A stretch of DNA of 64,000 nt from an uncultured virus (IMG/VR IMGVR_UViG_3300031587_000158) (IMGVR_UViG_3300031587_000158); one strand, 5' to 3'; counted from the first letter of the stretch, positions 1-64,000 are shown. Notes: a model not told the origin generated them from the sequence alone. Program-made: numbers and translations.

Positions 1-1
1 G

Positions 2-469
2 AGGAAAAAAATAAAAGACTTCTATATTGGTATTCGACATGCAGGTAATGATGATGATGCTCCAGTCCCGATAACAGTTCGTCAGCTTGAATCGGTGGTT
101 CGATTAGCAGAGGCTAAAGCACGGGTTCGGTTAAGTGATGTGATAACCGCTGATGATGTAGATAGGGTGATCAAGTTATATACCTACTGCTTGAAGCAAG
201 TGTTCGTTGATCCTGAGTCAGGTCGGTTAGATGTAGATTGGGTTAATGCAGGCATCTCAAAGACTCGAAGGGATCGTGCAAGGAGTATAAGGGAGATAAT
301 AAAGGATCTGGAGCGTGAATACGGCGAGGAGGTGCCCCTTATTGAAGTGCTTGATCAAGCGGAGCAGGATGGAATGGAAAGAGAGAAGGCAGAAGAGATA
401 ATAGAAGTGATGAAACGTGATGGAATACTATACTCGCCTGTAGGTGGCGTGATTAAGTTTGTTAAGTAA
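2..469 (+). CDS. mcm: MCM replicative helicase, C-terminal part (5' truncated by window)
   Basis: Frame is open from nt 2: PVPITVRQLESVVRLAEAKARVRL (MCM sensor-2 region), followed by a C-terminal winged helix. Confidence 0.93.
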   Translation, partial: RKKIKDFYIGIRHAGNDDDAPVPITVRQLESVVRLAEAKARVRLSDVITADDVDRVIKLYTYCLKQVFVDPESGRLDVDWVNAGISKTRRDRARSIREIIKDLEREYGEEVPLIEVLDQAEQDGMEREKAEEIIEVMKRDGILYSPVGGVIKFVK

Positions 470-498
470 TTGGGAGGAGAGAAGCATAAAAGGGAAAT

Positions 499-636
499 AT
501 GAGCGATAACGATAAACCACCGGCTTATAAAGTGGCAGAACTGAAGAAGAAGTTAGGTGTGGAGATAAAACCAGGTCGGTACAAGATAGCTGATCTGATA
601 AATATGGTGATTCCAGACAAGAGGATAGGAAAGTGA
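499..636 (+). CDS. Small hypothetical protein (45 aa)
   Basis: Manual translation MSDNDKPPAYKVAELKKKLG...; co-oriented and tightly packed behind mcm. Confidence 0.5.
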   Translation: MSDNDKPPAYKVAELKKKLGVEIKPGRYKIADLINMVIPDKRIGK

Positions 637-643
637 GTAAAGG

Positions 644-781
644 ATGACGATTTGTATAGAAACGTGGAATGGTCAGATATATCGGGGAGTAGTTGATAAA
701 GGGAATTTCTACTGTAAAGAAGGTCTGAAAGAGGATATATGCGTGCATAAAAGCAATGTCAGAAGAGTATGGGAAGAATGA
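644..781 (+). CDS. Small hypothetical protein (45 aa)
   Basis: Manual translation MTICIETWNGQIYRGVV...; fits the gene packing. Confidence 0.45.
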   Translation: MTICIETWNGQIYRGVVDKGNFYCKEGLKEDICVHKSNVRRVWEE

Positions 782-940
782 GCGAAAAAGTTATTTTGTC
801 CAAAACATAAATATTACTGTCTCGGTAGAAAGGGAAGGGAAAAGAGCCTAAGTTGGACATCGGGCTAAGTGGCTCAAGAATAGTGGCTGATGACGCTATT
901 CGAAGAACAAACTTCCCCTATCAACGAGACATGATGAAAA

Positions 941-1264
941 ATGGCACAAGATATAGTAGATAAGGCGTTTAAAAAGACAGGGAAAAGAGTATATGAGTGG
1001 GAGGATATAACTTCCAGTCTTGTTAGGAGCTTGTTTAAAAAATATACTCCGGGAATAACAGTAGAGGATATTGAATTTAACGATGAAGAGCACGAGATTT
1101 ATGTGACGATAGAAACATATGATATGAGAGGAATAATAGACAAAGAGCAAAGAATCTCTCTTGAGAAAGGTTATAATAAGATTGTCAAAGTATTAAATGC
1201 AGCGGGGTGGGACTATCTTTTTTCAGACATCAAGAGAATAAAGATCATGTTTAAGCGTATATAA
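941..1264 (+). CDS. Hypothetical protein with shared N-terminal tag (MAQDIVDKAFKK)
   Basis: 107-aa ORF; the leader matches the repeated motif. Confidence 0.8.
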   Translation: MAQDIVDKAFKKTGKRVYEWEDITSSLVRSLFKKYTPGITVEDIEFNDEEHEIYVTIETYDMRGIIDKEQRISLEKGYNKIVKVLNAAGWDYLFSDIKRIKIMFKRI

Positions 1265-1278
1265 TTGGGGGTATAAAG

Positions 1279-1560
1279 ATGGCTGAGGAGATAGTTGAAG
1301 AGGCACTTAGAAAGAAAGAGGAGGAAGACAGAGAAGAGTTTTGGCTCAAACATCTTATCCTGGAAATTGAGAGTGCAATAAAAGATGAAGGATCTGCGGT
1401 GTGGATGTATGATAAGATCCGAACGGATATTGCTGCTATGTATCCTCCGGGTACATTGGAGTATGATACATTAAAGGAGATAGCTGGAGACGAGTTGAGG
1501 CATAGTCAGTCGTTACAGGAAATACGTGCATCGCTCAAAAAGCGACTTGCTGGTTTATAG
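1279..1560 (+). CDS. Ferritin/rubrerythrin-like helical protein with shared N-terminal tag
   Basis: AIKDE..A...Y and EIAGDELRH resemble half of a ferritin-like diiron bundle; leader MAEEIVEEALRKK. Confidence 0.7.
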   Translation: MAEEIVEEALRKKEEEDREEFWLKHLILEIESAIKDEGSAVWMYDKIRTDIAAMYPPGTLEYDTLKEIAGDELRHSQSLQEIRASLKKRLAGL

Positions 1561-1581
1561 AGAAGAGTAGAATTACTCGTA

Positions 1582-3777
1582 GTGTATAAAATGGACGAGC
1601 GAAAAATTCTGAGGTTTAAGGAGACACAGGGATTTAGTAAGTGGAAAAAATTCTTTCCGCCTGAAGCTGTGTCACATCCTGCGAAGATGAATTTGCATCT
1701 GTTGAATTATTTGATACAGCGTTATACTAATGAGGGTGATACCCTGCTTGATCCGATGAGTGGAACTGGGTCCACGGGTATAATAGCGGGATTAAATGGC
1801 AGGAATGTGATTTGTATAGATTTGGAGAAGAAATTTCATGAGATGCAAGTAGGTGTGGATTGCGATGGGTACACCTGTCATGTATTGGGCTGCTATGAGA
1901 GGCGGGAGTTAGAATTAACGATTAAGCAATTAGAGGAGGAATTATCGGGAATTGATAAAGAAGAGGTATGGGCTAAGTGTGTATGGCTAATAGATGATAC
2001 AGGGCATAGATACATTGATACAAACAATACTGATCCTGAGATTTTAAGATTATATGATAAGTTTATCGAGTTGTACTATGCAAAAGGGAAATATGAGAAA
2101 TTACCACTAAAACCACATCACTATACAGGGTGTGAAGAATTGTATAAAGCCAATCCTGAGGGCTTTATTCAAAGAGGGAAAAGTATCTTCTTACAGGGTG
2201 ATGCGCGTAAGCTGAGTGATTTACTGAGAGAACATAAGGATGAGATTTCAGCCTGTTTATTCTCGCCACCTTGGGGTAAGAAAGAGAGCTGGCAGAGATA
2301 TGATGGTGAAAAGGGGTTCCATAGTTATGATGAGAATGAGCCTAAAAATAGGTGTAAAAGAGATTACATTGAAATAGAGCACCCTGATAACATAGGCAAC
2401 CTACCGTTGGGTGATGTGGATACAATTATTACCAGTCCGCCATTTAAAACTGCGAATGAAGGTGGGGGATTAAATAAGAGTCCACCTGATACTTTTAGGG
2501 GTGTTCTAAAAGAGCATTCACTTAAACTGTCTGATGATCCAAATAATATCGACAATATGCCTTATGGTAAAGTTACGGCTATTATTACAAGCCCCCCCTA
2601 TTCAGAGGGAATAGGGCATTCACAAGGAAAACGAGCGGGGCATGATATGGTCGGTAAGGAGAGTTTTGTAGGTTTTTATGGTGACGGAAACAAGGAGAAC
2701 ATAGGTAATCTACCGCATGGCGATGTAGATTCTATTATTACAAGCCCACCTTATAGTGAATGTGAACATGACTACAAACATGGGTTTAAAGTTTTAGGTG
2801 ACAACTTTAGAGGCAGAAAGGCTTGGGAAGATAAGAGGGATATACCCCTTCAAGAAAGCAACATAGCGAAACTGAAGCATGGCGATATTGATTCCATTAT
2901 CACTTCACCACCATATGCAGGAAGTACGGCATTCCAGGATATCAGTTTTATGAAAAAGATTACTGATGATCAGAGCCTAAAAATTAGGAGAGGGGAAGTA
3001 AAGGGGCACTATCGCTCACCCGAAGCGGAATTGCAAGCCCTCGAGCGAATGGAAAAGGGTAAAATAGAGCATGAAGAGAATATAGGTAGTCTTCCATTCA
3101 GCTCTCCCGATGCGATAATCACTTCTCCACCGTACTCAGAAGGAACGGGTCATGGTAGAGGAAAGGATGAAAGTTTGCAGACTGAAAAGAAGCTTTATCT
3201 TCATGGTGCCGGTTCATATTCAAAAACTGATGATACTGACAATATTGGTGAAATAAAAGAACATGGTGATATAGATGCAGTATTGACATCGCCACCATAT
3301 GCAGAGAGTGTAAATGCTCCTAATGATCCGCATAAACGCGCCGAGCGAATGCTGAGAGCTGGTTTAGATCCTAAGACCATTGTAGGTGGTCAAGCACGGT
3401 GCGGCGAAATAGATTGGACATATTCAGATAGTACTCAAAACATTGGCAACCTCAAACATGACGAAAGTGATACAAGGGATAAATCAGAGACGTACTTGGA
3501 GGCAATGAGAAAAGTTTACGCTGAGTGCCACTCGGTGCTAAAACCACATGGTTTGATGATACTAGTTGTGAAGAATTTTATAAGAGAGAAGCGAGTCGTA
3601 CCATTAACTGAGCATACCATTAAATTGTGTGAAAGTGTAGGCTTTAAGCTCAAAGAACGGTCAGTATTCAAATTACCGCAACAATCCTTCTGGCGCATCA
3701 TTTATTCAAAAAAATACCCAGAAGTTGATGTTTCGGATTTGCAGTTTGAGCATATTTTAGTTTTTGAGAAGGGGTAA
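1582..3777 (+). CDS. DNA amino-methyltransferase (N4C/N6A type) with seven tandem SPPY-type repeats
   Basis: HPAKM, SAM-binding LLDPMSGTGSTG, GDAR, seven copies of (F/T)SPP(W/F/Y), and C-terminal YAECHSVLKPHG...EHILVF. Confidence 0.9.
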   Translation: MYKMDERKILRFKETQGFSKWKKFFPPEAVSHPAKMNLHLLNYLIQRYTNEGDTLLDPMSGTGSTGIIAGLNGRNVICIDLEKKFHEMQVGVDCDGYTCHVLGCYERRELELTIKQLEEELSGIDKEEVWAKCVWLIDDTGHRYIDTNNTDPEILRLYDKFIELYYAKGKYEKLPLKPHHYTGCEELYKANPEGFIQRGKSIFLQGDARKLSDLLREHKDEISACLFSPPWGKKESWQRYDGEKGFHSYDENEPKNRCKRDYIEIEHPDNIGNLPLGDVDTIITSPPFKTANEGGGLNKSPPDTFRGVLKEHSLKLSDDPNNIDNMPYGKVTAIITSPPYSEGIGHSQGKRAGHDMVGKESFVGFYGDGNKENIGNLPHGDVDSIITSPPYSECEHDYKHGFKVLGDNFRGRKAWEDKRDIPLQESNIAKLKHGDIDSIITSPPYAGSTAFQDISFMKKITDDQSLKIRRGEVKGHYRSPEAELQALERMEKGKIEHEENIGSLPFSSPDAIITSPPYSEGTGHGRGKDESLQTEKKLYLHGAGSYSKTDDTDNIGEIKEHGDIDAVLTSPPYAESVNAPNDPHKRAERMLRAGLDPKTIVGGQARCGEIDWTYSDSTQNIGNLKHDESDTRDKSETYLEAMRKVYAECHSVLKPHGLMILVVKNFIREKRVVPLTEHTIKLCESVGFKLKERSVFKLPQQSFWRIIYSKKYPEVDVSDLQFEHILVFEKG

Positions 3778-3791
3778 AAATTTAAAAAATC

Positions 3792-3810
3792 GAAAAGCTT
3801 TTTAATAGCC
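3792..3810 (+). promoter_or_regulatory. Putative archaeal BRE/TATA promoter
   Basis: GAAAAGCTTTTTAATAG lies in an intergenic gap ahead of a GC-rich hairpin and a new gene run. Confidence 0.5.
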
Positions 3811-3978
3811 ATAGGGTTATTTTTAGGTGTACCCTATGAGGAGGCTTAACCCCCCTTCCTTCTAGGGTGGAGTTGTCGCTTATAATGTCGGTAATTTGAG
3901 TTTTGAGACGATTATTCTATCATTGTCATTCCTCTTTGTGAGAGGATAATGACGGCAAAAGAGAGGAGGTGATAAAAA

Positions 3979-4257
3979 ATGAGGAAAAAAGTGACAAGAG
4001 AAATTGAAATAAAGGTATGTGATTTTTGTGGTGAGGAAGCCGAGCGTGTAGACACTTGTAGTGTGTGTGGAAGGGAAGGATGTCTGCGAAGACTCCCTGG
4101 TAAGGATAAAAAACTTGAGCATTGGGCTTTCCATGTTGCAAATATATATGACTACGAGCGCGATGTAAGGGGTAGCGGGTATGTATGTACGGAATGTGGA
4201 GGAAGAGTAATGCCAATATCCGAGTTTCTTGGAAAGTTATGTAACATCCCTTTTTAG
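3979..4257 (+). CDS. Zn-finger protein
   Basis: CDFC, CSVC and CTEC motifs; GGAGGTGA RBS. Confidence 0.75.
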   Translation: MRKKVTREIEIKVCDFCGEEAERVDTCSVCGREGCLRRLPGKDKKLEHWAFHVANIYDYERDVRGSGYVCTECGGRVMPISEFLGKLCNIPF

Positions 4258-4321
4258 AGTGATGAGGGAGACGATGAGAACAGATGGTTAAGTTTAAAAA
4301 ATTAGGGGGTGAAAGGAAAAA

Positions 4322-5866
4322 ATGAAAGGAAAGATAAAGGGATTACTACCGGCAATCGTCTTAGTTATTCTTGGAGGGCTAGTTTGGATCAGCAGACCTC
4401 TGTGGCACTGGTTCTTTATGTATGGTTATGTAAATCCAGCAGCGTGGGAATTATTAGTGATAGCGATTATAATTGGGGCGCAATCGTACGTTATTTGGTT
4501 CAGTCACCACAAGTACAGTATATGGGAAATTAAGGCAAAAGAACAAGCTATAGTAGTATTCATTGCGATCTTCTGTCTTTCAGGTATACTCCTAGGTTGT
4601 TTTCAAGTGATGTATCCACAATGCTACTTGAGTCAAAATCTCGAAGTATCAGAGATAGTAGAATTGCCAGACATGGATCCTTCAGCAGTAAGAATTATGC
4701 CGATGGCAGTATCTCAAAGATATGCCGTAGATGCCCTGCAATATCCGAGACATAGACTTGGAACTGGAGATATAGCCTTTGTGAACAAAACGCCTCACTG
4801 GGTTTACGGATTGATTCCGAAAGGTATGGTTAACTTCTTTGTCCTTAAGGACAAGGGAGCAGTGTATGTGGATATGAGTATCGCAGAGAAGAATACGAGG
4901 ATTATAGAACGAGACATGGAAATTGGTGAGGGAATGGGGATAACTGACTGGTACAAGTGGAGACTTTATAAGGAGAAATATTGGGTTAATTACGAAGACC
5001 CATATTTTATTCCCGAAGGGGAAGAACTGTATATTGTAGTTCCAATCAAATCCTACGAATATCACTGGAGATTTCCGACATTCTACACAATTCCGAAATG
5101 GGAGGGAACAGTGTTGATTGATTCAGGGGCTAATATTGAATTTCTAACTCCTGAGCAAGCTTTAGAGCATCCAGTTTTAAAAGACCAGAAACTTTTTCCA
5201 GAAGGACTTAGCAGGTATTACATCAACTCTTTCCGGTATGTTCAGGGGATCAGTAATAGATTATTTTACCACGAAAACCAATTGAAAATAGCTGAAGTAC
5301 TAGAACAAGAGAACATACAACCATTCCTCATAGTTACAAGAGAAGGAATGAAATGGTTCATTGGTTGTGAACCATGGGGCGAAGAGACACATGGGATTTT
5401 CAGAATCTACTTAATAGATGCAAGAGAAGGCAAAATTCAACTATTCGAGCAACCAAAAACAGAAACATTATTAGGACCAGTTTCTGCCTGTGATTATGTA
5501 AGGAAAGCAAATCCAATTATAGATTGGAGCAGAATGATAACAGTCGAACCAATTCCAGTAGTAGCTCAAGGGAAATTATATTGGCAAGTAAAGATTATTC
5601 CAAATGATGCCGCAGGTATTGCCTATACAGCAATGGTTGATTCAAAGACATATGACGCCATTGAATTAAAGAGTGACGAGAGTGTTAGGCAATTTATTGA
5701 AGGAAGGTACACTATAAAACCTGGAATACCGCCAGAAATTGCCAGAAATGTCACAGCTATAGTTATCATTAGAGACGATGGTAGAGAAATTCAAAGAATT
5801 GAAGTATTCCAGAACCAAACCATAGAAGTAGTAATTCCACAAGTAGAACTCAAAACAGAAAAGTGA
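4322..5866 (+). CDS. Membrane-anchored protein of unknown function (514 aa)
   Basis: About three N-terminal hydrophobic helices followed by a large soluble beta-rich region. Confidence 0.75.
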   Translation: MKGKIKGLLPAIVLVILGGLVWISRPLWHWFFMYGYVNPAAWELLVIAIIIGAQSYVIWFSHHKYSIWEIKAKEQAIVVFIAIFCLSGILLGCFQVMYPQCYLSQNLEVSEIVELPDMDPSAVRIMPMAVSQRYAVDALQYPRHRLGTGDIAFVNKTPHWVYGLIPKGMVNFFVLKDKGAVYVDMSIAEKNTRIIERDMEIGEGMGITDWYKWRLYKEKYWVNYEDPYFIPEGEELYIVVPIKSYEYHWRFPTFYTIPKWEGTVLIDSGANIEFLTPEQALEHPVLKDQKLFPEGLSRYYINSFRYVQGISNRLFYHENQLKIAEVLEQENIQPFLIVTREGMKWFIGCEPWGEETHGIFRIYLIDAREGKIQLFEQPKTETLLGPVSACDYVRKANPIIDWSRMITVEPIPVVAQGKLYWQVKIIPNDAAGIAYTAMVDSKTYDAIELKSDESVRQFIEGRYTIKPGIPPEIARNVTAIVIIRDDGREIQRIEVFQNQTIEVVIPQVELKTEK

Positions 5867-5872
5867 TTAGAG

Positions 5873-6265
5873 ATGATAAAGCGACTAAAGGATTATCCAG
5901 TGGGTGAAGAATTTGATGCAGCAGACGAATGTAAGTGCTGTAGTGCCACACTTAAGGTTACAATTAAAGAGATTGATGAAACTGGTGATTTCGGTTATCT
6001 AACGTGGAGTTGTCCTACATGCTCGAGGAGTGGTGATGATATTGTAGGATGGGTTTTTGCAGATGAGCCAATAACGATCCTTGGTAAGCAATTCTATCCT
6101 ATTGTATCAAGAGCCAATGTTGGTCCATGCTTAAATTGCTGGAAACTGGTGATAGGAGTCCCGCTTATACTATTTCCCAACGAAAGTAGTCAGCTTGACT
6201 TCTGCTTCCCCTGTGCAAATGAGCTAGGTATTCTTAAAAGTTTAGTCGTCAAAGATGAGGGGTGA
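5873..6265 (+). CDS. Cys-rich double Zn-ribbon protein
   Basis: CKCC, CPTC, CLNC and CFPC pairs. Confidence 0.65.
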   Translation: MIKRLKDYPVGEEFDAADECKCCSATLKVTIKEIDETGDFGYLTWSCPTCSRSGDDIVGWVFADEPITILGKQFYPIVSRANVGPCLNCWKLVIGVPLILFPNESSQLDFCFPCANELGILKSLVVKDEG

Positions 6266-6269
6266 TAAG

Positions 6270-6854
6270 ATGCAGAAGAAAAAATCTAGGTATTGTTCGG
6301 CGATTGATCTGAATTTTCTGGGGCAAATGCAGACACTTTATAAAAGAATGGGCAAAGAAGATTTCATAGCTATGGTGAAGCGCGGAGTAGAAAAAGGGAG
6401 AAAGGAGATAATCGAGGAAGCTATAAAAAGAGGGCTATTCACGGAAAAAGAGTACAATTCTAAGTTTAAAGACAGGTATGACGATGCTTATGGCTGTGAT
6501 AGTTTCTCTCAGTACATCGGTACGGTATTGCATGTCATGGACACGGGTAAGAAGGATGTTATCTTTGTAACGTTAAATGAGAATATACTCAAAAATCGTG
6601 ATATGCTCAAAAATCGATTTGGGGTAAGAATTTTACGTATGGATGAGTTAGGAGGTCCAAAAAGTATGGAATCCATAATAAAAGAAATAGAAGTGGAGAA
6701 AGAAATAGTGAGGAGAACTTGTATAGGGCTTGTCCATCCTGATCCAAGTAACCAGCAAGAATTTACGAGATGGCTGCAGGATACAGTGATATTTCATTTG
6801 AACAATTTAGAGAAGCAATTGATGCAGGGTAACGAGCCACAAATTTATATTTAG
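6270..6854 (+). CDS. Hypothetical protein
   Basis: Long ORF; ATG follows a GGTGA RBS. Confidence 0.65.
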   Translation: MQKKKSRYCSAIDLNFLGQMQTLYKRMGKEDFIAMVKRGVEKGRKEIIEEAIKRGLFTEKEYNSKFKDRYDDAYGCDSFSQYIGTVLHVMDTGKKDVIFVTLNENILKNRDMLKNRFGVRILRMDELGGPKSMESIIKEIEVEKEIVRRTCIGLVHPDPSNQQEFTRWLQDTVIFHLNNLEKQLMQGNEPQIYI

Positions 6855-6867
6855 AAAGAAATAGGAG

Positions 6868-7299
6868 GTGATGAGTAAAATGGCTGAAGAAAAGGAAGCT
6901 TTAAGTAGAATAGCAGATTCGTTGGAGAAGTTGGTGAAGTTTTATGAGCACCCTGAAGAGCTATTCCAGAGAATGATGCCGGCTATACAAGATGCGGTCA
7001 ATGTCCGAGCACAAGTAGTACAAGTACCAGCATTACCAGAAGGTGCTGAAGAGGTAACAATTCGGCTGAGCAACGAAGAGAAGGAAAAAATAACAGGTAT
7101 GGTGATGACGGAATTCGAGCGACAAGCAGAAGACTTTAAAGTTTTCATTGCTGACGCTTTAAGAGAGATGCCTGAAAAACAATTAAAGCAAATAGGGGAG
7201 CATCTCATGAAGGGTGAGAAGTTTAAATTGAGAAGACGAAAAAGCTGTCTCTATTTGGACTTTGGATATGCGGATGAAGAGTTCTTCGTGAGACTATAG
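6868..7299 (+). CDS. Hypothetical protein
   Basis: 143-aa ORF with GGAGG RBS. Confidence 0.7.
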   Translation: MMSKMAEEKEALSRIADSLEKLVKFYEHPEELFQRMMPAIQDAVNVRAQVVQVPALPEGAEEVTIRLSNEEKEKITGMVMTEFERQAEDFKVFIADALREMPEKQLKQIGEHLMKGEKFKLRRRKSCLYLDFGYADEEFFVRL

Positions 7300-7318
7300 C
7301 AGAAGATAAGAATGATAA

Positions 7319-7789
7319 ATGATAATCCTCACTAAGGAGCAGAGGAGTGCTTTAAAGCAGATATACGGGAGGATAGATGATAGGAGGAGGTATTGTAAAC
7401 GATGTGGTAAATGCTGCAAGGCAGGTATTCAAATGACCTATGTGGAATTTGCTTACCTTGCTGAAGTCCTCGATGGTAGTAAAATTTTTGGAAATGTTGG
7501 TAAATGCCCCTTCTTTAACCTGGATGAATGGGAATGTTCCGTCTATGAACGAAGACCGTGGATTTGCCGAATTTACGGTCTACCCTCAAAACCAGACCGT
7601 ATCTTGGGTATCACCCCTAAATTTGATCTCAGAAGACTGGATACAGGCGAGTGCTGCGCCCTAACCACCAAACATAACGTGAATATCGCAAAGCGAATTG
7701 TAAAACTGAATAAGGAAATTGCACCAATAAAATATAGGAAGGTTGATAAGAGTATAGATTATTGGCTGCTGCTCAGTGAAGACTTATGA
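7319..7789 (+). CDS. YkgJ-family cysteine-cluster (Fe-S/Zn) protein
   Basis: CKRCGKCC...CPF...CSVYERRPWICR pattern. Confidence 0.85.
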   Translation: MIILTKEQRSALKQIYGRIDDRRRYCKRCGKCCKAGIQMTYVEFAYLAEVLDGSKIFGNVGKCPFFNLDEWECSVYERRPWICRIYGLPSKPDRILGITPKFDLRRLDTGECCALTTKHNVNIAKRIVKLNKEIAPIKYRKVDKSIDYWLLLSEDL

Positions 7790-8085
7790 CAAAAGAAATA
7801 TCGTACCACCTAAAGGATAAAGTTGAACTGGATAAGTTCCTTAATCGTTTGCGAGAAAAAGGGTTCCACGTTTTCAAGCAAAATAACACACAGGCATCTC
7901 GCATGATTCCAAATTCAAATAAGCGAATACATGTCATCATCCAGGAAGGAGTTCGAGGGGGCTATGATATGACTGCACATATTGATGCCACCCGACAAGG
8001 GTTCCATAATGTGGTAGAGGATGATAGATTATTGGTGAAGGTTGTAGAGTGTTTGGGGGATATTTTTGGATATAAAAGAGGTTAA
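7786..8085 (+). CDS. Hypothetical protein
   Basis: ATGA overlap with the upstream gene. Confidence 0.65.
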   Translation: MTKEISYHLKDKVELDKFLNRLREKGFHVFKQNNTQASRMIPNSNKRIHVIIQEGVRGGYDMTAHIDATRQGFHNVVEDDRLLVKVVECLGDIFGYKRG

Positions 8086-8089
8086 AAAG

Positions 8090-8446
8090 ATGAGGATATT
8101 GGATTTTACTGAAAAATGGTGTAAACTAAGTGATAACGAGTTCACTACATTTCGTTTCCAACGTATTGATGAGGATTATGAAGTTGGCGAGTTAGTGAAA
8201 GTAGTTTATAAGAATCGCAGTAAGAAAAAGGGCGAGAGAAAAGAGCTTGGTATTGCTGAGATAATTGGTAAAGAGCCGAAGATGATACTGGAAGATGTAT
8301 CGGGGGAGGAAGCCAAAAAGGACGGTTTCCAGAGTATCAGTGATATGGTTATATGGTTTAGGAAAAAATATCGAAGATATGGTGATAGAATTGAGCGAGA
8401 GCCGATGAATAAATTGACTGCGCGATGGGTTGAAAGGTGGATCTAA
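8090..8446 (+). CDS. ASCH/PUA-like domain protein
   Basis: TTFR and EEAKKDGF motifs typical of ASCH domains. Confidence 0.7.
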   Translation: MRILDFTEKWCKLSDNEFTTFRFQRIDEDYEVGELVKVVYKNRSKKKGERKELGIAEIIGKEPKMILEDVSGEEAKKDGFQSISDMVIWFRKKYRRYGDRIEREPMNKLTARWVERWI

Positions 8447-8476
8447 ATTCGTCACTTTCCCTTCTTCGGAAGTGGA

Positions 8477-9019
8477 TTATCCTCCCTCATATAAAATTAA
8501 TTCATCCCATTCACTTTTCAGCAAAAGATATTTTCCTGTCGGAGAGATCTCGACATTTCCAATATCATCGCAGCCGGTCTCGCCAGGTACATCTTTGCTC
8601 CATAGTGGCGTACTACCTCCCCGCCATACCTCAATTGTGCTAAGATCGAGTCGTAGTAGAAGAACGTATGACTGAATTGACCTCGATATACCACTAAAAG
8701 GTCCAAAAGCAGCTCCAAATTGCATTCCTCTGTAATATCTCGTTGATGGCACATAGCCACCTATACCAGGTATATAATTAGATCCACGGTCAGATTGAAA
8801 AATAGTTGTGAGATCCTCAATCGTGTATATCCCAAACCGTACATTTGCATCTTCATCCTCCCATGCGACAACTACCACGTTATTCTTTTCATCAATGAAC
8901 TGTGAGGCCTCACAAGCACCTGCACAAGATTTATCGAGATGTTTGAGCCATTTGAAAGTCCACGATGTGTAATCTCCCTCTACAATTCCAGCCGCTGCTG
9001 CTGCTCCAAACCTACCCAT
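8477..9019 (-). CDS. Putative virion surface protein (partial propeller-like)
   Basis: Beta-rich, contains ISPTGKYLL; N-terminus MGRFGAA resembles that of ORF 10972-11439. Confidence 0.6.
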   Translation of the reverse strand: MGRFGAAAAAGIVEGDYTSWTFKWLKHLDKSCAGACEASQFIDEKNNVVVVAWEDEDANVRFGIYTIEDLTTIFQSDRGSNYIPGIGGYVPSTRYYRGMQFGAAFGPFSGISRSIQSYVLLLRLDLSTIEVWRGGSTPLWSKDVPGETGCDDIGNVEISPTGKYLLLKSEWDELILYEGG

Positions 9020-9057
9020 TTTTAATCCCTCTATCTAATCTTAGAAGTAATAGTATT

Positions 9058-9993
9058 TTATATCAATCCTCCTGTGATTAATTTTGAAGCCACCGAGGTA
9101 TAGGAAACTGCTTTAACTTCATCTTCAGCAAGTGCCCAAATATCACCGCCATAACTTGCACTCTCGGCTATCTTCGCCATATCCGATTTCTGGATCTTCC
9201 AAACTGTTTTTCTAATCCATCCACCAACATAAACGAAATTCTCATCTTCTGCAAGTTTCCAAATTCTTCCGCCATAATCTGCACTCTCAGCTACCTTCGC
9301 CATATCAGATTTCTGGAGCTTAAAAACTTTTTGGGTAGTAGCACCACCGGCATAAACGAAATTGGTATCTTCTGTAAGTGCATAAATAGCCCCGCCGTAA
9401 CCTGCACTCTCAGCTACTTGTGTGAGATCAGATTTTTGTAGTTTCTTTACAGTTTGAGTTGTAGAACCAGCAACATAAACGAAATTCTCATCTTCTGTAA
9501 GTGCATAAATAGTCCCTCCATAATTTGCACTCTCTGCTACTTTCGCCAAGTCAGACTTTTGTAATTTCCATACTTTTTGAGTTGTAAAACCACCAACATA
9601 AACGAAATTCTCATCTTCTGTAAGTGCATAAATAGCTCCACCATAAGCAGCACTCTCTGCTACTTTCGCCATATCAGATTTCTGGATCTTCCAAACTTTA
9701 TTAGTAGTGGCACCACCGGCATAAACGAAATTGGTATCTTCTGTAAGTGCATAAATAATCCCACCGTAATCTGCACTCTCGGCTATCTTCGCCATATCCG
9801 ATTTCTGGATCTTCCAAACTTTTTTGGTAGTATCACCACCGGCATAAACGAAATTGGTATCTTCTGTAAGTGCACTAATTCTTCCCCCATAATCTGCACT
9901 CTCGGCTACTTTCGCCAAATCTGATTTCTGGAGCTTTCGGACTGTTCGGTTAGGAGAAACATTAACTCCACCGACATAAACAAAACCACCCAT
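9058..9993 (-). CDS. Seven-bladed beta-propeller repeat protein (putative adhesin)
   Basis: Seven near-identical 41-aa (123-bp) repeats of YAGG..T.KVWK.QKSD.AK.AESA.YGG.IYALTED.NFV. Confidence 0.85.
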   Translation of the reverse strand: MGGFVYVGGVNVSPNRTVRKLQKSDLAKVAESADYGGRISALTEDTNFVYAGGDTTKKVWKIQKSDMAKIAESADYGGIIYALTEDTNFVYAGGATTNKVWKIQKSDMAKVAESAAYGGAIYALTEDENFVYVGGFTTQKVWKLQKSDLAKVAESANYGGTIYALTEDENFVYVAGSTTQTVKKLQKSDLTQVAESAGYGGAIYALTEDTNFVYAGGATTQKVFKLQKSDMAKVAESADYGGRIWKLAEDENFVYVGGWIRKTVWKIQKSDMAKIAESASYGGDIWALAEDEVKAVSYTSVASKLITGGLI

Positions 9994-10025
9994 GTTTCAC
10001 CTTTTTATTTATAACGTATAATATC

Positions 10026-10955
10026 TTATATCATTCCTGCGGCGATTAGTCTCGAAGCCAATGGGGTATAAGAAGCTAGTACTGGTATACCTGGATCTAC
10101 TTTAAGTGCATTAATTTGCCCACCATAACCTGGGCTCTCCCCTATTTTTGCTAAATCAGACTTCTGGAGCTTCCAAACTGTTTGGGGACCAGCACCACCG
10201 GCATAAACGAAACTGGCATCTACATCGAGTGCCCTAATAGTCGAACCATAACCTGCACTCTCGGCTACTTTCGCTAAATTAGATTTCTGGAGCTTCCAAA
10301 CTTTATTGGTAGTCGAACCAGCGGCGTAAATAAAATCGTCATCTTCTGTAAGTGCATAAATAGTCCCTCCATAATTTGCACTCTCTGCTACTTTCGCCAT
10401 ATCAGATTTCTGGATCTTCCAAACTGTTTGGGTAGTCGCGCCACCTGCATAAACATAATTGTCATCTTCAGTAACTGCATAAATAACTCCCCCATAATCT
10501 GCACTCTCAGCTATCTTCGCTAAATCAGACTTCTGGAGCTTAAAAACTTTTTTGGTAGTAGCACCACCGGCATAAACGAAATTGTCATCTTCTGTAAGTG
10601 CATGAATATCACCACCATAACCTGCACTCTCGGCTACTTTCGCTAAATTAGATTTCTGGAGCTTCCAAACTGTTCTGGGACTAATAATTCCACCAATATA
10701 AACGAAATTGGTGTCGTCAGTAATAGCCCTAATATCATTGTTATAAGCAGCACTCTCAGTTACTTTCGCTAAATCAGACTTCTGGAGCTTAAAAACTTTT
10801 TTGGTAGTAGCACCACCAATATAAACGTAATCATCGTCTTTAGTAAGTCCATAAATAGTCCCACCATAACTTGCACTCTCGGCTATCTTCGCTAAATTAG
10901 ATTTCTGAAGCTTCCAAACTTTCAGAGTAGTAACTCCCCCAATATAAACGTACAT
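10026..10955 (-). CDS. Seven-bladed beta-propeller repeat protein, paralog of 9058-9993
   Basis: Same 41-aa repeat; similar C-terminal tail SYT..AS.LI..G.I. Confidence 0.85.
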   Translation of the reverse strand: MYVYIGGVTTLKVWKLQKSNLAKIAESASYGGTIYGLTKDDDYVYIGGATTKKVFKLQKSDLAKVTESAAYNNDIRAITDDTNFVYIGGIISPRTVWKLQKSNLAKVAESAGYGGDIHALTEDDNFVYAGGATTKKVFKLQKSDLAKIAESADYGGVIYAVTEDDNYVYAGGATTQTVWKIQKSDMAKVAESANYGGTIYALTEDDDFIYAAGSTTNKVWKLQKSNLAKVAESAGYGSTIRALDVDASFVYAGGAGPQTVWKLQKSDLAKIGESPGYGGQINALKVDPGIPVLASYTPLASRLIAAGMI

Positions 10956-10971
10956 ATTACATCAGACAAAC

Positions 10972-11439
10972 TCATAGGGTATAATAAATTTGTAAACCAA
11001 ACTGTATATCCCGGATTGCTAAATCGTCAACATTCGAACGAAGGTCTATGAGTTGAAATTCTACCTGACTTCCACTTGCTACCTGAGCTGAAACATCTAT
11101 GTTATCCATTAAAACATCGCCTCCCGCTGAAGCACCTGCTGCAACATCTAGAGTAGCTGCCTCTATTGTTATTCCCGTTACCCACGAACCTCCTGCTACC
11201 TTCTTAACCTGAACACTACCGGGTATTGCAACATAGTTCGCTGCTGCACAGTATATCTCTCTGAACTTCATTACCAAAAATGCTTTCCATGCCGTTGCAC
11301 CTGCTGGTAATATTGGTGTAAGTCTTGTTGTAGTATCCAATGCTGCGGGATCTGTTGCTGCTTTCAGAAGTAGCTCATCTTCAAAACCACCCCATAAGGT
11401 TATGAGTCCTCGAATTCCCGCTACACCCATCCTACCCAT
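10972..11439 (-). CDS. Putative virion structural beta-sandwich protein
   Basis: Ala/Gly/Val-rich with beta-strand pattern; lies in the structural operon. Confidence 0.6.
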   Translation of the reverse strand: MGRMGVAGIRGLITLWGGFEDELLLKAATDPAALDTTTRLTPILPAGATAWKAFLVMKFREIYCAAANYVAIPGSVQVKKVAGGSWVTGITIEAATLDVAAGASAGGDVLMDNIDVSAQVASGSQVEFQLIDLRSNVDDLAIRDIQFGLQIYYTL

Positions 11440-11457
11440 TTTTAACCCGTCCTAGTG

Positions 11458-11853
11458 CTATTCTAAGTTTTGTGTTATAACGTTGTAAGGTATAGCCCTA
11501 TCGATACCTTCATCGGCATCCTCCTCGTACGTTATCTTCCATGGCTTGTTGATTGTGAATTCACTATCCCAAGCTCGTTCATCAGTAGCACCAACGGTAA
11601 CTGCCTGTTTTATCCATAAATCGTAGTTCGAGCCGTCTACCTTTCTATAAATGCGAAAAGTTCCAGTCTGTGTCATGTACCGGTTTGATGCGTCTAACCA
11701 TATCTTTCGTCTTTTAGTTGATGTATCTTCGTAAATCTTTTGCTCACCTCCCGCATCCGTGTAGGTGTATGGTCCCGCAGTTGCACTGCTACCGAGTAAA
11801 GCTATTATGTCATCTATTACGCTTTTCAGGTATTTTATGAATCCAATAGCCAT
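11458..11853 (-). CDS. Putative virion structural protein
   Basis: Short N-terminal helix plus a beta-rich domain; operon context. Confidence 0.6.
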   Translation of the reverse strand: MAIGFIKYLKSVIDDIIALLGSSATAGPYTYTDAGGEQKIYEDTSTKRRKIWLDASNRYMTQTGTFRIYRKVDGSNYDLWIKQAVTVGATDERAWDSEFTINKPWKITYEEDADEGIDRAIPYNVITQNLE

Positions 11854-11862
11854 TCTAACACC

Positions 11863-12108
11863 TCACAATGTTAATATTATCTCCGATGTACATGCAGTAA
11901 ATGTTTTCTTACTGGATGATCCACTCTTTTCAGCTTCTATCGAGTACTCCTTACCGGGTATCAATCGGATACGCCATAATCCATCTTCTTTAACACGAAC
12001 ACTGCCCACTTCTTCTGTGCCAGTAATGAGAGTTACCGTTGCACCGCTGATTGGTTTACCCCTAGAGTTTACTACTCTAAAAGTTTGTATACATCGTGGT
12101 ACTTCCAT
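11863..12108 (-). CDS. Stand-alone carboxypeptidase-regulatory-like (prealbumin-fold) domain
   Basis: G.PISGATV...AEKSG motif; shares segments with the repeats of 12115-13566. Confidence 0.75.
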   Translation of the reverse strand: MEVPRCIQTFRVVNSRGKPISGATVTLITGTEEVGSVRVKEDGLWRIRLIPGKEYSIEAEKSGSSSKKTFTACTSEIILTL

Positions 12109-12114
12109 ATCCTA

Positions 12115-13566
12115 TTATTTCACCTTTCTCAATGTTAATACTATCATAAGACCCCCTTCTTTTGTTGTCGTAAACGTTTTTTCACATTCTACACATTCAT
12201 AGCCTACTTTATCGGCTATTACTCTGAAATCTCTGTCCGGTGCTAATCTTGTAGCCCATAACCCCTCTTTCTTAACACGTACAGTACTCATAATCTCTTT
12301 ATCAGTTATGAGAGTTAGCCTTGCTCCCTCCAAAGGTTTACCTTCCTCATCAACTACTTTAAATTGATATATACCACGAGGTATCAGTACTTCTACCGGT
12401 ACTTCCGTCAATGTTAGTGTTATTGTTGGTGTGCAAGCTACAAATATTCTTCTGCAATCTATGCATCCATAACCCTCTTTTTCTGCGGTTACCGTATAGT
12501 CTTCACCTTCTTCTAGATCTACACTTGTCATTCCTGAGCTATCAGTAAATTTCTTACCGATACCAACAATTATTACCGTTGCAGCACCGATAGGTTCACC
12601 CTTCTCATTTGTTACCTTGAACCGCATCTGGCACTTTTTGATTGCTGGCTTAACCGCTGGTGGTGGCGGTGCCTTCAATGTTAGTGCTATCGTCGGTGTA
12701 CAGGCTGTGAATGTTCGTTTGAAATCAACTCCTTCATAACCACTCTTTACTGCTTCTATTGTGTATTCTTTACCCTCTTCCAACTCCACGCTGGTCATTC
12801 CCGAGGCATCGGTATATTTTATGCCGATACCAACTATCCTTACTATAGCAGCGCTAATAGGTCCTCCCATCTCATCCATTACCTTGAACCGCTGCTGGCA
12901 TTTTGCGATCGCTGGCTTAACCGCTGGTGGTGGCGGTAGTCGTGCCTTTAATGTTAGTACTATCGTCGGTGTACAGGCTGTGATTACCTTCTTGCAGTCT
13001 ACACATTCATAACCACTCTTTTCAGCTTCTATCGAGTACTCCTTACCCTCGTCCAGACCTCTGATGGTTATTCCTGCAGCATCGGTATATTGTATGCCGA
13101 TACCAACTATCCTTACCGTAGCCCCACCAATTGGGATTCCCTTCTCATCTATTACCTTGAACCGCTGCTGGCACTTTATAATTGCTGGCTTAACCGCTGG
13201 TGGTGGCGGTGGTGATAGAGTTATAATCTTCCTAAAATCCTCAACCCATTTTCCTTTTTCTTCATGGCCACCCGAAAAAATAACATTTGTTTTCTTATTA
13301 GGCATTACGAAACTGCAGGTTATTTTGTCGGTTATGTCTGCACCGGTAAATTTTCTATTGACTCTGGAAACACAGAGTGTATCGTCGTACTTTATCATGA
13401 AAATGCTATTTAGTGTCGGGCTTATGAGACCAAGTGGACCACGAGGGTATTCGGCGCGAACATGTAAATCGCAAGTTATTCGTTTCCCAACTGGAACTTT
13501 TTCTACGTTTCTATCATATGAGATACCGTCAAAGGTTACGAAAGAATAAGTTAATACTAGTGGCAT
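12115..13566 (-). CDS. Protein with four tandem carboxypeptidase-regulatory-like domains and Pro-rich linkers
   Basis: Repeats of FKV.DE.G.PI..A.V...TD..G...AEK.GY, joined by PPPAVKPAI linkers. Confidence 0.85.
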   Translation of the reverse strand: MPLVLTYSFVTFDGISYDRNVEKVPVGKRITCDLHVRAEYPRGPLGLISPTLNSIFMIKYDDTLCVSRVNRKFTGADITDKITCSFVMPNKKTNVIFSGGHEEKGKWVEDFRKIITLSPPPPPAVKPAIIKCQQRFKVIDEKGIPIGGATVRIVGIGIQYTDAAGITIRGLDEGKEYSIEAEKSGYECVDCKKVITACTPTIVLTLKARLPPPPAVKPAIAKCQQRFKVMDEMGGPISAAIVRIVGIGIKYTDASGMTSVELEEGKEYTIEAVKSGYEGVDFKRTFTACTPTIALTLKAPPPPAVKPAIKKCQMRFKVTNEKGEPIGAATVIIVGIGKKFTDSSGMTSVDLEEGEDYTVTAEKEGYGCIDCRRIFVACTPTITLTLTEVPVEVLIPRGIYQFKVVDEEGKPLEGARLTLITDKEIMSTVRVKKEGLWATRLAPDRDFRVIADKVGYECVECEKTFTTTKEGGLMIVLTLRKVK

Positions 13567-13612
13567 TTTTTCTTTCCCTCTTTTTTCTTATATTTTCTTT
13601 CTATATTTTTTT

Positions 13613-14032
13613 CTATTCTTCCCATGCTAAACTCAGTGTCCCTTTAGTATGATATACTATTATTACATCGGTTATGGAAGCACTACCAGCACCCACCTCG
13701 GTGTTATTAAATTTCAAGAACATATTATAGGGAAAGGCTATTATACCCGGGATTAAACCAGCTTCGGTTTTTTCAGCCCAGTCAAATTCATCCTTTTTAT
13801 CCTCAGCCTCGGGGGATAAGAAACCATCAAGTGATGGAATATATAATCCGACCACCCACTTATTTATACTCCAATCTGCAGCAGCTATAAGTATCGACAA
13901 TATTTCTGCGCCGATAGTACCACTATCTATCTCCAAATATTTTGATGCGCCGTTATTAATCGTTTTACTTCCCGAAGTAACTGTCCGTAATTTTACATGT
14001 TGCTCGCCTGCAGACGGAGTAAAATCTGCCAT
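13613..14032 (-). CDS. Putative structural beta-sandwich protein
   Basis: 139-aa beta-rich ORF in the structural operon. Confidence 0.55.
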   Translation of the reverse strand: MADFTPSAGEQHVKLRTVTSGSKTINNGASKYLEIDSGTIGAEILSILIAAADWSINKWVVGLYIPSLDGFLSPEAEDKKDEFDWAEKTEAGLIPGIIAFPYNMFLKFNNTEVGAGSASITDVIIVYHTKGTLSLAWEE

Positions 14033-14034
14033 CT

Positions 14035-14883
14035 TTACTTCCTCTTCTCACACCAATACTCTACGCCCTCACCTGCATTATCCGCATCTATCCATACTTC
14101 ACTTGCCTTTTTCACGTAAAGTTTATTTGAATCGTTAGCAGCTAGAGGTACTCGTTTCGCTGCATCAATTGTAGTATCTTTTGAATTACCATGGTAAATA
14201 TTGCCTGCATTACTACTCTTCGCTCTTACAACTAATGCATAACCATCTGGGACTGGTAGTGCTGCTAATTGTACAGGCGTTCCTGGGGTGGTTACATTTT
14301 TTTGATCGTGTGTCCATGTATCAGGATTAGTAAATCTGGTTTCTAAAAGCTTATGTATCTCCTTGAGTTCACTTAAAACTGGCTCGAGTGATACCGCCGG
14401 GGTTGGAACCACCGTAGGAACTTTCACGATTTCTCTAATTTTCTCAGGGGCTAATGGTATCCCTAATAGAGCATTACGAATTTGCATGAGTACCGGTAAC
14501 ATATCGATGAATTTGCTTGCCATTTCAAGTGTTATTACTACCGGGGCATCACTATCTACCCTGAATTTAAAATAGCGATACATTAACACCTCTTTTTCCT
14601 CTATTGCCTCATTTAAACTCACAAATGCTCTACCAGCTTCATCAAATGTCTTTACCAATCCTCCCACGGGTCTCCATTTAACCCTATCTTGTGAAACCTC
14701 GGCTAAAGTTAATGTCGCAGCTCTATTCACTTCGATAAACAATGTTATGTACGTATAGCCCAGTGTATCGATCACGGCTGCCGATTGAGGAATTACCTCT
14801 TCGTTATCAAAAATTAAAGATCCTAGAGGAGCTATACCCATGACATATGGTGGCGGGTTTATCGCCTCAGCAAGTCTTTCCAT
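14035..14883 (-). CDS. Putative two-domain virion protein
   Basis: Two beta-rich domains joined by a Pro-rich/helical linker; C-domain contains VRAKSSNAGNIY.G. Confidence 0.6.
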   Translation of the reverse strand: MERLAEAINPPPYVMGIAPLGSLIFDNEEVIPQSAAVIDTLGYTYITLFIEVNRAATLTLAEVSQDRVKWRPVGGLVKTFDEAGRAFVSLNEAIEEKEVLMYRYFKFRVDSDAPVVITLEMASKFIDMLPVLMQIRNALLGIPLAPEKIREIVKVPTVVPTPAVSLEPVLSELKEIHKLLETRFTNPDTWTHDQKNVTTPGTPVQLAALPVPDGYALVVRAKSSNAGNIYHGNSKDTTIDAAKRVPLAANDSNKLYVKKASEVWIDADNAGEGVEYWCEKRK

Positions 14884-15928
14884 ATTTATCGCTATTATTT
14901 TGTAATTCGTGCATATAAATTATACCGATATTGTTCCACGAATATCTCTCTACTAATTCCTTCTGTTTTGTTACCATTTGTTCTCTTAAGTCTTCCCTCT
15001 CAAAAATCTCAGAAATTGCGATCGCTATCTCTCTCGGGTTATTTGTTTTTACCTTAAGGACGCAATCATCTGGGATATCCTCAAAGAAGCTTATAGCAGA
15101 TGAGGCAATCGGGACAAACGAGGATATACCATCTCGTATCGCCGCGCTACTTGAATAGGTAAAAAGCTCTTGATAGGGGTAAAGTAGAGCGTTACATGCA
15201 TGGAGAGCCGAGGCTATCTTATCCAAGGGCAGATACATACCCCTGCCCCCTACTTCAATAACCTCGACACCCTCTTCTTTCACAACCGCTTCGAAGCTCT
15301 TTTCAGCAGTCTTAGCCATCTCATAACCTTTTGAAAAACTCCTTATCAAAAGTGAGATATCCGGGTATTCCTTCTGAAGAATACCTATCGCCTTTACTCC
15401 CTTATCAAAACCTTTCCAGGTTTCAAAAAAGCCATACATCCCGACCATTTTTCTATCTTTATCCACACGCAATCGCTCCCTTACCTTATCACGATCCTCC
15501 AACTTAAAATTTCGGAACCCCATCGGGATGATAATGATCTTATCGGGCGAATTTCCCCGCTCTATTAATCTCCTTTTTAATCTCAGGTTGCTAACGATAA
15601 TCTTATCAACTTTATGCTCGATTATATCATTATCTTCTACTGACCAATCACTCCAGCCGTGCATGGTTATAGCGCTGGTAATCTTCATCCTTCTCAGCCT
15701 ATTTAAAAAGCGGTTTAGCTCATGGATGTGGTATAGGCTGTACTCAAACTGTATATTCACGAGATCAGGCTTGAAAGCTTCGATGGATCTAAAATTCTTA
15801 ATATTATTCGTTAGAAGTATGTTGGCGCCATTTTTATCAAGAGCTTTTGCCAAGTCATCGGTATAATTACCAATACCACATGGCAGCCCAAGTGAGCTGC
15901 AAACAAGGCAAACTCGAAAGTTAGTCAT
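14867..15928 (-). CDS. Glycosyltransferase, GT-B/GT4 family
   Basis: CGIGNYT N-terminus, YGFFETWKG, LYPY....SSAA and YSW motifs. Confidence 0.9.
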   Translation of the reverse strand: MTNFRVCLVCSSLGLPCGIGNYTDDLAKALDKNGANILLTNNIKNFRSIEAFKPDLVNIQFEYSLYHIHELNRFLNRLRRMKITSAITMHGWSDWSVEDNDIIEHKVDKIIVSNLRLKRRLIERGNSPDKIIIIPMGFRNFKLEDRDKVRERLRVDKDRKMVGMYGFFETWKGFDKGVKAIGILQKEYPDISLLIRSFSKGYEMAKTAEKSFEAVVKEEGVEVIEVGGRGMYLPLDKIASALHACNALLYPYQELFTYSSSAAIRDGISSFVPIASSAISFFEDIPDDCVLKVKTNNPREIAIAISEIFEREDLREQMVTKQKELVERYSWNNIGIIYMHELQNNSDKYGKTC

Positions 15929-17041
15929 TCAAAATCCCTCCATTAATTTTAGCCATTTCGGAACTATATAATTATCCCATGAATAGTTCCATGCCTTCTT
16001 TAATGCATTTCTTCCATACCATTCACAAAGTCCAGGATTCTCGTATATCCTTACCATCTTCTTGACAAAATCATCAATTGATGGTAAATATTCATGTACC
16101 AGTGCTGTTCCTATTATCTCCCGCTCGACATCTACGACCTCACCACAGTGCGGATTAACCAATTCGGATAGTGCAGTGTGATTGGGGACTATTTGTGGCA
16201 TTCCAGTTGCCATTGACTCTAAGTGACTAAGCCCAAACCCCTCTGAGCGTGAGAGCGAGATATGCACATCTGCGGTATTATAGATGGAATTTAGTATTAG
16301 TTGAGTGGTATCAAAAAATTCCCTGGTGAATCTAACATTATCGGCTATCCTATAATATCGAGCAAGTTCGAATAAATTCCAACCGATCTTATCCCTTGGA
16401 TCAGTATGGATGAATAGTATACTCTCATCTGGATATATTTCGTTAAACTTCTTATATGCTACGAGTAAGTCAGGTAAGTTTTTGCGAGGCTGGTTTCGAC
16501 CTACAAATTCCCATACCCATTTATTTTCTGGTAAGTCAGCATGTTTTTTCAAATCTATGATCTCCTCATCCTTCAGTGGGTAATAGACGCTTGTATCGAC
16601 ACCAAAGGGAATTAGTATGCTGTTAAATCCTGCCTTCTTTAATTCTTTCCTTCCGTAATCCGACACACTTACCAGTTCATCAAATTTACTAATAACAGGT
16701 GGCCACGATTCAGGGATAGGACTTCCATCGATAGGCAATACCGCTATCGTACTTGGAGTATCTTGAATATTCACTACATAGTCATACATCTTCAAATCGC
16801 CTATGAGTATCAGTAACCCAGGCTTTAGAATTTTCAAAAGTTTGGGGAGGATCTGTATGCCAAAGTCTGAATAGTCACCACCTCTATTTATTCCATGAAC
16901 ACTGATAATTGATTTGTCCGAGAACGGTGTCTTGACAGGAACTGGTCCTTCTGATATAACGATGTCCGCTATGTCGATGTCAATACCCAAATCAGCAAGC
17001 CGAAAAGCGATTGCATTTGTAACACGGGAATATCCAGTCAT
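15929..17041 (-). CDS. Glycosyltransferase, GT4 family (start uncertain)
   Basis: VGRNQPRKN and EGFGLSHLESMATG motifs. Confidence 0.92.
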   Translation of the reverse strand: MTGYSRVTNAIAFRLADLGIDIDIADIVISEGPVPVKTPFSDKSIISVHGINRGGDYSDFGIQILPKLLKILKPGLLILIGDLKMYDYVVNIQDTPSTIAVLPIDGSPIPESWPPVISKFDELVSVSDYGRKELKKAGFNSILIPFGVDTSVYYPLKDEEIIDLKKHADLPENKWVWEFVGRNQPRKNLPDLLVAYKKFNEIYPDESILFIHTDPRDKIGWNLFELARYYRIADNVRFTREFFDTTQLILNSIYNTADVHISLSRSEGFGLSHLESMATGMPQIVPNHTALSELVNPHCGEVVDVEREIIGTALVHEYLPSIDDFVKKMVRIYENPGLCEWYGRNALKKAWNYSWDNYIVPKWLKLMEGF

Positions 17042-17097
17042 TGATTCTGTATAATATTCACTACCATCCTTCTTCTTATGCTTCAGTAAACTCTCTC

Positions 17098-18084
17098 CTA
17101 AAATGAGAACTTTCTCTGCCGTTTTAAATCACACTCCACCATTTCTTTTATTAACTCCTCAAAGGTGTAAGTCGGTTCCCAACCAAGGCTCTCTCTTGCT
17201 TTTGTGGCATCCCCCTGAAGTGTAGTCACATCAGCAGGTCTAAAATACTTATCTGAAATCTTTATATAGCGTGCCCAATCACTCCTCCAATCGATTCCGA
17301 CATGATTAAATGCTATATCCAAGATGTCTTCAATTGAATGTTGTTCTCCTGTCGCTAAGACGTAATCATCAGGCTTTTTCTGCTGGAGCATGAGGAAAAA
17401 TCCTCTCACATAATCCTTTGCATGACCCCAATCCCTTTTTGACTTTATATTCCCCAGCTCTATATACTTCTCTTCCCCTTTTGCTATCCGAGCCACACCG
17501 TTGGTTATTTTCCTTGTTACAAACTCTATCCCTCTCCTCGGTGATTCGTGGTTGAAGGCTATACCGTTACAGATGAACATGTTATAACTCATCCGGTAAC
17601 TGAGGCATGTATAAAATGCGCCGACTTTTGACACAGCGTAGGGACTAAGTGGATAAAAAGGTGTTTTTTCTGTTTGTGGAACTTCTTGAACTTTCCCAAA
17701 CATTTCACTAGAAGCAGCATTATATACTTTAATCGATTGGTTGTATAGTCGTATTGCCTCAAGTAGTTTTAATGTCCCCACAGTATTCGCCTCATAGGTG
17801 AAAGTAGGTTGTCGCCAACTTTCACCGACGAAACTCATTGAGGCAAGGTGGTAAACCTCAGCAGGGTCAGACTGTTTTAGTGCCTCGTAGAGCGATGATT
17901 GATCTGTTATATCACCAAAAATCAATGTTATATTATCCAGAATATGCTCTATTCGCCATAGATATCCCGAAGTACTGTGTCTCCTTATTAGACCATATAC
18001 TTCATAACCTTTTTCTAAAAGCAGCTCTGCCAAATATGAACCGTCTTGTCCACTAATACCCGTTATTAACGCATTCTTACTCAT
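17098..18084 (-). CDS. gmd: GDP-mannose 4,6-dehydratase
   Basis: ALITGISGQDGSYLAE, SPYAVSK, FNHESPRRG.EFVTRKI and RDWGHAKDYV. Confidence 0.96.
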   Translation of the reverse strand: MSKNALITGISGQDGSYLAELLLEKGYEVYGLIRRHSTSGYLWRIEHILDNITLIFGDITDQSSLYEALKQSDPAEVYHLASMSFVGESWRQPTFTYEANTVGTLKLLEAIRLYNQSIKVYNAASSEMFGKVQEVPQTEKTPFYPLSPYAVSKVGAFYTCLSYRMSYNMFICNGIAFNHESPRRGIEFVTRKITNGVARIAKGEEKYIELGNIKSKRDWGHAKDYVRGFFLMLQQKKPDDYVLATGEQHSIEDILDIAFNHVGIDWRSDWARYIKISDKYFRPADVTTLQGDATKARESLGWEPTYTFEELIKEMVECDLKRQRKFSF

Positions 18085-18760
18085 TAGTCAAGATCCTCCC
18101 AGTATCTACATATGTCCCGGAAAACGCTCTCAGCCTCACTTCCTCACCCATTGTAATTAATTTATTTATCGCATCGCTTATCTCAAGTTCACCTGAGGTC
18201 TGATTTGGTGTGATATTTTTGATAGCATTGAATATTAGCTCATTGAACCTATATGCTCCGCATATTCCCAAATTACCCTTATTCCAATCCCACGATTTTG
18301 GTTTCTCCACCACACTCTTTATAATATTCCCCTCGTATTCGACCATACCATGTTTAGTCGGGTCATCTACTCTAGTTACCAAAACTTCGTTAGAGTCATC
18401 AAGTATCTTTAATGAATCTGTTGGAAATAGTATCGTATCACCTAAGACGACTAAAAACTCCTCTTCCTTTATAAATTGTTTAGCTCGGAATATCGCATCA
18501 GCGATACCCTTCGGCTCTGGCTGTATCACATACGCTATATCTATATTAAACGCAGAGCCATCTTCCAGATAAGAGATTATACCTTCCTTCTTCCAGCCAA
18601 CTACAAGTATTACACTCTCTATATCAACCGCTTGAAGTGCCCCTAGAATGTGGTCGATTGCGGGGTGCCCTCGATAAGGAATAAGGGCTTTTGCCATTGC
18701 TAGTCCAATTTTTCCTAGACGAACACCTTTACCCGCTAATGGTATTATCGCCGTTTTCAT
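18077..18760 (-). CDS. Sugar-1-phosphate nucleotidyltransferase (RmlA-like)
   Basis: LAGKGVRL, QPEPKGIADA, VEKP, GELEISDA and DTG motifs. Confidence 0.9.
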   Translation of the reverse strand: MKTAIIPLAGKGVRLGKIGLAMAKALIPYRGHPAIDHILGALQAVDIESVILVVGWKKEGIISYLEDGSAFNIDIAYVIQPEPKGIADAIFRAKQFIKEEEFLVVLGDTILFPTDSLKILDDSNEVLVTRVDDPTKHGMVEYEGNIIKSVVEKPKSWDWNKGNLGICGAYRFNELIFNAIKNITPNQTSGELEISDAINKLITMGEEVRLRAFSGTYVDTGRILTNE

Positions 18761-19776
18761 ATTAACTTCCCGTTCCATGCGGGATGTAAATTCTTCTTTA
18801 TCTCAATATTTTCAAGATATTTTGGTTCTTTAGGACCCACTTCCTTTGCCCACTCGATCGCTTTTCTTATCCCCTCTCTCAGTGGTGTCTTATCCTGGTA
18901 TCCTAAGAGCTTGACTGATTTCTCAACTGTACAATAGGCTTTTTTTACTTCACAACTCCTCTCGGGGAGGTGTATAGGTTGGATATTTGAAGGGAACTCT
19001 TCTAAAACGATTTTTGCTATCTCATTAAGAGTATTCGCTTTTGAAGCACCTATATTTATTACTTCACTAATAACCCTATCGTCAAATCCAGCTCTGATAC
19101 ATGGTTCCACTATGTCCTCGATGTATGAAAGTGCTCGTTTTGCAGATCCATCACCGTAGATGTAAAAAGGTTTGTTCCTCAGTAAGCAATTAATCCATAT
19201 CATTAATACATTGCGATAGGGGTCTGCTAAGTTACTCCTCGGGCCATATATGTTATGAGGAGCAAGTATTACATATTTTAAGCCATGAGCCTCAGAGAAG
19301 ACCTTTAATACACCCTCGGCCGCAACTTTTGCTACTCCATACACATCAATAGGATCTGATGGATACTCTTCTGAAAACGGTGCCTTGAAGTTTCCATGAC
19401 CATACCTTGCCATACTGCTGTAAAAAACTACCCTTTCTACATCGAAGTTCACACACGCCTTGAAGATGTTTATAGCTGCATTGCATGTCGTGGTGAATAT
19501 ATCTACGGGGCAGAAGAGAGATAATCCCTCATGGGGGTGAGCTGCCAAGTGATGGACAATCTCAAATCTCTCCCTTTTAAATAGCTCTGTAACTTTCTCA
19601 TCATCTCGTAAATCAAATATAGAGTACGAGAAATTACCTGCTTTGATGTTATCCTTGTATCCGCCCGACAGGTCATCAACCACATAAACGATATGTCCCT
19701 TCTTAACTAACTCTTCTGCTATCCACGAACCGATAAATCCGAACCCACCTGTCACGAGTATCGTCTTTGTTTCCAC
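18757..19776 (-). CDS. NAD-dependent nucleotide-sugar epimerase/dehydratase
   Basis: TGGFGFIGS, YGVAK (YxxxK) and NIYGP. Confidence 0.93.
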   Translation of the reverse strand: METKTILVTGGFGFIGSWIAEELVKKGHIVYVVDDLSGGYKDNIKAGNFSYSIFDLRDDEKVTELFKRERFEIVHHLAAHPHEGLSLFCPVDIFTTTCNAAINIFKACVNFDVERVVFYSSMARYGHGNFKAPFSEEYPSDPIDVYGVAKVAAEGVLKVFSEAHGLKYVILAPHNIYGPRSNLADPYRNVLMIWINCLLRNKPFYIYGDGSAKRALSYIEDIVEPCIRAGFDDRVISEVINIGASKANTLNEIAKIVLEEFPSNIQPIHLPERSCEVKKAYCTVEKSVKLLGYQDKTPLREGIRKAIEWAKEVGPKEPKYLENIEIKKNLHPAWNGKLI

Positions 19777-19794
19777 TCTCGCTCACCGCTATTA

Positions 19795-19844
19795 GGATCT
19801 ATTTATAAAATTTATATAAGAGCTATATATATTTTATATAAAAG
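19795..19844. promoter_or_regulatory. Divergent AT-rich promoter region of the glycosylation island
   Basis: Several TTTATA/TATATA boxes between the divergent starts at 19776 and 19845. Confidence 0.6.
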
Positions 19845-20003
19845 ATGCCCGAGTTTAAACTTGAAGGTCGTGAGATGCGAATTTATACGGTGAAGGAAGG
19901 TAAAGGTTACGGATATATCTATCTTCACAAGGAGCACGTGGGTGAGAAAGTGGCGATAATATTCGATCCGAAGCTGAATGAGGGTGAGGGAAAAGATGTC
20001 TAA
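19845..20003 (+). CDS. Small DUF2080/AbrB-like putative transcription regulator (52 aa)
   Basis: Manual translation ...YTVKEGKGYGYIYLHKEHVGEKVAIIF...; first gene of the operon. Confidence 0.65.
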   Translation: MPEFKLEGREMRIYTVKEGKGYGYIYLHKEHVGEKVAIIFDPKLNEGEGKDV

Positions 20004-20985
20004 AGTTGGAGTTGGAATTACCTGCTATAAGGATACGAAGATGACTGAGCAGCTCCTCCGCTCGATTCGAGAGAGGACAAATTTCAACGAAGATTTTACT
20101 CTGTTGGTATTGGATGATGGAACCCCTGATAGGGGGATAGTGGATGGGTTAGATAGAATTTGCTGGATATATGATGCGGAATTTGAACATCATGAAACTA
20201 ATGAAGGTATCCCCAAAAGCTGGAACGATTGTATCCGAATATTGCATGACAAGTTTGGACGAGACGAGTTAGTTATCCTAAATAACGATTTAGTCGTCCT
20301 ACATGAAGATTGGTTGAGAGCCTTTATTTACTTTTTGCGAAATAACGAAAATGTAGGAACGGTAGGGCTTTCAATTATAAATATAGATCGAAATACAGGA
20401 AAGATTATGCCCTATGACCCTAATTCCTTTGGGCTTTCAAGAGTCGGTTCTGCGATAGGCTGCGATTTCGCTATTAGATATGATGTATGGAAGCAAGTGA
20501 AAAATGAAGATGGTAGTATAGGGTGGTTTGAGGGACTCAGATCTTTCCACGAGGAGGTAATTATGGGTTTCAGGTTGGCAGAGAAGGGATATTTATCTGC
20601 TATGTTGCCCTACCCCGCTCCCGCCTTCGGTCATTATGGTGGGGCAACTTTCGCAGCTAGTCCAGAACTTACGAAAATGAAGTTACCAAAAAGTGATGAG
20701 ATGGGGGTTGGTATAAATCCTGACGAGTATATGGAGGTGGTAAAAAGAAGTAAGATATACCCGGAAGAATGGAAGAAGGATAGGATAATCTGGGAAGAGG
20801 AGGGTGAATTATACGTTGACAGAATGACTATGACGAGGTATATTTTCTGTAAAATCTTTGGTGTTGATTTAAAATACTATGATAATCCAACGCCTATTGT
20901 GCATGAAAGAATCGTTACACCCCTACCACCTTGTAAAGTAAAAATCATCGATAAAGACGGAAAGGAAAAGGAGGCAATGATTTGA
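19996..20985 (+). CDS. Glycosyltransferase, GT2 family
   Basis: VLDDGTPD, NEGIPKSWN and ILNND motifs. Confidence 0.9.
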   Translation: MSKVGVGITCYKDTKMTEQLLRSIRERTNFNEDFTLLVLDDGTPDRGIVDGLDRICWIYDAEFEHHETNEGIPKSWNDCIRILHDKFGRDELVILNNDLVVLHEDWLRAFIYFLRNNENVGTVGLSIINIDRNTGKIMPYDPNSFGLSRVGSAIGCDFAIRYDVWKQVKNEDGSIGWFEGLRSFHEEVIMGFRLAEKGYLSAMLPYPAPAFGHYGGATFAASPELTKMKLPKSDEMGVGINPDEYMEVVKRSKIYPEEWKKDRIIWEEEGELYVDRMTMTRYIFCKIFGVDLKYYDNPTPIVHERIVTPLPPCKVKIIDKDGKEKEAMI

Positions 20986-21644
20986 AAAAAGAAGATTTAG
21001 TTGATACTGCGTATAGTTACCTTCTGGAGTTCTTTGAAGATTACAATTATAAGAAACCAAAAGTCTCAAAAGAAAGATTATTATACTTTAACCCTTCAAA
21101 TGTATGCGGTCATCAGCAGCGTACTTTTCTGATGTGGTGGGCATTAAAAGTCTCAGAGGAAGAGGTTAAAAAAGGAAAGGACCCATTAATTTTAGATATA
21201 GGCTGTGGTCAAGCAATAACACCGTCATGGGGAATTGGGATTGATAAAGTCCACGGAATCCATCCTGCGTACGGGGATCTTTACATTCCGACTATACAAG
21301 CGTCAGGATCAATATTACCAATTAGAAATAAATGTATATCTGCAATCGTATCTAATCACGCAATTGAACACATGGATGCTAAGAAAGCATTTTACGAATG
21401 GATAAGGGTTCTAAAACCAGGTGGTATAATTGCTTTAGTAACCCCTGATATAACTTATGGTCCTCATCAAGATCCTGATGGGCATGTCCGAGAGTATACT
21501 CCTGGAGAATTTTTCGATGAAATATTGGCTCCGCTAGTAGAAGATAAAAAGATAAGAATCTTGGAGCTTGATAGTTTTGATAATTACTTTAGCTGGAACC
21601 TTGTGGTGGAGAAAAGAAATGAAAGCTCTAATAATGCATTGTGA
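20982..21644 (+). CDS. Class I SAM-dependent methyltransferase
   Basis: ILDIGCG, HAIEH and EWIRVLKPGG. Confidence 0.9.
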   Translation: MKKEDLVDTAYSYLLEFFEDYNYKKPKVSKERLLYFNPSNVCGHQQRTFLMWWALKVSEEEVKKGKDPLILDIGCGQAITPSWGIGIDKVHGIHPAYGDLYIPTIQASGSILPIRNKCISAIVSNHAIEHMDAKKAFYEWIRVLKPGGIIALVTPDITYGPHQDPDGHVREYTPGEFFDEILAPLVEDKKIRILELDSFDNYFSWNLVVEKRNESSNNAL

Positions 21645-22605
21645 TCTACCGAGGGATAACTGGCACGCTAGATATGCGCGAGACTTCACTTATAAACATC
21701 TTCCTGAGCATGGTATTGACTACCAACTTATTTATCATGGTGAGCCGTGGCCTAAGGCGGAAGAATTTGACCTTATAGATATTAGCGAGTGGTGTAACCC
21801 TTGGCATGAAGAAGTTGCTAAAAAATACAAGCTGCCGATTGTATGTTCGACTGAGGAGGGCTCAATGGGTTCGCTTTATCATTATCTCGCTCAGAATAGA
21901 ATTAGCGAATTATTTATGCGCTCCCGAATAAAGCATTTCATAGCTCGAACTTCATGGACAAGGGATATGCTTAGGTTCTTTGGTATAAATGCCGAGTACA
22001 TCAGTGTGATCCCCTATGGTACAGATCTGGATACTTTCAAGCCTGCAAATAAGGAGCCTGAAGAGCCAGCCTTCCTGTATGTCGGGAGTGTAAATAAACA
22101 AAAAGGGGTCCACCACCTCATTGATGCATATTTGAATATCATGGACAGAACCGATTGGAAGCTAAAAGTCTGCGTTGGTGAATTTAATAACGACGATGGG
22201 ATTTTAGGTGAGATAAAGAAATTAACAGGGCAAAACAATAAGATACAGCTAATGCCATTCCCGTTACTAAGTGAGCTGCCAAAGGTCTACCATAATGCTA
22301 CCTGTTTCGTTTTACCTCAGGATTATAACTCCGTTCTACAATTCGGTAATCCTATGCTATGGGCTATCTCATGTGGTCTGCCGGCAATAAGCTTGGATCA
22401 AGGAGCAGCTCGAGATTATATAAGGGATTGTATTAATGGTCTTCTATGTCCCAAGATAGGTGATTTATCGGAAAAAATGTTACAAATAACAACTATGGAT
22501 TTCGTATGGATGGGGAAGGTGGGAAGAGCTATGGTAGAAAAAAAATTTAAGCCCGAATTGGTAGCAAGGAGATATAAGGAGGTATATGAAGAGGTGATAG
22601 CATAG
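21619..22605 (+). CDS. Glycosyltransferase, GT4 family
   Basis: LYVGSVNKQKG and FGNPMLWAISCGLP. Confidence 0.88.
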   Translation: MKALIMHCDLPRDNWHARYARDFTYKHLPEHGIDYQLIYHGEPWPKAEEFDLIDISEWCNPWHEEVAKKYKLPIVCSTEEGSMGSLYHYLAQNRISELFMRSRIKHFIARTSWTRDMLRFFGINAEYISVIPYGTDLDTFKPANKEPEEPAFLYVGSVNKQKGVHHLIDAYLNIMDRTDWKLKVCVGEFNNDDGILGEIKKLTGQNNKIQLMPFPLLSELPKVYHNATCFVLPQDYNSVLQFGNPMLWAISCGLPAISLDQGAARDYIRDCINGLLCPKIGDLSEKMLQITTMDFVWMGKVGRAMVEKKFKPELVARRYKEVYEEVIA

Positions 22606-23843
22606 TGAAATTTAACTTTGTGATACCACCCTCGCCTTACTTGACCGATGATTTAACCTTCCCGAATTTAGGTGTTCTCTACTTGAGTGCTGTCCTGAAA
22701 CAGCATAATTATAATGTCTTTGTAATTGACCTCCATGGGCATACTGATGACTGGCGACATGTATTATCACACTATATCAATGCCAATACAAATCTCTGGG
22801 GAGTTCCGTGTGTCACACCTGAGTTTCCTCTTGCCATAGAGATACTAAAAGAGATAAAAACAGTAGATCCTAAAGCCCCAGTTATCATTGGTGGGCCCAT
22901 GGCTACCTGTGATTACCAAGTGTGTTTATCCGCGGGTTTTGATAAGGTTGTCGTAGGTGAGGGCGAACGTGCGATAGTAAGAATAATGGAAGGATGTAAA
23001 GATCGGATATTACGAGAGCCCTATATCCTAAACTTGGACGAAATACCGTTTCCTGATAGGAGTGCTATTGACATCTACCGGTATCATTATAATATAGATG
23101 GTAAAAAGACTACAAATGTGATTACTACAAGAGGATGCTTCTGGAGCAAATGCCGATTTTGTTGCCAGACATGGGATGGAAAAATCAGGTATAGAAGTAG
23201 TGAGAATGTAATTGAAGAGCTTAAGATTTTGAGCGATATGGGATTTGAGGGTGTTGCGTTCAGTGATGACGAGTTCTTCTCCTTGAGAACACGTGATTTG
23301 AAGATATGTAGGGGGATAGAAGATTTGGGTATGGTCTTCCGGTGTTTGACAAGATCAGATTTGGTAACTCAAGAGATTGCTAAAGTTGCAGCGAGAACCG
23401 GATGTAGGGAATCGCTATTGGGAGTTGAGAGTGGTAGTAGTAAAATACTGCAGGTGGTGGGAAAGGGTATAACAAAAGAACAGAACAGGGAGGCGATAAA
23501 AATGCTCAAGGAAAATGGTATACGAGTAAAAGCGTTATTTATGTTGGGTCTACCCGGTGAGTCATACGACACTATCGCTGAGACGATAAGATTCATCGAG
23601 GAGACCCAGCCTGATATATGTGAATTCACTATCTATACCCCTTACCCCAATTCAACGATCTGGAACGATCCTTCAGGTTTTGACATCTCATTTAATAAGG
23701 AGAGAATTTTAACTGGGGGTGCTTGGTATAAAGGTATCAAAGGTAGATATAAGTCCTATGTGAGTTCCTCTTCTCTTACAGCAGAAGAAATAGTGGACAT
23801 TCGTGATGAATTAGAGGAGGAATATGGAGGTTTTAAGTCATGA
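22605..23843 (+). CDS. B12-binding radical SAM enzyme (class B methyltransferase-like)
   Basis: PNLGVLYLSA, IIGGP, TRGCFWSKCRFC, GVESGS and MLGLPGES. Confidence 0.92.
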   Translation: MKFNFVIPPSPYLTDDLTFPNLGVLYLSAVLKQHNYNVFVIDLHGHTDDWRHVLSHYINANTNLWGVPCVTPEFPLAIEILKEIKTVDPKAPVIIGGPMATCDYQVCLSAGFDKVVVGEGERAIVRIMEGCKDRILREPYILNLDEIPFPDRSAIDIYRYHYNIDGKKTTNVITTRGCFWSKCRFCCQTWDGKIRYRSSENVIEELKILSDMGFEGVAFSDDEFFSLRTRDLKICRGIEDLGMVFRCLTRSDLVTQEIAKVAARTGCRESLLGVESGSSKILQVVGKGITKEQNREAIKMLKENGIRVKALFMLGLPGESYDTIAETIRFIEETQPDICEFTIYTPYPNSTIWNDPSGFDISFNKERILTGGAWYKGIKGRYKSYVSSSSLTAEEIVDIRDELEEEYGGFKS

Positions 23844-24991
23844 AAATCCTTTATTTAGAGCACCCTGAGCCTGATGGTGGTACAACACAGTTGTATATGG
23901 GGTTAGTGCAGCTTCTCGGTGAGGAGAATGTTGTTGACTTCCCGTATAAATACTGCTTGCACGGTCAAATTGAGCAACTACAGAATGAGGATATTAGAGT
24001 GTTTATGCGTGATAATCCAACTGTTTTTCCTAATGGCGGTTATTCCGATCCATTCTTATGGGCTATCTCATCTGGGGGTGCGGAGTATCATTATGAGGAG
24101 ATAAAAGAGAAAGTGAGAAACGGTGAGTTTGATTTAGTCCTGATGACACCAAGACCAGTGAGTATATATTACCTGGATCGTCTAATACTCGATTTAAATT
24201 TAAATATACCACCCGTAATTCTCTGTGATTTTGAGGATTATCACGATTTGAGGTTTGATATAATCTCCAAATTCTCGCCCTATATAAGGCTGATGACGAA
24301 GGCGAGTTATTTACCAAATAACCTTGGAGTTTTCCAGAATTTGATGACTGGTGATGAGAAGATATACCCCTTACCATTATCCTCGCCTATTGTAGATAAC
24401 CCAGCCTATCAATTTGATGATAGCGACGAGAGTAAGACTATAGATGTCCACGCCAGATTTGGGCTTACCAGGAGTCTTCGAAAGGAGGTCATAGAATCGT
24501 TGCGAAAGCTAGGAGGTTTTAAAGGGGGTATCGCACTACCTGAGCGATCTACCATGCTTATAGAAAATGGTGTTCATATCTGTGGTGATGGTGGAAGAAC
24601 AGTAATAACCTCGTTGGATGAGCACGTTCCTTATGTGCAGTATTTGAAAGAGATAGCCCAATCCAGGATGTCTGTATCAATGGGTGGACATGGGCCGGGT
24701 AAGAACCCAGCTCGGAATTGGGAAATCCCCTCATATAACACGCTTATGCTTTGCGAGCCACAGGCTATCTACTATGAGCATCCCTTTGAAGATGGGAAAA
24801 CGTGTGTATTTTTTAATCCTGAGCGGAAGGATGATGTCTGTGAAAAAGCCTTATACTGGCTTAGCGATGGAATGGAAAATGAAAGGAGAGAAATAGCTAA
24901 GGCAGGGCATGAGTATCTTAAAAAATACCATACCTGTAAAGCGAGGGCAGGTAGATTATTAGAAATGGCAAAGGGGGAGTTTTTGATATGA
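23840..24991 (+). CDS. GT-B glycosyltransferase-like protein (Glyco_trans_1_2 type)
   Basis: C-terminal RNWEIP...FEDGKTC...IAKAGHEYLKKYHT..RA. Confidence 0.8.
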   Translation: MKILYLEHPEPDGGTTQLYMGLVQLLGEENVVDFPYKYCLHGQIEQLQNEDIRVFMRDNPTVFPNGGYSDPFLWAISSGGAEYHYEEIKEKVRNGEFDLVLMTPRPVSIYYLDRLILDLNLNIPPVILCDFEDYHDLRFDIISKFSPYIRLMTKASYLPNNLGVFQNLMTGDEKIYPLPLSSPIVDNPAYQFDDSDESKTIDVHARFGLTRSLRKEVIESLRKLGGFKGGIALPERSTMLIENGVHICGDGGRTVITSLDEHVPYVQYLKEIAQSRMSVSMGGHGPGKNPARNWEIPSYNTLMLCEPQAIYYEHPFEDGKTCVFFNPERKDDVCEKALYWLSDGMENERREIAKAGHEYLKKYHTCKARAGRLLEMAKGEFLI

Positions 24992-25863
24992 TAGAAGAAA
25001 AAATAACTATTGTAATACCAGTTATTGCGAGAAGGGCACCTATTAATGCGGTTGAAGCCTGTTTGAGAAGTCTTGTGTATAATTCAAACCTACAAAATGA
25101 AATAATTATTGTAAAAGATAGATTTGAAACTTATGCACCGGAATCAAGAGAGCTTAAAAATTGGCTTGATAGTAAGTCTCTCTGGTTTAATAAGCATAAC
25201 ATAAAAACGGTTGATTGTCAAAGGACAGAATCACTAAAGCACGAGGAATTAGGAGCATATATAGCGGGAAATTACGGCGCTGAGATCGCAGAAAACGATT
25301 GGGTCATTTTATATTCCGACTGTGACTTCTACTATCATACTAATTGGGATAAAAATTTGTTAAATACTGTTGAATCATTTTTAAGAGCAGATGATGATGC
25401 AACCACAAAATACTCATTTACGCCTGTAATGGTTAGATTAGTAAGTACAGTGGAATTTTATATCGAAATGGAGCGTGGTGGTATCGTCCCTCCTGAAAAA
25501 CAGAATGCATATGATATAACAAGATTGAATGGTTGTTTGTATTTTAATAGAGCGAGGGGTGAGATTAGCGAGAGTGAAATGCTCAGTTTTGGTGATAGGG
25601 TGATTATACCGCATCAATATACCATAGAGCTTTGTGGATCAAGACTGATAACAAATTACTGGCCTAATATTCTCCACAAAGACTTATTAAATAAAATCGG
25701 GGGTCTTCCAGAAGATCCAACTCCTAATATTAGTTGCGATTTAATGTTTGATACTAAGCTACATAAACATGGTATACTTAAAGTTACCCCCCTTGATTCA
25801 CTCTTCTTCCATACGTATAAAACTCCTACTATTTTCGATGTTACAGGGGATAGAAATGATTAA
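24988..25863 (+). CDS. GT2-like glycosyltransferase
   Basis: ITIVIPV, EIIIV and DCD (DxD) motifs. Confidence 0.7.
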   Translation: MIEEKITIVIPVIARRAPINAVEACLRSLVYNSNLQNEIIIVKDRFETYAPESRELKNWLDSKSLWFNKHNIKTVDCQRTESLKHEELGAYIAGNYGAEIAENDWVILYSDCDFYYHTNWDKNLLNTVESFLRADDDATTKYSFTPVMVRLVSTVEFYIEMERGGIVPPEKQNAYDITRLNGCLYFNRARGEISESEMLSFGDRVIIPHQYTIELCGSRLITNYWPNILHKDLLNKIGGLPEDPTPNISCDLMFDTKLHKHGILKVTPLDSLFFHTYKTPTIFDVTGDRND

Positions 25864-26749
25864 TTTAGATTTGGTCGGGTTGGGCTACTGGGGTAGAAAT
25901 TACAGGAGACTTTTATTAAATTACGACTGTACACTTAATCTAATAGATCCAAAAAAAGGTCTTTACGGAAAAGAAAGTCAAAAAACCAATGCTGCTATAA
26001 TCGCCTCTCCAGCATCGACCCATTATGGGATTGCAAAGATGTATCTTGAACAAGGTATTGATATTTTGGTAGAAAAACCACTTGCGCTTTCCTCAATAGA
26101 ATGCCGGAATCTCATAGCTTTAGCAAAGCGGTATCAAAGTGTCCTTATGGTCGGGCATACCTATCTGTACAATCCTGCAGTTAGATACATTAAAGAGCAT
26201 ATAGAGATATATAACGACATATATTTTATATTAGCAAATAGAACAAATTTGGGTCCCATAAGGGATGATGTCAATTGTATTTGGGACCTAGCACCTCATG
26301 ATATTAGTATGATTAATTTCATTCTTGACTTAGATCCTACACGAGGTTATGTAACAAAGGGCTATTATTTATCACAAGAAAGATGTGACATTGCGTTTAT
26401 TACTCTTTTTTATCCAAAAAATATCCTGTGTAATATTACCGTTGGATGGTTAAATGCAAATAAAGTGAGAAGAATGGAATTTGTGGGTGCAAAAGAGCGA
26501 ATTGTGTTTGACGACATTGATCCATTAGAGAAAGTTAAAATATATAAGAAAGGTGCTGAAATCGTCGATGATAGAATTAGTTTACGAGATGGCGAGGTTG
26601 TATCGCCGGATATTAAGTTTGAGGAGCCTCTAAAACTTCAACTGGATGCTTTCTTTAATGCTATTAAAACGAGAGATGAGCCATTATCAAACGGGGAAAA
26701 GGCTCTGAAGGTAGTGGAAGTCATTGAAAGATTGAAGGAGGTTGATTAA
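25856..26749 (+). CDS. Gfo/Idh/MocA oxidoreductase (nucleotide-sugar dehydrogenase)
   Basis: VGLGYWG, LVEKPLA and WDLAPHD. Confidence 0.92.
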   Translation: MINLDLVGLGYWGRNYRRLLLNYDCTLNLIDPKKGLYGKESQKTNAAIIASPASTHYGIAKMYLEQGIDILVEKPLALSSIECRNLIALAKRYQSVLMVGHTYLYNPAVRYIKEHIEIYNDIYFILANRTNLGPIRDDVNCIWDLAPHDISMINFILDLDPTRGYVTKGYYLSQERCDIAFITLFYPKNILCNITVGWLNANKVRRMEFVGAKERIVFDDIDPLEKVKIYKKGAEIVDDRISLRDGEVVSPDIKFEEPLKLQLDAFFNAIKTRDEPLSNGEKALKVVEVIERLKEVD

Positions 26750-26754
26750 GGGAG

Positions 26755-27186
26755 ATGCCTATAAAAGAAGATGTTATTATCGGAAAGGGTACTTCTATAC
26801 CATATCCTGACTTGGTGAATATATATGGGTGTGTAATTGGAGAGAATTGTCTTGTTGGTCCTTTTGTTGAGATACAAAGGGATGTTGTAATAGGTGATGG
26901 GACAAGGATACAATCCCATACCTTTATCTGTTCAAAGGTGAGGATCGGTAAAAACTGCTTTATCGGACATGGCGTGATGTTTATTAATGATAAACATCCT
27001 GTGCATCGTGATCCTGCTGATTGGGAAAAGATAATAGTGGAAGATGGGGTCGTTATTGGAAGTAGTGCAACTATCCTTCCTTGTAGGATTCGTAGAGGTG
27101 CTGTAATAGGCGCGGGGAGTGTGGTATTAAGGGATGTCGAAGCTGGTAAAACGGTTGTAGGTAATCCTGCTAGGGAAATAAGATGA
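26755..27186 (+). CDS. Hexapeptide-repeat N-acetyltransferase (WbpD/FdtC-like)
   Basis: Left-handed beta-helix repeats; GHGVMFIND and VVGNPAR. Confidence 0.92.
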
Positions 27187-28280
27187 AAGTACCATTAGTT
27201 AATCTTGAGCGCCAGTATAAGACGATAAAAGGAGAAATAAATCGTGCTATTAGAAAAGTATTAGAATCTGGTCAATATATCCTTGGTGAGGAACTAGAGA
27301 ATTTTGAAAGAGAATTTGCTTCTTACTGTGGTGCAAGATATGGAGTAGGTCTCGCTTCTGGATCTGATGCTTTAATGTTGGCTATGAGGGCATTAGATAT
27401 TGGAAAAGGCGATGAGGTAATAACTGTTCCAAATACCTTTATATCCACCGTTGATGCTATTGCCCTAAATGGAGCGGAACCTGTTTTTGTTGATATTGAC
27501 GAGGAGAGTTACAATATAGATGTAAATAGAATAGAAGAAAAGATCACCAAGAATACCAGACTGATTCTCCCAGTCCACTTGTATGGTCAACCTGCCGATA
27601 TGGATCCTATTTTAGATGTTGCTGAGGATAATGATTTGTATGTAATTGAAGATGCTGCTCAGGCTCATGGTGCTGAATACAAAGGCAAAAAAGTAGGTTC
27701 GTTGGGGGATATCGCAGCTTTTAGCTTTTATCCCTCTAAGAATCTAGGTGCCTTTGGCGATGGTGGGATGGTTGTTACAAATAATGAAGAATTGGCAGAT
27801 AAACTAAAAGCGCTAAGGAATTACGGGCAGAAGAAGAAGAACTACCATGATTTTATAGGTCATAATTCTCGCTTGGACGAATTACAAGCAGCAGCTCTTA
27901 GAGTGAAATTAAAATACCTGGATGAGTGGAACGATAAAAGAAGAAAGAATGTAACTCTATATAACGAAATATTGGAGGATATTGAGGGGATTAAAATACC
28001 TGTTGAAAAGATCTTTTCTAAACATGTCTATCACCTTTATGTCATCAGGTGCAGGGGGAGAGAGGGATTACGTAGACATCTTCTTTCCTTCGGCATATCT
28101 ACTGGAATCCATTATCCCATACCGATCCATCTGCAGGAAGCATACGAATATTTGGGCTATCATAGGGGGGATTTTTTAATCACCGAAAAGTGTGCAGATG
28201 AGATATTATCGCTCCCAATGTTCCCTGAGTTGTCGAGTGATGAAATACACGAAATTACACTACACATGGATAAAGAATGA
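27183..28280 (+). CDS. DegT/DnrJ/EryC1/StrS PLP-dependent sugar aminotransferase
   Basis: [32 protein letters not shown] and [10 protein letters not shown]. Confidence 0.95.
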
Positions 28281-28292
28281 AGGAGAGAGAAC

Positions 28293-28949
28293 ATGTCTAT
28301 AATAGTCCCTAAAAAACTGAAAGCTCTTGTTCACTCATATTTAGAAAACTCAGATAGAAAGATAGAGTCGGGTGGCTATTTCTTCGGTAAGACTAATGAT
28401 TTCCTTGCCTTTTTACCCATCCCCAACTATTCTGATAAGCCACTTAGCTCTTACTCGCTGGATAATACTCTATCAATCGCGGAGCATTATATGAGAATGA
28501 TAGGGATGGATATTATCGCAGATATGCATACCCATCCCGATGGTACTATCCCATCAGGGAAAGATATGGATTACATTCGGGGAAAGAGATGGAAATATCA
28601 CGTGGTAATTGCAGACAAGGGAGATGAATTCGAGTGGTTTGTCATAGATAGGGATTTGCATAACGTTCAAGTAGTTGAATCGAATATCGAGTTGGAGTTG
28701 TATGGTGAGATTTTTGCTTCTGAAGTTGGGTTGACATATTTAGGACAGGTATTTTTGACTGAAAAGGGTGAGATTATTGGTAATGAAGATAGTAAGAGGT
28801 TTCTTATACTCAATGAGGATGTGTGGCGAGTTTGGACATGGTATAAGAATCAGAGGGGGAGCTTGGATATGTCAAGAGCGAAAGCTTCCAGAGATCTGAA
28901 ACTATCACCAGCGAGGGTTAAAAAGGCATTCGAAATTCTGAAGATATAA
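28293..28949 (+). CDS. JAB/MPN+ metalloprotease-domain protein with C-terminal HTH-like region
   Basis: ESGG...HTHP...PS..D JAMM motif; C-terminal SRAKASRDLKLSPARV. Confidence 0.8.
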   Translation: MSIIVPKKLKALVHSYLENSDRKIESGGYFFGKTNDFLAFLPIPNYSDKPLSSYSLDNTLSIAEHYMRMIGMDIIADMHTHPDGTIPSGKDMDYIRGKRWKYHVVIADKGDEFEWFVIDRDLHNVQVVESNIELELYGEIFASEVGLTYLGQVFLTEKGEIIGNEDSKRFLILNEDVWRVWTWYKNQRGSLDMSRAKASRDLKLSPARVKKAFEILKI

Positions 28950-28989
28950 TAAAAAAGAAAAAAGAAAAAAGGAAGTCCCCAGATGTCGT

Positions 28990-29259
28990 TTAATCGAACA
29001 TCTTGCCGACGAAGTTATCGTACCACTTGTCCTCTTTGCCTTCGACAGCACTCGTGAAGTCAGTTGCAGAGACTGCATCAACACCATCCTTATATGCAGT
29101 CAACCTCGAAGCCTTGATCTTCGACTTACCAGCTTCTTTAGCCAGCCGGTCCATCTCTGTCTCATAGTGCGACTTCATCACCGACTTCATTGCCACGTAG
29201 TTGGTGCCCATCACCGAGGTCTTCCTGGCATATTTATCCTTGCCCGCTTTAAGTCCCAT
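28990..29259 (-). CDS. Small basic helical protein, candidate nucleocapsid (portoglobovirus VP1-like)
   Basis: 89 aa, Lys-rich, GKDKYARK...KWYDNFVGKMF; strong GGAGGTGA RBS and own promoter. Family link is from recollection only. Confidence 0.55.
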   Translation of the reverse strand: MGLKAGKDKYARKTSVMGTNYVAMKSVMKSHYETEMDRLAKEAGKSKIKASRLTAYKDGVDAVSATDFTSAVEGKEDKWYDNFVGKMFD

Positions 29260-29342
29260 TTTTATCACCTCCTAAATTCATGTACGATGATCACTCAGGA
29301 CCTATAACTTTTTAAGATTTTGGATCTATTCACCTATAGGTC

Positions 29343-29714
29343 ATGCCTCAGAGGTTCACATCCATCTGTCTAACGCCAGAGTTCAGGGATCAGTTGAAGG
29401 ATATTTGCGAAGAGCTACATATCTCATATGAGCGATTGATCAAGAACGCTATGGAGTGTTACTTCATGTTTGTTGAGCATGAGCTGGTTGACGAAAAAGG
29501 TGAGTCAAAGGCTGTTATTCTGTCGGATGAGGATCTGCACGATATAGGTATTATAGCGAGAAGGACAGGTTTAACCAAATCGCAAGTTGTGAGTTACCTA
29601 ATTTTCACCCTGAAGTTTATTTTTGAGGATCGACTCACCCTCAGTGATATTATTGCGAAATTAATGAGAGAGCGTGGTATCCCACGAGAAAAACTTCAAG
29701 TACTCTCACCGTAA
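29343..29714 (+). CDS. Tandem ribbon-helix-helix-like DNA-binding protein
   Basis: Two strand-helix-helix units (TSICLTPEFRDQL..SYERLI; AVILSDEDL..TKSQVV); divergent from the nucleocapsid-like gene. Confidence 0.65.
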   Translation: MPQRFTSICLTPEFRDQLKDICEELHISYERLIKNAMECYFMFVEHELVDEKGESKAVILSDEDLHDIGIIARRTGLTKSQVVSYLIFTLKFIFEDRLTLSDIIAKLMRERGIPREKLQVLSP

Positions 29715-29935
29715 ATCCAGTTTTTGTAATTGATTAGCATCGTAGGGGGGTTTTCGAGAACATCATCAAAATCCCTTCCTGACATCTCAGCTATTCGCTT
29801 AGCATACGCTATTACCGCAGGGTGCTTCTCTCCCTTAAGTGTAATCTTCCTACCATTAGTTTTAGAGGTTTTTGGGTGTGGGAATAATAAATCAATTATC
29901 TCTTCTACCATGTCTTTAGCTTTTTTCTTCGTCAT
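29696..29935 (-). CDS. Hypothetical protein with shared tag (AKDMVEEIIDLLF)
   Basis: 79-aa ORF in the minus-strand operon. Confidence 0.7.
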   Translation of the reverse strand: MTKKKAKDMVEEIIDLLFPHPKTSKTNGRKITLKGEKHPAVIAYAKRIAEMSGRDFDDVLENPPTMLINYKNWIYGEST

Positions 29936-29941
29936 CTCTGC

Positions 29942-30484
29942 CTAAATTATTATCTTTCTCTTTACTCTTTTACTATACCACTTTGGATATTTCCAAGCGA
30001 ATTTGACATACCTATCTGCCATCTCATCGGCGAACTTAAAAGCTCGATTGGTTGAAGCTCTTTCGTGATAAGGTATATCGGTCTCAGCCAACCACACAGC
30101 CACTATCTCATCGCCTTTCTTTATATGCTCAATGTAATATTCATAGTGCACAAAAAACCCCTCAAGGAATGATGTAACCTCCCTTACCAGGGTATCATAG
30201 GGAGCTGCCCCCCTCCAAATCCTTCTGAGTAATTTATCCATACCCTCTCTATGAACTAAAATTCTCTTCTCTCGCCAGTCGTATATAAAATTGAATACAC
30301 CAAATATATCCCGGTGAACTCTTACTCCAACAAAAATACTAGGTTCAGGAACTTTGAGATAAGGTGCTGCTTCAGATGAGATTACTCTCAGCCATTCTAG
30401 TATCTCATGGCGAGATTCCCATCCTCTCACAAGTTCTATGAGCCATTGCTCCTTTGGTTTCCTTGGTATCTCATCATTAGCCAT
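29942..30484 (-). CDS. Hypothetical protein
   Basis: 180-aa ORF with GGAGG RBS. Confidence 0.7.
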   Translation of the reverse strand: MANDEIPRKPKEQWLIELVRGWESRHEILEWLRVISSEAAPYLKVPEPSIFVGVRVHRDIFGVFNFIYDWREKRILVHREGMDKLLRRIWRGAAPYDTLVREVTSFLEGFFVHYEYYIEHIKKGDEIVAVWLAETDIPYHERASTNRAFKFADEMADRYVKFAWKYPKWYSKRVKRKIII

Positions 30485-30501
30485 ATTCTATCTCCTCCTT
30501 T

Positions 30502-30876
30502 TTATAAAAGATACCTCATCGTTTCACTAATCTTAAGACATGGTTCTCCGTTCTTTACATAATTATCGTAAAAAATTAAAGTGAATGGTATACGATGTTT
30601 CTCTGCTATTGTATCCACAATCGCTCTTCCACGGATCCTCCTTAACCAGTAAGCATGCTCGTGATAGTGATCCCACTCAATTATCTCGCCATCTTTACTA
30701 AAGGCTAACGTTGTGGTATGAAATTTGAAAATTCCATTTATAATTTCGGTGATGTCTGAGTTACTTAACTTACCCCTTCTTAATACTGATTTAAGATCTT
30801 CACCGCAGTAGTACCCAGCACCTATTGTTATTATTTTTTTCTTCTTGAATGCCTCATCAATAATTTTCTCTGCCAT
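30502..30876 (-). CDS. Hypothetical protein with shared tag (MAEKIIDEAFKKKK); paralog of 32791-33144
   Basis: Internal ATG at 30876 gives the tag; shares YCG.DL...LR.G and FYDN....PC with the paralog. Confidence 0.75.
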   Translation of the reverse strand: MAEKIIDEAFKKKKIITIGAGYYCGEDLKSVLRRGKLSNSDITEIINGIFKFHTTTLAFSKDGEIIEWDHYHEHAYWLRRIRGRAIVDTIAEKHRIPFTLIFYDNYVKNGEPCLKISETMRYLL

Positions 30877-30946
30877 ATTCAACGGGATTGCTACTATGTG
30901 TTCTACCTTTTCTCCCCAAAACTTCTGATACAATTTCTCTCGCCAT
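30857..30946 (-). CDS. 29-aa micro-ORF consisting mostly of the shared tag
   Basis: Manual translation MAREIVSEVLGRKGRTHSSNPVEYGRENY; GGAGG RBS upstream. Confidence 0.5.
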   Translation of the reverse strand: MAREIVSEVLGRKGRTHSSNPVEYGRENY

Positions 30947-30963
30947 TTCTTCCCTCCAAATCG

Positions 30964-31116
30964 TTAAACTTTAAAGCCTGCAAGGAGTAATTCCTTTTCG
31001 GTGACACCTGAGGATCCTGGAACAGCCTCAAGTGTTCCACCACACGAGGGGCATTTGGGGGTCCACTTCTCCAAAATTAATCCGCAACCACTGCATTTCC
31101 AACTTATTACACCCAT
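30964..31116 (-). CDS. Small Zn-ribbon protein (50 aa)
   Basis: Manual translation WKCSGCG...KCPSCGG; AGGTGA RBS. Confidence 0.75.
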   Translation of the reverse strand: MGVISWKCSGCGLILEKWTPKCPSCGGTLEAVPGSSGVTEKELLLAGFKV

Positions 31117-31158
31117 TTTTATCACCTAATTGAGAATAAAATCTGACTTATTAAAAGT

Positions 31159-31509
31159 TCACCATCCAAGGACGGCTCTTCTCAGCTCTATCATGCGAGT
31201 AATCCAGGAATCAGCGATTTCTAAGGCCTTCAGATATGCAGGACGGAGTAGCTTCTCTCGTAATTCTGGATGTCTTGCAAGTAACTTCTCAGTAGTTCCA
31301 TAGGCATATTCGTTGGCATGAGTAAGAGCTTTTAATGCAAGACCCTTGGTGGCTTTCATATCCTTCCACTTTCTCAGGTGTCTCTTTCTCTCTTCTACAA
31401 ATTCAGAGTCAATCCAGGGAGCTAGTGTAGCGAGGTACTCTATATCATCATCAGTAAGAAATTCACGGTTCTTTCGTGCAAATTCCTCTTTAATTATCTC
31501 TTCTCCCAT
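31159..31509 (-). CDS. Hypothetical helical protein with shared tag; paralog of 31512-31856
   Basis: LTD.DI..LAT...WID..F..ER shared with the neighbour. Confidence 0.8.
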   Translation of the reverse strand: MGEEIIKEEFARKNREFLTDDDIEYLATLAPWIDSEFVEERKRHLRKWKDMKATKGLALKALTHANEYAYGTTEKLLARHPELREKLLRPAYLKALEIADSWITRMIELRRAVLGW

Positions 31510-31511
31510 CT

Positions 31512-31856
31512 TTAGAAGAACATTCGTTCAACATATTCTGTTGCCCATGCTTCTGAAATTTTTAGAGCTTCAGGGTATATGGATCTTATAGTCTCCTCCC
31601 GAAGCTCAGGAGCTTTCTCAGTCATTACTTCTGATATACCTTTTGTGTACTCATCTGCATGCTCCAAAGCCATTTCAGCGATATGTCTCGAAAAACCTTT
31701 CTTTTGTAACCGTTCAAGGAATTTTATTCGTTCATCGATAAAATCCTTATCTATCCATCTCGGGTTGGTTGCGAGTTCCCGTATATCAGTGTCAGTTAAG
31801 GGTGCTTCAGGACTAAAAATTTCCTCAAGTATCCTTTCGGTGATTACTTTCTTCAT
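31512..31856 (-). CDS. Hypothetical helical protein with tag-like N-terminus (ERILEEIF)
   Basis: Tandem paralog of 31159-31509. Confidence 0.8.
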   Translation of the reverse strand: MKKVITERILEEIFSPEAPLTDTDIRELATNPRWIDKDFIDERIKFLERLQKKGFSRHIAEMALEHADEYTKGISEVMTEKAPELREETIRSIYPEALKISEAWATEYVERMFF

Positions 31857-31871
31857 GTTCCTAAGTACATG

Positions 31872-32711
31872 CTACTTCTTGTCAATTATGATCTTCCCAG
31901 TTGCAGCATCCTTCATCATTGCCAGATCACCAGCATCCGCTGCTATGCCATTCCTGTTTAAATCACCCTTGAGATCGAGTGTGAAGTCCAATATCTTCTT
32001 CTCCCCTGATTTTATGTTTGTCAGTGATGTGTTATCGTAATAATAATCCTTCCTAGCTGTGACCATAATATAACCGACCTCACGAGTTATGGAGTAGTAT
32101 CCAGTCTCGTTTGTTTTAACCTCTATAATCGGATTTAGGTCAACATCGTATACAGATATGGTTGCATTTGCGATACCTTTACAGGTGACATCTGTTACTC
32201 GTCCAGTTAAATTCCCATAAGCAACGACTGTAAGAATAGCATTCCTCGGTGGGGCAGTGCCAACGGTATAATCAGTTCCTGCTAACTGGATGTCGTTGAA
32301 ATTGACTACGGAATAATCACCTGCCCTGCCGGATATATTGCATACAAGATAAGCTACCGATCCCGTGGAATTTACTCTCTTAGTTCCATCATAGACAAGT
32401 GCTACGCGAGTGCCCCATGTGAAGTTTGTATTATAGGCAGGCTTGTCCCAGGAGGTAGTTAGATCCCCGTTAGTGACATCAGTGATATTGATAATCGTTT
32501 TGTTGTACGCCACATTGAATATGATACTGATGACGGGCTCACTTGGGTTATTGATAATCACAGGTATCTTGCATGTCTGCCCCTCGTAACACCGCAGGTC
32601 ATTTGTTCCGAAACTATTGGCCGTTGGAGTAGCTGATACAATAATAGCACCTGAGATACATGCTGCAATCATCGCTATACAAACCAAAATGCGATGGTAT
32701 TTTGCATTCAT
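31872..32711 (-). CDS. Secreted cohesin + carboxypeptidase-regulatory-like + truncated dockerin-like protein
   Basis: Signal peptide; cohesin-like IPVII...FNVAYN...V..GDL; GNLTGRVTD...TNETGYYSI; KGDLNRNGIAADAGDLAMMKDA. Confidence 0.8.
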   Translation of the reverse strand: MNAKYHRILVCIAMIAACISGAIIVSATPTANSFGTNDLRCYEGQTCKIPVIINNPSEPVISIIFNVAYNKTIINITDVTNGDLTTSWDKPAYNTNFTWGTRVALVYDGTKRVNSTGSVAYLVCNISGRAGDYSVVNFNDIQLAGTDYTVGTAPPRNAILTVVAYGNLTGRVTDVTCKGIANATISVYDVDLNPIIEVKTNETGYYSITREVGYIMVTARKDYYYDNTSLTNIKSGEKKILDFTLDLKGDLNRNGIAADAGDLAMMKDAATGKIIIDKK

Positions 32712-32790
32712 TTTTCTTATCAGCTCCTAATACTCTTTTCCCCTATCTTTTTCCAAGTTGTCTTCCAGCAGGTAAAAAACTTTAGATGAA

Positions 32791-33144
32791 TTAGAATGAA
32801 TACCGATGTCTAATACAAGGTGCTGTCTTCATCAGGATATTATCATAAAAGAGTAGATCAAATTTTTCTCTTGGATGCTCACTTTCTATTCTGTGTCTAA
32901 TAGTCTTTCTCAAATACGATGAGATATGTATAGCCTTTTCAGGGTATTGATCCCAGTCAATAATCCTACCAGATTTATTAAAAGCTATGCTTGTTGGCCC
33001 ATATCCTTCCCTTCGTATTCCTTCTTTTATAGATCCTATTGTGGATATTGCTAACCCCCCTTTTCTTAGCATATCCTCGAGGTCAGATCCACAGTATATC
33101 TTCTTCTTCCTTTTAAATACCTCCGCTAAAATCTCATGTGCCAT
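32791..33144 (-). CDS. Hypothetical protein with shared tag (MAHEILAEVFKRKKK)
   Basis: Paralog of 30502-30876. Confidence 0.8.
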   Translation of the reverse strand: MAHEILAEVFKRKKKIYCGSDLEDMLRKGGLAISTIGSIKEGIRREGYGPTSIAFNKSGRIIDWDQYPEKAIHISSYLRKTIRHRIESEHPREKFDLLFYDNILMKTAPCIRHRYSF

Positions 33145-33156
33145 ACTTATATAGCG

Positions 33157-33540
33157 CTAGCTAAGTTGCTTTCGCGCCATACCCTGAGCAACTTTCATGG
33201 CAAAAGAGATCATCCTTCTCCTGTCTTCAGACTCCTCGATTGACATTCCCCATACTTTTTGTCCCATGGATCTAGCCAGTACAATCGCCCAAGGGAAATA
33301 TATAATCCACTTTTCCTTTCGCATAGCCGGTGTTATCATCTCTCGTAGCTCTGGAAACTGTTCCTCTAAAGGAGCTAACGTGACCCTGATTGCATCAGGA
33401 TTATGCCTGATGCCGGGAATCGACCTGGCTTCATGATCTGATAGAATGATTTTGTATCCTCCAACCTCTATCTCGGTAGTCCCCTCTCTTTTACCTTTTT
33501 TTCCTGTGGCTCTATCTACTATCTCTTCCGCAAGTGTCAT
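33157..33540 (-). CDS. Hypothetical protein with shared tag (LAEEIVDRATGKK)
   Basis: 127-aa ORF in the operon. Confidence 0.75.
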   Translation of the reverse strand: MTLAEEIVDRATGKKGKREGTTEIEVGGYKIILSDHEARSIPGIRHNPDAIRVTLAPLEEQFPELREMITPAMRKEKWIIYFPWAIVLARSMGQKVWGMSIEESEDRRRMISFAMKVAQGMARKQLS

Positions 33541-33552
33541 TGTTCAATATCT

Positions 33553-33774
33553 TTATCTTCGTGCTCTTCTCGCTTTCCATTCTGCAATTGCTTCATCAAG
33601 TGATTCGTAGATACCCTTTCCAACCATCTCCTTTAATATCGGTAATACCTCTGGTAACTCAGCCTCAGCTAATTTTTTGACTCTTCTCTCTCTTTTGCTT
33701 CTAAATATACTCTCGATTATCTCTTCTGCAAGGGTCCCTTTTAGTCCATACTTTTCAACTATCTCTTTTGCCAT
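33553..33774 (-). CDS. Small basic protein with two copies of the tag
   Basis: MAKEIVEKY...LAEEIIESIFRSKR. Confidence 0.75.
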   Translation of the reverse strand: MAKEIVEKYGLKGTLAEEIIESIFRSKRERRVKKLAEAELPEVLPILKEMVGKGIYESLDEAIAEWKARRARR

Positions 33775-33785
33775 TTCATCTCCTG

Positions 33786-34202
33786 TTAATCGACAGAGTA
33801 AGTTAGGTGCACGGTCAAAGCTCTCAGTGTCTTGTCAGCACCTGTAGAGCCTGTTCCAAGGTTCAATTGTACGATGTCACCTGCAACAATATTTGTATAC
33901 GCCGAATTAAGTGTCCCCATATCTCTTGGCACGCCTTTCGTCCATGATCCTGATGAAACCATCTGTGCAACAATATTACTGCCTGAGCCTATTAACTCCA
34001 AATCCTCATAGTTTACCGGGTCAGTAGCTACATCTTCAGCAACTGATAATTCCGCTTTTTCCAATGTTATTGCATTTCGTGGCTTGAAGATTGCGAATGT
34101 CCTTCGAGGAAATGGAGCTGCATTGTCGCCAACACAGACTACTTGCTGCCTATATCGTTGCGGTACTTCAAAATCCTCTCTTGTTACTTCTCTTTGTATC
34201 AT
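33786..34202 (-). CDS. Putative minor capsid/jelly-roll protein; paralog of 36267-36701
   Basis: Both share F..P.....I..A, Y..L.L and GD.V.L patterns. Confidence 0.6.
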   Translation of the reverse strand: MIQREVTREDFEVPQRYRQQVVCVGDNAAPFPRRTFAIFKPRNAITLEKAELSVAEDVATDPVNYEDLELIGSGSNIVAQMVSSGSWTKGVPRDMGTLNSAYTNIVAGDIVQLNLGTGSTGADKTLRALTVHLTYSVD

Positions 34203-34216
34203 GGTTCAGTTATAGT

Positions 34217-35062
34217 TTATGGTGTCACACTCAATGAATCTAATACTGCATCGGTATTATCTTCAGGTTGTAGCTGGAGAACGAAATTCTCTACAAATGG
34301 GATGCCAAAAATGAAGTAGTCCATAGAACTCTCGCCAGCAGGGATTTCTAGCTCGTCGGAACTCAGTACCTGTGTATAGTCACCTATATTTCGCATCGTC
34401 ATGCCAATTTTTTGGTCTTTATCTGAAGTAAACCCCAAAGTCATTATATTAACTGGAGCTGGTAACGAGCTTCCGACAGTAAAGAACTGTGGTGCTACAA
34501 GACCATTTAGATTGGCAAATCTTACTCTATTGTTAATCGGTGTCGAAGCTAGTTCCTTCCACTGGAGTAAGGAAAGTGACCATTGGACAGGGGCGGCATA
34601 ACTCAATGCCCCCCAACCTAATATGTCTGAGAAAATACCCGTTGCTTTCCCGCCAACTGGGACATTGAAATTTCCCCGTGGAGTAGCTACTGTGCCATAC
34701 CTTTGCGATATGACAGTTGAGCCCGCAACACTCGTCCCTCTCAAATTACCCACGCTTACTCCAGGAATGTATCCATCACCAGAACCGGAAAGAAGTGAAC
34801 TCCCTAAACGGTTGTAATCCTCACATGTCCCATCAAGGACAGCAGCTTCAGCCGCTGCTATCTGCATCCATTCTACAACTTCTCTACCATCAATAGGTAC
34901 TCTACTTTTCACTTCTGGTAAGATTTCTGCTGATCTAATACTAGCCCTGAGCCAGGGGAATATACGTGGATTAGCCAAACCCCTTTTGAATTCAGCGGGT
35001 GAAATCATCTCTATTCTGCGTCCTGACTTGACTTCCTTCTTCTCTACACGAAGTATTGGCAT
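34217..35062 (-). CDS. Putative structural protein
   Basis: Basic N-terminus and beta-rich C-terminal domain within the capsid block. Confidence 0.55.
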   Translation of the reverse strand: MPILRVEKKEVKSGRRIEMISPAEFKRGLANPRIFPWLRASIRSAEILPEVKSRVPIDGREVVEWMQIAAAEAAVLDGTCEDYNRLGSSLLSGSGDGYIPGVSVGNLRGTSVAGSTVISQRYGTVATPRGNFNVPVGGKATGIFSDILGWGALSYAAPVQWSLSLLQWKELASTPINNRVRFANLNGLVAPQFFTVGSSLPAPVNIMTLGFTSDKDQKIGMTMRNIGDYTQVLSSDELEIPAGESSMDYFIFGIPFVENFVLQLQPEDNTDAVLDSLSVTP

Positions 35063-35083
35063 ATTATCTCTATTCCCTCATTT

Positions 35084-35518
35084 TCATGTCTTGATATACC
35101 TGCCATTCCAACCACCACTGACCCTCCCTGCAACCGGCTGTATGTAGTATAATCGTACTTGAACATTCGCTCCACTGCCTACAAATGAAAATGGTGATCC
35201 TAGGTAATCCCGTTCCAGCATACCCTTCGAGGCAAGCTTGAACTGTCTCACCACGGTCCAATTTGCTCCGGCATCGATTGTCTTTTTCAGTTTTAAGAGT
35301 GTCTCAACATCACTCTCGAGGTCAATGTGGTGTATCAGGAGTGTGTAGCCATCTGCTACCGTAAACGCATCGGTCAATGCCGTCTCAGCAACATTACCTA
35401 CTGCATCCGCTTTGTAATCTGCCTGTAAATTTCTATTGGGATCCTCCTCGAACCTGAAATCCTCTGTAGTCGATTTCGGGTCATGTAATTCCTTTCGAGT
35501 ATTATAAACATCTGGCAT
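35084..35518 (-). CDS. Putative small jelly-roll structural protein
   Basis: Alternating beta-strand pattern; capsid block. Confidence 0.55.
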   Translation of the reverse strand: MPDVYNTRKELHDPKSTTEDFRFEEDPNRNLQADYKADAVGNVAETALTDAFTVADGYTLLIHHIDLESDVETLLKLKKTIDAGANWTVVRQFKLASKGMLERDYLGSPFSFVGSGANVQVRLYYIQPVAGRVSGGWNGRYIKT

Positions 35519-35526
35519 TTTTTATT

Positions 35527-36174
35527 TTATCCCTCCAATTTCACCGGTGATACACCCCATGCATCCTCTGCTGTTGTCGCCCATGAGACGCCATCAATAC
35601 CACCAAAGCCAAAGATACGCCTTCGTAACTCAGCTTTTCGTAACTTCTCTATCAGCTTCTCATCCTTCACGAACTTCACATTATAGCGCCAGATATGTAA
35701 TTCAAGCTCAGGCGTTACCGACCGACCTGATTTATTGTAAATCTCGAAATTCTGTTTTGTCTTGTAGGGAAATAGTATCTCTGCCTTCTCCGGGTGCTTA
35801 TCTATCAGCTCACCTGTAAGATACCCCCAATCTTTCTTCGTGATTGTCGTCTTCTTATCCAATCCATTCATCGGATTCGTCTCCCAGTAGTGGTAGACGC
35901 GCACATCCTTCCGCGGCTTTATGTTATATCGCAGGTGGTATATCCGTAGTGGATGTGTATCGAGGATCTCAAGCAAGTCATCGCCTGATCCATGACCATC
36001 CTCACCGAGATAATTCTTCTCATGGTATCCTTCATCTGCTAACGCCGTGAACTCGTTGTATATCAATTCTCTGTAATCTCTCGTTATTACCTGGAAAAAG
36101 ACCACGCCAAGATCAACAAAGTTAATGCCACCGAAGTAGCCCTCAAGTAAGCTCCAGTCATCAATTTCTACCAT
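35527..36174 (-). CDS. Candidate second capsid protein
   Basis: 215-aa beta-rich ORF with GGTGA RBS, next to the MCP candidate. Confidence 0.45.
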   Translation of the reverse strand: MVEIDDWSLLEGYFGGINFVDLGVVFFQVITRDYRELIYNEFTALADEGYHEKNYLGEDGHGSGDDLLEILDTHPLRIYHLRYNIKPRKDVRVYHYWETNPMNGLDKKTTITKKDWGYLTGELIDKHPEKAEILFPYKTKQNFEIYNKSGRSVTPELELHIWRYNVKFVKDEKLIEKLRKAELRRRIFGFGGIDGVSWATTAEDAWGVSPVKLEG

Positions 36175-36266
36175 TATCTATCACCTCCATTTCTGTTCGG
36201 TAGGTTTCCTGCTCCTCATACTCTTATGCGGGTTCCTACAAAATAAAAAAGGAAAATTTGGTTAAT

Positions 36267-36701
36267 TTATTCCCGCTTGTACTCGATCTTTACGATCAGC
36301 TCGTCAGTCGCTTTTCCACTCGCTCCCGAAGAGAGCTTGTTCAGTGATACCACATCCCCTTCCGCGAGTACTCGGTGGGTAGCATCAAGGGTTTGGAATG
36401 CCACCTCGTCGAACGCTGCAAATGCCTGTCCACCTGTTTTTGTCTCTATCTTCCCTATCTCGTTACTTGCAGTTCCATCCCCACCCTTATCTGTCAATAT
36501 CAGGGTTAAATAATCTGCTGCGTTCAATGCGATCGCTGACGCATTCACTACGCTCGCTGCAACAATCTGACATGGATGTGGAGCAACGAATACCGGTTTT
36601 TCATCATCAGAGCCGGCAGCCACTGTTCCAAAGTACATCTCCACCGTCCTTCTCTCTGCATCCTCATCCCTAAACAAACTTAGAAGTCTATTTACTGGCA
36701 T
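36267..36701 (-). CDS. Putative capsid decoration/vertex protein
   Basis: FVAPHPCQIVAAS...LAEGDVV; small beta-sandwich pattern. Confidence 0.6.
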   Translation of the reverse strand: MPVNRLLSLFRDEDAERRTVEMYFGTVAAGSDDEKPVFVAPHPCQIVAASVVNASAIALNAADYLTLILTDKGGDGTASNEIGKIETKTGGQAFAAFDEVAFQTLDATHRVLAEGDVVSLNKLSSGASGKATDELIVKIEYKRE

Positions 36702-36735
36702 TTTCTATCACTTCCTATTATCACTCGTCAGCGCC

Positions 36736-37449
36736 TTACGTGTGAGATGGTGTCTCAGCCCTTAGCCAGGGTAGTTTCGCGTAGGTTATACCTTCCCAGA
36801 AGGGTTCGATGTCCTGGTTTGCATTCACTACCTTTACCCTCGAGTATATCTCTTCGTCCCGTGCATACAAAAACGGATTTGACAGGGGATATATTTGTAC
36901 CTCTGAACTTCTGAGTATATGCTCCAGATACTGAACCGACTTCTCGGATCCCTGATACACGAACTTGTACGCACTGATATTTGGGTTCGCTAAGAAAGTC
37001 CCTACACCTATGATGACCATGCAGCCGAAATCATCTCTGGTTATCATGTGTGGTGTCGTTGAACTTGCGATATGATTCTGCCATCCGGCTGCTGCAGGGG
37101 TCGATTTCCACGTGGTCATCGGTACGTTCGCTGAGTTCTCAACGTGCTCAGGTCTTATTCTCACAGCACCAAATCCAGCAGTTCCATCCGCACCCGTGAA
37201 AGAAACTGCGAGCATCTGCTTCGCTCTCATGCAGCCGAAAAGTAGCGGTTTGTGGAACTTCGCATAGCTTAGATCCACTACTCTCTCCTTCATGTCTAAC
37301 CTCAGCAGGTCGTATACGTCCATGTTGAATATATCAAGCTCGTCGTCGCTTAGCTCTGAGACGTTCTCCTTATATGTCGGGTCTGCAAGTATCTCTGCCA
37401 TCAAGCTCTTTAACGTGTCAACATCTATTTTCCCTATTTCTACTCCCAT
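36736..37449 (-). CDS. Candidate single-jelly-roll major capsid protein
   Basis: 237 aa, helical N-arm then a beta-strand series (FG..RIRP, TW......GW, VIIG, GITY); near the head of the structural operon. Fold is inferred. Confidence 0.5.
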   Translation of the reverse strand: MGVEIGKIDVDTLKSLMAEILADPTYKENVSELSDDELDIFNMDVYDLLRLDMKERVVDLSYAKFHKPLLFGCMRAKQMLAVSFTGADGTAGFGAVRIRPEHVENSANVPMTTWKSTPAAAGWQNHIASSTTPHMITRDDFGCMVIIGVGTFLANPNISAYKFVYQGSEKSVQYLEHILRSSEVQIYPLSNPFLYARDEEIYSRVKVVNANQDIEPFWEGITYAKLPWLRAETPSHT

Positions 37450-37490
37450 TTTTTATCACTTCTCCTTTAGGATTACGTGGATTACATCCC

Positions 37491-38012
37491 TTAGAGGGAC
37501 ATCCACATCCTCCTCCTTCTTTCCTCTATACTATAGAGGCTAGTGACCAATCCCCCTGGTTTAGCCTCTTCAGGCAAAATCCGCTCTAAAGCTTCTTTAG
37601 CCGTTCCTGGACTTGCACTTGGTGTCTCAGTAGTCGCTGATTTCCCGCCTACCATACCCTGTCCACTTATCCCCGGTATTCCAGGTATCCCTGGTATTCC
37701 AGGGAGTTTAGGGAGCATTTCAAGTCCTGGTAGTTTTGTGGGTATTGGGAACTTGCCTGCCTCTATCTGTCTCGCTGCAAATTCTAATGTCTCAACTGGT
37801 GCTAGCATCTCCTTCGGGACCTCTATACCCATTGCAGTGATTGGTCCCGTAACGAAATCATATACCGGTTTTATCATTGGGCTAGCCATTGCTTTCACTT
37901 GTGTTACCACTCCCTTTTCCGCTGTGGCAAATGGTTTTACCAGATCACTAATCTTGGGAACTCCCGCAGGTAATCCCGGAAATCCTGGAAGTCCTGGTAA
38001 TTGTCCTGCCAT
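37491..38012 (-). CDS. Pro/Gly-rich putative scaffold or membrane-associated virion protein
   Basis: LPG/IPG tripeptide repeats at both ends of a helical core. Confidence 0.65.
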   Translation of the reverse strand: MAGQLPGLPGFPGLPAGVPKISDLVKPFATAEKGVVTQVKAMASPMIKPVYDFVTGPITAMGIEVPKEMLAPVETLEFAARQIEAGKFPIPTKLPGLEMLPKLPGIPGIPGIPGISGQGMVGGKSATTETPSASPGTAKEALERILPEEAKPGGLVTSLYSIEERRRRMWMSL

Positions 38013-38017
38013 TTGTA

Positions 38018-38230
38018 TCACCTCACTTTCTCTGCAAATCGCTCTTTCATCTTATCGTATGTTGCTGTTGCTATTTCCGCAGGTGTAGGGATCCCCAAAG
38101 TGTCTGCTACCTCTGCTGGTGCAAGAGTTTTAAGTACTGTTCCTGGGCCTGGTAGACCGAGTATATCTTCGAAGATGTAATCTATCGGTGCAAGGGGATC
38201 GAATTTCTCTACAACTTTTTCTTCGTCCAT
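38018..38230 (-). CDS. Small putative structural protein
   Basis: First gene of the operon; GAGGTGA RBS; LGLPGP/LGIPTP repeats. Confidence 0.65.
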   Translation of the reverse strand: MDEEKVVEKFDPLAPIDYIFEDILGLPGPGTVLKTLAPAEVADTLGIPTPAEIATATYDKMKERFAEKVR

Positions 38231-38257
38231 CTTTTTTCTATCACCTCTTGAGATAAT

Positions 38258-38295
38258 ATGATCTCTTTATATAAAAAGGATATATATAAATACAT
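38258..38295. promoter_or_regulatory. Divergent promoter between the capsid operon and the protease operon
   Basis: TTTATATAAA and TATATATAAA boxes between divergent starts. Confidence 0.6.
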
Positions 38296-38326
38296 CGGAT
38301 TTAATGAACTAATCGGTGATGAAGAT

Positions 38327-39844
38327 ATGATGAAAGTATCTCCTTTACTTAAGGAGAAGTTGAAGTTAGTTAATCCTAGTAGCACTGAGTTAGTGCACCT
38401 AGTTATTGAGGCGGACGAAAAAAAAGCGGATTATGTTCTCTCACAGCTAAGGGAAGCGGGGTTTACTGTTGATACTTCGAGAATTTCAACGATACTTGGT
38501 AAGACGTATATTCCAGCAACTGTTCCGGCTGAGTTTGTATCAGAAGTAGCGAAGATAGAAGGTGTAAGGATGGTGCATAAGTCAATGCCTCGAGCTATGG
38601 GTGGGATGACAACTGCAAAGGTCCCCTTTTTTGGCCGTGTAGTGGACGAGTTGATTGGAGAAGTTAGGATACCAGCAATTGAAATACCAACAGCCGCAGT
38701 CCTGGAGGCGATGCCCAATCCTATAACGCCCTTAAAGGCTTTGGGAAATATCGCAGTGCCATTTACCGGCGTGAACCCTCTGGTTGATGTAAAGATCTTT
38801 CCAACAAGTGAGACATTCAGGATCCTCAAGGGAGATATAAAGACGAAAGAGGGAGAAGGTATCACGGTGGCAATATTAGATACCGGGTCACCTCGCCTGT
38901 GCCCCCAATTTCTCATGCCCTTAAAAGCTGCAAGTTTAATAGAGCACACCGTTATTCCCGAGCCTCCATTTGATATGATGGCACATGGGAGCTGGTGTCA
39001 CAATTGTGTTTGTGGCGATTCAGTCTCCTCAATTTATGGATCTTTGGTTGGGGGTGCTCCGAAAGTTGATAAGTCTGTCCATGTGAAATGCCTCAATACC
39101 TTTCCAGGAACTGGGACGACTGAGGGGATCCTGAAAGCTATTGAGATAGCTGTGAACTCAGGAGCAAAAGTTATCTCGATGAGCCTCGGTGGTTCAGCGC
39201 AAGGTCCTTCTGTTGGTTCCGATGCTGATGTTGAATGTAAACTTATCAATGATCTTTCTGTATTAGGATATATCTTTGTGATCGCTGCGGGGAACTCAGG
39301 AAGTGGTTTATTTACCTGTGGATCACCGGGGGCTGCGGATAAGGCAGTTACTGTGGGCTCTGTATCTATTATGGATAATTTTTTACCTGCCTACTGGTCA
39401 TCACGCCTGCAATCCGATTGGTATGGCGAGCATAAAGACGAGTTTGTGCGAGATTTGGCGAGCTATGGAGATAGACTTATCAAGCCAGATTGTACATCAC
39501 TCGGTGGTGGAAGAGCGAGTGAGGAAGCTACGCCTGATGAGGTTATATGGAGTGGAGCATCGGGCTACTTTGAAGGGTTCTATGATGGCATAAAGGACTT
39601 ATCCGAAGGTATGCATGGAACGAGTCAGGCTACACCTACCGCAGCAGCACTAATCGCATGTGCGCTCTCAGATGGTATTGTAAGGAATGGTTCTGATGTG
39701 AAGAGATATTTACGGGAGACAGCCGGTGGGAATGTAATTCTTGATCCACTAAATAAGGAGGTTGATATGGACTATATAGGCAAATATGGTAAGAGTGTGG
39801 CTACTGGCTGGGGATTGCTTAAACTTGCGCGGCTTAGGGGGTGA
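38327..39844 (+). CDS. S8 subtilisin-like serine protease with N-terminal prodomain, no signal peptide
   Basis: VAILDTG (Asp), HGSWC (His), AAGNSG (oxyanion Asn) and GTSQATP (Ser). Confidence 0.93.
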   Translation: MMKVSPLLKEKLKLVNPSSTELVHLVIEADEKKADYVLSQLREAGFTVDTSRISTILGKTYIPATVPAEFVSEVAKIEGVRMVHKSMPRAMGGMTTAKVPFFGRVVDELIGEVRIPAIEIPTAAVLEAMPNPITPLKALGNIAVPFTGVNPLVDVKIFPTSETFRILKGDIKTKEGEGITVAILDTGSPRLCPQFLMPLKAASLIEHTVIPEPPFDMMAHGSWCHNCVCGDSVSSIYGSLVGGAPKVDKSVHVKCLNTFPGTGTTEGILKAIEIAVNSGAKVISMSLGGSAQGPSVGSDADVECKLINDLSVLGYIFVIAAGNSGSGLFTCGSPGAADKAVTVGSVSIMDNFLPAYWSSRLQSDWYGEHKDEFVRDLASYGDRLIKPDCTSLGGGRASEEATPDEVIWSGASGYFEGFYDGIKDLSEGMHGTSQATPTAAALIACALSDGIVRNGSDVKRYLRETAGGNVILDPLNKEVDMDYIGKYGKSVATGWGLLKLARLRG

Positions 39845-40269
39845 AGGAAATGGTGGAAGAAAAGGAAGTGGACTGGAAAAAAGTATTTACGGCTGCTCTT
39901 ATTGGAGACGTTGCTGATCTCTTCTTGGATCCAATACCAATCGTCGGGAAAGTTGTGGGGGATGCAATAGATATTACATTCACATTACCACAAATACGCA
40001 AAGAGCTGCCTGAAGCTGATAGAGATATGGCTTTTCTCGCAGCACTTGCAGAAACAATACCGATCGTGGAACTATTCCCAAACTGGGCTTTTTTAGCGGC
40101 AGGTAGTTATATCAGAGGTCAGGTACTCGGTAAAGAAGGATTACCACTACCAAAAGAGCTACTTGGAGCAAAGGGGAGTGCAAGTAAGAGGGAAGGTAAA
40201 ACTATTCTTGAGGAGTTAGGTCTTCCAGCGTTGGAGGAATTCCTGCCATCAATGAAAAAGAGGAAGTAG
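39841..40269 (+). CDS. Putative membrane-associated virion protein
   Basis: Hydrophobic D..D....IPIVG...D and E.IP.....P segments. Confidence 0.6.
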   Translation: MKEMVEEKEVDWKKVFTAALIGDVADLFLDPIPIVGKVVGDAIDITFTLPQIRKELPEADRDMAFLAALAETIPIVELFPNWAFLAAGSYIRGQVLGKEGLPLPKELLGAKGSASKREGKTILEELGLPALEEFLPSMKKRK

Positions 40270-40271
40270 CA

Positions 40272-40403
40272 ATGTACATTGAGGAGCTAGGAATACGTAT
40301 TTGCACAAAGGAAGATATAGAAGCATCTGTATCACCTCATGGCGAGACTAGCCACAAAATAAAACAGGTAGAGGACTATTTGAGACGAGCTGGTTTAAGG
40401 TGA
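40272..40403 (+). CDS. Small hypothetical protein (43 aa)
   Basis: Manual translation MYIEELGIRIC...; fills the gap between neighbours exactly. Confidence 0.5.
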   Translation: MYIEELGIRICTKEDIEASVSPHGETSHKIKQVEDYLRRAGLR

Positions 40404-40409
40404 CCTCCC

Positions 40410-41873
40410 ATGGGTGTATACGAAAGTATTAGCGATTTAAAAGAGAGGGAGGGCTGGTTAGATGTTATTTCCTATGGAACCACTGCCGAATATCCACATA
40501 CCCGTGGCTGGGGATCGTGGGAAGGTATAAGAGAGGTAATACAAAATAGTCTCGATGAGATGCAAGAGCTGACCAACGTAGCCTCGTATAAAAGTGAAGT
40601 AACCGCAGATGGTATCTCGATTTCAGATATTGGGCGCGGGTTAGGTGTCCATAACCTGCTCATAGGTAAGTCTGAGAAACCCCCGTGGGCACGGGGTAGG
40701 TTTGGGGAGGGGTTAAAGATAGGTCTTATGACCCTGCTCGTGCGAGGGTATGATGTAGAGGTATACTCAGGTAGCTATTATATAAAGCCAAAATTTGCGG
40801 ATATGAAATTTGCAAAAGTCGAGCCACCAGGTTATTTCATTGAAAAGATATTTGTTATCTGTTATAGAGCAATTACACCACCTGTAGAAGGAACAATTGT
40901 CAAGATAAAAGGATTGTTTGATGATTATCGAGAGAGAATAGCACTGAATTTGGATAAGTATGTAGTCTTTAAAGCATGGACCGTCGTTGCAGGGAAGACA
41001 TTTTATTACACGATTATGAACTTAGGCCCTGGTAGAAGAAAGATCTTCGTCAAGGATATATATGTTTCCGATGCGAATGACGTGGTAAAAGGAGGTGCTC
41101 TTTACTCATATAATTTAGTAAATGTGGTTCTTGATGAGTCAAGACGAATACCCTCATCAAGTTCTGTATTTGAGGAATTTGGTCGCATATACGCGGTATG
41201 TACTAACCGTGCTATCTGGAGGGATCTACTCTGGCTCATTAAAAGTGGTGAGGAAAAACTTGAGCGGCATATAGAGCTGCCCTACATAAAAGATTTAGAA
41301 GTACAAACCACTATCGCGGACGTATGGCTGGAAGTATATGGTACGAAGGCAGTTGTGATGACGAGATCCGATTTACGAGATTATGCGAGATGGCTTGGAT
41401 ATGAGCCAATTGATCTTCCTTATTACTACAAATATGTATTGGCTAAGTTTATCCCCACTGATGTCGCAATGGTGAATACCTTCCACGAAGCAAAACGGGG
41501 AAGGGTAGAAGAGAGAGAATACACCCCTTTAGTAGCTGACAGAATAGGGGTTGCGAAGCTTATTGCAGAAGAACTTAGTGTGATATATAAACGTCCAGCC
41601 CCTTCGGTGGAGGTATGGGAACTACCACCAGGTAGTAGGGGAGAGCATCATCGTGATGCAAATAGAATTGTTATATCAAAAAGGATAGTTGATGGCCCAT
41701 TATATGATTTCCTTGAGAATACTATGCACGAACTCACACACCATTATACAGGTGCTGAGGATGGGTCACCTGAAATGATAAGGGAGTTGGGTATACTTGC
41801 AGGGCACGTAAATGAACTATTGATCTCTAAACCGGAACTCGTTACAAGGATAAGGATGATGCTTGAAAAATGA
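40410..41873 (+). CDS. GHKL-type ATPase fused to a C-terminal zincin metallopeptidase-like domain
   Basis: REVIQNSLD (N-box), DIGRG (G1), GRFGEGLK (G2), GT; C-terminal HELTH (HExxH). Confidence 0.85.
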   Translation: MGVYESISDLKEREGWLDVISYGTTAEYPHTRGWGSWEGIREVIQNSLDEMQELTNVASYKSEVTADGISISDIGRGLGVHNLLIGKSEKPPWARGRFGEGLKIGLMTLLVRGYDVEVYSGSYYIKPKFADMKFAKVEPPGYFIEKIFVICYRAITPPVEGTIVKIKGLFDDYRERIALNLDKYVVFKAWTVVAGKTFYYTIMNLGPGRRKIFVKDIYVSDANDVVKGGALYSYNLVNVVLDESRRIPSSSSVFEEFGRIYAVCTNRAIWRDLLWLIKSGEEKLERHIELPYIKDLEVQTTIADVWLEVYGTKAVVMTRSDLRDYARWLGYEPIDLPYYYKYVLAKFIPTDVAMVNTFHEAKRGRVEEREYTPLVADRIGVAKLIAEELSVIYKRPAPSVEVWELPPGSRGEHHRDANRIVISKRIVDGPLYDFLENTMHELTHHYTGAEDGSPEMIRELGILAGHVNELLISKPELVTRIRMMLEK

Positions 41874-42076
41874 GTTACAAAGTCGTCAGGAAGACTAAAT
41901 GGGGGGACGTAACTATAAGAGGTGGATTCAAGTCAGCAGAATCTGCCGATATGTTCCGAACTGACTATAAAAAAGATACTCCGCATATTCCAGGCGAATT
42001 AGAGGTAGTAGAAGAGGAGGTGAAGACTATCGTTGATGAGGTGATGGAGGAGTTATGGCAGGGAAGAAAGAGATAA
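41870..42076 (+). CDS. Small hypothetical protein with tag-like C-terminus
   Basis: Ends VKTIVDEVMEELWQGRKR. Confidence 0.65.
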   Translation: MSYKVVRKTKWGDVTIRGGFKSAESADMFRTDYKKDTPHIPGELEVVEEEVKTIVDEVMEELWQGRKR

Positions 42077-42360
42077 TCAAAGAGATACTTAAAACGCTTG
42101 AAAAGAAAGAAGAAAAAAAGCTCATAAAAACGATAGAGTTGGACTGCCCTCCCGGACATCCAAGACCGGGTGACTTAATAGATGGTGTGATAGAGGGTAC
42201 AGGTCTGCCGAAAAAGGAGACTGTAAGTAGGTTCTTTGGTAACTGGACATGGGACTACTCAGAGATACCTGATGAGGAATGGAAGAGGATACGACCTATC
42301 CTGAAGGAGAGGATAACCAGACTCTACGAGTTGGGGGTAATCAGATACGGGAGTTGGTGA
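42055..42360 (+). CDS. Hypothetical protein with tag-like N-terminus
   Basis: KEIIKEILKTLEKK followed by IELDCPPG.PRPGD...IRYGSW. Confidence 0.75.
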   Translation: MAGKKEIIKEILKTLEKKEEKKLIKTIELDCPPGHPRPGDLIDGVIEGTGLPKKETVSRFFGNWTWDYSEIPDEEWKRIRPILKERITRLYELGVIRYGSW

Positions 42361-42361
42361 T

Positions 42362-42556
42362 ATGGTGAGAAAGATAGAAAAAGGAAAAGAGGTCTTGGTG
42401 AAGGAATTGCCTAAATGTGACTTCTGTGATATGAAAGCGCACTATGATGGGAAGACGATTATGGGACCTTGGGCAAATATGTGTGAACTGCATTTCAGGA
42501 AGTTTGGGGTCGGTTTGGGTGTCGGAAGAGGTTAGAAGCTTATCTTGAGAAAGTAA
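42362..42556 (+). CDS. Small Zn-binding viral protein with in-frame TAG near the C-terminus
   Basis: CDFC...YDGKTIMGPWANMC..H...GVGLGVGRG*KLILRK; TAG at 42533-42535. Confidence 0.7.
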
Positions 42557-42558
42557 AA

Positions 42559-42876
42559 ATGAGCGAAGAGACAATAGATAGAATAGTAAGAGAAGCATTT
42601 AGGAAGAAAAAGATAAGAGTACGAGAGGTTGGAGTTGAAAAAATAGTTCTTGATCCAGACGATCCAATTGGAACATGGGTGATAATACCAATAAGGTTCC
42701 ATCTTCCCTCTGATAGGTTAAATGACATCCAAAAGAAAATTCTCACTATTCTACAAGATGAAGAATTAAATATTGGGCAATCTGTAGGTGTGCTATTATT
42801 CCTTCTTGAAATGATTTTTTGTAATCAGGTATTTGATAAAAAAGTAAAGGACGTTATCGAAGAGTTAGTAAGATAA
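42559..42876 (+). CDS. Hypothetical protein with shared tag (DRIVREAFRKKK)
   Basis: 105-aa ORF. Confidence 0.75.
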   Translation: MSEETIDRIVREAFRKKKIRVREVGVEKIVLDPDDPIGTWVIIPIRFHLPSDRLNDIQKKILTILQDEELNIGQSVGVLLFLLEMIFCNQVFDKKVKDVIEELVR

Positions 42877-42877
42877 A

Positions 42878-43300
42878 ATGGCGAAAGAAATAATAGACGA
42901 GGTGTTCGGTGAAAAGAAAAGAAGTAGTAATAACGGACTCGTGAAATTTTGGCGAGAAGCTTTTGAGAAGAGACTCGGTGATGAGGGGTTAAAAGCCCTC
43001 AAAGAGTTAAACTCAAAATATAGAGAAATGGATTTATATCAGATCCATGAAATATTCCCAAAGATAAAAATAGGGAGTTTAAAGGGGGTTCTAGATGATT
43101 TGAATTGGATTTGTTTGGAAATTACCAAACCCGAAGGTCCAGTTTATTCCGCTTTCAAGGGAAAAATGGAAGAACTCGAGAGAGATTTAGAAAGGTTAAA
43201 AGAAGATGGATATTTTTCGGGTGCAGAGCCTGAGGAATGGAAAAAACTTGTTGAGGTTTTAGGGGTCGAAAAAACAAGAAAGATTTTTGCGAAGGGATAG
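42878..43300 (+). CDS. Hypothetical protein with shared tag (MAKEIIDEVFGEKK)
   Basis: 140-aa ORF. Confidence 0.8.
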   Translation: MAKEIIDEVFGEKKRSSNNGLVKFWREAFEKRLGDEGLKALKELNSKYREMDLYQIHEIFPKIKIGSLKGVLDDLNWICLEITKPEGPVYSAFKGKMEELERDLERLKEDGYFSGAEPEEWKKLVEVLGVEKTRKIFAKG

Positions 43301-43306
43301 AAACAG

Positions 43307-43891
43307 ATGGCAAAAGAGATTATAGACGAGGTATTTAGGAAAAAGAAGAGAAGGAGAAAAGAATTAGGGATAACCATAGGTAATCCCGAAATTCGCTTGG
43401 AGATACCTCGTGGAGCAATGGATTTTATTACAACAATGACCACGGGTTTCATCTACCACGAGGCTATTTTTGAAGGTAATACAATCACGATCTTCTCTGG
43501 TAAGATACCACTTGAAGAGGATATTGCCTCACTGTGTAGAGCCGAGGTTTTACCTATCGCCGTTACTGCACAAGCTATCAGAACGCCTTTTGGTCGAGTC
43601 CTTAGATTTGAGGTCAGGATGTATGATGACCCAGAGCATCCTTACATAGGGGAGGCTTGGGCAAATTTACTCGATAGTACACAAAAAGAAGGCGTAGAAA
43701 GACTAAAGACCCAAAGTAAAACTTTATTTTTATTATTCGATGCTAATAATGCAAGGAGATGTACAAAAGGGGTTACAATCTCACCTGAGTTTGGATATGG
43801 TCTTAATCTTGCTATCGATGCTGCGGAGGAGGATCCAGCGGTTAATTTTGATGATGCGAAGATGTGGGCAATGAGCCGAATACGACTATAG
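43307..43891 (+). CDS. Hypothetical protein with shared tag (MAKEIIDEVFRKKK)
   Basis: 194-aa ORF. Confidence 0.8.
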   Translation: MAKEIIDEVFRKKKRRRKELGITIGNPEIRLEIPRGAMDFITTMTTGFIYHEAIFEGNTITIFSGKIPLEEDIASLCRAEVLPIAVTAQAIRTPFGRVLRFEVRMYDDPEHPYIGEAWANLLDSTQKEGVERLKTQSKTLFLLFDANNARRCTKGVTISPEFGYGLNLAIDAAEEDPAVNFDDAKMWAMSRIRL

Positions 43892-43896
43892 AGAAA

Positions 43897-44511
43897 ATGG
43901 CAGGAAGACTCTTACCAGGGGATATATTTAACGCCCTAATCGAGATAAAGGATACTATTCCCCCCTTTCTTAGCATGATTGAGAATTTCAGGGAGCTATT
44001 CAAGCGAAGTAGTGATATAATGTGGTTTGATTACTTTATGATATGGGATGAAGCAAGGATGAAATTGGAAACAGAGAGGAATATACAGATGGGAATGGAG
44101 AGTTTCTTTAAAAATGTTCTTTATCCAGTAATCGATTCTCGTTTGAAAAAATTAAAGCCGATGAGCGATAAAGCAATGATTGCTCGTTATAACTGCCTTC
44201 ATCACGTATTAAAGGAAGTAGTGTCTGATCTTGAAGGGATGGAATCATCAATCTTAGAAATCATAGATGGATTGGCAACTAGACGACTAAGTATAGATCA
44301 GACCACTAAAGCTGTAAGGGGAAAAGATAGGTGGGAATTTACCATGGGCACTGAGGCGATAAGGCGCACAAGTTATTGGTGTATGACATTGACAGATTCT
44401 GTTATTCTTCAAGTGAAAAAAGTATCTGGTGAGGTAAAGAATGTTGGGGGGCTAATAGTTAGGCTCGCTGCAGATGAAGCGGCACTTAGAAAAGAGAGGG
44501 GGAGGAGGTAG
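43897..44511 (+). CDS. Helical/coiled-coil protein; paralog of 44517-45185
   Basis: Shared LP...N.LI.I...IP.F, VLYP and RL..DE.AL patterns. Confidence 0.75.
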   Translation: MAGRLLPGDIFNALIEIKDTIPPFLSMIENFRELFKRSSDIMWFDYFMIWDEARMKLETERNIQMGMESFFKNVLYPVIDSRLKKLKPMSDKAMIARYNCLHHVLKEVVSDLEGMESSILEIIDGLATRRLSIDQTTKAVRGKDRWEFTMGTEAIRRTSYWCMTLTDSVILQVKKVSGEVKNVGGLIVRLAADEAALRKERGRR

Positions 44512-44516
44512 AAAAA

Positions 44517-45185
44517 TTGCCGGGAGAAGAATTTTTACCGATCCATGCGTATAATACTCTAATCGGGATACGAAAGATTATACCTCATTTTCAAAGTGTT
44601 CTCGAGTTGTATAGGGATAACTTTGAACGAGATGTATGGTCTCCTGTACCTTACAAAGAGTGGAAACAAAGAGAGAGTTATTTAGAGCTGACAAAAAGTT
44701 TTCATATAGAAGTAGAGGGTTTTGTTGATAGAGTTCTTTATCCGACTCTCACAGCAGAGTTGACAGATTTAGTAGCAGCGAAAGAAAGAGCTGAGACTGC
44801 CCATTATGGGGGGCTTTTTAACAGATTAGTTGATGTAACGGCCTATCTTGGGGATATTATGACGGGTATCACAAGACTCTCTAATGAGCTAACAGATAGG
44901 CGTAAGAGTATCGATTTGGTCGAGGAGGCTATTAAGGAAAAAGACGAACGGAAATTCTCTGTTTTTTGTGAAGGATACACGTCTAATACAAAAGAGTGCT
45001 CGAGGACTATGAATCTTATCGTTGATGATATGACAATACTGTTAGGCAGAGTAAGGGATTCTGGAGATCTAACAGCTCGGCTCGTTTTGGATGAACTTGC
45101 GCTTTTGAGAGAAGAGAGAATAAGACGAGAAGAGAGAGAAAGAAGGAGAGAAGAAGAAAGCGGGCTTTCTGAATTATTCTACTGA
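44517..45185 (+). CDS. Helical/coiled-coil protein
   Basis: Tandem paralog of the upstream gene. Confidence 0.75.
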   Translation: MPGEEFLPIHAYNTLIGIRKIIPHFQSVLELYRDNFERDVWSPVPYKEWKQRESYLELTKSFHIEVEGFVDRVLYPTLTAELTDLVAAKERAETAHYGGLFNRLVDVTAYLGDIMTGITRLSNELTDRRKSIDLVEEAIKEKDERKFSVFCEGYTSNTKECSRTMNLIVDDMTILLGRVRDSGDLTARLVLDELALLREERIRREERERRREEESGLSELFY

Positions 45186-45186
45186 A

Positions 45187-45561
45187 ATGGCAGAAGAAAT
45201 AAAAGAAATAGGACTGCGATATTGCTGGGTCTGTGAAAAACCCTTCTACGAAGTTGATTACTGTAATAAGTGTACAACATTCAAATGTCCTAATTGTGGT
45301 TCATGTTTCTGTTCTCTTACACCTGAAGCTCGAAGGGCGGTTATAAACGCAATGAAGTCCTACGGTTTCTGGTTTAGCAATCCGAGAAAGAAACCAAGTG
45401 GAAAGGGTAAGTTGGTATTGGACATCTTCTTCAGCAAGCTGAAAGAAAGAGGTGTGGTTAAGGATTATGACGAATTTGAGCGAAGGATTAGTGAACTTAT
45501 AGAGCGATATTCAGATATACATGAAGAGGCAAGGAGAGAGGCTATGGAAGTTTTTAGGTAG
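45187..45561 (+). CDS. Zn-finger protein
   Basis: CWVC, CNKC and CPNCGSCFC. Confidence 0.75.
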   Translation: MAEEIKEIGLRYCWVCEKPFYEVDYCNKCTTFKCPNCGSCFCSLTPEARRAVINAMKSYGFWFSNPRKKPSGKGKLVLDIFFSKLKERGVVKDYDEFERRISELIERYSDIHEEARREAMEVFR

Positions 45562-45566
45562 ACAAA

Positions 45567-46238
45567 ATGGCAAAAGAGATGAAAGATATCGTTGATGAAC
45601 TCTTCGTAAGAGAGAGGAAGGAGAAAGAGCTGGGGGAGTATGTAAAAAGTTTGTGTAAAAAATATGGCGTTAAATACCGGTTCCTGAGTGAAAGAAAATA
45701 TGATAAGTCCGTTGTAGAAGAGATTAAGAGTAAATCAGTTGTGATATTTTTACCCGATCTCGCTGATGATCTTCAAATGTTAGGTGAAATACCAGAAGGT
45801 AGGAAGAAGGAGATTTTGGAGGAGATAATAAAACATGCGAATACTCATATCAGGCTTTTTGATGAGCTTGAAAGAAGGAGGATATCGGTTGGAGAGCAGA
45901 CAAGAATTGAATTTGTGCTTTGCAGTGAATTTTACGTGGCAAAAATCGCTCCTTTAAAAGAATTTGATCAGATGAAATATAATAAGTTGAGGATTGAGGC
46001 ATCAACAAAAGAAGGAAGATCTAAAATAGTTAAGAAAATACAGAAGAATGTGCTATATACCTCGAGTATTGTGATTCTATTTAGCGAGGATGAGATTAAA
46101 GAATTATTTGAACCTGATCAGCCAGTTGCTTGCGAGTTCCTTCTGATACTAAAAAATCTATATACAATAACAAATTCAGTTGATGATATTATTAAGAATG
46201 TAAAACTCATAAGATTCCTTGTGGGGTTTGCGAAATAG
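45567..46238 (+). CDS. Hypothetical protein with shared tag (KDIVDELFVRERK)
   Basis: 223-aa ORF; EEIIKHANTH may be a degenerate zincin motif. Confidence 0.75.
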   Translation: MAKEMKDIVDELFVRERKEKELGEYVKSLCKKYGVKYRFLSERKYDKSVVEEIKSKSVVIFLPDLADDLQMLGEIPEGRKKEILEEIIKHANTHIRLFDELERRRISVGEQTRIEFVLCSEFYVAKIAPLKEFDQMKYNKLRIEASTKEGRSKIVKKIQKNVLYTSSIVILFSEDEIKELFEPDQPVACEFLLILKNLYTITNSVDDIIKNVKLIRFLVGFAK

Positions 46239-46239
46239 A

Positions 46240-46599
46240 ATGCCTAAAAAGGGAATTTGGTACTTCTCGTACCCTGCAGATGGAAGCTTGAAAACGTTCC
46301 CGAAAGGGGTAACAGAGGTTAATGTATTAGATGGGGCAATCGTTTTTGGGGATGAAGAAAAAGGTAAGTTAAGCTCAAGTCTGCGAAATATCGGTGCCAC
46401 TAAAGCGGGTGGACTATACCTATATTCGGAAAAATTCGTGAAGCTGCAATTTGATAAACAGGACTGGATGCCTATACGAGCAGCAATACCTGTATTTTTT
46501 AATCAAATCCCATATAATTGCTTCCGACTTGATTTTTCTGAGGTTAGCTCCGGGTATTTTGTTATCTTCATTAGTAAGGAAATCTATTTCAAACATTGA
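46240..46599 (+). CDS. Hypothetical beta-rich protein
   Basis: ATG immediately after the upstream stop. Confidence 0.65.
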   Translation: MPKKGIWYFSYPADGSLKTFPKGVTEVNVLDGAIVFGDEEKGKLSSSLRNIGATKAGGLYLYSEKFVKLQFDKQDWMPIRAAIPVFFNQIPYNCFRLDFSEVSSGYFVIFISKEIYFKH

Positions 46600-46603
46600 G
46601 CCC

Positions 46604-47095
46604 ATGGTAGATAAGACTGAAAAGGTTATGAGGGAAAGATTAACTGCTGAACAACAGGATCTTATAAGATTAGGGCACAAAAACCCTTTTTATCAATATG
46701 TTCTGGACCACGGTAGAGATTTTATTCTTGAGCCTTTAACCGTGGATGAAACGATGAAATTAGCTTTTTCTAAAAAAAGGGTTAAACCAAAGCGAAAAGT
46801 GTGCTTTTCTAACGCATTACGGCTATGGCTTGATAACAATGATTTCAAATATTGCGAGGGATATATCTCTGCATTCCCTGATATGATACTAGTTCCAATA
46901 TACCACGCATGGAATTGTATACATGGGAAATTGGTAGATGTAACACTAGTTGGTTATCAATACTTCGGTGTTGAATTCAAAGATGAGGATGTTGATAAAC
47001 ACATCAAAATGATAATGAAGGATAAAGAATGGAGACCCATTATTGATGACTGGTGGCATGACTGGCCTTTCTTGCGAGAAAAGGGATATTTGTAA
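46604..47095 (+). CDS. Transglutaminase/papain-like Cys-His-Asp protein
   Basis: CFSNA...YCEGY...HAWN...VDVT. Confidence 0.7.
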   Translation: MVDKTEKVMRERLTAEQQDLIRLGHKNPFYQYVLDHGRDFILEPLTVDETMKLAFSKKRVKPKRKVCFSNALRLWLDNNDFKYCEGYISAFPDMILVPIYHAWNCIHGKLVDVTLVGYQYFGVEFKDEDVDKHIKMIMKDKEWRPIIDDWWHDWPFLREKGYL

Positions 47096-47127
47096 TGTTA
47101 ACTTTTTTAAAATAAAGCTCGCGCTAA

Positions 47128-48001
47128 TTAGATATATTTACTAATGATAATTCCAAAATCAAGTAAATACGTTCGTAATATCTCCTCTCGATCTTCTTGG
47201 TATTTTGTACAAAGCTCTTGCATCTTCTCTGGCATTGGTATTGCTTCTCCGCTATATTTATCTGCCTCCTGCTTTACATATCTATCCAACCAGAATACAT
47301 AAACTCCCGCTCCAACCGTCGGAACGGAGGCTTGCTTGGTGTACGCATCTAAGGTCTCTGACCATCTTATCTTCTCTATCTCGCTCTCGCTCTTACCAGT
47401 TTTACTCGCTACTATCTTTCGTACACGATCCCAAGTTTTGTACTCTCTTAATATATCACCGCCCCATATCCACCTTCCACTCCTCAAGCTATCCTCATTC
47501 TCTTCACATTCCATTTTCTCATGTACGACACTATCCAAAAGATTTACTGAATGAGCCTCTGATATGTAATGCTCAGTAGCCGTTAATACCCGGTAGTACC
47601 TCTTTCTCTCGCAGTCAAAAATAAAATGTAGCGATATGAGCGCAGGATCAAAAGTCATAAAAAAGGCCAGACAATATGGGATCTCTAAAAAAATGGCACT
47701 AATATCGAACCCAGATCCCTTTAGTCTCTTTACATCCTGGTTGGCATCGGTTTGATAAATTCCTTTGACTCAGGGAAGATGACTGGAATTTCCTCTGGTA
47801 CAACCGTCTTAACCCACGATCTTAATGCAGGTGGAACGAACTCCAACCCTGGAATTTCCCTCCTTAATCGTATGACAGCCAAGGTCTTACCACCCTCTTT
47901 AGTGTTTCGACATCCAGCTTGACATCAACTACCCTCTCCTCTTTACTCTCTCGTTTTTTAAAAGTCTTATCTACTATCTCAGCTACAATCTTCTTCTTCA
48001 T
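47128..48001 (-). pseudogene. Apparently frameshifted gene carrying the shared tag
   Basis: ATG 48001 gives MKKKIVAEIVDKTFKKR and stops at 47864; two successive -1 frames continue into ORF 47128-47658. Confidence 0.5.
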
Positions 48002-48189
48002 TTTTATATACAAAATAGTAATTCCTCAATAAAAATAAGGATGTAGGGAGCAAGTCACAACTAAAAGCAAATCGCTCCACTCGACCGCTCCAGTGACGAT
48101 AACGCTGTAGTTCAAGTAAGAAGAAGGTGATGAGTTGCGGTGGGAGTTAAAAGCGAAAACTTTTTATGCTCGACATACATGCTTATAAC

Positions 48190-48430
48190 CATGGCAGAAC
48201 TGCATAACGAGACGGTTGTGTATGTCACTACCCTTCTGGTACGCGTGAAGGAAGAGATAGAGCAGTCCCAGAGTGCGAGGCTAGCAGTCGGGTTCCTTGA
48301 GAAGGATGCAAGGCGGTTCATGGAGGAACTCGATCGAATTAAAGTAACTATTGGAGCCGAAAAGCCAGAAGACTATCCAGAGACACATCCGAAGCGCTAC
48401 AGCGGGATTCTAGAAACACCGGTGGAATAA
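48190..48430 (+). CDS. Small helical hypothetical protein (likely start MAELHNE near 48191)
   Basis: ORF downstream of a BRE/TATA-like GAAAACTTTTTATG. Confidence 0.5.
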
Positions 48431-48541
48431 GCAATTTAACCTTAGCTGCAATAATAGGGCAGCTAGCGATGGCTCTTAGCTTGGCTTATTATCTATGCTA
48501 CAGCGTTAATTCAAAGTCTTGAAAATAGTGAGAAGATAAAA

Positions 48542-49381
48542 ATGGCTGAAGAAATAATCGATGAGATTATCAGAAAACATTTTGCCGGGTTCATGATATT
48601 CCGCTACCCTAAATGGGAGTTCAAGCAGAATAGCCGAAGGACATATGAACTCGCAAGAGCGATTTATAATCAATTCCCTCAAAGAAAGCTGATTAAAAGG
48701 GAAATTGTAAAGAGGGAAATACCGAAAGGGGAGACTTTAAGATACTTTGATCTGGATGCTAAGAGGATGACTACGATACTATTTCTCCTGCCATATCCTG
48801 ATGTCATACTAAAAGAGGGGGAAACTGTGTGGATGTCAATAGCCCCGTGGGAACTGGATATGATGAGGCACTATGCCGACCTATCAAGAGGATCCATATT
48901 GGCGGGGGGTCTCGGACTGGGGATTTATCAATATTTTGCAAATCTCAGGAAACCTCTCGTCAGGGAGATAGACGCGGTGGAAATTGATAGTGAATGCATA
49001 GATCTCGTTCAGTCATTTGTTCCTGAAACTAAGATTGTCCAAGGAGACTTCTGGGAGTATCTTGAATCAACATCGAAAAGATATGACACAGTATTTGTGG
49101 ATATATGGCCGGGTGTGATCACTGCATATGATGATTATAAGAGAGCTAAGGAGGGAGCTAAGAAAGTCCTAAAACCTACAGGTAGATCAATAGTTTGGAT
49201 GGAAGAGCTGCTTAAGGTTATAGAGAGGAGACTACCAAAAGAACCCATGGCTCCAACAGGTGCCTTTGGATATTACGAACCCTGCCTGATATGTGGAAAG
49301 ATTCTTAGAAATGATTATGCCGGATTGTGTATGGACTGCGCTGATGGACTGGGTGTGAGTGAGCTGTTTGTTCGACGGTGA
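48542..49381 (+). CDS. Class I SAM-dependent methyltransferase (spermidine-synthase-like fold) with shared tag and C-terminal Zn finger
   Basis: GGLGLG, VEID, GDFWEYL, YDTVFVDIW; CLIC/CMDC; leader MAEEIIDEIIRK. Confidence 0.85.
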   Translation: MAEEIIDEIIRKHFAGFMIFRYPKWEFKQNSRRTYELARAIYNQFPQRKLIKREIVKREIPKGETLRYFDLDAKRMTTILFLLPYPDVILKEGETVWMSIAPWELDMMRHYADLSRGSILAGGLGLGIYQYFANLRKPLVREIDAVEIDSECIDLVQSFVPETKIVQGDFWEYLESTSKRYDTVFVDIWPGVITAYDDYKRAKEGAKKVLKPTGRSIVWMEELLKVIERRLPKEPMAPTGAFGYYEPCLICGKILRNDYAGLCMDCADGLGVSELFVRR

Positions 49382-49400
49382 TAAATTTTAGAGAGATAAG

Positions 49401-49919
49401 ATGCCACTGTATGTAGCCAAGGACCTGATAGATGAGTTGTTCAGAGGTAAGAAGAGAAAGATTTTAAGAGATCTACGTATATTAGGTGAGATACTTGTTG
49501 AATACAAGTGGCCTTCTGAATGGGGTATGGGAAACTTTTTGCTTGGACTTACCGTAGCGATATATCGGGATTTTACTAAAAAATCAGTGGATGGGGGTTA
49601 TGTCTATTCCAAGCTTGAGACTTTGAAGCATGATGTTGAAGGAATAACTATTGGTGATATGAAGGAATTAGTGGAATACAGAACCCGTGAGTATATCACA
49701 AATATGAGAGAGTTCATCAAGCTTAATAGAATCCTCTATGAAATAATCACGCGATACGATTTTGGTCCACATGAGGATAGGAAAGAGGTTATGCTCAAGG
49801 TGCTGGATACCCAGAGGGACATCGCAAGTTTCAGTCTCGACGAGATGAATAGGGCAATGTTATTAGAAAGTGTTTTGGAATTGGAAAAAGTTGTGGATAG
49901 GTGGTTTGAGAGAGGATAA
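49401..49919 (+). CDS. Helical hypothetical protein with shared tag (AKDLIDELFRGKKRK)
   Basis: 172-aa ORF. Confidence 0.75.
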   Translation: MPLYVAKDLIDELFRGKKRKILRDLRILGEILVEYKWPSEWGMGNFLLGLTVAIYRDFTKKSVDGGYVYSKLETLKHDVEGITIGDMKELVEYRTREYITNMREFIKLNRILYEIITRYDFGPHEDRKEVMLKVLDTQRDIASFSLDEMNRAMLLESVLELEKVVDRWFERG

Positions 49920-49949
49920 GCCATATTAAAAACTCGTTCAGATTTGTGA

Positions 49950-50055
49950 ATGAAATCTAAATCGAAAACATAATCGAATTTGAAATCGACATTGACATCG
50001 ACATCGAGTTTGAAAACATAATCAAGTTTGAAATCAAAATCGAAATCAAGATCAT
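49950..50055. repeat. Degenerate hexamer tandem array (GAAATC-like)
   Basis: About 17 units such as gaaatc/taaatc/gacatc/aaaatc between convergent genes. Confidence 0.75.
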
Positions 50056-50496
50056 TTACGTCTCGTTGTAAACTTTCTCGGTGTAGAGTATAACGGTCGC
50101 AATTAACAAGTTTATATCAACATCCTTTTCAATAGCTATACTCCTGAGATTATCCAGAACCTCATCGATAACGAGGTGCTGGGCATCCTCTGCACATCCA
50201 CATCGTGAACATTTTAAAAAAAGTATCTTCCGGCGACTTTTTTTAACTATGTCTCTAATCTTTTGTTTTAACTTATCATCGAGCAGGTCTTCCCCCTTCT
50301 GTGTTATTACTATGGGTGAAGATCTGTTAGCAAAACCCTTCCTCACCGCTTCCTCCAATACACCTTCGCCGTAAACTCGCCATAATGTGCATATTTTTAC
50401 CTCCATTCGACCTAACTTAGTAAAGTAGACATAAAGAAAACCGATGAGCGATACAAATCCACTAATGCTCCCGCTCGTTATTATCGCTTCATACAT
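50056..50496 (-). CDS. Membrane protein with N-terminal transmembrane helix
   Basis: ISGFVSLIGFLYVYF followed by a soluble helical region. Confidence 0.7.
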   Translation of the reverse strand: MYEAIITSGSISGFVSLIGFLYVYFTKLGRMEVKICTLWRVYGEGVLEEAVRKGFANRSSPIVITQKGEDLLDDKLKQKIRDIVKKSRRKILFLKCSRCGCAEDAQHLVIDEVLDNLRSIAIEKDVDINLLIATVILYTEKVYNET

Positions 50497-50544
50497 CTCT
50501 AATTAATAAGTTTTATTTTTATTTAAACTTACCTAAATATTATT

Positions 50545-51525
50545 ATGCAGAAGCTACCGAAAATATTTGTTGCGGATATATTCGAGGGCGACTTAAATAC
50601 AGCGAATGGGTTAGTAAAATTAGATGCCAACGCAAAGATACCAAAAGTACAAATTCCGATTTCTGCACTTGATTACGGGCTATCGTTTTATGGTGAAGTA
50701 ACAGAAGTTGTAGACGAAACACACTTCAAATCCGATGATTTAAAAGGACTTAATGATAACTTCTTCAGATATTATTCTGTTTATGTAGTGCGAGATGCTG
50801 CTGGTGGCGGTGCGGCACCTCAAAAAGAGCGACAACCTGTTAGTGCTTACACCTCATCTGATGGAACATTTACGCATACAGCATTCACAACACCTCTAGC
50901 AGTTGGTGATGAAGTCCTAATTTTACAACCGTACGCTGGAGAGTATATTGATAAGATATACAGTAACTTAGGTGATTTTGCTGGTCAGACAAACCTTAAA
51001 ACGCTATTAGCAGTTCTCGGCTCTGGATGGGATACAGCAAACAAAAATATGTACACGCTTCTTATCACCGATCTATTAAGTCACGCAAGTCATGGATTAG
51101 TGGCTTTAAAAGTTCTACTAGATAATATTGAATCAAAGTTAGACACAATCAAAGGTTCCATTGGTATATTCTATGAACAAGCTGATGTAGCAGTCAATGT
51201 AAATGCAACAATAGGTGGTGAAACCAATGTGCTCAATTTAGCGGTAGCGAATACGAGATATATTGTAAGACATCTCAGGTTAAAGTGTGTAGATCCAGGT
51301 GTAAATCAAGTCTTAGTCAGACTTTACGAACTTATCAATAACGTTCTAACAAACGTTGATACATGGATAATAGACAATACGAATTTTGGGACATACTTCA
51401 GCCTGATGGATATGTTCGGAGTGCCATATCTTGCTGGTGATCAGCTACAAATAACCGTTCAAGCTTCGGGAGGTGGACCATACGCAGTTACCGGTCAGTA
51501 CAGTTTTGCAAAGACAAATGTGTAA
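50545..51525 (+). CDS. Putative virion fibre/spike protein
   Basis: ANGLVKLDANAKIP (fibre-type motif), a beta domain, a helical stalk and a C-terminal beta-sandwich. Confidence 0.65.
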   Translation: MQKLPKIFVADIFEGDLNTANGLVKLDANAKIPKVQIPISALDYGLSFYGEVTEVVDETHFKSDDLKGLNDNFFRYYSVYVVRDAAGGGAAPQKERQPVSAYTSSDGTFTHTAFTTPLAVGDEVLILQPYAGEYIDKIYSNLGDFAGQTNLKTLLAVLGSGWDTANKNMYTLLITDLLSHASHGLVALKVLLDNIESKLDTIKGSIGIFYEQADVAVNVNATIGGETNVLNLAVANTRYIVRHLRLKCVDPGVNQVLVRLYELINNVLTNVDTWIIDNTNFGTYFSLMDMFGVPYLAGDQLQITVQASGGGPYAVTGQYSFAKTNV

Positions 51526-51557
51526 GGGGTAAATAAAAAATAAAGGGGTAAAAAAGT

Positions 51558-51968
51558 ATGGGCTGGAACGATCAACTTCCGAGAGAAAGGAAAAAGGTTC
51601 TGGACCTTAATCAGGCAGCAGGAAACTATCCCCTATTTCAAGCGGTGGGGGATGTTCTGATAGAGGGGCTAGTCATAATGATGCCCAATGTAGCAGCCGG
51701 TGGTGCACTAACATCAATAGCTATTCGAACGAATACAGCCACACCACAGTATTTCCTGACAGCCGCTGATGGTGCTGTAGCTAATCTCACAGCACTGGCG
51801 CAATTAGCGTGGGCTTCATACGGAGCAACGGTAATTCTTCTCGATGCTAACCAGATATGGTTAATTCTAGCCGGTGGTCCTACTGGTGTTGGATATCTTA
51901 CAACAACAGTAGTTAAATACCGACCTTTGACTCCAGGAGCTTATTTGATAATAGATGGAATGGACTAA
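51558..51968 (+). CDS. Putative structural beta-sandwich protein
   Basis: Ala/Gly/Thr-rich; ends YRPLTPGAYL. Confidence 0.6.
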   Translation: MGWNDQLPRERKKVLDLNQAAGNYPLFQAVGDVLIEGLVIMMPNVAAGGALTSIAIRTNTATPQYFLTAADGAVANLTALAQLAWASYGATVILLDANQIWLILAGGPTGVGYLTTTVVKYRPLTPGAYLIIDGMD

Positions 51969-51995
51969 ATAGAGGAAATCAGGAGGATATGAGAC

Positions 51996-52532
51996 ATGAT
52001 CAACCTACAGAATGGTGTACTAAGTGGGTTAGGAATTTTTGAGGAATTTACGCTTTATATAACGGCTGACGACTTAGCAGCAGAAATTACCGGTGATGGC
52101 ACAACTCGATATACAGCGGAAAGCTCAAAAGCTAATTACAGTGAAGTAGAGGCAGAAGCTAATCCCGCATGGCACCCCGATATATACATAAATATTCCTT
52201 TTGAAGTCGATATTTTAGATTTATACGCGGAATTATATTGGGCACAGAAGGCCACTGGGGGAGAAACTATGTCGTATGCAAAATGGCAGATTACTGGAGA
52301 TGGAGGTTCGACATGGGTTGATATAACTGATAATGTAGAAGAAGGGGGTGCTGTTTATGTTGATAAGACAAGAAAGGGAACAACTTTGGCTTTAAAAACA
52401 ATACAGGGAGGATCAGGTCGATTTGCCATTCGACTTTGTACATGGATTGTTGACGGGGATACAGTGGAGGTAAAAGTTCGAGAAGACACGTATTTGAAAT
52501 TAGTGGTGAGAAAAAATGTGATGCCAGCGTAA
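51996..52532 (+). CDS. Putative structural beta-sandwich protein
   Basis: Beta-rich, contains KWQITGDGGSTWVDI; GGAGG RBS. Confidence 0.6.
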   Translation: MINLQNGVLSGLGIFEEFTLYITADDLAAEITGDGTTRYTAESSKANYSEVEAEANPAWHPDIYINIPFEVDILDLYAELYWAQKATGGETMSYAKWQITGDGGSTWVDITDNVEEGGAVYVDKTRKGTTLALKTIQGGSGRFAIRLCTWIVDGDTVEVKVREDTYLKLVVRKNVMPA

Positions 52533-52634
52533 TGGAGTACTTAAAATTAGCGATAAGAAGGAAGTAAATTAAAAGGTGACTACTACGATAGAGCGTTTCA
52601 AGTAATAGTGTGCTTATGGATAATAGGTGGTAAA

Positions 52635-53516
52635 ATGCTTGACCAATATCTTAACCATATAAAAGGCGGTAAAGCCGGGGGTCTTAGAACAAATAGTATA
52701 AGGAATTATGAATTCTTCTTGAAGAAATTTGACGAATGGATGCGAGAAACGAGAGGTTTGGCTATAACCGATTTTATAATTTCAGATGTAGAAGCTTTTG
52801 CAGAAGAACAGGGGAATTGGAGTCCAAAGACAAAAAATCAGTTCTATGTGATAATAAAAGGGTTCGCAAAATACCTTAAGAGTAGACTTCCTCGAGATAT
52901 GCCGATGGCTGAATATATACGAAGAAGAGATGAGCTTGATGCAGTCTCCGATCTAGTGCGTTATAGGGTGGTGGAGAATATCAAAAAAAGTGCCCCCTCG
53001 AGATCTGAATTTTTCCACATACTCGATGAGAGTAAAGACATTTTCAGAGATTTTTCATTCATTTACCTTAGTGGCTATTTTGGGACAAGAAAAGGGGAAC
53101 TCTTATCGCTCAGGCTAAAAGATATTAACTTTAAGGATCGTGTAATAAACCTAAAGGGAGAGAAGACAAGAACGGGAGTTGGGAGATTGCTGTTCTTTAA
53201 TGATTTTACCGAAAAAGTTATCAAGAGATGCCTAAAATATTATTCAGGCGAGAGGCTACTACCCATTGGTTTATGTACGTGTAATGAGATATGTGATAGT
53301 TATAGAAATCTCGTAGAAGGTGGTATCTTCACACCTCACTCGCTTCGAAGGACATTTATTACTGAGATGCGGAAGGAAACTAATGACGATATTCTTGTTA
53401 AATTTCTAGCGGGGCACAGCGTTAAAGGTGATATGACAGCCCTTTACAGTCAGCGAATGGATGATATGAGGATAGCTATGACTGAGAAACATTACCTGCG
53501 TGATTGGAGGGGGTAG
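52635..53516 (+). CDS. Tyrosine recombinase/integrase (XerA/XerC-like)
   Basis: N-terminal SAM-like domain; GTRKGEL (R), KT (K), HSLRR (HxxR), LAGH, and Y in ALYS. Confidence 0.92.
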   Translation: MLDQYLNHIKGGKAGGLRTNSIRNYEFFLKKFDEWMRETRGLAITDFIISDVEAFAEEQGNWSPKTKNQFYVIIKGFAKYLKSRLPRDMPMAEYIRRRDELDAVSDLVRYRVVENIKKSAPSRSEFFHILDESKDIFRDFSFIYLSGYFGTRKGELLSLRLKDINFKDRVINLKGEKTRTGVGRLLFFNDFTEKVIKRCLKYYSGERLLPIGLCTCNEICDSYRNLVEGGIFTPHSLRRTFITEMRKETNDDILVKFLAGHSVKGDMTALYSQRMDDMRIAMTEKHYLRDWRG

Positions 53517-53521
53517 TAGAA

Positions 53522-53896
53522 ATGGGGGGAAAGGGTTCCGGGAGACCAAAAGGGAGCAGCTCCACCTCTAAATGGATTAGAGATATTCTAAGTGATGGAA
53601 AACCTCATTATGGTTTCGAGATATATACCCATGTGAAGGAGAAGTCTCAAGATACTTGGTATGCCAAAAACCCCACGTACTCTTCAGTTGTGCACTTATT
53701 AAGGGGCCTTCGCTATCTAGGTCTTATCTTCAAACTTACAGTCGAAGAGGTTAGAAGCTTAGGTCTTGATATAACTCCTGATTACCCTAATAAAGGTGGT
53801 GGAAGTATAAAAGGGCTACATGCAAGGACTTATTTTAAGATAAATCCTAATAGGAAGGGAGATAAAGAGTGGGAGAATCCTGATGCTTATTTTTAA
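53522..53896 (+). CDS. Winged-helix (PadR-like) DNA-binding protein
   Basis: GSGRPKG AT-hook-like start; PHYGFEIY...PTYSSV..LL..L..LGLI; RTYF.I. Confidence 0.7.
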   Translation: MGGKGSGRPKGSSSTSKWIRDILSDGKPHYGFEIYTHVKEKSQDTWYAKNPTYSSVVHLLRGLRYLGLIFKLTVEEVRSLGLDITPDYPNKGGGSIKGLHARTYFKINPNRKGDKEWENPDAYF

Positions 53897-53990
53897 ATTT
53901 TTTAATTTTTTAAAATTTTTTAATTTTTTAAAATACAACTTGTATTTTAAAAATATTTAAGTTATATTAAATTTATAAATTAGAATAAAA
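53888..53990. repeat. Extremely AT-rich tract with a perfect 14-bp-arm palindrome (53925-53953)
   Basis: TTTTTAAAATACAA-C-TTGTATTTTAAAAA, preceded by T5-6/A2-4 runs. Confidence 0.85.
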
Positions 53991-54182
53991 GCAAAAAATG
54001 GAGCAGCTAAATCAAAATAGAAAGGCTTTTAAATATAGGGCACTACTGTATTTTATAACCACCATGACAACAAAGCAAAGCAGGCAGGTAAAAAGGCATC
54101 ACTTAGGGGGCTTTATTTTCAATTTAGGGCATGGTGGCAGCCCGCTTAAAGGGGGCTTTAAAAAACTTAGGAGGTGATAACA

Positions 54183-54467
54183 ATGGAAGTAATTGACATA
54201 GAGACAGATGGAAGAGGGGCAGGCAAATACAATGAGTCAAAGCTCGTTGAGGCAGTCAAGAAGGCACTGAAGGAAGGAGAGAAGACAGGAAAGATGGGAG
54301 GCTATCGCCTAAAGACTTTTATCAAAGAAGTCTATGTAGGGGAAAAGGCAAATCTCGGCGCGTTGAGGAAGAAGGTGCAAGAGATAGGTTGGAAGCACAA
54401 CCTCGGCGATATAAAAGTCACAATAAGGGAAAAGGATGACCTTATCGGCTTCTCAGTGAAGAAATAA
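54183..54467 (+). CDS. Small basic putative DNA-binding protein
   Basis: GGAGGTGA RBS, Lys-rich, followed by a long poly-T tract. Confidence 0.7.
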   Translation: MEVIDIETDGRGAGKYNESKLVEAVKKALKEGEKTGKMGGYRLKTFIKEVYVGEKANLGALRKKVQEIGWKHNLGDIKVTIREKDDLIGFSVKK

Positions 54468-54477
54468 GGAATAAAAG

Positions 54478-54500
54478 GTTTTTTTTTTCTTCTTTTTTTG
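54478..54500 (+). terminator. Archaeal oligo-T terminator
   Basis: T10-CTTC-T7 run just after the stop codon. Confidence 0.65.
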
Positions 54501-54511
54501 GAGAAAAGGAA

Positions 54512-54808
54512 ATGAGCGAAGTAATAATAATAGACGACGAAGTAAAACATACTTTAAAGGGATTCCGCAATAATACAAAACAGCGAATCTACGAGTTTTA
54601 TAAGTATCTCCAAAGTATCCAACATAATCAATATTGGCGATATACTATCTCTGAGAGTGACCTTATGCAACTCCTCGATTTCTACGACTTGGAAAAGCTA
54701 CTAATCTACTTGCGAGAAGTCGCTAAGAAAGCAGTGAAGACAGAAGGGTATTTTGTCATAAAACATTACCGGAAGAAACGCAAAATCATGTTTATTTCTT
54801 ATAAATAA
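54512..54808 (+). CDS. Hypothetical protein
   Basis: 98-aa ORF. Confidence 0.6.
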   Translation: MSEVIIIDDEVKHTLKGFRNNTKQRIYEFYKYLQSIQHNQYWRYTISESDLMQLLDFYDLEKLLIYLREVAKKAVKTEGYFVIKHYRKKRKIMFISYK

Positions 54809-54809
54809 T

Positions 54810-55390
54810 TGAGCGCAAGACATAGTGCTATAATGAGGTGCAAGTCCTCACTTGTGCATAGTTCCCGAATGGGACGGGTGTTTTAGCCCCGATGACCGAG
54901 TTACTAGTTTATTTATTGAGAGGGGTTAGCACCCAAAAGATTACTACTATGAATTCCCCGAGTTAGTGCCGTCGGGGAATGAGTGGAAGCCCTCTTTCTT
55001 ATAACCCCCTCTTTTTCGGGCTTTTTGTTCGGTATCTTGTCAGTGATTAAAGAGGCAGAGATGAAAAGAGTTACAAGACCGAAGAAGAGTGGTAAGTTTT
55101 CATTCTCATCAGCGTTAGTTTGAAAGGGGCACGCTGGTGTGAGAAAGGGTGTGGAGACCTGCATGATTTTAAAGGTGTGAGTTCACACTATGCAGGTTTT
55201 AGTGATATTCTTCATAAATCAAGTCGCCTTAATAGTTCTCTTAGGGGGAGCGAACGGGTGCAATGAGGAAATTCTACGCCCTTTAGTATAGTAGTTTTGG
55301 GGAGCCCTCTAACCCTGTGATAGTTGTGAGACTTGAGGGAATGATGGGGGATTTTTAGGTGGTGTCGGGTGCAACTCCCGCACTACCTTT
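54810..55390 (+). ncRNA. Candidate structured non-coding RNA bounded by tRNA-like minihelices
   Basis: No convincing ORF; multiple complementary stems; T-loop hairpins at 54813-54858 and 55357-55388. Confidence 0.5.
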
Positions 55391-55595
55391 CAGTTAAGGT
55401 GAGGAAGGTAAGCTATGAACCAAAAGAAAAATGAATGCCCTTATGAAGAGGACCACAGAGAAGAAGAAGAAAAAGCCAAAGAAGAACTGTACGTGCGGGG
55501 TTTAGTCAGTGGGTATGTTTTTCTTCCACCGAGAGTTGAGAAGAAGAAATCTGAAGCGTGAATAATTAGAGCAGCTTTCTGAGGTTTGAAAAGAA

Positions 55596-55814
55596 ATGAA
55601 CCCAGAAAATGTAAAAACAGGGGTTATAGTTGATGTCATCAACGGTGGTAGTGATGTCACAGTGGTATGCAAATCTGAAAACGGTGGTGAACTCTTCACA
55701 ATTGAATTTGACAGACCTTCGTTCAAGGAGTTCCACGATGCAATAGAGCAGCCACTTGGAAAGAGGATAGCGTATGATGGTGAGGATATTACGATTTTAG
55801 GGATAGGAAGTTAG
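55596..55814 (+). CDS. Hypothetical protein
   Basis: 72-aa ORF in the small-gene array. Confidence 0.6.
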   Translation: MNPENVKTGVIVDVINGGSDVTVVCKSENGGELFTIEFDRPSFKEFHDAIEQPLGKRIAYDGEDITILGIGS

Positions 55815-55833
55815 AAGGAGGGATTAATAAGAA

Positions 55834-56013
55834 ATGCCTAAGTTCATAGTTGAAGTTCGAGAAGTGTGGGTACAACCCGTAGAGATTGAGGCTGAGACTG
55901 AAGAGGAAGCTATAAAACGCGTGGCTGATGCAGAAGGAGACTGGGATGGCCAAGCTGAATATTCACATACACTCGACCCTGAGACGTGGACTATCCATAA
56001 AAAGGAGGTATAG
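55834..56013 (+). CDS. Small acidic phage-type protein (59 aa)
   Basis: Manual translation MPKFIVEVREVWVQPVEIEAETEEEAIK...; GGAGG RBS. Confidence 0.7.
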   Translation: MPKFIVEVREVWVQPVEIEAETEEEAIKRVADAEGDWDGQAEYSHTLDPETWTIHKKEV

Positions 56014-56479
56014 GGAGTTAGAAGAGACTATGGACAAGTGGATGGTTCGGTTGGAAATTGTAGTGATGGGAGAAAATAGAGAGAAAGCGTGGAAAACCGC
56101 GAGAAGAGTATGCGATGTAATACTTGATTCCAATGCGAATGTCCATAGTATCCCCCAGGAACCATTACCTGATCCTGAAAAGTGGATTGCTATAAACGAA
56201 TATTGTCCACGATGTAGAACAAAGATCAGAGAAGGTATTTGTCCGAAATGTAAATTTAAATGGTGAAAATTAGGAGGTAAATAAATGGGACGATATTGTG
56301 TAACAGGCGTACAATTAGGGATACTTCTTGCTTACCTTGAACTAGGCAAGAATGAAGAGGCAACAGCACTGATTGACAAGATAATTGACAAACAGTATAT
56401 AGGTGAACCGAACAGAGAAGATATTGTTAAAGCTCTTAAAGAGACTAAACGAATTTGAGAAAACTTGGAGCCAAGAAAA

Positions 56480-56881
56480 ATGTACGCGTTATCGAAAAAA
56501 GCTGGTATAGTATTAGACGAACTAACAAAGGACCTGAACGAATTGAGCGCACATAAAAAGGTAGACAATGCTAAAGGTGCGTTTATGGCAGTATCAGTGG
56601 AAAGGGTAGAAGAAACTGATTGGGGACCAGTCTTCTCAGTAGCTCATTACTACGAGCAGAATGGTGATTTAATGCGAGATCCTGAGATGTGCTTCCTTCG
56701 AGGTTGCGATGGACTGTATTATCCAACCTACTTCCGACAGGATGGAGGTTTGGCAATGGAGGAGAACTCGGTGGTCATAGAGAACGGGAAAGTCAAAGGG
56801 TTTAAACCTGTCATGCAGTATAAGCAGAGCAAGTTTGCGAATATGTGGATGAAAAATATCAAAGAGCAGCAAGGTTTATAG
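56480..56881 (+). CDS. DUF6908-like mobile-element protein
   Basis: SVAHYYEQNGDLMRDPEM.F and W..NIKEQ motifs. Confidence 0.75.
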   Translation: MYALSKKAGIVLDELTKDLNELSAHKKVDNAKGAFMAVSVERVEETDWGPVFSVAHYYEQNGDLMRDPEMCFLRGCDGLYYPTYFRQDGGLAMEENSVVIENGKVKGFKPVMQYKQSKFANMWMKNIKEQQGL

Positions 56882-56926
56882 GCGTATGGCGTACTACCAT
56901 AAAAAAAGTAGTTGGAGGTAACAAAA

Positions 56927-59121
56927 ATGGTCTTTGATGTTGGTTATGCAGTAAAGTTTGGTTCTCAATTAGAGAAACAAGAAATTATCGACACACTCAG
57001 GATAGTCGTTTATATAGAAGAGGATATACGACATGTGTGGATTAAAAGTAATCGATTAACACACGAAACATTTGTCTCTATTACTGGGAAGTTAGATAAT
57101 CTCACAGATAAAGGAGTACTTCATCCTGATATAAATGCGGTCTACAGAAAGCATTTGGGCGATATTCTCAAACGAGAATCGGAGAAAACAGCAGATGTTA
57201 TAGATTGGATGAACGCCCTGAGAACTCAGATTGTGAATACTCTTGCGAAATAAAATGAGGTAGCAACAATGGGCGAGTATTTTGTCTCTTTTGGATGGAA
57301 AGTTCATGCTGTAAGTCGTGATAAAGCCGTTGAATTAGCAAAGCAGAACCTAAAGCCGTTGGCAGAACGAGAGCAAACATACTATTTGTGTGTATGGAGT
57401 AATATCCAAGAAATCTCGACTAAGATGTTGAAAAATATCGGAGCGGTTGAAGAATGGTTGAAAAAACTCGGTTTTAGAGAAGAGATGGGTGGAGGCTTTT
57501 CGATACTCGTAGAAACTAAAGAGGATGGCGAGGTTTCGATAACTGCCCAAGTGAAGTCAGCGTAAATAGTAAGTACCTGAATATGATTGTCTATTCAAAT
57601 TTTGAATGTGTATGGATCGTTTATGAAACAGAAGAAAAATCGTACCAAGCGACCGTATGGGAAGTAGAGCCCGATCTATCCCGGTATCCACGATGCCAAC
57701 TCTGTGGATCGCCAGTCGATGTATCAGGAGGACGTTTGACTAGGAAAGAAAAGAAATTGGGCCTGAGATCTGGCTGTCTACGATTTCCTGAAAATAAAGC
57801 GGAATGCTATATCTGTCCAGATGTTAGTTTGGAACCAAAGATATTTAGTCCGCAGAAAGGAGCGGGAATTATAGTGGGGGTGAAATTGGTAAAACATGAG
57901 AAAAAAGAGGGATAGTTGGGAACTGAACAAGATGCTTTATTTCGAGTTTGATGGATGGCTGTCTGCTTCACAGCGAGTGAGATTAGCATGGAGACGCTTT
58001 ATCTGCTTCCTAAGAAGGAAGCATGATATGAAATTCACCACACACTACGTCGATCAGAGCACACCAGCAACGTTTCCATGTGAAGGTGATTTCTATGTCT
58101 GCCGTAGATGCCGTATAAAAGGTGTAATCTACACCAAAATCTCCGGGATAGAGCCATAAACGATAGGAGGAGAGGGTGATGGGAAGAAAAGGTGAACGTA
58201 AAGTTAGATACTATAAAATAGTAGAAGAGTTCCCTCAATCACGTCTAAAGTTAGAGCACTATGTCAAACTGAGCGCAGGACATTCTAAAGCTGCTCTTAA
58301 AGCAGCAACAGAGGATCCAGGTCTGCATAGCTATTCTAGAAGAGAGGTCATAGACTATGGTGGAGAAGCATACACAAGTGATGTTACTGAAATTAATGAA
58401 ATAGAAGCGCAAGAAGACGAATCAGGATTTTTTGTCATAACTCGCCTTCATCGAGATGACATCATAGAAGCGTTCAAAGGCAATCCAAAAGCACAGAAAC
58501 GAGCACGAAATATGACTGATGATGAGATGAAGCAACTTGCGAGCAAAATGGCAGATGACTATTTAAATCAACTCTACTGGAGCAGTTTGCGAATAATCTT
58601 TGAAGACCGGTTTTTGGGGGAATAAAGGGGGGGAAAAGAAAATGTATGATATGATAGGTGTATTCGTGCTTGGATTACTTATCGGTTTTTCGATTAGGGA
58701 ATTATCGCTCTGGTACAAATATGGTTCTGCATACACTACAAAGTTAGATCTATACAACACAAAAGTTGGTTAGGGGAGGAATATGAGTGGAGAATTTGAT
58801 ATTACAACTTGCCCAGAAGCAATATTGTATTTCTATATCGAGACGCTAGGTGGTGTTTTATGGAGATTACGACATGATTCAGCAGATGGTCGAATTCCTA
58901 TTGATTTCAAAACTGAGCGAGAATTACAAGAGAAAATAGAGAAAGCCGTAGATCAGACTGTTCGCTTTGGTGTAACTCAACCAAGAGATAAAAATAGGGC
59001 CAGTGATGAATACTGGAAGTGGTATCGGTGGTTGAATACTTGGCATCATGGAATGAGCGATGAAGAATGGCAAGAAGTTGAGCGTAAGTCTCTCACACCC
59101 AGAGGAAGCGGCAAAACTTAG
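56927..59121 (+). other. Run of small hypothetical ORFs (about 56927, 57269, 57583, 57896, 58176, 58783)
   Basis: Co-oriented, tightly packed ORFs with RBS motifs; no recognisable families. Confidence 0.65.
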
Positions 59122-59487
59122 ACCACCTGGCGATTGGAGATCGAATGTGGTAATTTCATTGAGATTCGTTTAACTCAGCTCTTGGTTCCCACATAGGATT
59201 CCCTAACTAGTGACAAACGCTGGTCTTCTGAAGCAAAGACAAAGAAGCTGGGTTATTCAGAACCCTTCTATAAGTCCTATCTAAGGGGTTAGGGCTACCG
59301 TGGATAGAATCAGGAGCGGTTTTAAGATGTTGTTTAATATTTATTGTGCTGACGAGGACTGTGACAGCAGAAATAGACCGATACCTTTAGCAATACCTGC
59401 GGATAGACTTCTTCTTATTGGAAGTACTTACCACTGTCCATATTGTAGAGGAACGAAATTTATCCTGGTTAAAAGGACAGGGTAACA

Positions 59488-60009
59488 ATGGCACGTAAGA
59501 CAAAAGAGAACCGATTAGTCGTTGCAGATGCAGGATGGGCTGAATCAATACCCGAATGGATACTTGAAGAGATAAAATTTGAACGATTAGCTTATGGACT
59601 TTTGGGATTGGCTGTCCAAAATGCTCCAAAAGTTGGTGATGCTGAGGTTTGGGCGTATCTTTATACGGCATCGCTTCACTCAATGATGTCCGAGGTATAT
59701 TGTGAGGTGTATTTTTATCTCTCAGCAAAATTAATGAATAGACGAGGCTGTAAATTACATGGATTCTTAGAAGAGAAACTCCAAAAGGGTCTTAATCAGT
59801 ATGAAGAGCGCACACTCGAAGAACTACGATGTATGATTTACAATTCGCGTGGTGGTGAGATCTCTCATCCCATACTCAATGCTATGCGAGAGCTGAAGAA
59901 TGAAATTATGGGAGGTTATCCCGAAAAGCCGAAAGCAACAGCTCCTAAAGAGAGTGAACGTAGAGTAGGTAAAAAAGAGAAAGAAGAGATTATAGTCTTG
60001 GATTTATAG
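59488..60009 (+). CDS. Hypothetical protein
   Basis: 173-aa ORF with GWAESIPEW and DAEVWAYLYTASL. Confidence 0.7.
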   Translation: MARKTKENRLVVADAGWAESIPEWILEEIKFERLAYGLLGLAVQNAPKVGDAEVWAYLYTASLHSMMSEVYCEVYFYLSAKLMNRRGCKLHGFLEEKLQKGLNQYEERTLEELRCMIYNSRGGEISHPILNAMRELKNEIMGGYPEKPKATAPKESERRVGKKEKEEIIVLDL

Positions 60010-60175
60010 GTGGTGCATAGGAATTATGAAAGGTAAAAGTGATATTGGAGAGAAGATCTGTGAATGTGGAAGACGAAAGAGAACCTTTATGCATAATTGC
60101 CCGAAGTCAACTAATTACCCGGAGATTTTTGGATGTCCTGTTTGCGATGATAAATGTGATGCGTGTATTTGAGAA

Positions 60176-61441
60176 ATGAAAAAAGGAAGACTCTATACTG
60201 ATGGGGAGTGGGAGTTGTATCAGCAGAAGATTAAACATCCATTCCATGATACCGAAGAGACTTTTGAGGTCTACGAGTGTCCCAATCCCGATTGTGGGGG
60301 GCACTTCTTAGTAGAGAGTGAAGCAATTGAATCCGTAGAAAGGATATGGTGTCCATACTGCAAATTTGAGTTCACCGAAGCAAAAGGAGGCGAAATTGCC
60401 CGGCAAGCTGAGACATGGTTTTCCAAAGTTACCAAAGCTCTGAAAATATTGCGATATAGCAGAAGAGAGAAGAATGGAAATGAATGAGAAGCTGGTTGAT
60501 GCGCTTATAAAAAAGCTCGAAATACGAAAGCAGCAGTTGGAAAGTCAAGCGCAGGAAAAACGGGGAGGATATAGGATACACGAAGGACACCACATGCGCG
60601 ATACTTTAACAGTCCTCGCAGTACTCAAAGATGAACCTAACGCTGAACAATTAGTAAAAAATATGCCAACAGAGGAGGATTTATAATGGAAAAGGAACGA
60701 GAAGAGGGTAGAACGAAATATTTATTCGAAGGTTCGATTGAAAAGATTAAAGCGGAGGATAGTGGTCTGGCCAATATGGTTGACTTTGAAGGTAGTAATC
60801 AGCGCCTATTTGTTGTACTGCATAGCTGGGATGAAGAGCGATTACACCCCGAAATGAAAGCTATGATCGGCAAAAAGGTGAGAATTACAGTCGAAGTTCT
60901 GTAAATCTCTCCGCAGAGAAATTATTAGAAAAATGCTACGGGAGGACGAATAAATAATGATAGAGATGCGACATGCAGTAGATATAACACCAGACGGGTT
61001 GTATCACGTGACAAATATGGTGATGGGGATGCGAGGTCAGCACCATGTTCACACAAAAGAGGGTTATGAACGCTGGAAGTCACATAACAAAATACCCGAC
61101 GAAAAGATAGTTATTGATGAAGGGAACTGTAACTGTGGCATGAAACCTGGAGATGTTGAGGAATACGATGGTCACAAGTGGCATAGTGAGAGATTTGAAA
61201 AAAAAATTACAAGAAGAGGTGATATAAAATGGAAAAAGAGAAACGGGAATTAAAGCTATACGTTTTTGAAGACTACTGCCCTGATTATACCGGTGGACTT
61301 GCTTTTGCTATAGCTACGGGAGAAAAGGACGCAAAACGGTTGATAGAGAATAAGCGAGGATTACGAGTCTACGATTGGGGATCAATGAGTGTTTATCCAC
61401 TGACTAAAAAAGTCGCTTTTCAAGTATCTGGTGGTTCATAG
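60176..61441 (+). other. Run of small ORFs (60176 Zn-ribbon, 60474, 60686, 60957, 61229)
   Basis: Co-oriented overlapping ORFs; CPNPDC/CPYC in the first. Confidence 0.65.
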
Positions 61442-61486
61442 CTATAAGATAGACTTGAAAAATAATCAAAAAGAGGCGAGAAGAAG

Positions 61487-61942
61487 ATGGGATATACGCA
61501 CTACTGGCATAGGAAAGCGGATTTGAGTGTGGGATGGGATGATTTTTTAAGTGACTTCAAAAAGGTATTCAAAAATCTCCCGAAGGATCTGAAGATTGCA
61601 GGAGAATTCGGAGAGGGTGAGCCGGTATTCAATAATAATAGAGTATCGTTTAATGGAGAGGGTGAGCTATCTCACGAGTCTTTCTCTCTCCCAAGAATAT
61701 ATACGATAGATGAAAAGAGATATTCTAATCCTGATCCTGATGGATTTCACTTTTCATTCTGCAAGACCGCAATGATGCCTTATGACTTGTTAGTAATGGC
61801 GACTTTAATTCTTGCAAAGATACACTTTTGTGAAAATATAAAAGTATCGAGTGATGGAACTTGGCGAGACTGGCGAGACGCTAGAACGTTAATTGCGAAT
61901 ACACTTGGTTACAAAGATATAAAGAACTTCTTGAAGAGATAA
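61487..61942 (+). CDS. Conserved phage-type hypothetical protein
   Basis: MGYTHYW...FNG...HESF...FCKTA..PYD...SSDG pattern. Confidence 0.75.
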   Translation: MGYTHYWHRKADLSVGWDDFLSDFKKVFKNLPKDLKIAGEFGEGEPVFNNNRVSFNGEGELSHESFSLPRIYTIDEKRYSNPDPDGFHFSFCKTAMMPYDLLVMATLILAKIHFCENIKVSSDGTWRDWRDARTLIANTLGYKDIKNFLKR

Positions 61943-61960
61943 AAACGTTTCTTTTGATAA

Positions 61961-63391
61961 ATGAACACGATAGCAGATGATTTTAAACAATTGGACAAAA
62001 TAGATTTAGTATTTGAGGATTTAAGTGACGATCTTGTATTTCATAGTTCAGAAGGGAAGATAATAACTTGGAAGGAGCTGAGGGCTTTGATAGCCGAGAA
62101 TTTAATAAAAGCTTTGCCCGTTTTTGTGAAGGCTGGAATTAAACGGGTAGAGGTAGGTACTATTCAATGGTTTTACGACCGCAAAAAGACAAGAGGGTAC
62201 TTCATTTCCTTGAATACTATGTTCATGGCGCGGTTGTTGAAGAGGTAACTATGTTGGAAAACTCAATAGCAGAAGATTTTAAACAACTGTACGGTGAAAA
62301 GGCATTAATAGAATTACTGAAGCGGTCAGGGAAACATTCAAAAAGAGTAGGATCACTTGCCGTAGGAGCACCCATTACTTTAACTGATGACCATGTTTTA
62401 GTGTTTGCACTACTTGAGATACTCGATTATAAATGTTGTGAAGAAATGTGCTATACAACGCTTACTGCAGAGGAGATAAAAGCATTTTTGGTAAAGCATA
62501 AAGCGAGAGTTCTTGAGATGCTGACTAAACAAGAGATAGAACCACCCTCATATTTAGGTTTATTATTTGGAGTGTATGATTTTTTATCGGGATAGAAAAA
62601 GAGAGAAGGAGAGTAGAGTCTCTTTGGAGGTAGAACTAAATGAAAATTGATTGGGGGAAAGTTAAATGTTTTTTCGGGTTCCACGATGGGAAGTTAATCA
62701 GTCGTGCAAAGTGCAAAGCGTTGCTGGGAAGTATTATAGGTGATTCATCCTACAAAGTCGATGCTGTTGCAGAAATTCGAAAATGCTCTCGTTGTTCTAA
62801 GTTTTTGGGCGTAGTTACAGATGGGATACATGAGACAACGATAGATCCTGATATTCTTGTTTCCCTTTCTAATGGTATTCTGCACTTATAGTTAGTACCC
62901 TAAACTTGTATCACCGGAGGTAAGTGAGTAAAATGAAAAATAAGATAGCGGTATATCTATACTTGTGGGATGAGGTGCACTCGAATTCGGACTTACAACA
63001 GAGAACGAAAGAAACAATAATGTCTTCGTTGAATGAGGAAGGACAAAAAGCATTAGAACCGATTTTGGATACCATACTTAAAGGACGATTACTAACAATA
63101 GCAAATTTTTCAATGACACTCGACGAATATATTAAAAATGTAAAGAGTATAGCATTTCAGATATATGGTGGAAAGGACATTGACGATGCTATAAAATGGG
63201 TCAGAAATGATATAAAAAATGGATTATATCGTTGCACTCCTACTAAGCAGTTAGTATATATCAAGAATAAAGAATATTCACCGGGTGAACCCGCTACTCT
63301 TGAATTAATCGAGCAATTAAAGGCTGTAATGAGCAGCAATACAGTAATTGTTCATCCGCTACTGGTCGAACTTGCAGAAGAAAAGTTGTAG
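61961..63391 (+). other. Run of small hypothetical ORFs (61961, 62251, 62640, 62924)
   Basis: Co-oriented ORFs; the first two share N.IA.DFKQL N-termini. Confidence 0.65.
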
Positions 63392-63454
63392 TGTTGAAGA
63401 GATAGAAAAACTATTAGGGATAAGTGTTTGAACACCATCCCACAATAGATTAAC

Positions 63455-63865
63455 ATGACACGACTAGTTCTAAGTGATACCGTGCGAGATATGATTATCA
63501 AACTGGCTGAGGATAATCCGGGAGCGATTAGAGTATGCTCAGAGATTTTTGAAGCAGGAGAGAAGATTGATAGAGACAGTTTTCATGGTGGATTTAGCAC
63601 ACTACTTAATCTCGATAGTCTTGAGATTTATGGAGCTAACATCTGGCTGTTGTACAAAGATGTCTGTAATGAAGATATAACGCTAACAATAGCGGTACTT
63701 CGAGCATGGCAATTAGGTTTGGTAAGTAAAGATAAATTAAAACATGCCGTAGAGCACTATGGAGAGGGCATTGACGTTCAAGGACTATATGAAAAGGTAA
63801 AAGAGAGACTATCTAAGTTCAAACCAAAGCCAAAAGTAATTTTTATTAAGGAGGACGAAGAGTAA
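63455..63865 (+). CDS. Conserved phage-type hypothetical protein
   Basis: LAEDNPGA..V...LDSLEIYG..IW.LYKDVC pattern. Confidence 0.75.
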   Translation: MTRLVLSDTVRDMIIKLAEDNPGAIRVCSEIFEAGEKIDRDSFHGGFSTLLNLDSLEIYGANIWLLYKDVCNEDITLTIAVLRAWQLGLVSKDKLKHAVEHYGEGIDVQGLYEKVKERLSKFKPKPKVIFIKEDEE

Positions 63866-64000
63866 AAATGGAATGGAACAAAGCGGTAGATAAATTAATA
63901 GAGATCTGTAAAGAAGCTACTATCCAACTACGAAAAGGGGATATTGTTGAGAAACGAACAAGTGGCAACATAGAAGTAACAGAGATATATATGATGCCCC

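Follow-up and report, generated by a model that had tools for sequence, protein, structure and literature searches.

Why should some 18 small proteins of one virus-like element begin with the same short peptide and share little else? The question was raised by a window of 64,000 nt, part of a contig of 118,394 bp, for which the initial annotation had described such an N-terminal tag and had proposed that it loads cargo into the virion. MCM and integrase genes in the window indicate the context of a mobile element. It is referred to as archaeal because the MCM is of the archaeal type (MCM_lid and MCM_WH_arc in Pfam).

Identification of a Conserved N-terminal Tag

The shared peptide was present at all 18 start coordinates for which it had been proposed. 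Its consensus of 13 residues is A-[KE]-[ED]-I-[IV]-[DE]-[EK]-x-F-[RK]-K-K-K, represented by 19 copies in 18 ORFs. A PSSM of 13 columns was trained on 18 copies picked by coordinate and used for a six-frame scan of the window with a threshold of at least 13 bits. This resulted in 19 sites, of which 17 are seed copies already known to the matrix and a single one is internal (6399). As seed 33771 reaches 17.9 bits, all 18 seeds lie above the threshold. The copy at 48001, which was no seed, scored 12.7 bits. After mononucleotide shuffling of the window (n = 20), no site of at least 13 bits was found in 18 shuffles and one site in each of the other two.

In the leave-one-out analysis, 13 of the 18 copies retained at least 13 bits, and the lowest scores were obtained at 31856 (3.0), for the first copy at 33774 (3.4) and at 29935 (6.5). 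With a matrix derived from the copies at 29-34 kb, all nine remaining copies scored higher than 99.9% of the internal 13-mers, and in the reverse test, trained on the other copies, eight of nine did so. Matches were found at 17 of 3,850 N-terminal positions compared to 1 of 14,570 internal positions (Fisher p = 3.9e-11), based on 110 greedily called ORFs of at least 50 aa, a set which includes some spurious antisense ORFs and leaves out two mini-ORFs. Residue-shuffled N-termini (n = 200) gave a mean of 0.08 matches and a maximum of 2; in shuffled sequence the motif is nearly missing.

The tag begins 3-6 residues after the Met in eight ORFs and at residue 16 in one, and this variable offset shows that its presence does not depend on the surroundings of the start codon. 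The best-kept columns are hydrophobic, with Ile in column 4 of 16 of the 18 seed copies, and I5 is marked as at least 90% conserved. The hydrophobic moment drops from 0.64 at 100 degrees to 0.23 at 170 degrees. One face of the helix is acidic and polar, the other is formed by I, I/V, A/V and F. In the best explanation given below, the tag is an amphipathic helix of two to three turns followed by a lysine/arginine tail.

Genomic Distribution of the Tagged ORFs

Most tagged genes belong to two operons running in opposite directions away from a block that is also conserved in relatives, which agrees with the earlier description that they mostly flank the capsid/protease block. By our own count, 8 of 11 ORFs are tagged in 29,696-33,774, about 8 of 14 in 42,055-49,919 and both ORFs in 941-1,560. 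No tagged ORF was identified among about 33 in 1.6-29 kb, 14 in the block and about 45 in 50-64 kb. The six-frame scan detected no site of at least 13 bits in 8-29 kb or 50-64 kb, in accordance with the reported absence of the tag from a glycosylation island and from the array at 54-64 kb.

Sixteen of the 18 tagged genes follow the jelly-roll/subtilase block, and two adjoin MCM and DNA-methylase genes. Of the latter, 941..1264 (+; 107 aa; 26.1 bits, leave-one-out 16.6) carries the tag directly after the Met and is the sole copy with Q at column 2; no family was found for it in Pfam, PHROG or NCBIfam. The neighboring 1279..1560 (+; 93 aa; 29.7 bits) has an ExxH motif in its body. This body had been called ferritin-like, a designation which received no support: nothing was found in Pfam (E ≤ 5), PHROGs or NCBIfam, and the one PDB match was a designed helix bundle (E 0.038).

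On the minus strand, 33553..33774 (73 aa) carries the tag twice in the same frame, weakly at residue 2 (17.9 bits) and strongly at residue 16 (26.9 bits). In 33157..33540 (127 aa; 26.3 bits) the tag starts 3 residues in. The ORF 32791..33144 (117 aa; 27.3 bits) is a paralog of 30502..30876 (124 aa; ATG at 30876; 30.7 bits). The start of the latter is overlapped by a tag-only mini-ORF at 30857..30946 (29 aa; 24.3 bits) with a good ribosome-binding site, relative to which the 30876 gene lies in the +1 frame; the mini-ORF represents an upstream ORF or, alternatively, a tandem tag that has been frameshifted. A second pair of paralogs is formed by 31159..31509 (116 aa; 22.1 bits) and 31512..31856 (114 aa; 17.4 bits), and in the second of these the tag is degenerate, lies 5 residues in and has no basic tail. 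The tag of 29696..29935 (79 aa; 18.7 bits) is degenerate as well, also 5 residues after the Met and without basic tail, and is retained in the ortholog P0018. Within the tagged stretch a signal peptide was seen in one ORF only, 31872-32711, which has a cohesin domain and is untagged.

On the plus strand, 42055..42360 (101 aa; 18.3 bits, leave-one-out 9.4) has a degenerate tag. Directly upstream of this first tagged gene of the operon lies an untagged ORF of 68 aa (41870..42076, +) with a look-alike of the tag core at its C-terminus (10.3 bits). Further tagged ORFs are 42559..42876 (105 aa; 24.6 bits; tag from 5 residues in), 42878..43300 (140 aa; 30.4 bits) and 43307..43891 (194 aa), which has the best copy (34.5 bits). 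Besides its tag, which starts 4 residues in, 45567..46238 (223 aa; 23.6 bits) contains at 45807 a second, internal sequence resembling the tag core. The ORF 48542..49381 (279 aa; 29.1 bits) has a Rossmann-type, methyltransferase-like body with a C-terminal Cys cluster, and in 49401..49919 (172 aa; 25.7 bits) the tag starts 6 residues in. The small ORF 47864..48001 (minus strand; some 45 aa when read from the ATG at 48001, within ORF 47864-48013) is located on the strand opposite to its neighbors.

Conservation at the Peptide Level

When 16 bodies, each taken from residue 25 onward, were compared all against all, two related pairs emerged, 30502/32791 (E 1e-15) and 31159/31512 (E 2e-19), and no others, as had been stated. 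For 48542-49381 the earlier assignment as a SAM methyltransferase received weak support from a PHROG methyltransferase match (8e-7), whereas the Pfam model Spermine_synth stayed below its cut-off (21.7 compared to 22.9 bits). The peak hydropathy over 19 residues was at most 1.4 in 17 of the 18 tagged proteins and 1.81 in 42559, and from their sequences all 18 look soluble.

Three orthologs of 43307..43891 (P0019, P0048 and P0049; 66% identical) have a start that aligns to its position 28. All three are without tag and have a C-terminal extension instead. Tagless homologs of one putative cargo protein therefore exist in relatives, and the tag is detachable. A search for a multi-gene tag set in relatives yielded no genome with several tagged genes. 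As had been suggested, the tag is a portable module, preserved as a peptide on soluble proteins that are otherwise unrelated; it is N-terminal and dispensable for the body.

The codon is shared by 335 of 730 same-residue pairs (0.459), and codon usage predicts 0.435. In pairwise comparison, DNA identity reaches 0.49 within the tag but 0.31 upstream and 0.27 downstream of it, and third codon positions of the tag are identical at 0.35. The synonymous variation described before, with selection on the peptide, is borne out by these values: conservation resides in the peptide and not in the DNA. An origin of the similarity at the DNA level, as a recombination or translation signal or by recent copying of gene 5′ ends, would fit the tandem tags (33774, and 30946/30876). 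It would also fit a 627-nt contig, from the sample which may have yielded the window, with a 38-nt look-alike of one tag-coding stretch (5 differences), which indicates that tag-coding DNA is occasionally copied. However, codon sharing is as expected from usage, third positions and flanks show the low identities given above, and the DNA upstream of the tags is unrelated, so that this explanation is close to refuted and highly improbable.

Conserved Block and Subtilase

The conserved block (33786..38230, minus strand) consists of eight untagged genes encoding 70, 176, 237, 144, 215, 144, 281 and 138 aa. It heads the minus-strand operon, which runs on into the tagged genes, and is conserved in two independent metagenome contigs. 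Its 237-aa protein (36736..37449, minus strand) is a candidate capsid protein and a candidate docking partner. The structure model shows three N-terminal helices and a single jelly roll (pLDDT 92.6), not an HK97 fold. The family (29 representatives) matched no Pfam or PHROG model, and Foldseek gave no PDB match at E ≤ 0.001. Among solved structures it came closest to the capsid protein of the archaeal virus SPV1 (Z 7.2 and rmsd 3.5 over 122 aligned residues), which is near the Z of 6.6-6.9 reached by nucleoplasmin-type and sugar-binding jelly rolls (6.7-6.9 for the nucleoplasmin-type folds); other capsid matches were HCIV-1 (Z 6.4) and P23-77 VP17 (Z 5.6). Because the SPV1 match is middling and the fold is not HK97, the name capsid block is rated as plausible and not higher. 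Pfam and PHROG searches of the 64-kb window detected neither a packaging ATPase, portal or terminase nor an HK97 protein or a known prohead protease.

The protease is an intracellular S8 subtilase (38327..39844, plus strand). It matched PF00082 (7e-21) with 75.2 bits compared to a cut-off of 21.8, has visible Asp, His and Ser motifs and has no signal peptide. Its true start is likely the one aligned with the homolog in L002. The gene opens the plus-strand operon, keeps its place next to the jelly-roll gene in both L001 and L002 and encodes the only protease found in the window with Pfam. The termini of the block proteins are weakly tag-like (7.1-10.3 bits compared to a 95th percentile of 8.7 for internal maxima), and an argument that the tag mimics the scaffold is therefore unsupported here.

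Comparison to Known Systems

The capsid targeting sequence (CTS) of T4, found on the internal proteins IPI-III and Alt, directs these proteins into the scaffolding core and is removed by the prohead protease (PMC3012670). As in T4, one short N-terminal peptide is the sole common feature of diverse, fast-changing and otherwise unrelated proteins and is portable, and the T4 genes are part of a head-assembly program. The sequences of the two tags differ, the putative host is archaeal here, and packaging and cleavage are putative. The T4 head has the HK97 fold whereas the neighboring major protein is a single jelly roll in the model, and a gp21-type protease with (L/I)-x-E sites contrasts with an S8 subtilase. 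The motif [ILV]-x-E is found in all 18 tagged N-termini, as their composition predicts.

In phage P1, a DarB N-terminus of fewer than 30 residues is sufficient for a foreign protein to be taken into the head. The Dar anti-restriction cargo includes a methyltransferase-type enzyme, and the Dar proteins have no consensus tag in common (PMC9024508). One of the tagged proteins here is likewise methyltransferase-like, whereas one tag is common to 18 ORFs.

Encapsulation peptides of bacterial microcompartments (BMC) and encapsulin cargo peptides are short terminal amphipathic helices or peptides on unrelated cargo, which dock on the inner face of a protein shell via a flexible linker. The tag resembles them as a short terminal amphipathic helix on unrelated proteins, but lies in a mobile element with MCM and integrase. 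No BMC shell, encapsulin or HK97 shell protein was found by Pfam among the 73 window proteins, and with no shell protein gene in the locus the tag was not assigned to this class. In PVC-type extracellular contractile injection systems, payload genes follow immediately after the structural operon and have a common N-terminal loading region. Similarly, the tagged genes lie in the operons next to the block with an N-terminal region in common; sheath, tube and baseplate families were not found in the window (Pfam, PHROGs).

Possible Functions of the Tag

The tag could be a short linear motif for a hub outside the particle, by which many accessory proteins would be brought to DNA or a host machine. 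The hub might be a sliding clamp, a factory for replication or transcription, or the neighboring GHKL/RIIA-like ATPase, which is encoded in the plus-strand operon. The clamp-binding PIP box has the consensus Q-x-x-[ILM]-x-x-[FY]-[FY]. Like it, the tag is short and terminal and has hydrophobic residues at i, i+3 and i+4 ahead of basic ones, its spacing I/V-x-x-[AVI]-F and then K/R resembles this consensus, and the copy at 941, beside MCM and one of two tagged genes in the replication region, has Q at the matching position. However, the Q occurs in 1 of 19 copies and two aromatics in none of the 19, so that the tag is no canonical PIP box. With no clamp gene detected in the window by Pfam, and 16 of 18 tagged genes following the jelly-roll/subtilase block and not the replication genes, recruitment to a hub is rather unlikely.

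Action of the tag alone appears unlikely too, either as a stable helix with a basic tail that aids expression, solubility or heat stability with no specific partner, or by direct binding to nucleic acid or to a membrane inside the particle. A helix on its own would be favored by acidic residues at its start and basic ones at its end (helix dipole), DNA or acidic lipids are conceivable ligands of the K/R tail, and an inner membrane is frequent in viruses with jelly-roll capsids. But the acidic face fits acidic membranes poorly, the about 45 small ORFs at 50-64 kb of the same genome do without the tag, and its offset from the Met is variable. Moreover, it is the hydrophobic columns that are kept best, which points to docking rather than charge alone. 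The kept hydrophobic helix face likewise exceeds what a cleavage site needs, and it appears quite improbable that the tag serves as a processing or turnover leader, by which the subtilase or a host protease would time late activity with no packaging involved. The plus-strand operon is headed by a conserved gene for an intracellular S8 protease, and all 18 tagged N-termini contain a dibasic site and an [ILV]-x-E site. Such sites are expected in any E/K/I-rich sequence, and they indicate compatibility with cleavage only.

The explanation we favor, tentatively and with a probability of roughly 0.4, is an address similar to the T4 CTS that would load varied soluble proteins into the particle and would perhaps be clipped by the subtilase. 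This explanation is supported by the tag statistics, codon variation, unrelated bodies, predicted solubility, genomic distribution, the untagged cohesin ORF, block conservation, the jelly-roll model with its SPV1 match and the tagless orthologs. Against it stand the middling capsid fold match, the two tagged genes beside MCM/DNA-methylase and away from the block, the weakly tag-like termini of the block proteins, the lack of a packaging ATPase, portal, HK97 or prohead protease gene in the window, and the fact that no relative with several tagged genes was found.

By analogy to T4, the tag would be a detachable docking label on the N-termini of varied, fast-changing small soluble proteins, which would be made from the same two divergent operons as the jelly-roll (capsid-like) protein and the subtilase. 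We infer a common partner, packaging, cleavage of the tag and delivery: the label would most likely bring all tagged proteins to one partner in the assembling particle, its basic tail may rest on the DNA, and the label may be removed by the subtilase. The tagged proteins would then be packaged and delivered at the next infection.

Identification of an N-terminal tag

A peptide of 13 residues was found near the N-terminus of 18 ORFs, which together make up about 1/7 of the genes in the window. The peptide was confirmed at all 18 start coordinates where the initial annotation had placed it. The copies, taken by coordinate, were used to build a matrix of 13 columns (PSSM), and the resulting consensus was A-[KE]-[ED]-I-[IV]-[DE]-[EK]-x-F-[RK]-K-K-K. 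The tag directly follows the Met in ten ORFs and is shifted by 3 to 6 residues in the other eight; ORF 33553-33774 carries two copies.

A six-frame scan of the window resulted in 19 sites of at least 13 bits, namely the 18 seed copies and one internal site at 6399, within a 199-aa ORF (6255-6854). An unseeded copy at 48001 reached 12.7 bits. Of 20 mononucleotide shuffles, 18 contained no site of at least 13 bits and two contained one, which bears out the claim that the tag is commoner than in shuffled sequence. Since the matrix had seen its own copies, two circularity controls were included. In the leave-one-out control, 13 of the 18 copies still reached at least 13 bits; three copies were weak (3.0, 3.4 and 6.5). 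With split-half matrices, 9/9 and 8/9 of the held-out copies exceeded the 99.9th percentile of internal 13-mers. Among the 110 called ORFs, 17 matches were found in 3,850 N-terminal positions vs. one in 14,570 internal positions (p = 3.9e-11); residue-shuffled N-termini gave a mean of 0.08 matches. The observation of the tag is confirmed, and it is striking.

The conservation was found at the level of the peptide. Column-1 Ala occurs with all four of its codons, Ile with three and Phe with both. Of all same-residue pairs in the tag, 335 of 730 share the codon (0.459), which is close to the 0.435 predicted by codon usage alone. Pairwise DNA identity reaches 0.49 within the tag (0.35 at third codon positions) and falls to 0.31 over the 30 bases in front of it and to 0.27 behind it. 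The synonymous variation and the diverged flanks confirm the proposed selection on the peptide, on which the constraint acts.

A strong ribosome-binding site precedes a tag-only ORF of 29 aa (30857-30946, −), which extends 22 nt into the tagged gene 30502-30876 (−). For the latter, which lies in the +1 frame relative to the small ORF, no separate ribosome-binding site is obvious. The small ORF could represent a tandem tag that has been broken, an upstream ORF or the site of a frameshift.

Location of the tagged genes and properties of the tagged proteins

Two operons diverge from approximately 38.25 kb. The minus-strand operon starts with eight untagged genes (70, 176, 237, 144, 215, 144, 281 and 138 aa) and continues into 11 ORFs, 8 of which are tagged. 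At the head of the plus-strand operon are the genes for a subtilase, a 142-aa protein, a GHKL ATPase and a 68-aa protein; among the approximately 14 ORFs that follow, 8 carry the tag. Two further tagged genes come after the MCM gene. No site of at least 13 bits was found in 8-29 kb or 50-64 kb, in agreement with the earlier statement that the tag is missing from the glycosylation island and the 54-64 kb array. The tag is missing from the only secreted protein encoded among the tagged genes (31872-32711, −), which has a signal peptide, a cohesin and a CarboxypepD_reg domain. The C-terminus of the untagged 68-aa protein (41870-42076, +) resembles the tag core (10.3 bits), and a basic end follows four residues further on. 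The tandem paralogs 43864-44511 and 44517-45185 (+; 29% identical) are untagged despite the tagged genes around them.

Apart from two paralog pairs, the bodies behind the tag had been described as unrelated. This was found to be the case in an all-against-all BLASTP comparison of 16 bodies, in which only 30502/32791 and 31159/31512 were related. None of the 16 tagged proteins submitted reached the Pfam cut-off. The only usable match among the tagged proteins was that of 48542-49381 to a PHROG methyltransferase (8e-7); the methyltransferase annotation is weakly supported, and the protein stays below the Pfam cut-off. A ferritin-like fold for 1279-1560 was supported by neither family nor structure searches. 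All tagged proteins look soluble.

Gene content of the window

The window has a G+C content of 40%, contains no tRNA genes and is part of a contig of 118,394 bp in the protein database. Its gene blocks switch strand in step with the GC skew. A Pfam scan of 73 window proteins identified the C-terminal end of an archaeal-type MCM helicase (2-469; MCM_lid, 4e-18; MCM_WH_arc, 7e-11), a DNA methylase (1582-3777), a JAB domain protein (28293-28949), the S8 subtilase (38258-39844, +; 7e-21) and a tyrosine integrase (52608-53516). A sugar-modification island of about 13 kb (14867-28280) encodes several glycosyltransferases, a GDP-mannose dehydratase, epimerases, a DegT-type aminotransferase, a B12-binding radical SAM enzyme and an acetyltransferase. 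The 487-aa protein 40410-41873 (+), whose gene shares an operon with the subtilase gene, matches phrog_6077 (3e-27) and phage proteins that carry a histidine-kinase-like ATPase or RIIA annotation. Relatives of this GHKL/RIIA-like ATPase were found in many large bacterial phages.

Most remaining ORFs had no match in Pfam, PHROG or NCBIfam. We read the window as an integrative archaeal virus-like element, which is probably a virus. About 35 small ORFs, all on the plus strand between 54000 and 64000, showed neither family matches nor the tag, and this array looks like an early-gene region. A tandem paralog pair at 9058-9993 and 10026-10955 (−) is 64% identical. A tail-fibre-like N-terminus guessed for 50545-51525 was dropped, as no match was found among phage records.

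The conserved block with a jelly-roll protein and a subtilase

Two metagenome contigs (L001 and L002) retain the order of the genes for the subtilase and the 70-, 176- and 237-aa proteins and of those that follow. The homologs of the 237-aa gene (36736-37449, −) are located at 1028-1741 in L001 and 3949-4665 in L002. In a search of 1.84 billion proteins, the family comprised 29 representatives (50% clustering) at E ≤ 0.001; its members are about 235 aa long and viral-looking, and no Pfam or PHROG model covers them.

The AlphaFold model of the 237-aa protein, calculated from 34 sequences, reached a pLDDT of 92.6 and a pTM of 0.89, while a model from 8 sequences only was unusable (pLDDT 38.5). 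In the predicted structure, three helices at the N-terminus precede a sandwich of eight strands (single jelly roll). Foldseek detected nothing at E ≤ 0.001 in the PDB, and its top matches among viral models were uncharacterised proteins only (TM about 0.3). With an exhaustive structure aligner, the SPV1 capsid protein 6oj0_T was found at rank 1 (Z 7.2, rmsd 3.5, 122 residues), a score range (Z 7-8) that the aligner itself describes as common. HCIV-1 followed at rank 6 (Z 6.4) and P23-77 VP17 at rank 31 (Z 5.6), and nucleoplasmin-type folds ranked in between (Z 6.7-6.9). According to the model, the fold of the 237-aa protein is a jelly roll rather than HK97. The proposed capsid block is plausible; the fold match is middling, and a capsid role is no more than a reasonable guess. 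As leads only, the ESM Atlas showed resemblance of the 237-aa protein to unnamed, mostly viral clusters, and low-TM matches of a sugar-binding type for a poor model of the 281-aa protein.

The subtilase, with its start aligned with that of its homolog in L002 (1483-2997, −), probably spans 38327-39844 (+). It is of the intracellular type and has no signal peptide; motifs with Asp, His and Ser can be recognised, and the N-terminal portion (about 190 aa) is propeptide-like. The gene adjoins the jelly-roll gene in the relatives. The enzyme could be a particle-maturation protease of a type outside the usual prohead proteases.

Occurrence of the tag in orthologs and in other genomes

Three orthologs (P0019, P0048 and P0049) of the best-tagged protein, 43307-43891, originate from different sources and have a body identity of 66%. 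The first residue of each aligns with position 28 of 43307-43891, so that the tag is absent, and they carry a C-terminal extension of 30-40 residues that is acidic, then Pro-rich, and ends in F-K-K-x-x-R-R. The address may have shifted from the N- to the C-terminal end in these proteins. As the absence was read from protein sequences, it may also reflect a mis-called start; the same tagless start was found in three independent gene calls. In the proposed check of cargo homologs, the tag was thus missing from these three orthologs; that of 29696-29935 (P0018) keeps a degenerate tag. The sequence comparison suggests that the tag is detachable.

A second genome with several tagged genes was found neither in IMG/VR nor in the species genomes nor by protein profile search. 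IMG/VR contained no relative of the 237-aa protein, the 194-aa tagged protein, P0020 or P0021, and the species-genome collection none of the 237-aa family. In IMG/VR, a strict degenerate DNA pattern for the tag gave no match and a loose one seven single matches, with no locus holding more than two of at least 10 bits. In the species genomes, at least 120 single, unrelated matches were obtained; among the matches listed, no locus had more than two PSSM matches of at least 13 bits. The tag profile, run against 5.8 billion proteins with scoring of only the 8,000 candidates sharing most words, returned nine window proteins and P0018 and nothing else. This profile search is weak evidence that the tag is rare.

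In a sample that may be the source of the window, 38 nt of a 627-nt contig match the tag-coding stretch 42886-42923 with 5 differences. Both flanks are unrelated and the depth is similar (10.1 vs. 11.2). The look-alike points to at least one further tagged gene nearby. Contigs of the second sequencing run were near-identical fragments. The literature search yielded no paper combining a capsid targeting sequence with an archaeal virus, and a looser search gave nothing relevant. Neither MCM nor tags of this kind come up in the available portion of the ANME-1 virome paper (PMC9894754).

Possible function of the tag

The best-kept positions of the tag are hydrophobic (I4, I/V5, x8 and F9). Arranged as a helix (hydrophobic moment 0.64), these residues lie on one face with the acidic residues opposite, and a run of K/R follows. 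The tag would accordingly resemble a docking helix with an electrostatic tail, joined by a flexible link to varied cargo, and the subtilase could cut it off. Dibasic and [ILV]-x-E sites are present in every tagged N-terminus, which composition alone would yield. Co-folding of the tag (A3, 42 aa) with the 237-aa protein (alignment A4) gave a score of 0.01 (mark 0.32), a result with no weight either way. The tag as a copy of a scaffold terminus was not supported, the matches being weak.

The cargo-loading system originally proposed is the best available reading and is an inference. We assign a probability of about 0.4 to the tag loading a variable set of proteins into the particle, in view of the arrangement of the operons, the lack of the tag in the genome's other gene classes and the precedents of T4 and P1. 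The tag could also direct proteins to a hub that is not part of the particle, e.g., a sliding clamp, which appears unlikely. A helix working alone on DNA, a membrane or protein stability is considered still less probable. Slightly below this stands a leader for processing or turnover with no packaging. A signal at the DNA level, set against a constraint that acts on the peptide, is very improbable.

Particle loading in its most specific form is a doubtful but possible scenario. A large archaeal virus with a jelly-roll instead of an HK97 capsid protein would have independently evolved an equivalent of T4 capsid targeting. Its helix-plus-polybasic N-terminal address, cut by the virus's own intracellular subtilase, would load at least 18 different proteins per particle for delivery at infection, and across orthologs the address could be acquired, dropped or relocated.

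With a partner other than the particle, a peptide common to 18 unrelated proteins would still indicate one hub, which a pull-down could identify. If the tag is a loading address, sequence alone would reveal the proteins that this uncultured archaeal virus brings into its host, probably including counter-defence factors. Tag-directed cargo loading would then occur beyond the HK97 tailed phages, and the 13 residues would provide a handle for inserting foreign proteins into an archaeal virus particle.
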